NCBI GenBank assembly: GCA_963706795.1
Contig: OY970170.1
Span: 1 to 32,000, forward strand
Length of the DNA: 32,000 bases
Origin: Candidatus Saccharimonadota bacterium
GTDB lineage: Bacteria > Patescibacteriota > Gracilibacteria > BD1-5 > UBA2023
Reading direction: 5' to 3'
In this document: positions 1 through 32,000 of the stretch, piece after piece
How positions within the stretch are numbered: the first letter of the stretch is position 1
Layout of the letters: every line of letters begins with the position of its first letter
Translations under genes and position numbers: made by a program
Notes under the pieces: generated by a model
The model's input: the letters and a program-made list of their open reading frames with translations, nothing else
Databases searched by the model: none
Told to the model about the DNA's origin: nothing

Positions 1-437
1 CGTATTTGTTGGTTGCGAGCGCAAAACAATCACGACTTCTGCGGATTAATGCGATCGTAACGGTAGTAAATTTGGTAGGAAATCTCATCGTTATCCCCTA
101 CTATTCTTTTATCGGTTCAGCTATTGTGACGCTTGCGTGTCAGATCGTGCTTTTTGCGCTCACGGCTCGGGGGACTCGAGATATTTTGCGATTTGATTTT
201 TCGCCGAAGACGACGGGTGCAATCGTACTGGGGGTGAGCATGGCCTATCTCGCGATGCACTATACGGATACATTTATTACACAGATGTCAGAGCGGTTTT
301 TTGGAACTGGCTTTGTTGGAAACTTTGTAGAACTCACGATTGCCGCTGGGCTTTTTACCTGTATTTATGGCGCAATCGTATTTGGACTTGATCGGACTAT
401 GTCACGCATTAATATGATCCCATGACAAAATTTATAG
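1..437 (+). CDS. C-terminal fragment of a MOP-superfamily (Wzx/MurJ-like) flippase membrane protein; 5' end lies outside the window
   Basis: Frame 3 is open from the window edge. Multi-TM hydrophobic sequence (INAIVTVVNLVGNLIVIPYYSFIGSAIVTLACQIVLFAL...). The track ORF stops at TGA 423-425; under code 25 it continues I-P-G-Q-N-L to TAG 435-437. Confidence 0.5.
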
Positions 438-1828
438 ATATCAAAACGCTCGACTACATCGAAAAGGCGAATTTTAAAAATCGCACTTTTGAAGACTGGT
501 TGGTCGAAGTCAAAGAATACAATTGCTCCGGCGACAGCGAAATTCGTGCGATCGAAAAAGCACATTTTTCACTCGAACGCGCAAGCGAAGATCGTGTTCC
601 TGGAACGGATCGCGCTCTCGAAATGGACCAAAAACTCCTGCCAGTTCTGGCTCGAATGGAGCATTACGGTGTGTATGTTGATCGCAATGAGCTTCAGAAT
701 GTTGCGACAGAACTCGCCGAAAAAGCACGTGCTCTTGAGATCGAAATGCGCGAACTCGTGGGTGAGCCATTTAATCCACTCTCTGCAAAACAGGTTCAGT
801 ATATTCTCTACGAAAAACTCGGACTCTCTCCTGGTAAAAAGATCAAGACGGGATTTTCGGTGGATTCTGAGACGCTTGAGGAGCTCGGTAAAACCTGTGA
901 GATCGCCAATATGATCCTCCTCTATCGCGGCTACGAAAAGCTCCGCGGAACCTACGCGGACGGGCTTCAAAAAGAAATCAATGTCCATACAAAGCGCATC
1001 CATACCACCTATCGCGAAACGGTCGCAAGTACTGGTCGACTCTCGAGCGAAAATCCCAATCTTCAAAATATTCCGATGGGAGATGGATATTCTGCGCGTA
1101 TCAAGGCAGCATTTAAGCCACAAAATCCTGATGAAGTCTTTGTAGTTGCGGACTATTCACAGGTCGAGCTTCGTATCTTGGCCATGCTCACTGGTGACGA
1201 ACACCTCATCAGCGCATTCGAATCCAATGAGGATATCCATATGCGAACCGCGAGATTTCTCTTCCCAACAAGCGAGCATATCTCGAGCGAACAACGACGT
1301 ATCGCAAAATCCGTAAACTTTGGAGTTATCTATGGGATCACTGGATTCGGACTCTCCAAAATGATCAAAGCGAGCCCCAAAGAAGCGACGCTCTACATCG
1401 ACACATTCTTTGCAAAATACCCACAGGTAAAGGCGTACTACCGCGACCTCCTCGACCAAGCCCGCCTCACCGGCTACGTCGAAACCTATTTTGGACGCCG
1501 TCGTTATGTCAAAGGCCTCACGGACGCAAACTCCATGATGCGAGCCGCAGCCGAACGCGAAGCTATGAATATGCCCATCCAAGGAACTGGTGCAGATGTC
1601 GTAAAACTCGCCATGATCGAAATCCAAAAGCGACTCGATGCCAAACCCGAGCTCTGAAATCTCATCATGCAAGTCCACGACGAACTCGTATTTGAGTGCA
1701 AAAAGGACCAAGCCGATGCCCTCGAAAAGGTCGTCCGAGAAGTCATGGAAGGTGTATTCCCTCACGACCGAGTCAAACTCAAGGTCGATATCCATAGAGG
1801 AGAGAACTGGAGTACAGCGAAAGGGTAA
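422..1828 (+). CDS. polA: DNA polymerase I, polymerase domain only (about 468 aa, no 5'-nuclease or 3'-5' exonuclease domain)
   Basis: Family-A motifs DYSQVELRILA, RRIAKSVNFGVIYG and QVHDELVFE. The last motif lies downstream of in-frame TGA 1655-1657 in the same frame. In-frame TAA at 410-412 blocks any N-terminal extension. Stop TAA 1826-1828. Confidence 0.9.
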
Positions 1829-1838
1829 TTACATATTT

Positions 1839-2483
1839 ATGAAAACCGAATCCGAATACCTTGCAGATACCATCCGTGTCTATGATGCAGATGCGCTGAC
1901 TTTTGCCAAAAGCGTAGCCGAGCAAGAGTGACTGAGTGAATATTACGCTCGTTTTACTGTATTACTCACTGGAAAGAAAGTCCTAGATCTCGGATGTGGT
2001 TCAGGACGAGATATGAGTCATTTTGTTGAACTCGGACTTGATGCTCATGGCATCGATCTCAGCAGTGAACTCATAAAAGTCTGCAAGCAAAACCCCCTCA
2101 TTGCAGACCGCGTATCTATTGGGAATATTCTCGAAATCGATCAAGATTTTGAGGCAGGTACATTCGACGGTATTTGGATGTTCTGAGCGCTCGTCCATAT
2201 GAGCAAAGAGCTCGGTGCCGAGTCGATTGCAAAAGCTTCAAAACTCCTCACAAGCAAGGGGACACTCCTCCTTTCTCTGAAGTGGCAAACAGAAGGAGCT
2301 CCTGCAGAAATTATCAAAGAAAGTCGTTCAATCCCCTGAGTCGTAAAGCGCTACGTCTATTTTACAGAATCCGAAATCCAAGAAATTTTAACGAAAAACA
2401 ACTGTAAATCTCTCTGGATAGACAAAAAATTACCAGAAAATGGACGCGATGGCTGGATTGTAATTCTTGGCCAGAAGGTCTAA
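1839..2483 (+). CDS. Class I SAM-dependent methyltransferase
   Basis: Motif I VLDLGCGSGRD, then a FDGIWMF-G-ALVHM post-I region. Three in-frame TGAs (1929, 2184, 2337) join fragments in one frame. Stop TAA 2481-2483. Confidence 0.8.
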
Positions 2484-2504
2484 AACAGACAAAACTCAAT
2501 AACC

Positions 2505-2530
2505 AAAAAGACCCTTCGTGGGTCTTTTTT
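2505..2530 (+). terminator. Rho-independent terminator (AAAAAGACCC-TTCGT-GGGTCTTTTTT)
   Basis: GC-rich stem flanked by an A-run and a T-run, 22 nt after the methyltransferase stop. Identical 26-mer recurs at 3144..3169. Confidence 0.75.
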
Positions 2531-2540
2531 CTCTCAATAG

Positions 2541-2569
2541 TTGACAACTAACTTTTTAGGGGATAATCA
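2541..2569 (+). promoter_or_regulatory. Sigma70-like promoter for the 2633 gene
   Basis: TTGACA at 2541-2546; GATAAT/TAATCA-like -10 at about 2562-2569 (15-17 nt spacer). AGGAGG Shine-Dalgarno at 2622-2627. Confidence 0.4.
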
Positions 2570-2632
2570 TCTGAAGTCTGATTTAAATAATCAGTTCTCA
2601 AAATTCGTCTCAAACACAAATAGGAGGCTGTG

Positions 2633-3106
2633 ATGATGTATATCAACTACATTGTAACAAGAGCAAAAGCAGACAAATTTTTTGCAGGCTATCTCGCATT
2701 GTTTGTCATTCATTTTTGCTTAGGTATCTGGGGTGTTCATCATGTCTATCAGTGGATAACTCCATCAGGTAAGACTGGAATGCAAGAAGAAATATACGGA
2801 CAACTGGTTCAAGCGACTCAACTCATTTTGGTCTACGAAGGCATGTTCTATTTTTCCGAGCATACATTCAACAAGCCATTCATGGGCTATAAGATAAATC
2901 GTAGCATGGTAGCCGTCTTTGGCGTGATGATACTTGCCTACATGGTAATGGCTCATCTACGTGTCAGTAGTGGCTACGGAGCAATCGTCTTTGCCGCTAC
3001 AGTCTTCCCACCAATTATCTACTGGCTGCTGGTGCAGACAAGGAAAGTAATTCCTCCACCAACGTATCAAAGAAAACGGAAATATACCAAGATGACTGAC
3101 TATTAA
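2633..3106 (+). CDS. Hypothetical roughly 4-TM membrane protein
   Basis: Strong SD AGGAGG 5-8 nt upstream of ATG 2633/2636. Hydrophobic segments. No TGA codon. Stop TAA. Mixed Leu codon usage, unlike the neighbours. Confidence 0.65.
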   Translation: MMYINYIVTRAKADKFFAGYLALFVIHFCLGIWGVHHVYQWITPSGKTGMQEEIYGQLVQATQLILVYEGMFYFSEHTFNKPFMGYKINRSMVAVFGVMILAYMVMAHLRVSSGYGAIVFAATVFPPIIYWLLVQTRKVIPPPTYQRKRKYTKMTDY

Positions 3107-3143
3107 TTCACCATGCCCAATAAACGCATGGTTCCTCAACAAA

Positions 3144-3169
3144 AAAAGACCCTTCGTGGGTCTTTTTTA
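3144..3169. terminator. Bidirectional rho-independent terminator, exact copy of 2505..2530
   Basis: Same 26-mer AAAAAGACCCTTCGTGGGTCTTTTTT with A-run and T-run on both sides. The TAA stop (3167-3169) of the convergent minus-strand gene sits in its 3' edge. Confidence 0.75.
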
Positions 3170-4102
3170 AGCGAAGATGATCGCGGCATACCAGTCTCGG
3201 CGGGCGAGCTCTCAGTTGTAATTGCGGAGTGCAGTAAATGTACGGGCGCTTTCTGGGAAGTATTTCATCTCATAATTGAGGCCTTCAGTGAGGTCTTTTT
3301 TAGTGAGTTCTGGAGCGGAGAATACTTTGCGAGCGTCATTGATCGTAGGGATAAATCCCTTGAGATTGGTGACGATATCAAAGGTTTGTTTGCAGATTTG
3401 TTCTTCTGGGATTTCTTCTGCGGAGCTATAGAGTGCGGCATAATAGACAAGACCAAGGGTTGTATTCGCGTACGAATTGGTCACATTTCGACGAAGGACT
3501 TCGAGCGCCTTCATATATTGATCGATGCGAATATTGTCAGCCCTAAGTGTATGAATAGCGGTCTTTACATCGCTCTGTGGAATCGAGTGAATCGCACGGA
3601 GTGGAAGTTTTTGGAAGAATTTTGCATAGCGCGCAAAGCCGCGATTGTCCGTGATACGCATCATCATGTCATCAAACACCGAAGACGTAAGCTGAAAATC
3701 TCATCGTGCACCCGTCTCAGATTTGAGAATCTTGCCACCATGCGACTCATGGAACCAGAGTCTTGAGGCGATTACAGGCGAGATATCAAACCCTTTGGCA
3801 AGTGTGTGAACATAGGTTTTGATGCTCGGATCAAACGTCAGACTCATTTGGCCTGCATCGATTTTATAGAGTTCCTTGTTGTAGGTTTTGAGGCGCTCTT
3901 TTCGGTAATCATTCGCAAATTTACGTTCGCGTTCACGGAGATTATTACGGATCCAAACAACATCTGAAGCACGGGCCTGGACGCTCGATATAATTCCAGT
4001 AATTGCCAGGGCTCCAGAGGCCACTAAAAAATGTCTCTTAGAATGAGACTCTAGCTGGGTTTCCTGGGATTCGAGGGTTGGTGAAAAACGAGAAAAAGTC
4101 AT
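3167..4102 (-). CDS. Secreted or membrane-anchored lytic transglycosylase (SLT domain)
   Basis: Track ORFs 3701..4102 and 3212..3679 are in the same frame and joined by TGA 3701-3703. The join reads WFHESHGGKILKSETGAR-G-DFQLT, which is the SLT catalytic E-S and GAxGxxQ motif with TGA at the conserved Gly. A second TGA at 3212-3214 adds 14 codons before TAA 3167-3169. N-terminal hydrophobic anchor HFLVASGALAITGIISSVQA. Confidence 0.8.
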
Positions 4103-4185
4103 AGGTTTTTAGATGGAGTGATCGTATCAGATGATTTTTTGCAATACAAACTTTGTTTGGCTCATCCCTTCCATATAATTCGCAC

Positions 4186-4545
4186 ATGTCATCAACCTCC
4201 TCCCGCAGAAACGAAGTCCTCTTTGGACTTCTTGCACCTGTTATCCAAAATATTTCCCGCGAACACCTCGAAGGATTTGGACGAATCGTCCTCATCCGCA
4301 CAGAGCTCGCAGGCGATGGAATGTATCTCGATTGCACTATCAGCTCCGAAATCAATGGTCTCGCATGTGCAAAGGCACTTCGAGATTTTGAACCTATCGT
4401 CAAAAAGACGATCGCTTCTGCAAAGATCCTTGGTAAGATGCCAAAGATCCGATTTAAATTCGATACCAAGGCAACAAACGCCGCTTCCGTAGAAGATATA
4501 CTTCGTGAAATCGAGACAAAATATGATCTCAGTAGCGAGAATTAA
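4186..4545 (+). CDS. rbfA: Ribosome-binding factor A
   Basis: 119 aa. RRNEVLFGLLAPVIQNISRE...IVLIRTELAGDGMYLDCTIS...PKIRFKFD matches the RbfA layout (N-terminal R-rich helix, V-x-V-S-x-D-like strand, C-terminal P-x-L-x-F-x-x-D). Stop TAA. Confidence 0.6.
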   Translation: MSSTSSRRNEVLFGLLAPVIQNISREHLEGFGRIVLIRTELAGDGMYLDCTISSEINGLACAKALRDFEPIVKKTIASAKILGKMPKIRFKFDTKATNAASVEDILREIETKYDLSSEN

Positions 4546-5539
4546 ACGTATTCTCACGGGATTGAAGCGGAAGTTTTCTAATCGGAAATTTCGCAAAAAT
4601 GCCGAAAAAGAACGCTCCCAAAAATTCCTCTTCGAGAATACAAAAAAACCTCGAGCGAGCTTTTTTGAGATGTATCAAAAAGCTCGACGCGGTGCATATT
4701 TTAGACCCTTCTATTCAGCATTCGAAAAAAACGCAAATGAGTTCCGCGTAGCCTTTAGTGTGATTGGGGTGCTTCTCATTTTTTTGACGGTATATATTAC
4801 GCTCCTCTCGCCATATTTTAGGATTTCTCCGAATAGAGTCATCATCGAACCAGCACAAGGAGATGATTTTTCGGATATCAATATTGCCTATAAAGCGATC
4901 GAAGATATCTATGGGAAATCTCTTTGGTTCACGACTACGAGCGAAATCACCAATGCGATACAATCGCTCGAAAAAAACATCGGCAAAGTCGATGTTCAGC
5001 GCCTCTATCCAAATGGGCTCAAGATTGTTATCGAATCCTATCCACCCGTATTTACCGTACATTTTAGAGGTCTTGATCGGAAATTTTTACTCTCACAAAA
5101 TGGGATTCTCATACCGGTTCATATAAAGCGTGATGATCTTCCTCCGATGAATATTTATTCGACTGATCTCATCGAATCAGCCTTTTTGGACTACAAAGAA
5201 GCGATCTCCGCGCTTCGCATGAAACGCATCATTGGTCTCACGAATGCGTTCAAGGAGCAGTTCCCAAAAGTGACTATTACTTCGCTCTCATATTACAAGA
5301 CCGAGAACGAGATTCATTTTTTCCTCGAAAATGGGACTCGTATCATCTTCCTCCTCGACGATACGCTCGATAAGGAGTTACAGGCACTCAAGATAACTGA
5401 ATGAAACACACCAGGACTCCTGACTGGATGAGAATTCTTTTATATCGACACACGCATCATCGGTAAAATCTTTACGTGCAAGGACAAAAATCTCTGCACC
5501 AAAAATCTTGAGAAAATCTATGGAAACGCCATTAATTAG
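4523..5539 (+). CDS. ftsQ: Cell division protein FtsQ/DivIB-like (TM plus POTRA); start uncertain (4505, 4523 or 4670)
   Basis: TM segment FSVIGVLLIFLTVYITLL, then a POTRA-like region (ISPNRVIIEPAQ...VDVQRLYPNGLKIVIESYPPVF). TGAs at 5402 and 5429 are read through to give ...YIDTRIIGKIFTC... Stop TAG 5537-5539. Confidence 0.7.
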
Positions 5540-5969
5540 CATTCCGTTCCCCATAAAAGATATTTGGCATGTCATCTACTTTGAAAAAGAGCTGATATTG
5601 GCAGGCATTATTGTAGCTGGTGCACTCATATATTACTGCTATCAGGTCTGGTCGCGTTTTGAGAGTATTGAAGAGATGCATTCTCCTAGGCCAAAAACTA
5701 ACTGGTCAGCACTCTATCGCACCCTCAATCCCAAATCGCCCGATTTTGCGAAGCGCATAGAATCTCTCCTCATCGAATTCGCCGAGCAAGAATTCGCCAT
5801 CACCCTGCGAGACTCGCTTACTGCAGAAGAAAAATCCAGGCTCGTCGCTTCTCCCGAAATCTCTCGTTGCCTGAAACTCGCTCGCGATATTCGGTATTCA
5901 AAATCAGGAGATCAGTCAGCTAAAATCCAAGAACTCGATACTCTCGCATCACGTATTTTTGCACCGTAA
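5520..5969 (+). CDS. Small single-TM protein at the head of the Bat-like operon (architecture resembles DUF4381-type components)
   Basis: One TM (LILAGIIVAGALIYYCYQVW) plus a soluble tail. Its TAA overlaps the next gene's ATG (TAATG at 5967-5971). Confidence 0.5.
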   Translation: METPLISIPFPIKDIWHVIYFEKELILAGIIVAGALIYYCYQVWSRFESIEEMHSPRPKTNWSALYRTLNPKSPDFAKRIESLLIEFAEQEFAITLRDSLTAEEKSRLVASPEISRCLKLARDIRYSKSGDQSAKIQELDTLASRIFAP

Positions 5970-6988
5970 TGCATTTTGTTTTTTTCGCTCCTGAATTCCT
6001 CGTATTGGGCTTTGTTGCTCTTTTTTGGATTGGGTGAATCCTCTGAGAGAAGCGTTTCGCGATCTATTTCCGAAGTGGTACGCAGACAGATGCTTGAGCT
6101 TCAAAAAATAGAATATTTCGAGCAGCCCTCTGAGCAATGAGTATCATTTTACTCTCGATTGGGATGGCCGATCCACGGATCACCGAGACGCACAAAGATA
6201 CTTCAAAAAATGGGATCGATATTGCAATCGTGCTCGATATCTCAAAGAGCATGCTCGCAGAAGACATCTCACCAAGTCGCATCACAGCAGCAAAAAAGGC
6301 GATCATACGATTCATCGAGGCACGTCCAAATGATCGTATTTCGCTCACAATTTTTGCGGGGAAACCTTTTTTGTTATCACCACTCACCTTTGATAGCACG
6401 GTGCTTGTGCAGATCGTAGGGAGTATCGGAGTGGATTCGATCAAACAGGAAATCCCTGGTTTTTCGGGAACTGCTATCGGCGATGGTCTGCTTCTTGGCT
6501 ATCAAAGCCTCGAAAGCGAGCCCACACGCGAAAAAATCATCGTCCTTCTTACTGATGGCGAAGCCAATCTTGGCATCGATCCCAAGGCGAGTGCGCTCTA
6601 TGCCAAAGAAAAAAACGTCAGCATCTACACCATTGGCCTCTGAAATCCCAAAGGCACTGAGCTCTACACAACTGAGATAAACGGCGACAAAAAATATTTT
6701 GTCGATGGACAAAAGAATCCCATCATCGCCACCATCGATGAGAAACTTCTAACATATATAGCCGAAAGTACTGGTGGAAGTTATGCCAATGCTACGAGTT
6801 CAAACGCACTCTCGAGTATTTTTGAGAAGCTTTCAAAACTGAGACTTCGTCCGATTGTGGATAATTCGGTGATTACAGAAAATACCCCACTGAGCCCCTA
6901 TAGTTTTGGACTCGCGATTTTGTGCATGCTCGTGCTTCTCTTGCTTGAGAGGAAGCGACTAGATTCTTGACTGGGATCCGCATGGTAA
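5969..6988 (+). CDS. BatA-like membrane-anchored von Willebrand factor A (VWA) protein
   Basis: N-terminal TM region recovered only by reading TGAs at 6035, 6044, 6095 and 6131 as sense. VWA MIDAS motif DIAIVLDISKSM, LLTDGEAN, C-terminal TM. Further TGAs at 6641 and 6968. Stop TAA 6986-6988. Confidence 0.85.
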
Positions 6989-7917
6989 TATCAATCTTTA
7001 TCGCTCTTGTGGTGGGAGTCATCGGACTCTACTTGCTTTTTTTGAAGCCAAAACCTGCGATCGCCAATGAGAGCAAGAACTATAGAGTGATACAGCTCCT
7101 CTTTATACTCAAAAGACTACTGATATTAACAGGGGTGATCTGACTCTCCGCTATCTCAAGCTGGCTCATCATCACAGGAAGTGCTTTTTCGATCGCACAA
7201 GGCTCCAAAATGATCATTCTGGTCGATGTTTCCAAGAGCATGCTTACTGTAGATATCGTATCTGGCGGGACAAAAATCTCACGGCTCGATGTTGCAAAAT
7301 CAAAAGCGATCGAGATGATACGGACATTTGCATGACATCCGATTTCGATCATCGCATTTGCCTGAGAAAGTCGCACTATTACGCCATTTACTACTGACAG
7401 TGAATCAAATATCAATGCAGTGACGACCCTCTTGCCTGAGAGCGTCTCTGTTGGCTGATCTGAGATAGTGACTACACTCGTAGACGCTCTGGCAATATTT
7501 GAGCCGTCTGAAGCTGGTTCGGTCATACTCATGAGCGACGGCGATGATCGTAGTATCGACACGAGTCCACTCGAATCCCTCATCCGTACCCATCAAAAAG
7601 TACATATTTATCCAATCGGAATCGGAGGTGATACTCCATCTCCTCTCGTGCTTGGCAAAGATATCATCGGTAATCTCCGATATAAACAAGTCGATTGAAA
7701 AATCCTCCAAACCAAACTCGAGGATGATAATCTCAAAACACTCGCAAGCATGACTGATGGGAAATATTTCCACTATCTCGACACCGCGTCACTCTCGTCT
7801 GATCAAGCCTCCAGTCCCGAAAAATCCTATTCATGATTGGCTATTGCCTTGAATTTAATGGCAATCCTCATTATGCTCGGACTCATACTCCCCTATCGAT
7901 ACCGATGAAAAAAGTAG
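6982..7917 (+). CDS. BatB-like membrane-anchored VWA protein
   Basis: ATG overlaps the BatA-like stop (ATGGTAA). MIILVDVSKSM MIDAS motif, IIAFA-G-ES with TGA 7363-7365 at the conserved Gly, LMSDGDD, C-terminal TM. Seven in-frame TGAs. Stop TAG 7915-7917. Confidence 0.85.
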
Positions 7918-8810
7918 CTTTTGCGATCTTGATTATGCTCCTTGTGACTCTCTTTTGAGTGCGTACTTGGGGGATTTCGATGATCCAAAATGAGATGCTT
8001 GTAGCTGCATCAAAACAATCCTGGATCGATAATGCTGACAGATTCCTTATCGCACATAGTCTCTACCTCAGATGAAGCGGAAGTATCGCCCGAGATCTCT
8101 GGCAACAAACGATTGATCCTACAAAAAAATCGGAGAATAACCTGTATGCACTTCATAATATCGGCAATACGTATGTCGATGAAGCGCAATCTCAAAAACA
8201 GATCAACACCCAGATTTCCCTGCTTTTAGATGCAAAAACTGCATACGAATCTGCTCTCAAAAATGGATCAGACGCCGAAACTGAGTCCAATCTTGAAGCT
8301 GTCATCAAAATCCTTGAGAAGCTCCAGGCCAAGCAAGAAGAACAAAAAAAAGAATCCGCGCAGGATTCAAATTCGGATGCAAATATACCGTCATGAACAA
8401 CTGGAAGTGGCGCAACTTCCTTAACTGGATCAACGGATTCACAAGATCAAGGCAATAAAACCTCTAGTGGAAGCAATGATGCAGCTGCAAGCTCGAGTGG
8501 CTCACAGAGTGCTACAGGATCGGCAAGTATTCCAAAAAACAATGGATCCCTCTTCACTAATCAAGGCAAGACAGAATCCACTGGCAGAGACTTTGGATCA
8601 GGCACATGAGAATCCCTCAATCCCGACGAAAAAAACAAGATCGAGAGTATTCTCAGAGATATAGACCAGCTCCAAAAACAACGCAGCGATTACACGCGAC
8701 CTGATGGTACTAAAGCTCCAACTACCGGCGGACTCTTCGAGCAATTTCTCAAATCTGATCCCCTGTTTGAGGATCTACAAAATGGTGGAAGTGGGAAGCG
8801 AGATTGGTAA
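7905..8810 (+). CDS. BatC-like TPR-containing protein with a Ser/Gly/Thr-rich linker
   Basis: ATG 7905 overlaps the upstream gene by 13 nt. Signal/TM MKKVAFAILIMLLVTLF; TPR-like NLYALHNIGNTYVDEAQ...AKTAYESALKNGSDAETESNLEAV. Four in-frame TGAs. Stop TAA 8808-8810. Missing from the track because the frame lacks internal start codons between TGAs. Confidence 0.6.
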
Positions 8811-8821
8811 AGACTTCGTTT

Positions 8822-8855
8822 AATTACTTTTTATTGAACTTAAAAGTAATTTTCT
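8822..8855 (+). terminator. AT-rich hairpin terminator after the Bat-like operon
   Basis: AATTACTTTT (8822-8831) pairs with AAAAGTAATT (8842-8851), a 10-bp stem followed by a T-run. It overlaps the last codons of the convergent gene. Confidence 0.45.
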
Positions 8856-9699
8856 CGGTATCTGAAGGTATTGGAAAGTATTCGTTCGCCTGTGGGTGAT
8901 CTTTATACCAAAGATTCCGAGACTCCGTAATATCTCTCTCTACTCAATCTAATGACGTAATAATTACAGCACTAGTAAGACATGTTCATTGTGATAGACA
9001 TCGATCAAGTTCGTTATTCACAAAAAGTATTCCACTTCCAGTTCAAAGATGACTCACATAATTCGAGACAATCTTAACATTTTTTGCACGAATCTTTCAG
9101 TGTCTTGGGATAAAAATCTGTGTACCCACTGGATATTGAACACGGTATGTTACTTCGCTCGACACTTCAGGAATAAAGTCTTTGATGTATCTATCCGTCT
9201 GAGTAGCACAGTAAATTGATGGATGAGCTTCATCTCATGAAGACATCTTAAACGTATTTATAGAGAATTTTTCATATTTTCTCTGGATAAATCAACCCTG
9301 CAGTATTTTTTTGATTCAAAAAATTCTGTCATCTTGTGAGTGTGTTATATCTGGAATATAGACACTATTCTGAGTCGCTTTCGCATCTTTTCTTTGTCCT
9401 ATGCACAGATATTCAAATTGCGTCGATTCCTGGATAGCACCACTTCAAGATATACCTGGAAGATTTACAATTCACCCACTGCCCTGATACGATGAATAGT
9501 ATGCATCCCACGAAATTTCGTTGAGTCACATCATTGTTTGCCCTGTCTGTAGAACCTTGTTGAACGGATTAGCATCTGCATTTAAGAGAATAGGCAGACT
9601 TAGTTCGTATTTTGAAGTAGCAAATGTGCATTGTGTTATTCAAATAAAAAGCACGAACACTAGAATATTTAAGGAGGTACGAATAGGGCTTATCATCAT
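8824..9699 (-). CDS. Hypothetical secreted protein, 291 aa, 11 in-frame TGA codons (absent from the supplied ORF track)
   Basis: On the minus strand, the frame with codon starts equal to 1 mod 3 has no TAA or TAG between 8827 and 9741. ATG-ATG at 9694-9699. N-terminal signal-like MMISPIRTSLNILVFVLFIGITQC. Stop TAA (plus-strand TTA 8824-8826). TGAs fall in Gly-plausible contexts (SGGIV, ISGSG, HLGTGSG). Confidence 0.65.
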
Positions 9700-9866
9700 A
9701 GTTTCAGTGGATAAGATTATTAAAAGCAGTATAAATATATATTAAAAATACTTGAAAAGTAAACAAAAAAACGTATGTTACGCTGGCATTATTGATATGC
9801 TGCGTACATTGGGTAACTCAGCATACAAATGCAATTCATTAACATTCTTTTGGAAGGATTTAAGTC

Positions 9867-10517
9867 ATGCTGACTTTAAAAAGAGCAGTAGCAAGTTTTG
9901 CAACAACCATTCTGGCCGCTACAGTATTTATGAGTAGCGCGTTAGCATATACCGATCTGCCTGTTAACGCTGCAAAATTTCAACTTTTTAGCGGTGGCTC
10001 ACCGGTTGACAATTTCTTTGCACCTGATAATGGTCAATTTGATAAGCTCATTCTCAAGGTGCAAGATAGCAATTCGTACCAGTTACAGAACAATCCAAAC
10101 TGGGTAAATGCCAATATGCCCGTCCCGATTTCAGTAGGTGGACGTGCAAGAGTTGGCAACGGTCAGTGTGTTGATTTTGTAAAGCACATGACCGGTAATT
10201 TTGCCTCATCAAGTAACTGGCTCAAAGGCGACCACGTCAGTGAATATTGGGATCCGAATGCACTTGTTGGCAAAGTGATTGCAACATTCAATTCAAGTGG
10301 CAATTACGACAATAGTCATGTTGCTATCGTTATAAGCGCATGGAAACGAAGCGGCAGTAATACTGTAACAGATGTCTGGGTAGTGGATGCAAATTTTGTG
10401 CCTGATCACGGCTTAACAGTATCGAAGCATGCACTTAGCACTACCGGAAGCGGTTATGTCGGTAATCTTAAGAACTACTATATCGTGAAAATGAACTGAC
10501 ATTTCCAAAAGTTGTAA
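9867..10517 (+). CDS. Secreted papain-fold (CHAP/NlpC-P60-like) cysteine peptidase candidate
   Basis: Signal peptide MLTLKRAVASFATTILAATVFMSSALA. Candidate nucleophile GNGQCVDFVKH and downstream NSHVAIVIS His. SD-like GGAAGGA about 9 nt upstream. No internal TGA. TGA at 10497 is followed by 5 codons and TAA 10515-10517. Confidence 0.65.
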
Positions 10518-10526
10518 ATGAACTAT

Positions 10527-10559
10527 AAAAATCCTCGTCTTTGTGACGGGGATTTTTTT
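10527..10559. terminator. Bidirectional rho-independent terminator
   Basis: AAAAATCCTCGTC-TTTGT-GACGGGGATTTTTTT lies between convergent genes (one G-U pair in the stem). Confidence 0.7.
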
Positions 10560-10560
10560 A

Positions 10561-11271
10561 TTATCTACTCATCACCAAAGTCCCCACTACCCCGCTATCC
10601 CCGAGTCGGTCAATATCCTCGATCTTACATACAAAGAGCGGGAGTCGCTCTTCTTTGGCAAGTGCGATGGCGCTCTGATCCATGATTCGTAGATTTTTCT
10701 CGAGCGCTTCTTGATGAGTAACCTGATCATACCGCTTCGCTTCAGGGAATTTTGCAGGATCCATATCATAGACTCCATCCACTTTTGTACCCTTGACCAT
10801 AACTTCACAATTGAGTTCGAGCGCCCTGAGAACGGCAGCGGAATCAGTTGTGAAATATGGATTTCCAGTTCCAGCTACGGCGATAACCACTCTTCCCTTT
10901 TCAAGATGCTTCATAGCACGACGTCTGATGAAGAGTTCAGAAACACGTGGGATTTCGACCGCGCTCATAATGCGAACCTCTTGACCTTGTTTTTCGATAG
11001 CATCGCCGAGCGCGATACCATTCATGACGGTGGCGAGCATTCCCATATAGTCAGCACTCGAACGATCGATTCCCTCTGCTGCACCAGATACTCATCGGAA
11101 AATATTGCCACCTCCGATGACGATCACGACTTCTTTTTTGGCAATCTTTACGAGGTACACGATTTTAGAAGCGAGTGTATGAAGAAAATCCACGTCGATT
11201 CCGTGGTCATTTTTTCATTGAAGTGCTTCACCTGAGAGCTTAAGGAGGTATCGTTTACTCTTGCTGATCAT
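10561..11271 (-). CDS. pyrH: UMP kinase
   Basis: MISKSKRYLLKLSGEALQ-G-KNDHGID...[36 protein letters not shown]... TGAs at 11215-11217 and 11092-11094 fall on the conserved Gly of GEALxG and GGGNIFRG. Stop TAA 10561-10563. Confidence 0.93.
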
Positions 11272-11282
11272 AAAAAATGTAT

Positions 11283-11308
11283 AAAAAAAGCTCCCAACGA
11301 GGAGAGCT
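11283..11308 (-). terminator. Probable rho-independent terminator (minus strand)
   Basis: Minus strand reads AGCTCTCC-TCGT-TGGGAGCT followed by T7. It overlaps the TAG stop of the 11307..11882 gene. Confidence 0.5.
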
Positions 11309-11882
11309 AAAAAATAAAAAACGACAGAGTGGCCGAAACCGTTATCAAAAGAAGCACGAGTACGATAAGTACGTAAAGCGTGAGCTTTGATTTTTCGGAG
11401 TCGATTTTGAGTTGGGTAATCTCTGATTCAAATTGTTTCTTTTCTTCTTCTGTCTTGGATTTTGCAGACTCGAGAAGGAAGGTCGCTTTTTTGTACTCAA
11501 TCATCGAAATCGAATTTTTGAGCTCAGACTCAGCATGTCCAGCGCGGTACGACAAATCCTGGATCACACGATCCTTCTCGCCAATTCGCTTCATTGCGTC
11601 TTCGTACAGATCCCGATAGTCCACCATCACCGGCTTACGTCTAAATCCTGTCTCAGTAGGCATCTCATCAAAAAATACAATATCCTCTGTCTTTACGCTG
11701 TCCGTTGCCCGAATAAGCTCTGGCTCAGAACCCTGGAGCACAACAATATCCTCATCATGAATGAAGATCTTTTTCCCCTTACGCTTCGTACGAAGCTTTC
11801 CCGACTTAACATATCGATCAAGCGTACGAGTGGAAATCTCAAGAATGTCTGCAGCTTCTTCGCGTGAATGAGTATAGGACAC
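11307..11882 (-). CDS. Membrane-tethered helix-turn-helix protein (N-terminal excisionase/MerR-type HTH, coiled coil, C-terminal TM anchor)
   Basis: EEAADILEISTRTLDRYVKSGKL HTH. A charged, heptad-like middle region. C-terminal LTLYVLIVLVLLLITVSATLSFFIF. Stop TAG. Confidence 0.7.
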   Translation of the reverse strand: MSYTHSREEAADILEISTRTLDRYVKSGKLRTKRKGKKIFIHDEDIVVLQGSEPELIRATDSVKTEDIVFFDEMPTETGFRRKPVMVDYRDLYEDAMKRIGEKDRVIQDLSYRAGHAESELKNSISMIEYKKATFLLESAKSKTEEEKKQFESEITQLKIDSEKSKLTLYVLIVLVLLLITVSATLSFFIF

Positions 11883-12080
11883 TGGCTCTGGTTTTATTGG
11901 GGATTATTATAGGGAAAATGAGCGAAAGGCAATGGAAAACTCGGAACCTACTGCTTATGTTTAGCTCTTACCTCTCATATAAAATCTTCAAAATTTTGAG
12001 AATACGGGATATCTCTCACATATTCGAAGAGAGTAATTCTTTTAAATACCTCTTCTTGAGACATAGGACGTTATCAAAAG

Positions 12081-12416
12081 TTAATCCGCTAAAAGTATTT
12101 GCTCTAGAGTAACCTTCAGTGCTGGCAAATCCTTCTCGATCGTTTCCCAAACTTCCTCGATATCTATCCCAATATAGTCATGAGCGATAAAATTTCGAAA
12201 ACCAATCATGTCACGATATGGTAACTGCTCGTCGTCTGGAAAGTATGTCTTGCACTTGTTTGCAGTTTCTCATAAATGCTGGAATTGCATGAGACATGCA
12301 TCTTTCACGAGATTATTCTGTGCGAAAGTTCGTGCATTGAGACCCGCACTATAGAGAGAAATAGCTCTTATAGCCTCAAACATCCAGAGAAAGTATATTT
12401 TTTTGTCCTTTTTCAT
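12081..12416 (-). CDS. hepT: HEPN-domain (DUF86) toxin of an MNT-HEPN toxin-antitoxin pair
   Basis: R-x4-H motif FRNFIAHDY. QHL-G-ETA with TGA 12270-12272 at the conserved (I/L)GE glycine. 111 aa. Stop TAA 12081-12083. Starts 5 nt after the MNT stop. Confidence 0.8.
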
Positions 12417-12421
12417 AGAAA

Positions 12422-12727
12422 CTAAAAAACAAACACTTTATCCTCGAGGATATTTTCACGAATCTCTGGGCGAATAGCCTTTTCAGAGATGAGATCAATA
12501 TTTCTACCAAGCTTCTCCTCGAGTGAGACTTTAAGGTTTCAGATATTGAAGAGTGTTATCGAACTATTTTCTTGCTTCTGGTAGATAAGATCGATGTCAC
12601 TTGCTGCAGTTTGCTCATTGCGTGAAAAAGACCCCGTCAGATAGACATGCTGTACATGATTCCGACGAAAAATATCTCGTACTTCTGACGAGCGGAGTGC
12701 TTCGAGTATATTGATCTGTTCTGTCAT
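12422..12727 (-). CDS. mntA: Minimal nucleotidyltransferase (MNT) antitoxin
   Basis: LTGSFSRNEQTAASDIDLIY (the G-S-x-x-R...D-x-D pol-beta NTase motif). TGA 12539-12541 read-through adds ...NLKVSLEEKLGRNIDLISEKAIRPEIRENILEDKVFVF. Stop TAG 12422-12424. Confidence 0.85.
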
Positions 12728-12763
12728 GCAGTTATTGTAATAAAATCTGCTTCAGTGCAAAAC

Positions 12764-12787
12764 AAATCCCCGTTCTCACGGGGATTT
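12764..12787 (-). terminator. Hairpin terminator downstream of gyrB
   Basis: AAATCCCCG-TTCTCA-CGGGGATTT starts 4 nt after the gyrB stop. The T-tract on the minus strand is imperfect. Confidence 0.55.
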
Positions 12788-12790
12788 TCA

Positions 12791-15434
<2,644 letters not shown>

Positions 15435-15468
15435 TTTGCGACAAAAAAGCTTTGCGTAGAATGCCACC

Positions 15469-16452
15469 ATGATCCAAAAACTCGAACACCATCTCGCTGA
15501 TATTCTGAGCAAAAATATGCTCTATACTGCAGGTCCATGCATCCTGCTTTTTGATGTTGAATCTCCGCTTGCCACAATGCTTACTCAGGCCTATGACGCA
15601 GTGTTGCCTACAGAAGCAGTACGTACCAAATTTATACAAGAAGAGCAGGAATCAATCACCAAATCGCTCTTTGATCTCCCGAAGTGAAGCCTCGTCATCC
15701 TCGTGCAATCGACGAGTTTTAGACTGTCAGATTTTCGGATCCGTCTTGAGCTATTTCATCGAGGAATTGATGTACTCGAACACAACCATCTCGGATATAT
15801 TCCTGAGGAGCAATTTGAGACCTTTATAGACTCGCTCGAGTATCACACACCAGAATATCTCGATACTGCCAAACATATTGAGCAAGCCATCACCAAATGA
15901 TCTAGCGGCACGCTCATTATGCAGAGCTGAAATGAGCTCACATTTGGTCCGCTCGAACGACCACGAGCGAATTCGGGAGATTATTCACAGAGCGAAAATC
16001 GAGGTGGGACATTTCCAATTGGAGAAGTATTTTCGGAATGCCAAGATCTCGAGAGTATGTCTGGAAGCATCGACATCTTTGGATATCCAGACACAAATTT
16101 TGGAATGGTGACCGGCGAGACTTTTACAGTACAAATCCAAAATGGACGACTCATTCGCGCAGCTGGATATCCAGCTGATTTTGATCTCATTCTCGACAAA
16201 ATTGTTGCCACTGAAGGCGAAATCTGGGTCCGTGAAATCGGTATTGGACTCAATCGCGCAATCTCACGTTCAAAACCGCTCTCAGATGTAAACTATTTTG
16301 AGCGTCAATTCTGAGTCCATCTTTCGCTCGGTAAAAAACACGGAATCTACGGCAAAAAACTTCCAAAAGAGGAAGTTCAGAGGTACCACATCGACGTATT
16401 TCTCGACGCAAAGAGCTTAAAAATCGAAGGATTCGAAATGCAATTCGTATAG
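15469..16452 (+). CDS. M29-like (AmpS/PepS/aminopeptidase T family) metallopeptidase candidate
   Basis: Three track ORFs (15469, 15703, 16057) are in frame 1, joined by TGAs at 15685, 15898, 15928 and 16312. GGTFPIGEVFSEC...SGSIDIFGYP, REIGIGLNRAI...ERQF-G-VHLSLG and YHIDVF resemble M29 metal-binding and active-site blocks. Stop TAG 16450-16452. Confidence 0.6.
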
Positions 16453-17292
16453 CTATGCAAAGAGCTCAAGTTTTGCGTTCTTTGAGCGGAATACTACGCC
16501 ATCATATGTCATAATAGCTCATTCAACCTCACCACTACTGAGGAGATTGAATGCTTCTTCGAGACCCAAAACACAGAGTGCAGTGGCGTAACCATCGGCG
16601 ATCATGCCATCAGAGGATTCGACGAATGCTCCGAGGACTTGATTGGTATTTTGTCCACTTCTAGGATCAACGAGATGATGAAGGTTATCGCTCATTTTGC
16701 GTTTTGCACCGGACGACACACAAAAAAATCAATCCTGAATCGTGATCGTACCAATTGCCTTGGTAATATCTCTTGGGTCTTCGAGGGCGATTTCAAACCC
16801 TCATTTTGCATAAATATCTCAACCAAAATCAACGAGATATCGATCATGATGCGCGAGCATTTTTGAGAGCTCATGGAGCATGTAGCCCTTCCCTACTCCG
16901 CCAAACTCGAGGTGTATACCATTATGCAGAATAACCTTATACGGATGAAGCTCAATATGTTCATACCCGATAGCGCACACATTCTGAATTTCATCCTTCC
17001 GTCCGTAACCGAGACGCGAGAGGAGTGAGCCCACTGTGGGATCAAATGCCCCATGGGTTCGTTTGGCAAGATCGAGAGCAAAGGCGATCATGCGATAGCC
17101 TTCTTCGTCGATATCAGAAGAACCGGTTTTATTAAGAATATCGAGCCAATTCCCTGGTAAAAAACGGGAATATTTTTCTTCAAAAGCGAGAATACGGGCC
17201 CGAATACAACGAAAATCCTCGTCCGTAGACGAGGATGATTCCACCATAATATTCAGATGTGTACCGAGACAATCGAGCGAAAAAGTCGACAT
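16453..17292 (-). CDS. apbE: ApbE-family FAD:protein FMN transferase
   Basis: FGGVGKGYMLHE, LVDFG-G-DIYAK-G-G, FCVSSGAKRK...HHLVDPRSG and ADGYATALCVLG blocks. Four in-frame TGAs (16819, 16801, 16729, 16519). Stop TAG 16453-16455 abuts the convergent gene's stop. No signal peptide seen. Confidence 0.8.
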
Positions 17293-17299
17293 ACCCAAA

Positions 17300-17929
17300 T
17301 TAGAGAGCTGAGATGAATTTTACAAAAGCATCTGTCGTGAGACTTGCTCCACCTACTGCGTGGATCTTGAGAGACTTGAGGTCCTGTCCAACCGCCTGTG
17401 CAACAATCGCATCGCGGAATTTCCCCTGGAGCATCTTACTAATGTCGTGAGTTGCCTTTGGAGTAACACTCACCGCTGTAATTTTTCCATCAGTTACCGT
17501 TACTGAAAATCCAACATCGTCCATTCCTGCTGGAGTGTTATAACTCACAGTATTTGCATGAACCTCTGACTTGCTTGTTGGCGCTGGAGTCGTAACTGCA
17601 GGCTTTGTAGTCTCAGAAGAAGCTGGAGTTGGAGTCGTTGTAACTGGAGTAGTTGTCGACATATCTGCAGGAACTGCAGGAGCAGTTGTATCAGAACTTG
17701 TAGTAGTTCCTACGCTTCCAGTCATCGCACTTCCATTTGTTGTCATTGCATCAGCACCAGTAGCTGTTACCTCAGAAACACCAGAAGAAGTTGTTACAGG
17801 AGTAACTACATCAGTCTTTGCTGGAGCAACCACTGGAGGAGTTGCCGTCTCTGGAGCAGGAGCCTGAGTACAAGAAGCAAGGGTACCAACGAGAGAAAGC
17901 GCTGCAACCGAAGGAAGAATTCGTTTCAT
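17300..17929 (-). CDS. Lipoprotein with a Thr/Pro/Ser-rich linker and a C-terminal FMN-binding (FMN_bind-like) domain
   Basis: MKRILPSVAALSLVGTLASC lipobox. A low-complexity linker of about 100 aa. C-terminal VSYNTPAGMDDVGFSVTVTDGKITAVSV...KIHAVGGASLTTDAF resembles FMN_bind with an imperfect [ST]GA[ST] flavinylation motif. Start at ATG 17927-17929, not the track's 17986. Confidence 0.7.
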   Translation of the reverse strand: MKRILPSVAALSLVGTLASCTQAPAPETATPPVVAPAKTDVVTPVTTSSGVSEVTATGADAMTTNGSAMTGSVGTTTSSDTTAPAVPADMSTTTPVTTTPTPASSETTKPAVTTPAPTSKSEVHANTVSYNTPAGMDDVGFSVTVTDGKITAVSVTPKATHDISKMLQGKFRDAIVAQAVGQDLKSLKIHAVGGASLTTDAFVKFISAL

Positions 17930-18035
17930 GGAAAAAAATGAGAAAAAAGTAATAGCGAAATGTATACGATTTTTTAATGAAATCAAATTTCAGAAACAAA
18001 ACGAATCCCTATTTAAGATAGAGTTAAATCTCTCA

Positions 18036-19739
18036 CTAATCGTTCCACTTTCTCGAAAATTTATCTCGGATTCGGCGCGCCTCATTTTTACCAAGTTTTT
18101 CTTCGAGTACGAGTGCGAGCTCACCGTCTTCTTGCCAAAGAGACATATCAAAGTCGAGGCCACGCTCTTTTTTGAGTCGGTAATCACTATAGTTTCCATA
18201 GCTCACAATGAGCTCTCCATCCTCAATGATCCAGAGATGCGATGCGAGCTTATTTACAAAATATCGATCGTGCGAAATAAAGAGAATCGCTCCTTTATAA
18301 TGTCGAAGTGATTTTTCGAGAGATTCGCGTGCATCGTAGTCGAGATGGTTCGTTGGCTCATCGAGCACCAGAACATTCGCTGGCTTCTGTCCAATGATTG
18401 CAAAAAGGATTTTTGAAACCTGCCCACCGGAGAAGGCAAAAAGTGGCTTCTCAAGATCAAAATAATCAAATCCATAATTCCCAAGCAGTCCCGCAATACG
18501 CTCACGAGAAAATCCCATTCCGTGGATTTCAAAATTTTCGTAGAGTGTCTTATCAAAGACGAGCTCCTCGTGCATTTGAGAATAGTAGACGATATCATTC
18601 CCCTTACCACCACTCTGAATACCATCAAGTAGTGGAATCTTACCAAGGATCGTTTTGAGAAATGTGGATTTTCCTACACCATTTTCGCCCACGATTCCAA
18701 TACGGTGCCCCGCCCCAAAAGTCACTTCCGGTACATAAAAAAGCGGCTCAGTACGCCCGATGAAGGCTTCTTTGAGATAAACAATCTTGTCTGATGGGCG
18801 ATCAGTAAAATTCCACAAGAAAGTTGGGCGAAATGGGATCTGTGGAGGTGGAATAAGATCCACTTTTTCGAGTGCACGTTCACGACTCTTGGCAAAGCCA
18901 GCACGCGATCCAGCTCGAAATCGATTGATGAGCTGTTTTTCGGACTTGAGATGTTCTTGTTGTTCTCCGTAGACTTTGGCAGCTTTTTCTTCTCGCTTGT
19001 ATTTTTCGGTGATATATTTGGAGTAATTCCCGTGGTATATCTCGAGTGGTCGGATCTTTTCGACGTCATAGATGATCGCACATGTCGCATCGAGAAATTC
19101 TCGATCGTGGGAAATAATCATGAAACCACCCTTCCATGTTTCATTAAGATACTCCTCGAGCCATTCGACTGATGCGAGATCAATGAAGTTGGTTGGTTCG
19201 TCCAAAAACAAAAAGTCTGGCCGTGAAAGCAGGACTTTTGCAAGTGCTACCTTGGTGCGCTGACCCCCAGAGATTTCTTTGATAGAGCGGCCGATGAGCT
19301 CAAAAATCCCAAGTCCACGAGCAACTCGATCGATTTCACGCTCATAGTCATATCCTCAATATACATGGAATTTTTCGAGCACTTCACTATATCGCTCGAC
19401 ACCGTTGTCTTCGTCCATGTGTTCTTCGGCGTATGCAAGCTCTTTTTCGAGCGCGAGAATATCACCAAATGCGAGGCGAAGCTCTTCTTTTACATTTCGA
19501 TCTTCGACATCGAAGTGGATTTGCGAGAGATATCCGAGACTCATTGAGCCCGTATTCGCGATGGATCCGTCGTAGTTTTTGATTTCGCCTGTCAGTATCT
19601 TCATGAGTGTGGTCTTCCCTGCGCCATTGGGTCCGACCATACCGATCCGATCATTTTCATTAATCACACACGAAATCCCACGGAGAATATCCGTGCCATC
19701 CACTTCATAACGAGTGATATCGACGCTTAAGTGTTTCAT
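18036..19739 (-). CDS. ABC-F family ATPase (two ABC domains, no TM domain)
   Basis: Two Walker A motifs (GPNGAGKTT, GENGVGKST), two signature motifs (ISGGQRTK, FSGGQVSK) and Walker B motifs (FLFLDEPTN, VLVLDEPTN). Track ORFs 19356..19739 and 18036..19211 are in the same frame, joined by TGA 19356-19358. Stop TAG. Confidence 0.9.
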
Positions 19740-19849
19740 GTTGGTGTATTGTAGAGATGAGGAATGTTTACCAAAAACATTTTAGAGGCAAACCACTAAA
19801 GATCCTACTAAGATGAATTATCTTCCTCGAAAAGGAGGTAAAAATTCTG

Positions 19850-19909
19850 ATGAAAAAATCATTTTATTTAATACAATCGATAAGTCTGATTTTTAAAATT
19901 CATCCTTAA
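19850..19909 (+). CDS. 19-codon small ORF with a near-perfect Shine-Dalgarno (MKKSFYLIQSISLIFKIHP); speculative
   Basis: AAAGGAGGT at 19831-19839, 10 nt before ATG 19850. TAA 19907-19909 lies 4 nt before the next ATG, and that gene has no SD of its own. Confidence 0.25.
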   Translation: MKKSFYLIQSISLIFKIHP

Positions 19910-19913
19910 TAAG

Positions 19914-20435
19914 ATGCCGCGAGCAAAACAAATTGTAAAGCCAGGCGATGTCTTGGCAATCCCCCTCCCTGATGGTCGTTTTGCATTTGGGAGAATGTTC
20001 AAAGAAGGGGATATGTGAGTCTATGCAAAACTTGGTTCAACAATTGATGAAGTCCCAATCGGCTTTAGATTGTTTGCGTTCCAAACAGGTATTTACAAAG
20101 ATGTTGTGAGCAGTGGCATTTGGCCAAAGGTTGCTAAGGATCCATTTGAGAACCCCGAGCATAATTGGCCCGTACAACAATATGGAGGTCAATTATGGGA
20201 GAAATTTATTGACATATATGACCATGGCTACCCTATAAGAAAAGCATTACCAACAGAGGTTGTTGGCTGGGAAGCAGTTGGAGCATCAGATGTTCATCAC
20301 ATAGTTGATCGAATTTTAGCTGCATCGCAAAATATACGATCCAAATGGGAATTGAATGCACCTTGGCAAGTAGATTTTCTCGATCTCACTGATCCAGGTA
20401 ATCCAAAAAGAGTTGCTCCGCGAAAATTTGACTAA
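19914..20435 (+). CDS. Hypothetical protein; the N-terminus weakly recalls polymorphic-toxin immunity proteins (Imm26-like KPGDV..IPL.DGR..FGR)
   Basis: ATG 19914 is in frame with track ORF 20070..20435 through TGA 20016-20018. Stop TAA. The functional suggestion comes from a remembered motif only. Confidence 0.55.
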
Positions 20436-20671
20436 AACAAGACCCAAGCTCACAAAAGAAGTATTTCAAACTCGGTTTGACTAATTTGATCCTTCATGGT
20501 CAAATATATAGGCCGGCACGAAATATTTCCTTAGCACCAAGCGCCTATGGTTCTGTAAACAATACCAATAATCATACATGGGGACAAACTTGAAGTTTTA
20601 CTAGAATATCACGCTCTCGAAACTTTAATTCGGCTTCGAAAGCATTCATTTTTGTGATATTTCACACTTCC

Positions 20672-20702
20672 AAAAAACCTTCCTTGGCCGGAAGGTTTTT
20701 TG
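20672..20702. terminator. Bidirectional rho-independent terminator
   Basis: AAAAAACCTTCC-TTGGCC-GGAAGGTTTTTT, just downstream of the queA stop (20710) on the minus strand. Confidence 0.7.
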
Positions 20703-20709
20703 TTGGTTG

Positions 20710-21861
20710 CTAGATGAGCAGCATGCCGTCTCCAAAGCTATAAAATCGATAATTCAGACGAATTGCCTCCGCGTAGAGTTCAAAGAGTTTTTCTCTTCAT
20801 AAAAAAGCACTCATCATGCACAAAAGCGTACTCTCAGGCAGATGAAAATTGGTCACGATTGCGTCGACGATGGCAAATTTGTGACCTGGATAGATAAATA
20901 TTTTTGTGCCCACACGGACACTCGTCGCATCAACCGAAAATACACGGATATTGTCCGAATCAGATATCCTCACATCCCAAAATGCGCGTACAGTGTCAGG
21001 AACTGTCACCTGATCTCGGATTGCACCCCAGAGTTTTGGAAGTGATTCGAGCGTGCGAACCATTGTGGTTCCGACTCAGATAACGCGTTTATTTTGCATC
21101 TTTAGATTCGCAATTCGTTCAAAAATATCGACGGGAATTTCAAAATATTCCTCGTGCATCTCATGATCGCGAATATCGGGCGAATTCATGATTTTAAAAG
21201 TCCCAATTCAGACGTGCAGTGTTGCAAAAGCAGTTTGAATATCCGCAGATGTAAGATCATCTAAAAGCTTCTGCGAAAAATGAAGCGAAGCCGTCGGCGC
21301 AGCGAGTGAACCATCTTTTTGAGCGAATACTGTTTGATAATCCTCCGCCTTTGCATCGTCGTATTCGATATAGGGTGGAAGTGGTAATCGTCCGTATTCC
21401 ATAAGGAAATCCATAATATTTCCACCACTCAAGAGCTCAAAAGTACGCCCCTCATAGGTGATCGCATCCACCTTAAAGCGATACTCCCCAAGCTCTACGA
21501 TCGTTCCGATTGGGAAATAGTCTCATGGATAGACCATAGATTCAAAATGCGTTTCATCATAAGATCTCAGATAGAGAAGCTCCGCGCCTCGTTCACGCAT
21601 AACTCCTGATGGCCGCGTGATCTTAAAGGCATCATTAATTATCCGCGCCGGCAGCACCTTCGAATCATTAAAAAAGAGCGTATCACCTGCAGCTAAAAGA
21701 TCAGGAAGATTTGCAAAAGATTGGTGCTCTGAACTCTCTGTCTTGCGATCATAAACAAACAGTTTTGCACTTTCGGCTGGATGAACAGGGACTTGTGCAA
21801 TCTGAGATGGTGGCAGATCGTAGCGATAGGACGCAAGATCAAAATCAGTTTCGTGTAACAT
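20710..21861 (-). CDS. queA: S-adenosylmethionine:tRNA ribosyltransferase-isomerase
   Basis: Three track ORFs share one frame, joined by TGAs at 21523, 21208, about 21076 and 20797. [55 protein letters not shown] (TGA at the invariant Gly), [23 protein letters not shown]. Start ATG 21859-21861. Stop TAG 20710-20712. Confidence 0.9.
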
Positions 21862-21917
21862 GCACGAAATATAAAGGAAGCAGGCATGTTTGCAAACAGA
21901 ATGCAAGTCACTTCCCT

Positions 21918-21946
21918 TTGACAAAAAATGAGCCTGCCCTATCAAT
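21918..21946 (+). promoter_or_regulatory. Candidate sigma70-like promoter for the 22056 gene
   Basis: TTGACA (21918-21923), 17-nt spacer, ATCAAT (21941-21946). Confidence 0.35.
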
Positions 21947-22055
21947 AGATGCAATCCACCATTATCTTTTGGGGAATATTGGAGTTCACCGAGTCTCACT
22001 ACTCGTTCCGCAATATTTTCCCATCTGAAGTGAATCGGATGGGAACGGAGTTAGA

Positions 22056-22445
22056 ATGGAAGAAATAAAAGAAGACATAGATGTATTAACACTTTTAAGG
22101 CAGGCACACGAGCCAAAAGAGCTCGTGATCCTCACGAAGTTAGATCTCATGATCATGCAGCAAACATTGCTTTGGATATTTGATGCATACGAAGGTGGCG
22201 AAGCAGCATATCAGTACACAATAGAAAATCTTGCATTCCAGTTTGAGCGCTACATAGCCCAGGCCCACCGTGAAAGATTGGAAGTAACTGCACACGATAT
22301 AGAAGTATTTAGCGCCATCATTGCCAATATTCGCAAGCATGTTTTCTCAGCATTTGATGAATCACACGAAAGGTATTCCCCAACTTTCTGCGATCTCATA
22401 GCTTCATTCGAAGAAAGATATACAGCAACAAAAATAGATATCTAA
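22056..22445 (+). CDS. Hypothetical acidic protein, predicted all-alpha (129 aa)
   Basis: Intact ORF with GGAG 7 nt upstream. No TGA. Stop TAA, followed by a strong terminator. Confidence 0.6.
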   Translation: MEEIKEDIDVLTLLRQAHEPKELVILTKLDLMIMQQTLLWIFDAYEGGEAAYQYTIENLAFQFERYIAQAHRERLEVTAHDIEVFSAIIANIRKHVFSAFDESHERYSPTFCDLIASFEERYTATKIDI

Positions 22446-22454
22446 TCCTTCCCT

Positions 22455-22486
22455 AAACCCGCCATATCCATGGCGGGTTTTTCTAT
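22455..22486 (+). terminator. Rho-independent terminator
   Basis: AAACCCGCCAT-ATC-CATGGCGGGTTTTT. Confidence 0.8.
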
Positions 22487-22510
22487 TCTTCGTAGGCTAT
22501 ACAGAAATAG

Positions 22511-22539
22511 TTGACACTAGTTCATTTAATTTTATAAAT
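22511..22539 (+). promoter_or_regulatory. Sigma70-like promoter for the 22612 gene
   Basis: TTGACA (22511-22516), 17-nt spacer, ATAAAT (22534-22539). AAAGGAG SD about 8 nt before ATG 22612. Confidence 0.5.
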
Positions 22540-22611
22540 TACCCACTCTATGCGGCACAAAACCTGCCTCAAATGACCAAAAATCCAAACCAATCCAGAA
22601 AGGAGCACTAA

Positions 22612-23343
22612 ATGGCTACCAAAAATAGACATGTTGTAGCAACATGGGAGCAGATTAACATCATACACAGAGCAATAAAAGAAGTGCTTGCGTATTGCCT
22701 ACGCAATAAAGGTAAAGCACACGGTATATTCCGTGCGACGATCGCAAATGTAGCCGATATCGAACGTGCACTCACTCAGTTAGTGGGCAAAAAACCACGA
22801 GCTGGTCTGGATTCTACTCATACAATCTCTGCTCTAGATTGGCTCATATATACTGCACCAATAACGGTATTTCTGTTCAAAGCTGTAACAAGGCCAGAGG
22901 ACAATAATACCAACCCTACGGTCGCCAATAAATTGAACGAATTACTCACGCAAGCCGTTCAAATAATCGAAGCGGTAGAAACAAAAGCAACCGTGTACTA
23001 TACGCTGTCCGAAAACCAGTTTAGTGGAATAATGGACATCTATGTCGCAATTGACCGCCTCTACACGGCATCTCCAGAAAAAAACGAACCGCTCGTTGAG
23101 TGTGTTCGTTCCGAACTCACGGCACTACAATTGAAGCTGGAGACAACAAACTCTCCGCTCGAAATGTCGCTCAAATCCTTCGGAAAATTTTATGTAATTA
23201 CCGTAGTATTCTCCGCTGAACTCAAGGCCAGCAGAACCCTTCAAAATCTTGCGCATCATGTGATTGTTCCAACATTGAATATCACATATAAGCAAAGAAT
23301 GGCCGATCATATAATACATAATCTGGTCAACCAACCCTGGTGA
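22612..23343 (+). CDS. Hypothetical alpha-helical protein (243 aa as drawn; ends at TGA, see findings)
   Basis: Good SD and promoter. No internal TGA. The ORF ends at TGA 23341-23343, with a terminator hairpin 43 nt downstream. Under code 25 the frame stays open to TAA at about 23704-23706. Confidence 0.55.
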   Translation: MATKNRHVVATWEQINIIHRAIKEVLAYCLRNKGKAHGIFRATIANVADIERALTQLVGKKPRAGLDSTHTISALDWLIYTAPITVFLFKAVTRPEDNNTNPTVANKLNELLTQAVQIIEAVETKATVYYTLSENQFSGIMDIYVAIDRLYTASPEKNEPLVECVRSELTALQLKLETTNSPLEMSLKSFGKFYVITVVFSAELKASRTLQNLAHHVIVPTLNITYKQRMADHIIHNLVNQPW

Positions 23344-23385
23344 TGTAAGCCATGTATACAAAACATCCGAGAGAAATCTCACTTC

Positions 23386-23418
23386 AAGCCGTACCCATTT
23401 AGATACGGCTTTCTTTTG
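23386..23418 (+). terminator. Rho-independent terminator
   Basis: AAGCCGTA-CCCATTTAGA-TACGGCTT followed by TCTTTTG. Confidence 0.55.
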
Positions 23419-23455
23419 CAGGAGCCATTCTTGCAATTTCTCGGTTTTCTATACT

Positions 23456-24970
23456 ATGTTGGCACTTTTCGCCGAGCACATTTTTATGAAAGCAAAAAAC
23501 GAACTTCCGTTCTTTTTGAGAGAGTGATTTCTCTCAAAGTTGCCAGCAGTCCTGCTCGTTGGAATCTTTATCGTGCCACTCGCACTCATCAAGATCAATT
23601 ATCAGATCGGACTCTTCTTTATTGCCTTTTATATCGCGTATTGGGCAATCAAGGTATTTGAGTCGTATTATTATGTTCTCAAGTCCTACATTGAGCTCGT
23701 AGATTTTAATAAGACAGACTTCTCTAAAAATGAATTCCTTTTGGAGAATGGCAAAAATATTCACCACGTCGTAGTTGTACCTATATATACCGAGCCATAC
23801 GACGTCATCGAAGAGAATGTCATGGCCATCCTCGAGAATGAATATGCATTCATGGATAAGGTAACCATCCTACTCGCAACCGAAGCTCGCGCTCCAGATG
23901 CCGAAAAGCACGCCCAGACAATCATCAAAAAATTTGCGAATTCTGCGGTCAAGATCGTCAATATTGTCCACCCAGAAAACATTCCTGGCCATGGTAAGGT
24001 GAAGGGGTCCAACATCACCTACGCCGTTCAAGAATACGAAAAACTCCAGACACTCGATCCACACAACACCTATATCTCAACGATTGATACGGATACCAAA
24101 GTCGAAAAGAGCTTCTTTTCGATCGTGACCTACTGTTTTGTGAGCACGGAATACCGTGATCAGGCGATCTACCAATATACGCCCGTCTACGCAAATAACT
24201 GGATCCATGGGACATTCTTTGCACGACTCATTGCGATGGGTACGACATTTTGGCAGCTTTTTGAGTCTCAAAATCCTGAGTTCTATCGCAATTTTGCGGT
24301 CTATGGACAATCACTTGAATGTCTCAAGCGCTCTGACTATTGGTCACGAACTTCGATCGTAGAAGACGGCCTTCAGTACTGGAGAAGCTATTTTGCATGG
24401 GATGGAATGTTCCGCATCGTCAACGTTCCTGCTGTATGTCGCATGGACCTCGTAGATGAAGAAAATCTCTGGAAGACTGTTAAATCCCAATACAAACAAC
24501 TCAGACGCTGGTCATGGGGATGTACAGATATCGAATTCGTTCTTCCACAATTTTATAAGAACAAGAAGATCCGATTTGGAGAAAAAATCCGTAAATCCGT
24601 CTATCTCATCCAAAATCATCTTTTTTGGGCTGGCTGAGCATTTATGCTGTTCTTTATCGGCTATATTCCAGGGATTTCTGAGAGTCTACGTAACTCGATC
24701 GCAATCCTCACGGTCCCACTCGCAAGCTCAATCATATTTACGACGCTCTTTGCTACGGTCGTATTCCCAAGCTTCATGTCGATCCATATCATGAAGCGGT
24801 ATACAAAATTCCGAAAGCGAGATTACATCTATAATATCTTGCAGTGGCTCGTCGTGCCGCCGCTCACACTCACACTCTTTTCGCTTCCTGCTATCGAGAG
24901 TCAAATTCGTCTCTTCCTTGGAAAGCGTATCGACCATTTCGAGACTACTCAAAAAATGAAACGTAAATAG
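23456..24970 (+). CDS. Integral-membrane processive family-2 glycosyltransferase (cellulose/chitin-synthase-like); start at 23456 or 23486
   Basis: VVVVPIYTEPYDV, GKVKGSNITYAV (K-A-G-N-like), TIDTDT (DxD), VEDGLQ (ED), QYKQLRRWSWG (QxxRW). N- and C-terminal TM bundles. TGAs at 23525 and 24635 join the fragments. Stop TAA 24968-24970. Confidence 0.85.
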
Positions 24971-24973
24971 CCC

Positions 24974-26296
24974 ATGCTCAATAGTTATCAGGAAGAAGTT
25001 CGTCGCAAACGTAATGCATACCGAGTTTTCTGGCTCGTGGTTTTTGCCTTTGCCTTTTTACTCTATATGTTTTTTCAGGGATATTACATCTCTGTGCAGG
25101 TAGGATTTCAGGATCTTTTACGAGCAGCTAATCCTGTAAATTACAACACGAATACTGGGGGAAACGTACAGATGCTTCGATCTTTTGGAATCGTAAATAT
25201 CCAAGTAAATCCCAATCCAAGCGTCCTTACGATTAACAAAGTTGGCTACCAAAATGGTTCAAAGAGCATCTTTGACTACGGAGAATACCGCATTGATATC
25301 GAAGAACCCGAATACGTACCCATCCATATTCGCACGACACTCGATCGACAGAATCCATTCTACATCAATACCATTCGCCTCCTCAAGACGCCAAAGGCTA
25401 CAGAGCTCGCTCATTATTTTGAGAGCGTAGACAATATCACCACCGGTAAGTACCTTGCAAAAACACAAAGCGGAAGCATCAAGGAATACGAGATTTTTGA
25501 TAGTACATTCCTCACTGGTGCAACGCTTACGGGAGCAACAAACAGTGGCAATCTTAACTATATCGGCGACCGTTATTTTAAGTCGGGTGAGAAGCTCGCA
25601 CTCTATGATGAGGCCACCGAAACGCTTCGTAATTTTGAGAAGCCAAAATCCTTTACCGGTGCCATCTGTGCTGATCTCAAGAGCATCAAGGGAGATCTTT
25701 TTTGCCCAAACGCTGGTATCTTTTTGACTGGTAAATACTTAGGATCCAAAGAGCAGATCATAGAAGCAAATGATCGAATCATCCGACTCAAATCAACTAT
25801 TACTCAAAATGGCGGTGGATTCTTTAGTAGCGCCTACACACTCTCTGGAGGCCTCACTATCACCGGAAGCACCGATCTCGTTCGTATCGATGACGAGAAC
25901 CTCCTCCTCGCCAACAATCGCCTCTGGAATATCGATAAAGGTGGTATTCCTAAAACCATTGTTCCATTTAACAAAGTTGAACACGTCGCAAATTTCCCTG
26001 ACGAAACTCTCATCTTTGGTAAAAAGGTAGATGGCACAAGCGCCTTCTCTCTCATGGATGCCCGTGGGAATATCTTCTCGCTCGATCTCCCAAACTACGA
26101 CTTTAAAAAAGTCAGCGTCACGAAGCACTCAGGTGCCTATGTTATCAATACTGACAAGGAAGTATTCCTCTACTACAAAGGTGCTATTACCGTTACTCCA
26201 ATAGCCGAAGGAAAAATCCTTGGAATATTTGATCGAGTTATCATTTTTAACAAGGACAACAAGACCTATCGCATGGAGCTCGAAGGTGTGGAATAA
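24974..26296 (+). CDS. Single-pass membrane protein with a PEGA-like domain and a large beta-rich ectodomain
   Basis: Starts 3 nt after the GT2 stop. TM VFWLVVFAFAFLLYMFF. IVNIQVNPNPSVLTINKVGYQNGSKSIFDYGEYRIDIEEPEYVPIHI fits a PEGA fold pattern. No TGA in 440 codons. Stop TAA. Confidence 0.7.
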   Translation: MLNSYQEEVRRKRNAYRVFWLVVFAFAFLLYMFFQGYYISVQVGFQDLLRAANPVNYNTNTGGNVQMLRSFGIVNIQVNPNPSVLTINKVGYQNGSKSIFDYGEYRIDIEEPEYVPIHIRTTLDRQNPFYINTIRLLKTPKATELAHYFESVDNITTGKYLAKTQSGSIKEYEIFDSTFLTGATLTGATNSGNLNYIGDRYFKSGEKLALYDEATETLRNFEKPKSFTGAICADLKSIKGDLFCPNAGIFLTGKYLGSKEQIIEANDRIIRLKSTITQNGGGFFSSAYTLSGGLTITGSTDLVRIDDENLLLANNRLWNIDKGGIPKTIVPFNKVEHVANFPDETLIFGKKVDGTSAFSLMDARGNIFSLDLPNYDFKKVSVTKHSGAYVINTDKEVFLYYKGAITVTPIAEGKILGIFDRVIIFNKDNKTYRMELEGVE

Positions 26297-26311
26297 ACTG
26301 CATTAACGCAT

Positions 26312-26348
26312 AAAAAAAGCATGGCTGTACTCCATGCTTTTTTATTTT
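26312..26348 (+). terminator. Rho-independent terminator
   Basis: AAAAAAAGCATGG-CTGTACT-CCATGCTTTTTTTATTTT. Confidence 0.75.
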
Positions 26349-26402
26349 CTCATATAAAAACTTGAGAAAACTAGACAATCCGTATTGTTATTGAAGAAAA
26401 CA

Positions 26403-26431
26403 TTGAAGAGCGGCGCATATTTCGTTATATA
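26403..26431 (+). promoter_or_regulatory. Candidate promoter for the 26450 gene
   Basis: TTGAAG (26403-26408), 17-nt spacer, TATATA (26426-26431). Confidence 0.3.
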
Positions 26432-26449
26432 TTCCATAAGGTTCCACTT

Positions 26450-28546
26450 ATGTCTCAAAATATTTCTCTCGCATCTGCGACAAACACGGGTAAAAATACC
26501 CAAAGTTTCTTCGAGCGATCTTCGCTTGCACTTCAAAAGATTATCAAAAAAGCGAGCGGAGCCAGTCAGCAAATTCTTGCGTCTGTTGGACTCGCCTCAG
26601 CACTCGTGGCAACTGACGCAGCTGCAGATTACAAGACACCAAAAAATACCGAGGATCGTTTTTATGTGCTCAATGCCAATGCACCCGAGCCTCGCCGTGA
26701 GATTATTCTCACACCCCACACATCAGCCATCCGCCGCGAAACTGCCATCTACCAAGAAATCGAGGCGACTGAAGCTCCCTCAAAAAAATCGCAGGCAAAA
26801 TCTGTTTCACTAGTTGGATCAAAAGCATCCGAACCAAAACATGCCCCTATTCCTGTTCAATCAACTCCGCAGATTGTCACACTCACTCCACCAAAGCCTG
26901 CTCCAGTTCGCACCGAACAAAAAATCATCGCAGTAGCACCACAGACTCCAAAAAAATCTGAAGCTCCGATTAATAAAATTGATCGCATTGTTCCAGTTGA
27001 TAACTCAGATATAAAAGTTCCATTTGTTGATGGCCAAGTGCTTGCGCTTCGTAATTCTCATGCGAATGTTCGCGATATTACGGGAGATACCTTCAGTCCG
27101 ATTGCTACGATCCAAAAGCGCGATAACGACACGATTACGTTCGATGCAAATCGCCCAGTAAAGCGAAATGAAGCAATGGATATTACTTTTTATCCAGTCA
27201 CTATCACGAGCAAGGATCAGTCGGTAACCTCAGGATATATTTCGAGTATTCTCGTAGGTGAATTTGTTGCACCAAAAGCAAGGACCGTAGCTGTAAAGAG
27301 CTATCGAAGCACCCAATATGTTCGCAATGAGAAGCTCAGCGACGAAGAAAATGAATGGCGAGAAAAGCTCTCCAAGATGGAGCCATATATCGACTATGGA
27401 ACCAAATACCAATTCCGAACACCACAAGAAGAGCTCAAACAGATCATCACAAAAGTCGGACTGGATGAGAAGCAACTCGATGCGCTTATTCCTTTGATCA
27501 GCCACATTGCTCAGCATGAGAGCAATTGGAATTACGGAGCAAAGGGAGAACGAATTACACATAATTCTGTGCACAAAGGTACGCAGGCACTCGGGTTTAT
27601 TCAGGTTATGCCATATAACTGGTATCGATGGTCAAAAGAGCAGAACGATGGAGTGGTGGTAGATGTAACAGATGTAAATCAAGAAAAAATCGGTCTCGGA
27701 GCGATCGGTGCTTACTACAAAAAGTATCAGGACCGTGGACTCAGCTTTGATTCAATGCTCAATGAACTCGCGATGGACTGGTACGGACGCACAGTGGTCA
27801 ATGGACTCCCCTCTCCTAGTTCATACGCAAACAGATTTATCCGATCAGTAAAAGCAGATACTGAGCATGTTAATCAAATCAAGACACTCTACGCAAGCGC
27901 ACGAAGCAGCTCTACTCCTGTAGTCGCAAAAGCAGAATCCAAAAAGCTACAAACATCAGCAGTGACTCCTGCCTTTGATGCATCAATGCTTCAAAAGGTT
28001 TCGATGAATACAGCTTCGCTCATCGATATGCCAGCAGTGAACGATTCTGCATATTACAAGTCAGCTCCAGCTATCCAAAAGGGAATGAGCAAAGTCGTAG
28101 AGCTCAAAAAATATCTCGAAAACAAGCCACATCGCACATCCAAAGAAGAATCCTACACACGGACCTTTGCAAATCTCGATACAGAGATCAAAACTGCCGA
28201 TCGATCTATCGAAACCGCAGCGAAGACCGGCGATACTCGTAATCTCATCGCATTCCAAATCAGGAAGTGAAAGGCGCTCAAGGATGCTATGTCTACCACT
28301 CTCGAAATCGCTCCAAAAGCCGAAATTCGAAATGTTCTCGCTGCTGGAATCAACGAAACCGAAACGATGATGAACAATATTATCAGCTTCAATCGAGCAA
28401 TCCAGAAGCAGTCAACAACCACAGCCAAAGCAGAAGAAGTTCCACTCAAAAATCGCAAACTTGTAGCCCGCAGAGAAGAGTTTGCCTCCAATCTCGCAGA
28501 CGCACGTCTGAATCGAGCATCGGATCTCATTCGAAGAGCTGCTTAA
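26450..28546 (+). CDS. Large (698 aa) envelope protein with an N-terminal anchor, Pro/Lys-rich linker, SH3b-like region and lytic transglycosylase (SLT) domain
   Basis: ILASVGLASALVATDAAA anchor/signal. IAQHESNWNYGAKGE...GTQALGFIQVMPYNW (E-S ... G-x-x-Q). TGA 28268-28270 joins track ORFs 26450..28270 and 28289..28546. Stop TAA. Confidence 0.75.
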
Positions 28547-28550
28547 GCAT

Positions 28551-28584
28551 AAAAAATCTCCGCCAAATTGGCGGAGATTTTTTA
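28551..28584. terminator. Bidirectional rho-independent terminator
   Basis: AAAAAATCTCCGCCA-AAT-TGGCGGAGATTTTTT (10-bp perfect stem). The rsgA TAA stop (28582-28584) lies in its T-run edge. Confidence 0.85.
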
Positions 28585-29628
28585 TCCGATTTCTGCGCGA
28601 AGTCTCAGATACGTTTTATATCGAAAATCGAGGATTTTTCAGGACTGTACAGCTTCTTTGATGCCACAATCTGACTCATGGATATGTCCACAGTCATTAT
28701 ATTTACAGAGCTTCGCATATGGCGCAAACTCTGGGAAATACATAATGAGCTCCTCCGCTGACATCTCCATAAATTCGAGTGAGCGGATTCAGGGCGTATC
28801 CACAATATACGAATCCACATCCCAAGGATAGAGCGTAGATGCTGTCGTTGTATGTCTTCCTTGTCCATCTTTGCGGCTCACGCCCGAGGCAATCGTGGCG
28901 TCTGTACCAAGCACGGCATTCGTGAGTGAGGACTTCCCTACTCCACTCTTGCCCACAAAGGCAATAGTCTTACCACGAATGGCTGCTTTGAGCTCAGAGA
29001 TTCACTGTGATGAGACGCTAGAAGTATGGATCACGGTAATACCGAGCTCATGTTCGTACCAATCAAGTACAGGATCACTAATAGGCTTGAGATCACTCTT
29101 GGTAATACAGACAATTGGTCGAATACCGGATTCTTCTGCCAAAATCATATATCGATCAATAAATCCTGGCTGAAAAGCAGGACTTTTTGCAGAAGCAACG
29201 ATCACAATTGCATCGAGATTAGCTGCAATCGACTGACGAACACGCTTATGGAGCGAGAAACGATCTCCATCTCACTTGTATCTCGCAAGGAGATTCTTGC
29301 GTGTCACTACGCCTAGGAGCTCAGATCACTCAAATGCCAAAATATCACCAATGACTATCTGATGATAATTAGGGTGTTGCATATTTAATACAACGCTCTG
29401 CATATCACCATCAGAATCAATAGATTCAATAGTCTTGGTAGTCATCGCCGGACGAATAGCCGAAACGCGAAATTCTCTCGATCATACTGGAAGCAACACA
29501 AAAACATCCTCACGCTCTGCTGATACGTGCGCTACAATGTCTTTACGTGGAATGGACTGCTTTTTTGTTTCCTTCTTTTTACGGTCTCATTTTTTTGGGC
29601 GTTCGTACTCATCGGAGAATTCTCTCAT
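28582..29628 (-). CDS. rsgA: Ribosome small-subunit-dependent GTPase A
   Basis: Codon-by-codon minus-strand read: NLDAIVIVAS, CITKSDL (NKxD-like), VGKSGVGKSSL (P-loop), VDTP-G-IRS (TGA 28789-28791 at the G3 DxxG glycine), CKYNDCGHIHESDC zinc knuckle. Seven in-frame TGAs. Start ATG 29626-29628. Stop TAA. Confidence 0.9.
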
Positions 29629-29755
29629 GACTCAGTGCAAAATTAAGATGCATCTATCATATCCACTAAACATCGATACGGAAGCACAAGATTGCACAAC
29701 GAAGTATTACGATTTGTTTTTTGATTTGAATATATTACTATCCTAAGGTTATTAG

Positions 29756-29769
29756 TTAACATATGTTAA
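29756..29769. promoter_or_regulatory. Perfect 14-bp palindrome TTAACATATGTTAA upstream of the SDR gene (possible operator)
   Basis: Perfect dyad 8 nt upstream of ATG 29777, in the divergent rsgA/SDR intergenic region. The AT-rich context lowers its significance. Confidence 0.2.
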
Positions 29770-29776
29770 ATATAAT

Positions 29777-30586
29777 ATGAAAACCATATTTATAACCGGT
29801 GCTTCTACCGGTCTTGGCAAATCTACAGCGCTTCTTTTCGCAAAAAATGGCTGGCATGTCATTGCTACAATGCGCAAACCTGAGCAATCAGATCTCACAA
29901 ATCACAAAAATATTGAGCTTGTTGCACTCGATGTCACCAATCCAAAACAGATCACCGAAGTTGTACAAAACGTCACAAAATCACACTCGATTGATGTTGT
30001 ATTTAATAATGCGGGCTACGGTCTCGCTGGTCCATTTGAAGGCACGGAAGATGCTGAGATTGTGCGTGAACTTGATACCAATCTCCTTGGTACGATGCGT
30101 GTTACTCAGGCATTTATTCCGTATTTTAGAGCGAAGAAACATGGACTCTTTATCAATACAACATCCATTGGTGGGCATGTGACATTCCCATTTAATTCGG
30201 TCTATCATGCAACCAAGTGGGGTCTCGAAGGATGGAGTGAGAGTCTTTGGTTTGAGCTCAGCAAATTTGGTATCGGTATAAAAACCGTGGCACCAGGAGG
30301 GATTCTCACGGATTTTGCAGGACGATCCTTAGTGCTTGCTACACATGACGCATATACTGAGCTTTGAGAACAGGCGAGCAAGGTTTTCTTTAATCCAGAA
30401 CGCGCAAAAAAGTACTCAACTCCCCAGCAAATCGCAGAAGTTGTCTACGAAGCAGCAACCGATGGTAAGTCAAAACTTCGCTATATCGCCGGAAAAGATG
30501 CAAAGCAAGCGTATCGCTTCCGTAGAATATTCGGAGATCGATTTTTTATGAACATGATCAACAAACTCTTCTTTGGTAAGAAATAA
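29777..30586 (+). CDS. Short-chain dehydrogenase/reductase (classical SDR)
   Basis: TGASTGLGKS (TGxxxGxG), NNAG, S...YHATK catalytic motif. TGA 30365-30367 is read through to TAA 30584-30586 (269 aa). Confidence 0.85.
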
Positions 30587-30625
30587 TTTGATCATCAAAA
30601 AAAGATATACCATGAATAAAAAAAT

Positions 30626-30663
30626 CAAATTCGAGACCAAATGTACGGGTCTCGAATTTTTCT
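30626..30663 (+). terminator. Rho-independent terminator
   Basis: AAATTCGAGACC-AAATGTAC-GGGTCTCGAATTTTT. Confidence 0.7.
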
Positions 30664-30834
30664 TTGTGATGCCCACACAGGAGTACTGCAACAACACAAA
30701 AACGACAATAGTGAATAGCTCCTTTACGGCGTATACTTAAGTGGACTTGCACAACAGTTTGCGGAATTTCTGACACATGGAAGGATGAAAGAAGATGGCC
30801 GACTACGGACATTTATTCGTTAAAACTTCATCCT

Positions 30835-32000
30835 ATGAAATATACTCGGAAATGAATCGTTGCAATTTCGATACTCTCGATTGCATCCATTTTTACACTT
30901 TGAGCGAGCGCGGCGACAACCTCGACCGTGAATCTCGGTGAAACATCAGGCTTTGCCATTTTGGCCGGCACTTCCGTCACCAATATCGGAGCGAGCACAA
31001 TTACCGGAAATATTGGAGTCAATCCTGGAACTACGATCTCAGGATTTGCCCAATGAACGGTCTTCGGAACGCAACAAATCGGAAGTACTTCTGCTATGCA
31101 GGCACAGACTGATTTAAATAACGCCTATAGCGATATTAATGGACGTGCTAATCCAACAATACTTTCGAGTGACATTGGTGGCACAACGTTGACACCAGGT
31201 CTCTATCATGCAAATGCAGCATTGAGCGTTAATGGCATCGTCACACTCGACGCACAGGGTGATCCAAATGCCATATTTGTAATCCAGGCAATGGACAGTA
31301 TGAATATAGCCTCTGGAAGTCAGATCCGACTTATTGGATCAGCTCAAGCATGTAATGTGTTTTGGCAGAGTAACAATAGCGTATTCCTTGGATCGAATTC
31401 GATCAATCTTGGTAACTTTATTGCTGCCAACTCTATTTCACTTGCCAATGGTGCCCTACTCAATGGACGTGCATTATCTCGTAATGGAAGCGTGTCACTC
31501 GACACAAATACAATCAGCGTTCCTGTATGTACTCCCCAGTCTCCTTTAGGGACTCTGCGAGTTATTACCAATGTTATCAATAACAATGGTGGAAACATGA
31601 GTGCAGCCAGTTTTACAGTACGAGTTCGTTTGAACGGAAATTTTGAAGTACCAGGAAGTCCTGCTAATGGCATGATCTCTCCAGGTCTCAGTTATAGTCT
31701 CACTGGAAGTAGTACATATGTAGTCACTGTAGATAGCAATGTCTATCCTTATGCAACTGCACAATTCGGAACGGATTGTAGCGCACAGGGATCTGTATAT
31801 CTACCTGTTGGCGCAATACGTACTTGTACGATTACACTCGATGACATTGCCCCAATTGACGTATGTCCATACGGAGATTTTTCTCCAAATAAATATGACG
31901 GGCATTGTGTAGTACCCGTGATTGCTGTGGTCTCAAAGGCTATTCCAGCCGAGGTACCATTTGCAGGAAGCACGGTAACCTACACATATACGATCTCTAA
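30835..32000 (+). CDS. Secreted DUF3494 (ice-binding-like beta-solenoid) protein with C-terminal Ig-like/adhesin-type domains; 3' end lies outside the window
   Basis: Signal MKYTRK-G-IVAISILSIASIFTL-G-ASA. LGETSGFAILAGTSVTNIGASTITGNIGVNPGT, LTPGLYHA, TLDAQGDPNAIFVIQ, GSAQACNVFWQ, LNGRALSRNGSVSLDTNTI. Then LRVITNVINNNGG...TCTITLDDI and a TVTYTYTIS-type repeat. TGAs at 30853, 30901 and 31054. Confidence 0.8.

Follow-up and report, generated by a model that had tools for sequence, protein, structure and literature searches.

UGA reassignments in bacteria

In the Mycoplasmatales, Hodgkinia, Zinderia, Nasuia and other lineages with genetic code 4, release factor 2 (RF2) has been lost and UGA is read by a tRNA with the anticodon UCA. 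Genetic code 25, the Candidate Division SR1 and Gracilibacteria code, was reportedly described by Campbell and by Rinke in 2013. BD1-5 and the Absconditabacterales together form the GTDB class JAEDAM01. Code 25 is established for its clade, in which proteomics detected 97 glycine-specific versus 3 tryptophan-specific peptides (PMC4032931). The hallmarks described for it are tRNA-Gly(UCA) and RF2 loss (PMC8629427; bioRxiv 10.64898/2026.05.24.727570). In Absconditabacteria (SR1), the code is extended, with CGA and CGG read as tryptophan (Shulgina and Eddy 2021, PMC8629427).

The window analyzed here, a stretch of 32,000 nucleotides, is almost certainly chromosomal DNA of an uncultured Gracilibacteria bacterium (BD1-5-type, Candidate Phyla Radiation (CPR)) that uses genetic code 25. 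The code itself is already known, having long been established for the clade. In this organism, UGA would be an ordinary glycine codon, UGG would encode tryptophan, CGA and CGG would encode arginine, and only UAA and UAG would terminate translation. From what is established for the clade, UGA is probably read by a dedicated tRNA-Gly whose anticodon is UCA, and RF2 has probably been lost, so that UGA would be unable to terminate. Neither the window nor six related loci yielded a tRNA gene.

Compared with other members of the code 25 clade, the locus shows no difference in kind. It shares with them UGA as glycine, UGG as tryptophan, stops restricted to UAA and UAG, a small genome (the source contig is 1.27 Mb) and GyrB neighbors among TGA-recoded Gracilibacteria. 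However, the window lies at the GC-rich end (43.5%) and uses TGA sparingly, at 7.5 per 1000 codons or about 11% of glycine codons and not at all in gyrB, whereas in the gyrB of relatives with 25% GC, 32 of the 55 glycine codons are TGA. The extended code of Absconditabacteria likewise has UGA as glycine, but CGA and CGG are common here and stand opposite arginine codons in orthologues; hence there is no sign of arginine-codon reassignment. Code 4 lineages also use UGA as a sense codon, though for tryptophan instead of glycine. Peribacteria and Peregrinibacteria are CPR bacteria of similar GC content, but they use the standard code, their loci are not recoded (table 11 ORF coverage of 0.83-0.94), and they are more distant by GyrB (61-64%) than the Gracilibacteria matches.

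Reading frames and termination

Thirty-one genes and one orphan open reading frame (ORF) were delimited in the window. The 31 genes contain 70 in-frame TGAs in 9,382 codons, matching the "about 70" of the original prediction. Of these, 59 lie in the 27 genes of the first pass, and 11 more lie in a conserved gene on the reverse strand (8824-9699), which was absent from that pass and was added later. TGA is present in 23 of the genes; the other eight, including gyrB, have none. The prediction that same-frame fragments are separated by TGA and never by TAA or TAG was borne out: no internal TAA or TAG occurs in the 31 genes, against about 205 expected in 9,382 wrong-frame codons, given that TAA and TAG together reach 21.9 per 1000 codons when the same strand of these genes is read in its two alternative frames. 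Table 11 gave a coverage of 0.60 by ORFs of at least 150 amino acids; taking TGA as a sense codon raised this to 0.94, compared with 0.69 when TAG and 0.76 when TAA was made sense instead. At 80 control gyrB loci from other genomes, coverage under table 11 was 0.65-1.0, and the gains with TGA as sense were small. The frames restored in this way span Pfam profiles almost completely across the TGAs, as in QueA (2-322 of 322), PyrH (1-233 of 234), RsgA (2-173 of 174) and ApbE (2-262 of 266).

The first 26 complete genes end with TAA (16) or TAG (10), and the four complete genes added later likewise end with one of these codons; no complete gene of the 31 ends otherwise. All gene ends that could be defined had been noted earlier as TAA or TAG apart from one anomaly, which is probably the orphan ORF at 22612-23340 (+), the sole apparent gene end at TGA in the window. 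It raises the possibility that UGA has a dual meaning, being mostly glycine and still a stop in places, or that its decoding is ambiguous. The orphan has an AAGGAG Shine-Dalgarno sequence just upstream of its ATG, a promoter-like site at 22511-22540 and 243 codons free of TGA, directly followed by TGA at 23341-23343. Read through, it reaches a TAG only at 23707-23709, about 250 bases into the next gene, which encodes the GT2-type glycosyltransferase, and the coding score drops from +0.11 in the body to -0.18 in the tail. Nevertheless, this is a single case without homologues for comparison (only a self match among 5.8 billion proteins), and the 30 other complete genes all end with TAA or TAG. 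Furthermore, behind each of three other C-terminal TGAs the frame stays open for a short stretch before closing with TAA or TAG, and these tails are kept in the sister species, as plain read-through predicts. A simpler account of the orphan is that its TAA mutated to TGA, or that the gene was acquired recently or is decaying; a dual meaning of UGA is improbable.

The amino acid encoded by UGA

In alignments with solved structures (PDB), glycine dominates 10 of 15 TGA columns and tryptophan none. Uridylate kinase PyrH (10561-11271, -) has TGAs at 11215-11217 and 11092-11094, and both columns are glycine in five of five structures, as expected from their prediction as invariant glycines; the partner codons in the sister species GCA_049315825.1 (L082) are GGG and GGT. 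The RsgA GTPase (28582-29628, -) has TGAs at 29587, 29482, 29326, 29272, 29002, 28789 and 28639. The last three, including the predicted glycine at 28789, correspond to glycine in every PDB chain shown (3/3), and in 150 diverse homologues the three columns are glycine in 139/150, 144/148 and 114/147. In QueA (20710-21861, -; TGAs 21523, 21208, 21076 and 20797), two of four columns are glycine and the rest are alanine or serine (X218 and X355 glycine in 3/3, X113 G/A/A, X262 A/A/S), with GGG, GCC and GGA as L082 partners. The FAD:protein FMN transferase ApbE (16453-17292, -; TGAs 16819, 16801, 16729 and 16519) has glycine at three of four columns (X158 in 4/4, X164 and X187 in 3/4 each) and a variable column at X258 (TGA 16519); its partners are GGA, TGA, GGA and TGA. 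About one-third of TGA columns lie in variable regions where homologues carry other residues. These include the N-terminal columns of RsgA, TGA 19356 of an ABC-F ATPase (18036-19739, -; Pfam; Asp in PDB, GGT in L082) and TGA 30365 of a short-chain dehydrogenase (29777-30586, +; Pfam adh_short; Val/Ile). The seven TGAs quoted in the prediction (11215, 11092, 28789, 21208, 3701, 12270 and 7363) are all in frame, with the peptide context it gave.

Codon pairing between window genes and their orthologues in the sister species gave the same picture. The 49 aligned TGAs are paired with GGN in 21 cases, TGA in 17 and other codons in 11, and never with TGG; the GGN excess has a binomial P of 5e-18. 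Across all codons, TGA is the only one whose commonest partner departs from its standard meaning. TGG stands opposite TGG in 24 of 27 pairs, and both tryptophans of the QLRRWSWG motif of a GT2-type glycosyltransferase (23456-24970, +; weak Pfam Glyco_trans_2_3; TGAs 23525 and 24635) are TGG, as had been noted. CGA (n = 115) and CGG (n = 23) in the window genes stand opposite arginine codons in 57/67 and 11/16 pairs, respectively. Since both codons behave as arginine, the code is plain table 25. It is not the Absconditabacteria variant with CGA and CGG as tryptophan.

Glycine columns in standard-code homologues and exchange with GGN in a close relative support the predicted meaning of UGA. They make it very improbable that UGA encodes tryptophan here, as it does under code 4 in several insect endosymbionts and in Mycoplasma. 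That UGA has a sense meaning is clear, as code 4 requires, an ACD relative carries a "gcode 4" label, and some database proteins of relatives (P0123 and P0120) have W at TGA positions. However, these W residues stem from translation with table 4, glycine occupies the positions in 139-144 of about 150 homologues, no PDB-aligned TGA column contains tryptophan, and TGA is opposite TGG in no orthologue pair, against 24 of 27 for TGG itself.

The standard code, with the broken genes as pseudogenes or the TGAs as sequencing or assembly errors, is even less credible. Most genes do fall into fragments under table 11, and public table 11 gene calls on related contigs are also broken up, so the warning that such annotation would make the region look pseudogene-rich was justified. 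Yet frames are broken by TGA alone, the interruptions fall at conserved glycine positions, and 17 of the 49 aligned TGAs are also TGA in the sister species, with the remainder mostly GGN. Over 10,413 bases that include 14 of the TGAs, the sequence is matched exactly by an independent assembly (Logan ERR12037365), and the standard code would leave the essential genes pyrH, rsgA and polA all broken. Selenocysteine or programmed read-through can be dismissed: UGA is the selenocysteine codon of standard-code bacteria, but here the sites number 70 and are spread over 23 unrelated genes, the TGA columns align with glycine and not with cysteine or selenocysteine, and no Rfam family, SECIS elements included, reached threshold in the window.

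Affiliation of the source organism

DNA gyrase subunit B (12791-14698, -; Pfam) contains no TGA and served as the taxonomic marker. It is 100% identical to P0001, encoded on a 1,267,896-bp contig, and 72-79% identical to proteins labeled Candidatus Gracilibacteria and to that of the "gcode 4" ACD genome, with Gracilibacteria matches up to 96%. Standard-code Peribacteria, the best matches in a species-representative scan, reach only 61-64%. Two Gracilibacteria-labeled relatives that were checked are massively recoded, with 32 TGAs in gyrB and table 11 ORF coverage of 0.02-0.03, which supports the predicted Gracilibacteria-type CPR origin. Their gyrB TGAs correspond to GGN in the window gyrB in 30/32 and 29/32 cases, and 31 of the 35 columns on which they fall have a glycine majority in 80 standard-code GyrB proteins.

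Other genes of the window

The window opens inside a gene for a flippase-type membrane protein, of which the 3' end is present (3-437, +); the gene ends with TAG, and its L082 orthologue is a Polysacc_synt protein. Its one TGA (423-425), kept in L082, lies within an ATGA overlap with the start (422) of a gene for DNA polymerase I consisting of the polymerase domain only (422-1828, +; Pfam DNA_pol_A, E = 3.7e-135, profile 2-380 of 381). The latter ends with TAA and has one TGA, at 1655 (L082 partner GGT). A SAM-dependent methyltransferase (1839-2483, +; Pfam Methyltransf_31/25) has TGAs at 1929, 2184 and 2337, paired with GAA, GCC and GGA. A secreted protein (3167-4102, -) has TGAs at 3701-3703 and 3212-3214. 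The in-frame TGA predicted at 3701 is present, but the SLT label attached to it is only possible, as the Pfam match is sub-threshold (E = 0.15) and no PDB match was found. An FtsQ-like POTRA protein (4523-5539, +; weak POTRA_1 match) has TGAs at 5402 and 5429, both paired with GGA.

Two VWA-domain proteins follow. The first (5969-6988, +; Pfam VWA_2 and VWA) has TGAs at 6035, 6044, 6095, 6131, 6641 and 6968 (L082 partners GGA, TAC, ACC, GGA, TGA and TGA), the last lying in a TTGA that overlaps what may be the TTG start codon of the following gene. The second (6982-7917, +; Pfam VWA_2) has TGAs at 7141, 7333, 7363, 7456, 7696, 7834 and 7906 (CTT, GGG, GGA, GGG, GGG, TTT and TGA). TGA 7906 is part of the ATGA overlap in which the next gene starts, at 7905; that gene has no family assignment (7905-8810, +; TGAs 7956, 8073, 8394 and 8607, paired with GTT, GGA, CAG and TGA). 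The three C-terminal TGAs in such ATGA/TTGA start-stop overlaps are relic-like in appearance.

The late-added gene at 8824-9699 encodes a secreted protein without family assignment, and its TGAs (9640, 9526, 9472, 9445, 9316, 9292, 9235, 9097, 9043, 8986 and 8944) outnumber its GGN codons, 11 to 10. It is 77% identical to its L082 orthologue over 289 columns, with nine TGAs paired with TGA, one with GGA and one with CGA. A CHAP-like secreted protein (9867-10517, +; Pfam CHAP, E = 8.5e-4, below the family cut-off) has one TGA, at 10497. In a HepT-like (DUF86) toxin gene (12081-12416, -), the one TGA (12270-12272) is spanned by the Pfam match (E = 4.9e-20), and no PDB match was found for the protein. 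The adjacent MNT-type antitoxin nucleotidyltransferase (12422-12727, -; Pfam Polbeta and NTP_transf_2) also has one (12539-12541).

A conserved protein without family assignment or Pfam match (15469-16452, +) has TGAs at 15685, 15898, 15928 and 16312, paired with GAT, TGA, GGT and GGC. Single TGAs occur in an Imm26-like protein (19914-20435, +; Pfam Imm26, E = 4.5e-6), at 20016, and in a large secreted protein that weakly matches the SLT domain (26450-28546, +; Pfam SLT, E = 8.5e-4, below the family cut-off), at 28268. An Ice-binding-like (DUF3494) surface protein (30835-32000, +; Pfam Ice_binding, E = 5e-50; TGAs 30853, 30901 and 31054) is cut by the window end; its full length in L001 is 503 amino acids.

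Reading frames interrupted only by TGA

The window has 32,000 bases and a GC content of 43.5%. Genes were delimited as frames bounded by TAA or TAG and scored with a self-trained codon model, with Pfam as a check. This gave 27 genes at first and four more from the gaps, 31 in all, in addition to one orphan ORF. In-frame TGA is confirmed within conserved protein-coding genes of the window: the 31 genes hold 70 TGAs in 9,382 codons, distributed over 23 of the genes. The original prediction had arrived at about 70 by hand, and its seven TGA coordinates were all correct. No internal TAA or TAG occurs in these 9,382 codons. Since the two codons together occur 21.9 times per 1000 codons in the other two same-strand frames of these genes, about 205 would be expected were the gene frames unreal.

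TAA or TAG closes each of the 30 complete genes. The original prediction of such ends with one anomaly thus stands for the complete genes, and the orphan ORF, with an apparent end at TGA, is the single exception. The fraction of sequence inside ORFs of at least 150 amino acids served as a coverage control. It is 0.60 under the standard code (table 11) and rises to 0.94 with TGA as sense, as against 0.69 with TAG and 0.76 with TAA as sense. Among 80 gyrB loci of other genomes, table-11 coverage is 0.65-1.0 and the gains are small. Pfam matches run across the TGAs over nearly the full profile in QueA (2-322 of 322), PyrH (1-233 of 234), RsgA (2-173 of 174), and ApbE (2-262 of 266). Judged from these sequences, the ribosome must read through TGA, at positions of glycine, to yield full-length conserved proteins. 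The readings of the TGA-interrupted genes as pseudogenes and of TGA as selenocysteine were both rejected.

TGA makes up about 11% of the glycine codons in the window. The gene at 8824-9699 (-), which encodes a secreted protein of unassigned family, uses TGA in 11 of 21 glycine codons (the other 10 are GGN), about five times the window average, and nine of the 11 are kept as TGA in the corresponding locus of a sister species (L082, GCA_049315825.1). Since its score under a simple codon model was scarcely that of a coding sequence, this gene could escape a gene finder.

Amino acid assigned to TGA

Three independent lines, namely solved structures, RsgA homologues, and orthologous codon pairs, agree in supporting glycine as the meaning of TGA, as originally predicted. 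In alignments with solved structures (PDB) from standard-code organisms, 10 of 15 TGA columns have a glycine majority and none has a tryptophan majority. Both TGA columns of PyrH are glycine in five of five structures. In RsgA, X209, X280, and X330 (X marks a TGA-encoded residue) are glycine in every chain shown. QueA has glycine in three of three structures at X218 and X355, Gly/Ala/Ala at X113, and Ala/Ala/Ser at X262. In ApbE, glycine is found in four of four structures at X158 and in three of four at X164 and X187, and X258 (TGA at 16519) is variable. The TGA columns of the ABC-F and SDR proteins are also variable, with Asp in the former and Val or Ile in the latter. The PDB search returned no match for HepT (TGA at 12270) or the SLT-like protein (TGA at 3701), and glycine is unconfirmed at the residue level at these two sites.

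Among 150 diverse RsgA representatives, glycine occupies the three conserved TGA columns in 139 of 150, 144 of 148, and 114 of 147 sequences. Tryptophan appears only four times per column, in proteins such as the database entry P0123, which has it at four of the seven RsgA TGA columns. These tryptophans are table-4 translations, with UGA as Trp, of recoded relatives. Code 4 was rejected on this ground and for want of any column with a tryptophan majority.

The third line is a DNA-level test that involves no prior translation, in which orthologues of the window and L082 (96% identical in GyrB) were aligned codon by codon. The L082 partners of the window TGAs are GGN in 21 cases, TGA in 17, other codons in 11, and TGG in none, an excess of GGN with a binomial P of 5e-18. 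For every codon but TGA, the commonest partner agrees with the standard meaning. Four sites originally proposed as glycine codons, at 11215, 11092, 21208, and 7363, are paired with GGG, GGT, GGG, and GGA, respectively. Tryptophan is still encoded by TGG, as had also been proposed: of 27 orthologue columns with TGG, 24 have TGG as the partner too and none has TGA, and both tryptophans of the QLRRWSWG motif are TGG. An additional change of CGA and CGG to tryptophan is described in Absconditabacteria (PMC8629427). This variant was excluded, since CGA and CGG are neither rare in the window (134 and 27 per 10,000 codons) nor aligned with tryptophan. Their partners are mainly Arg codons, which makes the change inapplicable here.

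Relation to genetic code 25

Genetic code 25, and with it the reassignment of TGA, has been known since its description in 2013. It has by now been assigned to hundreds of genomes and confirmed by proteomics in the clade. Its tRNA-Gly(UCA) carries the identity elements G1:C72, C2:G71, G3:C70, and U73. The window shares every feature of code 25 that is testable here: in-frame UGA, glycine columns, TAA and TAG stops, TGG for tryptophan, and the clade. It differs from code 4, in which UGA is Trp rather than Gly, and from the Absconditabacteria variant, in which CGA and CGG are Trp rather than Arg. The code of the window is genetic code 25, and the recoding is correct but already known.

tRNA scans found no tRNA gene in the window, in the related loci L082-L086, or in L001, a locus from the Logan assembly of run ERR12037365. 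By analogy with the clade, in which decoding by tRNA-Gly(UCA) and the absence of RF2 are established (PMC8629427; bioRxiv 10.64898/2026.05.24.727570), UGA would be read here by this tRNA and RF2 would be missing. Proteomics of another BD1-5 population yielded 97 glycine-specific and three tryptophan-specific peptides (PMC4032931).

Lineage and base composition

The window GyrB has a fully identical (100%) counterpart on a 1,267,896-bp NCBI/ENA contig. Its identity is 96% with a protein named 'Patescibacteria group bacterium' and 72-79% with many proteins labelled Candidatus Gracilibacteria and with the Rifle ACD genome labelled 'gcode 4'. All matches at 72-96% that have an NCBI name are called Candidatus Gracilibacteria or Patescibacteria group. 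Because the Gracilibacteria label at NCBI includes some standard-code genomes (bioRxiv 10.64898/2026.05.24.727570), two relatives were checked directly: L085 (GCA_023230505.1, 25% GC) and L086 (26% GC). Their table-11 ORF coverage is only 0.02-0.03, and gyrB alone contains 32 TGAs, of which 30 in L085 and 29 in L086 lie opposite GGN of the window gyrB. Set against 80 standard-code GyrB proteins, 31 of 35 TGA columns of these two genes have a glycine majority.

An origin outside Gracilibacteria was considered in view of standard-code Peribacteria, which at 61-64% GyrB identity were the best among the matches listed in the genome-contig scan, and was dropped given the 72-96% protein matches. By identity ranking only, with no tree, the organism is placed within the BD1-5/Absconditabacterales clade. 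The GyrB identities, the recoded relatives, and the lower identity of Peribacteria all place the genome among the TGA-recoded Gracilibacteria (BD1-5), as one of the GC-richer members of that clade. L001, which is identical to the window across 10,413 bases, rules out an assembly artefact. Housekeeping genes and the 1.27-Mb contig exclude a phage or plasmid as the source.

Within the clade, TGA use tracks base composition. At 25-26% GC, gyrB of L085 and L086 (10001-11905) uses TGA for 32 of 55 glycines, whereas the window gyrB (12791-14698), in a genome at 43.5% GC, contains none. TGA is thus sparing here and abundant in the relatives at about 25% GC.

TGA at gene ends

C-terminal in-frame TGAs at 423, 6968, and 7906 each fall exactly inside an ATGA or TTGA that overlaps the start codon of the following gene (422-425, 6967-6970, and 7905-7908). 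A tail of 2-6 codons then leads to TAA or TAG in each case. The three TGAs are kept in L082 and resemble remnants of ancestral stop-start overlaps that predate the reassignment. C-terminal enrichment of TGA is not significant, with four in the last eight codons against 1.8 expected (P = 0.105).

The orphan ORF at 22612-23340 (+) has a strong AAGGAG Shine-Dalgarno sequence, a promoter-like site, and 243 TGA-free codons before the TGA at 23341-23343. With TGA as glycine it would gain 121 codons (23344-23706; frame region 22612-23709). The coding score of this read-through tail is negative, and the tail runs into the GT2 gene, which starts at 23456. Viral and metagenome scans revealed no relatives of the ORF, the protein search found only itself, the Pfam search gave no match, and the AlphaFold model is unusable (pLDDT 43). 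The simplest reading is that the stop codon has mutated or that the gene is decaying. The strong Shine-Dalgarno sequence, the lack of internal TGA, and the non-coding appearance of the sequence past the TGA would also fit a UGA that is not purely sense, acting as a context-dependent terminator or a ribosome-rescue site. For this one case, such a role is highly improbable; if true, UGA would have two meanings in a bacterium presumed to be without RF2.

Consequences for annotation

The value of the recoding here is practical rather than conceptual, since correct annotation of the region needs table 25. The original warning against table 11 holds, as that table fragments 23 of the 31 genes. Table 4 turns 70 glycines into tryptophans. 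Both errors are present in public protein collections of the clade. Public gene calls for L082-L084 contain table-11 fragments, such as VWA pieces of 53-79 amino acids. Translation is also inconsistent, with W from table 4 in the database proteins P0120 and P0123 and G from table 25 in P0016, so that homology searches meet spurious tryptophans at glycine columns. The window illustrates cleanly how a GC-richer Gracilibacteria genome makes sparing use of TGA, and it bears on tools that predict the code from coding density.

Other loci in the window

A HepT/MNT toxin-antitoxin pair at 12081-12727 (-) is flanked by gyrB and the HTH_17 gene, carries one in-frame TGA per gene, and is absent from the corresponding place in L082 (7805-7919). 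On the other side, a 770-base gap (14699-15468) separates gyrB from the divergent gene at 15469. No convincing ORF or Rfam match falls within the gap, which is unusually long for so compact a genome; the Rfam search of the entire window gave no match at the gathering threshold.

DNA polymerase I at 422-1828 (+) consists of the polymerase domain only (468 amino acids; Pfam DNA_pol_A on residues 89-464), and neither a 5'-3' nor a 3'-5' exonuclease domain was detected in it. The region at 30835-32000 of the window and 9248-11410 of L001 contains the gene for a surface protein of 503 amino acids that is ice-binding-like (DUF3494). A sortase gene follows it directly, which suggests that the DUF3494 protein is a sortase-anchored surface protein.

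What the first reader, a model, noticed from the sequence alone, without database searches (positions are those of the whole stretch)
8824..9699. A 291-codon gene hidden from the ORF track by 11 in-frame UGA codons
The supplied track shows about 1 kb (8811-9866) with essentially no ORFs. On the minus strand one frame has no TAA or TAG from 8827 to 9741. It starts with ATG-ATG, encodes a signal-like N-terminus (MMISPIRTSLNILVFVLFIGITQC) and ends at TAA. TGAs occur about once per 26 codons, the highest density in the window. I recognised no motif in the protein. The region is visibly more AT-rich than the flanking Bat-like and pyrH genes. It is divergently paired with a secreted CHAP-like peptidase. 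It may be a lineage-specific secreted factor.
Basis: seen in the sequence. Interest (0 to 1): 0.7.

Follow-up and report, generated by a model that had tools for sequence, protein, structure and literature searches.

The report
UGA-rich secreted-protein gene beside wall amidase
This is a real gene, invisible under the standard genetic code because the host bacterium reads UGA as glycine; it encodes an exported protein of an undescribed small family that repeatedly sits head-to-head with a secreted cell-wall-cutting enzyme, and it may be that enzyme's partner or self-protection factor.

Summary
The minus strand of 8824-9699 holds ATG-ATG, 291 sense codons and TAA, with exactly 11 in-frame TGA. 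The frame is free of TAA/TAG over 305 codons (8827-9741); none of 2000 dinucleotide shuffles reached 291.

The genome uses code 25. TGA falls on invariant Gly of PyrH, RsgA, QueA and ApbE. Within this gene, codon 136 (TGA) aligns with a Gly kept in all five full-length homologues.

The gene is real. HMMER over 1.84 billion representatives found seven distant homologues (26-33% identity; E 4e-24 and 1e-20 for the two of full length). Every locus where the code could be judged is UGA-recoded. Members share a Sec signal peptide, four conserved Cys and the motifs TYR[IV]QYPVGT, SNY and IPxDTA. Pfam, NCBIfam and PDB give no match, and the AlphaFold model is poor.

In four independent loci the gene is divergently paired, across a 152-167 nt spacer, with a Sec-exported papain-like amidase of the Tae2/BPSL0067 family. 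Here the pair is an insertion between pyrH and a BatD-like gene.

The most likely role is an extracytoplasmic partner of that amidase, and I favour self-protection. This role is inferred, not shown.

The high TGA load is the extreme of a genome-wide trend: TGA is more frequent in genes with poorly adapted codon usage.

The parts
8824..9699 (-). Coding sequence of the exported protein: 291 sense codons (11 of them UGA=Gly) plus TAA at 8824-8826
   Evidence: Homologues.
9619..9699 (-). Signal peptide, codons 1-27 (MMISPIRTSLNILVFVLFIGITQCTFA, then TSKYEL); cleavage predicted after TFA
   Evidence: Hydrophobic core with Kyte-Doolittle 3.09 at residue 12. The -3/-1 rule was applied by inspection. 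Homologues have the equivalent ...FA|S/Q/H-Y-[ED] junction. SignalP was not available.
9580..9609 (-). Conserved start of the mature protein, YELSLPILLN (family pattern Y[ED]hxhPhhhD)
9292..9294 (-). TGA codon 136, aligned with a Gly present in all five other full-length family members
   Evidence: column 171; one search lists G136 as invariant.
8944..8946 (-). TGA codon 252, aligned with Gly in 4 of the 5 other full-length members
   Evidence: column 294
9121..9150 (-). Family signature TYRVQYPVGT (Y185, R186, Q188, Y189 and P190 invariant)
8980..9006 (-). DRCLSQGTC: the second pair of conserved cysteines (C234, C240). The first pair is C99 (9403-9405) and C164 (9208-9210).
   Evidence: Disulfide bonds are inferred, not shown.
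8827..8880 (-). Conserved C-terminal motif YFPIPSDTEKITFKFNKK (family pattern EYFxIPxDTAxLxFxFxKK)
9700..9866 (.). Divergent 167-nt spacer shared with the amidase gene. It holds a conserved CTTGA + A-run (9751-9772) and an SD-like GGAAGGA (9852-9858) before the amidase ATG.
   Evidence: The spacer is 152-167 nt in all four paired loci; alignment. The count of promoter-like hexamer pairs is not above chance.
9867..10517 (+). Partner gene: Sec-exported papain-like cysteine amidase, Tae2/BPSL0067 family (CHAP-like), 216 aa with 1 TGA
   Evidence: Pfam CHAP E 8.4e-4, below the cut-off. NCBIfam NF033857 31 bits against a cut-off of 27. PDB 6WIN Tae2 E 3.5e-6 with Cys and His aligned. C101, H151, D174, N176 and H188 are invariant. 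AlphaFold pLDDT 82.7.
10527..10557 (+). Terminator-like hairpin between the convergent amidase and pyrH genes; right edge of the inserted pair
7902..8810 (+). BatD-like gene flanking the insertion on the left. In relatives L003, L004 and L006 it directly abuts pyrH.
10561..11271 (-). pyrH (UMP kinase) flanking the insertion on the right. Its two TGA codons at invariant Gly positions establish code 25.

Best explanation
The region 8824-9699 (-) is an intact protein-coding gene of a bacterium that reads UGA as glycine (code 25; a Gracilibacteria/Absconditabacteria-type member of the Patescibacteria). It encodes a roughly 264-residue mature protein that is exported by Sec, appears mainly beta-stranded, and probably carries two disulfide bonds. 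It belongs to a small, previously undescribed family.

The gene forms a conserved head-to-head two-gene cassette with a Sec-exported papain-like peptidoglycan amidase of the Tae2/BPSL0067 (CHAP-like) family. In this genome the cassette is inserted in a variable slot between pyrH and a BatD-like gene.

The most likely role is that the protein works outside the cytoplasm together with that amidase. My preferred version (about 0.35) is that it binds and blocks the amidase at the producer's own wall, as a self-protection or immunity protein, while free enzyme attacks the wall of a host or competitor.

Shown: the gene, the code, the family, the export signal, the conserved pairing and the insertion. 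Inferred: the disulfides, any physical interaction, and the protective role.

The 11 UGA codons need no special mechanism. UGA is the Gly codon favoured in this genome's AT-rich genes with poorly adapted codon usage, and this gene is the extreme case.
For: Code 25: TGA lies at invariant Gly of PyrH, RsgA, QueA and ApbE.

Coding:
- The open frame is 305 codons; none of 2000 shuffles reached 291.
- It is the best of six frames by codon log-odds: -0.04 against -0.26 to -0.42, or +0.02 against -0.18 to -0.31 with stops and TGA left out.

Homology:
- phmmer against 1.84 billion representatives gave P0002 (293 aa, E 4e-24), P0003 (309 aa, E 1e-20) and five more.
- The alignments run end to end, with invariant residues in the YRxQYP and SN motifs, shared signal peptides and four conserved Cys.

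UGA=Gly inside the family:
- Candidate codon 136 aligns with Gly in 5 of 5 homologues, and codon 252 with Gly in 4 of 5.
- Conversely, L083, L084 and L082 have TGA where the candidate has GGN.

Conserved pairing:
- A family gene lies divergent to an amidase homologue in the window, L082, L088 and L094.
- Spacers are 167, 161, 152 and 165 nt and share conserved elements.
- This holds although the family proteins are only 29-38% identical.

Partner identity: NCBIfam BPSL0067 family above its cut-off; PDB Tae2 6WIN at E 3.5e-6 with the catalytic Cys and His aligned (Cys23/His73 in 10.1101/2020.04.10.036376); signal peptide ending ALA|Y.

Insertion: in L003, L004 and L006 pyrH abuts the BatD-like gene, while L002 and L005 carry other genes in that slot.

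Precedent for the proposed role: Tae amidases are neutralised by adjacently encoded exported Tai proteins (PMC6277958), and Bdellovibrio protects itself from its own secreted endopeptidases with Bd3460 (PMC4686830).

Also compatible with immunity genes: family genes without an amidase and a tandem partial paralogue (L083, L084, L086, L096); much faster divergence than the enzyme (about 30% against 41-58% identity); and a different exported 282-aa protein next to the amidase on code-11 plasmid-like contigs.

TGA trend: the TGA share of Gly codons falls as the codon-usage score rises across 21 genes (Spearman -0.55, p 0.009).
Against: - No direct evidence of expression or of any interaction.
- The two genes are divergent, not co-transcribed, whereas Tae-Tai pairs generally share an operon (PMC6277958).
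- The mature protein (about 264 aa) seems, from memory, larger than typical Tai proteins.
- Half of the family loci examined lack a nearby amidase.
- There is no sequence or fold similarity to any known immunity protein or any other family.
- The AlphaFold model has mean pLDDT 44.7, so the fold is unknown.
- Pairwise identities of the two families across the four paired loci do not correlate (r 0.02 from 6 comparisons), so co-inheritance is not demonstrated.
- On the plasmid-like contigs the amidase sits beside a relaxase and a coupling protein. This also fits a wall-remodelling enzyme for DNA transfer rather than a toxin.
- The codon-usage score is below every confident gene in the window.
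- The fold search with the amidase model was not significant.
Confidence: 0.6

Rival explanations
1. A real secreted protein that works independently of the amidase, for example a surface or host-interaction factor of an episymbiotic or predatory cell. On this view the adjacency only reflects two accessory exported-protein genes travelling together in variable genome islands.
For: Four of eight family loci have no amidase within the sequence available. Neighbours differ widely: UvrC/DnaK in L083, ribosomal genes in L086, DsbA and a T2SSE ATPase in L096. The genes are transcribed divergently. Pairwise identities of the two families do not correlate.
Against: The same head-to-head arrangement, with a spacer of 152-167 nt and shared spacer elements, recurs in four loci whose family proteins are only 29-38% identical and whose surroundings are unrelated. 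Such order is unlikely to persist without selection. Four of the five amidase contexts with enough flank carry a family gene.
Confidence: 0.25
2. An accessory factor that helps the amidase rather than restraining it. It might be a targeting or wall-binding subunit or an activator for attack on host peptidoglycan, or a component that opens the wall for pili or DNA transfer.
For: The pairing is conserved. The amidase has no recognisable cell-wall-binding domain of its own, only an N-terminal extension of about 70 residues. On plasmid-like contigs the amidase lies next to a relaxase and a coupling protein. A pilus-type ATPase or a pilin gene lies near family genes in L096 and L086.
Against: No carbohydrate- or peptidoglycan-binding domain was detected. 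The plasmid-borne amidase lacks this family altogether. Family genes occur without the enzyme.
Confidence: 0.13
3. The region is non-coding or a decaying pseudogene, and the long TAA/TAG-free frame is fortuitous.
For: It has the lowest codon-usage score (-0.04) and the lowest GC3 (0.30) of all ORFs treated as genes. No SD-like motif lies upstream. No known domain matches.
Against: None of 2000 shuffles gave so long a frame. Full-length homologues exist at E 4e-24 and 1e-20 with the motifs, the cysteines and the signal peptide all retained. There is no frameshift or TAA/TAG. The proposed frame clearly beats the other five.
Confidence: 0.02
4. UGA here is read as tryptophan (code 4), as selenocysteine, or by occasional read-through, not as glycine.
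For: One public gene call of this very sequence (P0001) translated it with Trp at the 11 sites.
Against: TGA coincides with invariant Gly in PyrH, RsgA, QueA and ApbE and with Gly columns of this family. P0005 reads QYPVWT where the family has QYPVGT. TGG is used separately for Trp (61 in the training genes, 2 in this gene). Eleven sites in one gene is not how selenocysteine is used.
Confidence: 0.01

Closest known systems
Genes of UGA=Gly (translation table 25) bacteria: Gracilibacteria (BD1-5) and Absconditabacteria (SR1)
   Same: In-frame TGA at conserved Gly positions; only TAA/TAG terminate; genes fragment or vanish under table 11. The closest PyrH and GyrB relatives are MAGs labelled Gracilibacteria, Peribacteria or Patescibacteria. 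The recoding itself is established knowledge (papers listed, e.g. PMC8629427 and PMC8080830).
   Different: Nothing differs in kind. This gene has an unusually high UGA load: 52% of its Gly codons, against 0-30% in other window genes.
Tae2-Tai2 and the other type VI amidase effector / immunity pairs
   Same: The partner enzyme scores above the NCBIfam cut-off for the BPSL0067 family and matches the Salmonella Typhi Tae2 structure 6WIN with the catalytic Cys and His aligned. An exported protein is encoded next to the amidase, as Tai proteins are (PMC6277958).
   Different: The amidase carries a Sec signal peptide and an extra N-terminal region of about 70 residues instead of being a T6SS substrate. 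The genes are divergent rather than in one operon. The candidate has no detectable similarity to any described family. It also seems larger than typical Tai proteins (from memory). No inhibition has been shown.
Bd3460, the ankyrin-repeat self-protection protein of Bdellovibrio against its secreted DD-endopeptidases Bd3459 and Bd0816 (PMC4686830)
   Same: The concept is the same: a predator or episymbiont secretes a wall-cutting enzyme and needs an exported inhibitor encoded beside it. The Vampirococcus paper (PMC8080830) raises the same idea for an Absconditabacteria predator.
   Different: Bd3460 has an ankyrin fold, whereas the candidate appears mainly beta-stranded and has no ankyrin match. 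The enzyme class also differs (PBP4-type endopeptidase against papain-like amidase). A predatory lifestyle is not established for this organism.
CHAP-domain peptidoglycan hydrolases (Pfam PF05257), including phage endolysins and conjugation-associated hydrolases
   Same: The partner has the Cys-His papain-like core. Four of six members give sub-threshold CHAP hits. A homologue lies beside a relaxase and a coupling protein on plasmid-like contigs.
   Different: Scores stay below the Pfam gathering threshold (20.2 against 26 bits). Fold searches were not significant. This entry concerns the neighbouring gene, not the candidate itself.

Membership tests
Gene read under translation table 25 (UGA=Gly) | In-frame TGA coincides with conserved Gly in well-known proteins of the same genome | tested here: met
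   PyrH LSGEALQ-x-K and GGGNIFR-x, RsgA DTP-x-I, QueA VI-x-VGTT and HV-x-IGTF, ApbE DFG-x-D
Gene read under translation table 25 (UGA=Gly) | In-frame TGA of this gene coincides with Gly in its own homologues | tested here: met
   Codon 136 aligns with Gly in 5 of 5 and codon 252 with Gly in 4 of 5. Reciprocal cases occur in L082, L083 and L084. The other TGA codons lie in variable columns.
Gene read under translation table 25 (UGA=Gly) | tRNA-Gly with anticodon UCA present and release factor 2 absent | not testable with these tools
   No tRNA gene lies in the 32-kb window, and the rest of the genome is not available.
Sec (signal peptidase I) exported protein | Basic n-region, hydrophobic h-region of 10-15 residues, and small residues at -3 and -1 | tested here: met
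   R7; L10-I22 (Kyte-Doolittle maximum 3.09); T-F-A then T (and inspection). All full-length homologues have an equivalent leader ending just before Y[ED]hxhP. No dedicated predictor was run.
T6SS amidase immunity proteins (Tai1-4) | Encoded next to a Tae-family amidase gene | tested here: met
   Adjacent to a Tae2/BPSL0067-family gene in 4 loci
T6SS amidase immunity proteins (Tai1-4) | Same operon as the effector (PMC6277958) | tested here: not met
   The genes are divergently transcribed in all four paired loci.
T6SS amidase immunity proteins (Tai1-4) | Sequence or fold similarity to a described Tai family | tested here: not met
   No Pfam, NCBIfam or PDB-sequence hit, even at permissive E-values. 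The fold search used a low-confidence model and is uninformative.
T6SS amidase immunity proteins (Tai1-4) | Binds and inhibits the cognate amidase | not testable with these tools
   This needs a complex prediction or biochemistry.
Tae2 / BPSL0067 family (partner gene 9867-10517) | Score above the curated family cut-off | tested here: met
   NF033857: 31 bits against a cut-off of 27. A plasmid homologue is annotated as a BPSL0067 family protein.
Tae2 / BPSL0067 family (partner gene 9867-10517) | Catalytic Cys and His of the papain-like core conserved and aligned with Tae2 Cys23/His73 | tested here: met
   C101 and H151 are invariant in six homologues and aligned to 6WIN (residue numbers from 10.1101/2020.04.10.036376).
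Tae2 / BPSL0067 family (partner gene 9867-10517) | Delivered by a type VI secretion system | tested here: not met
   The protein has a Sec signal peptide (MLTLKRAV...SSALA, then YTD). No T6SS gene was recognised among the window genes examined; the whole genome was not examined.
Tae2 / BPSL0067 family (partner gene 9867-10517) | Structural match to Tae2/CHAP folds | tested here: inconclusive
   The model has pLDDT 82.7, but Foldseek found nothing at E <= 0.001. The weak hits include papain-like peptidases and phage CHAP/TIGR02594 proteins.
Pfam CHAP domain PF05257 (partner gene) | Score at or above the gathering threshold | tested here: not met
   20.2 bits against 26; 4 of 6 homologues give sub-threshold hits.

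The most novel reading that the evidence does not exclude
Code-25 episymbiotic or predatory bacteria, which have no known T6SS, export a Tae2-type peptidoglycan amidase through Sec as a weapon or host-entry tool. This new protein family would then be its cognate extracellular self-protection (immunity) factor, making this the first toxin-immunity-like wall-amidase module described for this lineage. A further twist: the nearly UGA-free amidase gene also occurs on standard-code plasmids, while the UGA-containing partner family was found only in recoded genomes, so the genetic code itself may confine the protective gene.
Probability: 0.3. Interest if true: 0.65.

Novelty: new variant of a known kind. 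Interest (0 to 1): 0.4.

Why it matters
This is a clean worked example of how table-11 gene calling erases genes of UGA=Gly bacteria. In the public protein collections searched, the only call found for this gene was a table-4 call that puts Trp at 11 Gly positions, and the neighbouring amidase was recorded truncated at its UGA.

It also defines a small, previously undescribed exported-protein family confined to recoded Patescibacteria, and links it by conserved gene order to a Sec-exported Tae2-family wall amidase. These organisms are thought to live on or prey upon other bacteria. A secreted wall-cutting enzyme with a dedicated partner is therefore a concrete, testable candidate for the host-attack or self-protection machinery, which is still poorly known in this lineage.

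The link between UGA load and codon usage also shows how the reassigned codon is distributed among genes.

Tried and rejected
- Word-indexed search of 5.8 billion proteins with the single sequence and with the family profile. It returned only the same locus (P0001, whose contig L001 is 100% identical in DNA to window 5324-13001) plus P0007.
- Searches for the candidate in GTDB species genomes, JGI metagenome contigs and IMG/VR viral contigs found no relatives. The pattern/tblastn route uses the standard code and missed members that HMMER found.
- Pfam, NCBIfam and PDB-sequence searches with the sequence or the profile were negative. The one PHROG hit (phrog_35267, E 7.7e-4, unknown function, 50 residues) was judged too weak.
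The Foldseek matches are therefore meaningless.
- Foldseek with the confident amidase model gave no significant PDB or viral match.
- The 282-aa protein upstream of the plasmid-borne amidase was tested as a hidden family member and rejected (hmmsearch score -1).
- The 192-aa ORF divergent to the L086 family gene was tested as a hidden amidase and rejected; its sequence looks spurious.
- The co-phylogeny test of the two families was uninformative (r 0.02, six comparisons at saturating divergence).
- dN/dS was not attempted. The only near relative is identical and the others are about 30% identical.
- The opposite-strand ORF 9049-9552 (+) was rejected as coding (score -0.31).
- No mobile-element genes or scars flank the inserted pair, so 'mobile element' was not adopted.
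- A search of PLSDB plasmids with the candidate found nothing.
Full report
**1. The observation**

The minus strand of 8824-9699 reads ATG-ATG, then 289 further sense codons, then TAA. It contains exactly 11 in-frame TGA, at codons 20, 58, 76, 85, 128, 136, 155, 201, 219, 238 and 252.

In 2000 dinucleotide-preserving shuffles of 8811-9866 the longest such frame averaged 107 codons (maximum 223), and none reached 291.

Under the standard code no ORF of 80 aa or more lies between 7773 and 9867. GC is 36% here against 42-45% on either side.

The TGA density, 37.8 per 1000 codons, is the highest of any credible gene in the window; the next are 24.2 and 21.6. Some spurious antisense ORFs have more.

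**2. The genetic code**

With TGA marked in the translations of the window's recognisable genes, it falls on residues that are Gly in these families everywhere:
- PyrH: LSGEALQ-x-K and GGGNIFR-x
- RsgA G3 motif: DTP-x
- QueA: HV-x-IGTF and VI-x-VGTT
- ApbE: DFG-x-D
- a VWA protein: FA-x

TGG is used separately for Trp. The closest PyrH and GyrB relatives (63-78% identity) are MAGs labelled Gracilibacteria, Peribacteria or Patescibacteria group. The window therefore comes from a UGA=Gly (table 25) bacterium, and the recoding itself is already known. No tRNA gene lies in the window, so tRNA-Gly(UCA) could not be checked.

**3. Is it a gene?**

A codon log-odds model was trained on about 20 homology-supported window genes.
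- The proposed frame scores -0.04 per codon, against -0.26 to -0.42 for the other five frames.
- With stop codons and TGA excluded the figures are +0.02 against -0.18 to -0.31.
- Every confident gene scores +0.13 to +0.41.
- Base composition differs among the three codon positions (chi-square p 0.0036).

So there is a coding signal, but a weak one. Homology is what settles it.

The word-indexed search of 5.8 billion proteins returned only P0001. This is the same sequence translated with Trp at the 11 sites, and its 7.7-kb contig L001 is 100% identical to window 5324-13001. It is the same organism and not independent evidence.

An exhaustive phmmer search of 1.84 billion cluster representatives then found seven distant relatives:
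- P0002: 293 aa, E 4e-24
- P0003: 309 aa, E 1e-20
- P0004 to P0008: E 5e-10 to 1e-6

Re-reading their contigs under table 25 gave full-length members in L082, L083, L084/85, L086/87, L088, L094 and L096/97.

The alignment runs end to end. Shared features are:
- a signal peptide that ends just before a conserved Y[ED]hxhPhhhD
- four conserved cysteines (C99, C164, C234, C240)
- the motifs TYR[IV]QYPVGT, SNY and EYFxIPxDTAxLxFxFxKK at the C-terminus

The candidate has no frameshift and no TAA/TAG, and it keeps all of these features. It is an intact gene, not a pseudogene.

**4. UGA=Gly inside the family**

- Candidate codon 136 (TGA) sits in a column where all five other full-length members have Gly.
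- Codon 252 aligns with Gly in four of five.
- Conversely, L083 and L084 have TGA where the candidate has GGN (QTGQT), and L082 has TGA in the GSG column.
- P0005, a table-4 translation, reads QYPVWT where the family has QYPVGT.
- The candidate's remaining TGA codons lie in variable columns.

All family loci whose code could be judged are recoded. L082 and L086 use only TAA/TAG as stops and carry 43 and 64 in-frame TGA. L083, L084 and L088 have in-frame TGA in the family gene itself. L096/97 are shattered into small ORFs by standard-code gene calling.

**5. Why so many UGA?**

Eleven of the gene's 21 Gly codons are TGA, against 56 of 554 in the other genes (binomial P 1.5e-6). This is the end of a gradient, not an isolated oddity.

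Across 21 window genes the TGA share of Gly codons falls as the codon-usage score rises (Spearman -0.55, p 0.009, candidate excluded):

| Gene | TGA / Gly codons |
|---|---|
| GyrB | 0/56 |
| ABC-F ATPase | 1/51 |
| RsgA | 8/27 |
| second VWA gene | 7/24 |
| candidate | 11/21 |

The candidate has the lowest codon score and the lowest GC3 (0.30). Under table 25 the change GGA to TGA is synonymous and AT-enriching. An AT-rich, fast-evolving gene with poorly adapted codons would therefore be expected to accumulate it. This is an inference. In three of the four paired loci the family gene is also AT-richer than its partner, so the low GC looks like a property of the family rather than a mark of recent transfer.

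**6. Genomic setting**

The block gyrB - HTH gene - pyrH - BatD-like gene - VWA genes ... ftsQ is conserved in relatives.
- In L003, L004 and L006 pyrH directly abuts the BatD-like gene.
- In L002 and L005 other membrane-protein genes occupy that slot.
- In the window the slot holds the candidate and a divergent 216-aa gene.

The pair (about 8811-10560) is therefore an insertion in a variable position. No integrase, repeats or other mobile-element marks were seen. A terminator-like hairpin (10527-10557) separates the 216-aa gene from pyrH.

**7. The neighbour**

The 216-aa protein has a typical Sec leader (…SSALA, then YTD).
- Pfam gives only a sub-threshold CHAP hit (E 8.4e-4, 20.2 bits against a 26-bit cut-off).
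- It passes the curated NCBIfam cut-off for NF033857, the BPSL0067 family (31 against 27 bits).
- A profile of six homologues hits one solved structure, 6WIN, at E 3.5e-6. 6WIN is Salmonella Typhi type VI amidase effector 2 (Tae2), a papain-like peptidoglycan amidase with catalytic Cys23 and His73 (10.1101/2020.04.10.036376; PMC10318531).
- The invariant C101 and H151 of the window protein align with those two residues.
- Its AlphaFold model is confident (pLDDT 82.7). Foldseek nevertheless found nothing significant; the weak hits include papain-like peptidases and phage CHAP/TIGR02594 proteins.

I treat it as a Sec-exported member of the Tae2/BPSL0067 family, CHAP-like in the wide sense. Fold confirmation is still outstanding.

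**8. A conserved pair**

A family gene lies head-to-head with an amidase homologue in four independent loci: the window, L082, L088 and L094. The spacers are 167, 161, 152 and 165 nt. They share a CTTGA + A-run and an SD-like motif before the amidase ATG.

Across these loci the amidases are 41-58% identical, while the family proteins are only 29-38% identical. The surrounding genes are unrelated: MarR, Phd and Fic genes in L082, DsbA in L088.

Of the five amidase contexts with enough flanking sequence, four carry the family gene. The fifth is a group of standard-code plasmid-like contigs, L089-L093. They carry Rep3, relaxase, coupling protein, ParA and resolvase genes, use TGA as a stop in 5 of 13 genes, and have no in-frame TGA. 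There the amidase (49% identical) follows an unrelated exported 282-aa protein.

Conversely, four family loci (L083, L084/85, L086/87, L096/97) show no amidase within the sequence available. L084 also has a second, partial paralogue downstream.

**9. Likely function**

Shown: two exported proteins, one of them a wall amidase, kept side by side with a shared regulatory spacer in divergent genomes.

Inferred: they act together outside the cytoplasm.

The best precedents are the Tae-Tai effector-immunity pairs, in which an exported protein encoded beside the amidase neutralises it (PMC6277958), and Bd3460, which protects Bdellovibrio from its own secreted endopeptidases (PMC4686830). The Vampirococcus study raises the same idea for an Absconditabacteria predator with secreted wall hydrolases (PMC8080830).

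Features that fit an immunity-like role:
- export to the compartment where the enzyme acts
- much faster divergence than the enzyme
- 'orphan' and tandem copies of the family gene
- replacement by a different exported protein on the plasmid version

Features that do not fit:
- divergent rather than operonic arrangement
- large size
- no similarity to any known immunity protein
- half of the family loci without an amidase
- no evidence of binding

I therefore give self-protection about 0.35, an accessory or targeting role about 0.13, and an unrelated secreted function about 0.25. That the region is a real exported-protein gene I rate above 0.95.

**10. Structure and family searches that failed**

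Pfam, NCBIfam and PDB-sequence searches with the sequence or the profile found nothing. AlphaFold2 with the eight-sequence alignment gave mean pLDDT 44.7; the model is mostly beta-stranded and only the last 70 or so residues exceed 60. The fold search on it was therefore uninformative. The Gly-corrected sequence could not be submitted to the remote tools, so P0001 or P0002 stood in for it.

**11. Verdict**

A gene hidden by UGA is an expected consequence of table 25 and is not new in itself.

What is new is modest but real: an undescribed exported-protein family found only in recoded Patescibacteria, and its conserved pairing with a Sec-exported Tae2-family amidase. It is a new variant of a known kind, and its interest is moderate (0.4).

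Noticed in passing
window 12081-12760 (-): An MNT (NTP_transf_2) plus HepT toxin-antitoxin pair lies between gyrB and the HTH_17 gene. In relatives L002 and L005 gyrB directly abuts the HTH gene, so this is a second small insertion in the same conserved block.
   Followed up: partly
window 5969-6988 and 6982-7917 (+): The two VWA-domain (BatA/BatB-like) genes are separate, slightly overlapping genes here. In L002, L004 and L006 they form one fused ORF of 614-622 aa.
   Followed up: partly
window 9751-9772 and 9852-9858; L082 9840-10000, L088 847-998, L094 1561-1725: The divergent spacer is 152-167 nt in all four paired loci. It keeps a CTTGA + A-run and an SD-like GGAAGGA before the amidase start, whereas the family gene has no SD-like motif. 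This may be a shared promoter or operator.
   Followed up: partly
L089-L093 (e.g. L089 8001-8621): Standard-code plasmid-like contigs (Rep3, NikA-like, relaxase, coupling protein, ParA, resolvase, PIN/Phd) carry an amidase 49% identical to the window's, preceded by an unrelated exported 282-aa protein. The amidase family thus crosses the genetic-code boundary, while the candidate family was not seen outside recoded genomes.
   Followed up: partly
L088 1762-2385; L096/L097 4777-5532: DsbA/thioredoxin-type genes lie next to the amidase or the family gene in two unrelated loci. This fits with the four conserved cysteines of the family.
   Followed up: no
whole window (21 genes): The TGA share of Gly codons falls as the codon-usage score rises (Spearman -0.55, p 0.009). 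It is 0/56 in gyrB and 1/51 in the ABC-F ATPase gene, but 8/27 in rsgA and 7/24 in a VWA gene.
   Followed up: yes
L084 about 4811-5158 (+), also L085 1828-2175: A second, partial paralogue of the family (matching residues 186-291) lies about 600 nt downstream of the full-length member.
   Followed up: no
window 3113-4027 (+) against 3167-4102 (-): Two long overlapping TAA/TAG-free ORFs lie here. Only the minus-strand one has a coding signal (+0.27 against -0.05). Neither was identified.
   Followed up: no
window 9867-10517 and public protein records: In the NCBI/ENA-derived record (a 1.27-Mb contig) the amidase appears as a 210-aa product cut at its single UGA, and no product for the candidate was found in that source. 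The only call of the candidate is a table-4 translation with 11 Trp.
   Followed up: partly
L099 (NC_019972.1, Methanomethylovorans hollandica plasmid pMETHO01) 2683-3336: A BPSL0067-family protein 37% identical to the amidase core is annotated on an archaeal megaplasmid, with hypothetical genes divergent upstream of it.
   Followed up: no

What the first reader, a model, noticed from the sequence alone, without database searches (positions are those of the whole stretch)
22056..23706. TGA-free two-gene cassette with its own promoters; the second gene ends at TGA followed by a terminator, conflicting with the recoded genome
Genes 22056..22445 and 22612..23343 lie between queA and the GT2 synthase.
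- Each has a TTGACA-N17-(A/T)TnAAT promoter and an SD.
- 22056..22445 is followed by a strong intrinsic terminator and 22612..23343 by a weaker hairpin.
- Neither has an internal TGA.
- Both use mixed Leu/Ile codons (CTA, TTA, ATA), unlike the CTC/ATC-dominated core genes.
- Neither encodes a recognisable domain.
The second ORF stops at TGA 23341-23343, with a terminator hairpin 43 nt later. Under UGA=Gly the frame would run about 120 more codons of Cys/Arg-rich, junk-looking sequence. That extension crosses the terminator and overlaps the GT2 start. This suggests recent acquisition from a standard-code donor (phage or other mobile DNA). Alternatively it reflects context-dependent UGA termination. 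The two proteins are candidates for an uncharacterised accessory module, for example defence or toxin-antitoxin-like.
Basis: partly seen in the sequence, partly recalled or inferred. Interest (0 to 1): 0.7.

Follow-up and report, generated by a model that had tools for sequence, protein, structure and literature searches.

The report
Orphan gene insertion with illusory stop
A 1.4-kb piece of orphan DNA carrying two unknown genes has been inserted between two conserved neighbouring genes of a bacterium that reads TGA as glycine, and the second gene's "TGA stop" most likely lies in old host spacer DNA, so it is probably not a working stop signal and not an exception to the genetic code.

Summary
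The genome uses code 25: queA's in-frame TGAs align with invariant Gly in standard-code QueA.

- **Insertion.** Four independent Gracilibacteria relatives have queA directly beside the GT2 gene, with a spacer of about 215 nt or less. The cassette (about 21901-23286) is therefore an insertion seen only in this genome.
- **Orphans.** ORF1 and ORF2 have no homologues apart from one weak helicase-repeat match. They hit no domain, phage, plasmid or defence family.
- **Foreign signals.** Both have TTGACA promoters and canonical Shine-Dalgarno sites, against 1 of 23 native start sites surveyed. ATA makes up 47% of their Ile codons, against 10% in native genes.
- **Weak evidence.** "TGA-free" means little, because there are only 8 Gly codons (P about 0.4). 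Tetranucleotide composition is ordinary.
- **The TGA.** Homology to the relative's ancestral spacer resumes at about 23287, inside ORF2. Its last 18 codons and the TGA therefore appear to be host spacer DNA.

ORF2 is best read as a foreign ORF fused to host sequence, with no stop the host can use before TAA 23707. Nothing supports context-dependent UGA termination or a toxin-antitoxin or defence role. The finding is of modest interest.

The parts
20710..21861 (-). queA, the native left flank. It carries 4 in-frame TGA codons and looks leaderless, with its promoter at about 21868-21896.
   Evidence: Pfam Queuosine_synth, E 8.6e-101. Its TGA codons align with Gly in 12 standard-code QueA proteins. 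Promoter-like site.
21901..23286 (+). Inserted block of about 1.39 kb seen only in this genome. Boundaries are good to about +/-10 nt.
   Evidence: Absent from L002/L082, L083/L084, L086 and L090, where queA and GT2 are adjacent. Junctions come from the alignments.
21918..21945 (+). ORF1 promoter-like site: TTGACA-N16-TATCAA.
22018..22045 (+). 11-bp hairpin in the ORF1 5' leader, immediately before the SD GGAG at 22047-22050.
   Evidence: (I21).
22056..22445 (+). ORF1: 129 aa, pI 4.7, predicted all-helical, an orphan, TAA stop.
   Evidence: Coding log-odds are positive only in this frame.
22455..22485 (+). Intrinsic terminator of ORF1: 11-bp GC-rich stem plus T-tract.
   Evidence: z = -6.0.
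22511..22538 (+). ORF2 promoter-like site: TTGACA-N16-TATAAA.
22600..22605 (+). ORF2 Shine-Dalgarno site AAGGAG, spacer 6.
   Evidence: Only 1 of 23 native start sites surveyed has any SD-like core.
22612..23286 (+). Foreign part of ORF2 (codons 1-225). Residues 29-77 weakly resemble a repeat of about 72 aa in the C-terminus of a ResIII/DEAD helicase.
   Evidence: An open stretch of 225 codons is reached by 4 of 1000 shuffles under code 25 and 0 of 1000 under code 11. phmmer E 2.2e-6 to P0003.
23287..23343 (+). Last 18 codons of ORF2 plus TGA 23341-23343. This stretch is homologous to the ancestral queA-GT2 spacer of the closest relative.
   Evidence: Collinear global alignment scores 8. Shuffles reach at most 7 (0 of 2000 reach 8), and 1 of 9082 other windows reaches it. 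Alignments.
23344..23709 (+). Code-25 read-through of ORF2: 122 codons, then TAA 23707-23709. It is made of ancestral spacer plus the out-of-frame 5' end of GT2.
   Evidence: The same frame has two stops in L002/L082. Coding log-odds are -0.08 here, against +0.155 in the GT2 frame.
23386..23417 (+). Terminator-like hairpin (8-bp stem, 10-nt loop) followed by a T-tract. The stem comes from a 15-nt indel specific to this genome, placed next to an ancestral T-tract.
   Evidence: The hairpin is absent from L002/L082, L083 and L086.
23456..24970 (+). GT2-family glycosyltransferase, the native right flank. Start is ATG 23456 or 23486. It has in-frame TGA codons.
   Evidence: Pfam Glyco_trans_2_3. 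359 homologues, those with names being Gracilibacteria proteins. Called as 504 aa by a code-25 gene caller.

Best explanation
A block of about 1.39 kb of orphan DNA (about 21901-23286) was inserted, in the lineage of this genome only, into the short spacer between the divergently transcribed native genes queA and GT2 of a code-25 (UGA=Gly) Gracilibacterium.

The block carries two separate transcription units. Their signals are unlike the host's: a perfect TTGACA -35 box, leaders of about 70-100 nt, and canonical Shine-Dalgarno sites. The host's own genes lack SD sites and mostly look leaderless.

ORF1 is complete, with a TAA stop and a strong terminator. ORF2 has no stop codon of its own inside the insert. 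Its frame runs across the right junction into ancestral spacer DNA. The first standard-code stop there is a TGA that the closest relative also has, as GTGA.

In this host that TGA should be read as glycine. ORF2 would then give either a 365-aa chimera ending at TAA 23707, or, if transcription ends at hairpin 23386-23417, a non-stop mRNA. I infer that such an mRNA would be handled by ribosome rescue.

The "TGA stop conflicting with the recoded genome" is therefore an artefact of reading a junction-spanning ORF with the standard code. It is not a functional stop.

**Shown:** the code, the insertion, orphan status, the differences in signals and codon use, and the junction homology (the last statistically, from one relative species).
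**Inferred:** a foreign donor that uses SD sites, the fate of the ORF2 product, and the absence of function.
For: **Code 25**
- ORFs of 100 codons or more total 10,714 aa with TGA as a stop and 25,479 aa with TGA as sense.
- Three of queA's four in-frame TGAs align with (near-)invariant Gly in 12 standard-code QueA proteins; the fourth aligns with Ala, Ser or Cys.
- All 21 complete native genes tabulated end in TAA or TAG.

**Insertion**
- The queA-GT2 spacer is about 215 nt in L002/L082 (GT2 90-91% identical), about 53 nt in L083/L084 (80%), about 135 nt in L086 (73%) and about 150 nt in L090 (78%). In the window it is about 1.6 kb.
- The sequence is not an assembly error. An independent Logan assembly is 100% identical over 10,413 nt.

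**Right junction**
- The best local match of the relative's spacer anywhere in the insert lies at the collinear position, 23287-23314.
- The collinear global alignment beats all 2000 shuffles and all but 1 of 9082 other windows.
- With the insert excised, the window aligns along the relative's whole spacer.
- The extension frame has stops in the relative.

**Foreign-style signals**
- SD sites occur on 2 of 2 cassette genes against 1 of 23 native start sites surveyed.
- About half of the native genes have a TAnnnT box 0-9 nt before the ATG.
- Two of the window's four TTGACA-N15-18-TAnnnW sites lie in the cassette.
- ATA/Ile is 0.57 in ORF1 and 0.45 in ORF2, the highest values in the window.

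**Real coding sequence**
- Only the annotated frames have positive coding log-odds.
- ORF2's length is reached by 4 of 1000 shuffles.

**Orphan status**
- Only self-hits among 5.8 billion proteins.
- One weak hit among 1.84 billion representatives.
- Nothing in IMG/VR, JGI metagenomes, phages or plasmids.

**Literature**
- prfB was not detected in any BD1-5 genome available to PMC6851277. That paper also cites proteomic validation of UGA=Gly (Hanke et al. 2014).
Against: - The junction at about 23287 rests on one relative species (L002 and L082 are nearly identical). Only the left 28 nt of the alignment are strong (23 of 28 matches). The local score alone is reached by 25 of 300 shuffles.
- If the common ancestor already had the cassette and the sister lineage deleted it, the shared 57 nt could be ORF2's native 3' end.
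- Tetranucleotide composition and overall codon log-odds fall within the host range. The donor could therefore be a related code-25 organism or element, or the insert could be old.
- No integrase, transposase, terminal repeats or target-site duplication explain how the DNA got in.
- No expression data exist. ORF2 may be translated and tolerated as a 365-aa protein.
Confidence: 0.55

Rival explanations
1. An intact two-gene cassette came recently from a standard-code donor (a phage or other mobile DNA). TGA 23341 is ORF2's original stop and hairpin 23386-23417 is its original terminator. In the host the stop is misread as Gly.
For: - The cassette is an insertion.
- It has SD-led, consensus-promoter units unlike the host's genes.
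- Its Ile, Arg and Leu codon use is atypical.
- It has no in-frame TGA.
- A hairpin plus T-tract follows the TGA.
Against: - The 33 nt between the TGA and the hairpin (23352-23385) are clearly ancestral: about 30 of 33 match the relative.
- The T-tract is also ancestral, and the hairpin stem is a separate 15-nt indel. The terminator therefore did not arrive as part of a contiguous cassette.
- Homology to the spacer probably reaches back to 23287.
- The absence of TGA has P about 0.4.
- No phage, plasmid or other homologue is known.
Confidence: 0.2
2. The cassette is older. It was present in the common ancestor of this genome and the Deming_bin.574 lineage, and the latter then deleted it, leaving the last 57 nt or so of ORF2 as a relic. 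Donor and code remain open, and ORF2's TGA region is native to the cassette.
For: - The L002 spacer (about 215 nt) is longer than those of the outgroups L083 (53 nt) and L086 (about 135 nt), so it has room for a relic.
- The composition looks ameliorated.
Against: - It needs a gain plus a loss instead of a single gain.
- L086 shares the TATACAAA anchor and an ATAT palindrome in the equivalent part of its spacer, which suggests this DNA is ancestral spacer.
- ORF2 would still lack a host-valid stop after a long residence, which is hard to reconcile with function.
Confidence: 0.12
3. ORF1, ORF2 or both are not expressed genes in this organism. The insert is decaying non-functional DNA, a fragment of a once-coding foreign segment, and the ORFs are simply still open.
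For: - Both are orphans with singleton clusters.
- AlphaFold confidence is low (pLDDT 53 and 43).
- A code-25 gene caller did not call ORF2.
- ORF1's length alone is unremarkable in a code with two stops.
- ORF2 lacks a usable stop.
Against: - The promoter, SD and terminator signals are intact and of high quality.
- Coding log-odds are frame-specific.
- ORF2's open length is significant.

This rival overlaps with the best explanation as far as ORF2's present function goes.
Confidence: 0.1
4. UGA has a context-dependent dual meaning. At 23341 it terminates translation despite the UGA=Gly reassignment, giving a genuine 243-aa protein.
For: Only the arrangement itself: an ORF with good signals, a TGA, and then a hairpin with a T-tract 43 nt later.
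Against: - TGA is a frequent sense codon at conserved Gly positions.
- No other gene in the window needs a TGA stop.
- prfB was not detected in any BD1-5 genome available to PMC6851277.
- The TGA sits in ancestral non-coding DNA.
- The ORF is unique, so there is no conservation to appeal to.
Confidence: 0.03

Closest known systems
Strain- or species-specific orphan-gene islets inserted into intergenic spacers of otherwise syntenic genomes
   Same: - A short block is absent from syntenic relatives.
- Its genes have no homologues.
- Its synonymous codon use is atypical.
- It carries its own promoters and a terminator.
- The same window holds two more such insertions relative to Deming_bin.574: a HepT/MntA pair (12081-12727) and an Imm26 gene (19914-20435).
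   Different: - Those two comparators use the host's conventions: in-frame TGA as sense, TAA/TAG stops, and no SD.
- This cassette has SD-led genes, no TGA sense codon, and an ORF that runs off the insert without a host-valid stop.
Genes transferred between organisms with different genetic codes, where a reassigned stop codon acts as a barrier to transfer (my own knowledge of the general concept)
   Same: It is a code-25 recipient, and an incoming ORF's only nearby stop would be UGA, which the recipient reads as Gly. The predicted result is a C-terminal extension or a non-stop message.
   Different: - The donor's code is not established here.
- The TGA appears to belong to recipient DNA rather than to the incoming gene.
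Type II toxin-antitoxin modules and small defence cassettes
   Same: Two small adjacent same-strand genes of unknown function sit in an accessory insertion.
   Different: - They are not co-transcribed. A strong terminator (z = -6) and a second promoter separate them.
- PADLOC, Pfam and NCBIfam give no match.
- ORF2 is large for such a module (243 aa or more).
C-terminal repeats of about 72 aa in the ResIII/DEAD helicase P0003 (GCA_038055315.1)
   Same: ORF2 residues 29-77 align with three successive repeats at 24-39% identity. phmmer gives E 2.2e-6 against 1.84 billion proteins.
   Different: - This is a single hit.
- ORF2 has no helicase domain.
- The repeat has no Pfam family or known function.
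- ORF2 itself shows no significant internal repeats.

Membership tests
Code-25 (UGA=Gly) genome | In-frame TGA in conserved genes at positions that are Gly in standard-code homologues | tested here: met
   In queA, 3 of 4 TGA codons align with (near-)invariant Gly in 12 homologues. Native genes are fragmented under table 11.
Code-25 (UGA=Gly) genome | Absence of release factor 2 (prfB) and presence of tRNA-Gly(UCA) | not testable with these tools
   Only 32 kb of the genome is available and it has no tRNA genes. The literature reports that prfB was not detected in any BD1-5 genome available at the time (PMC6851277).
Horizontally acquired or lineage-specific insertion (genomic islet) | Absent from relatives at a locus with conserved flanking synteny | tested here: met
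   queA and GT2 are adjacent in L002/L082, L083/L084, L086 and L090.
Horizontally acquired or lineage-specific insertion (genomic islet) | Composition or codon use different from the host's | tested here: inconclusive
   Ile, Arg and Leu codon choice differs strongly (p = 2e-9, 0.003 and 0.03). Tetranucleotide distance is ordinary (27th percentile) and codon log-odds lie within the native range.
Horizontally acquired or lineage-specific insertion (genomic islet) | Expression signals different from the host's | tested here: met
   SD sites on 2 of 2 cassette genes against 1 of 23 native start sites surveyed. Native genes mostly have a -10 box directly before the ATG.
Standard-code gene stranded in a recoded genome | The TGA is the gene's own stop, that is, homologues end at that position | tested here: not met
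   No homologues exist. The TGA and the 18 codons before it align with the relative's ancestral spacer. Support is statistical and comes from one relative species.
Standard-code gene stranded in a recoded genome | Significant avoidance of in-frame TGA | tested here: inconclusive
   0 of 8 Gly codons are TGA. The expected share is 11%, so P is about 0.4.
Insertion sequence, integrative element or prophage remnant | Transposase, integrase or phage genes; terminal inverted repeats; target-site duplication; tRNA attachment site | tested here: not met
   - No such genes in the insert or elsewhere in the window.
- No terminal repeats.
- No tRNA genes.
- No PHROGs, phage or IMG/VR hits.
Type II toxin-antitoxin module | Bicistronic operon of two small genes with homology to known toxin or antitoxin folds | tested here: not met
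   A terminator at 22455-22485 and a second promoter lie between the ORFs. Pfam, PADLOC and NCBIfam give no hits.
Known anti-phage defence systems (PADLOC) | Match to a defence-system protein model | tested here: not met
   0 families at E up to 1 for both proteins.

The most novel reading that the evidence does not exclude
UGA at 23341 really does terminate translation of ORF2 in an organism that otherwise reads UGA as glycine and lacks RF2. This would be context-dependent dual decoding of UGA in a code-25 bacterium, perhaps helped by the downstream hairpin or by the end of the mRNA.
Probability: 0.03. Interest if true: 0.85.

Novelty: new member of a known kind. Interest (0 to 1): 0.3.

Why it matters
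- The apparent exception to code 25 has an ordinary explanation. An ORF in inserted DNA runs into host spacer, and a gene finder or reader using the standard code closes it at the first TGA. This is a practical warning for annotating recoded genomes, where "genes that end in TGA" may be junction artefacts.
- The locus is also a clean small example of gene gain in a reduced CPR genome with no mobile-element hallmarks. The incoming DNA uses a different style of translation initiation from the host.
- If the donor could be shown to use the standard code, the locus would illustrate how code reassignment disables incoming genes.
- The two proteins remain uncharacterised orphans. Nothing ties them to defence or toxin-antitoxin functions.

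Tried and rejected
1. **Homology searches for both ORFs.**
   - 5.8-billion-protein word-indexed search: only self-hits.
   - Full phmmer of ORF2 against 1.84 billion representatives: only one weak helicase-repeat hit.
   - No hit in IMG/VR by protein or by degenerate DNA pattern, JGI metagenomes (ORF2 only), phages or plasmids.
   - Only sub-threshold matches, if any, in Pfam, PHROGs, PADLOC, NCBIfam and PDB sequences.
2. **Structure.** Single-sequence AlphaFold models were poor (pLDDT 52.8 and 43.1). Foldseek of the ORF1 model against PDB gave nothing below E = 2.6. The ORF2 model was not searched because it is too unreliable.
3. **My own idea of tandem beta-alpha-alpha (RHH-like) repeats shared by ORF1 and ORF2.** Rejected. 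The two ORFs show no similarity, ORF2 has no significant internal repeats, and only ORF1's two halves show marginal similarity (z = 3.7).
4. **Mobile-element termini or target-site duplication.** None was found. AGAATG occurs near both junctions, but it does not fit a duplication model and is within chance.
5. **RNA families in the leaders and spacers.** None.
6. **GT2 scan of JGI metagenome contigs for more relatives.** Nothing found. Relatives came instead from GTDB genomes and from protein-based contig look-ups.
7. **The open 122-codon extension as a possible sign of selection.** Rejected, because open stretches of that length are common with a two-stop code.
8. **An error of mine.** In one search I used a wrong queA frame and inflated the TGA count.


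Full report
**1. What the genome is**

With TGA as a stop, the window's ORFs of 100 codons or more total 10,714 aa. With TGA as sense they total 25,479 aa, and fragmented genes become whole: queA, gyrB, an ABC-F ATPase, pyrH, rsgA and a GT2 glycosyltransferase. queA has four in-frame TGAs. Three align with invariant or near-invariant Gly in 12 standard-code QueA proteins, and the fourth aligns with Ala, Ser or Cys. The GT2 homologues that carry names are "Candidatus Gracilibacteria" proteins. This is therefore a code-25 Gracilibacterium. Published work did not detect prfB in any BD1-5 genome then available and cites proteomic validation of UGA=Gly (PMC6851277). All 21 complete native gene models tabulated in the window end in TAA or TAG.

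**2. Checking the observation**

- ORF1 runs 22056-22445 (129 aa, TAA stop). Its promoter is TTGACA-N16-TATCAA, its SD is GGAG with spacer 5, and an 11-bp terminator follows (-17.6 kcal/mol, z = -6.0).
- ORF2 runs 22612-23343 (243 aa, TGA stop). Its promoter is TTGACA-N16-TATAAA and its SD is AAGGAG with spacer 6. An 8-bp hairpin with a T-tract starts 43 nt after the TGA.
- Under code 25, ORF2 runs 122 more codons to TAA 23707-23709, across the GT2 start.
- The codon-usage remark is correct and strong for Ile: ATA is 47% in the cassette against 10% in native genes (p = 2e-9). Arg and Leu also differ.

Two elements carry no statistical weight.

- The cassette has only 8 Gly codons, so having none as TGA has P of about 0.4.
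- Long open alternative frames are common with two stop codons (about 20%).

Overall codon log-odds (z = -1.1 and -1.8) and tetranucleotide composition (27th percentile) fall inside the native range.

Both ORFs nonetheless look like real coding sequence. Only their own frames score positive. ORF2's open length is reached by 4 of 1000 shuffles under code 25 and by none under code 11. The sequence is not an assembly artefact, because an independent Logan assembly of run ERR12037365 is identical over 10,413 nt.

**3. The cassette is an insertion seen only in this genome**

- The closest genome found is Deming_bin.574 (L001 and L002; L082 is nearly identical). Its QueA is 71-75% and its GT2 90-91% identical to the window's, and it is syntenic across the window. 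There, however, the queA and GT2 starts are only about 215 nt apart.
- The same direct adjacency holds in three further lineages: L083/L084 (GT2 80%, about 53 nt), L086 (73%, about 135 nt) and L090 (78%, about 150 nt).
- One gain on the branch leading to this genome is the most parsimonious history.
- Neither ORF has a relative in any fetched locus, in its own genome's proteins, or in any database searched.
- The single exception is a weak match of ORF2 residues 29-77 to an uncharacterised repeat of about 72 aa at the C-terminus of a ResIII/DEAD helicase (E 2.2e-6).

**4. Where the insert ends**

On the left, homology to the relative stops just past queA's -35 box, at about 21897-21900.

On the right, blastn first suggested that homology resumes at 23352, nine bases after the TGA. 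A closer look moves the junction further left.

- The best local match of the relative's spacer anywhere in the 1.49 kb lies exactly at the collinear position, 23287-23314, with 23 of 28 matches.
- A global alignment of the relative's 62 nt with the 65 nt ending at 23351 scores 8. All 2000 shuffles stay at 7 or below, and only 1 of 9082 other windows reaches 8.
- With 21906-23282 removed, the window aligns along the relative's whole spacer.
- The relative has GTGA where the window has GGTGA.

The last 18 codons of ORF2 (YKQRMADHIIHNLVNQPW) and its "stop" are therefore most likely ancestral non-coding spacer.

The hairpin downstream did not arrive with the cassette either. Clearly ancestral sequence flanks it on both sides. 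Its stem comes from a 15-nt indel specific to this genome, and it uses an ancestral T-tract. The frame of the 122-codon extension has two stops in the relative and scores as non-coding.

**5. How the cassette differs from the host**

- Of 23 native start sites surveyed, one has an SD-like core. About half have a TAnnnT box 0-9 nt before the ATG, which is a leaderless layout.
- Both cassette genes have canonical SD sites behind leaders of about 70-100 nt and perfect TTGACA boxes. Two of the window's four such promoter matches are theirs.
- Two other small accessory insertions in the same window, relative to Deming_bin.574, follow the host's conventions: TGA sense codons, TAA/TAG stops and no SD. 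These are a HepT/MntA pair and an Imm26 gene.
- The cassette is the odd one out, which points to a donor with SD-led initiation. The donor's genetic code cannot be read from the data.

**6. Most likely mechanism (confidence about 0.55)**

Foreign DNA carrying one complete gene (ORF1) and one ORF that lacks its own stop (ORF2) was inserted by illegitimate recombination into the divergent queA/GT2 promoter spacer. In this host, ribosomes on ORF2 mRNA should read UGA 23341 as Gly. They would then either continue to TAA 23707, giving a 365-aa chimera, or run off the end of a transcript terminated at about 23417, giving a non-stop message. I infer that ribosome rescue would handle such a message. 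The hairpin specific to this genome may shield the GT2 promoter from read-through; that is also an inference. ORF2 is thus probably a chimeric or non-functional product. ORF1 may be expressed normally, but its function is unknown.

**7. Rivals**

Weakened by the ancestral DNA between the TGA and the hairpin, and by the junction at about 23287.
- **An older insertion lost in the sister lineage (0.12).** This would make the shared 57 nt native to ORF2. It needs an extra event, and ORF2 would still lack a usable stop.
- **Decaying non-genic DNA (0.1).**
- **Context-dependent UGA termination (0.03).** There is no positive evidence for it.

A toxin-antitoxin or defence role is not supported. The ORFs are separate transcription units and match no model.

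**8. Verdict**

The headline conflict with the recoded genome dissolves, because the TGA is probably host spacer sequence at the insertion junction. This is a new instance of a known kind of feature, a lineage-specific orphan islet. It has instructive value for annotating recoded genomes, and its interest is modest (0.3).

Noticed in passing
window 19754-20463 (gene 19914-20435, + strand): An Imm26-family immunity-protein gene (Pfam PF15428, E 5e-6) is also an insertion relative to Deming_bin.574. The relative has 62 nt where the window has 710 nt, between the ABC-F gene and the 3' end of queA. The gene has one in-frame TGA, GC3 of 0.31 and ATA/Ile of 0.33. L083 carries a different 318-aa gene at the same spot, so this spacer is a hot spot for small gene gains.
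   Followed up: partly
window 12081-12727 (- strand): A HepT (PF01934, E 7e-21) and MntA-like nucleotidyltransferase pair, a toxin-antitoxin-type module, lies next to gyrB. In Deming_bin.574, 22 nt (L001 7836-7858) stand in place of about 817 nt of the window. Both genes contain in-frame TGA and lack an SD, so they conform to the host's conventions.
   Followed up: partly
window 8824-9699 (- strand): A 291-codon gene of unknown function with a signal-peptide-like N-terminus has 11 in-frame TGA codons (3.8% of its codons). Its GC content is 36%, and it is the strongest tetranucleotide outlier in the window. It is conserved in Deming_bin.574 (79% identity).
   Followed up: no
whole window (starts of native genes): Native genes lack Shine-Dalgarno motifs. 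About half have a TAnnnT (-10-like) box 0-9 nt before the ATG, for example sdr 29777, GT2 23456, queA 21861 and abcf 19739. This suggests widespread leaderless mRNAs in this Gracilibacterium.
   Followed up: partly
L088 and L089 (ENA metagenome contigs): A more distant relative (GT2 78% identical, ABC-F 65%) has no queA at this locus. There the ABC-F gene lies directly next to GT2, about 300 nt away.
   Followed up: no
window 23456-23527: The GT2 start is ambiguous. ATG 23456 sits directly after a TATACT box and is conserved in L002. ATG 23486 matches the start in L083. The 10 codons between them differ from L002 by an in-frame 3-nt indel and by substitutions that are mostly non-synonymous. 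An in-frame TGA follows at 23525-23527.
   Followed up: no
window 23304-23327; L002 about 9922-9945; L086 spacer: The queA-GT2 spacer of the relatives holds an ATAT-centred palindrome: GACCATAT-AAA-ATATGGCC in L002, and CGAATAT-ACCC-ATATCG in L086. It may be an operator for the divergent promoters. In the window it is degenerate and lies inside the end of ORF2.
   Followed up: no
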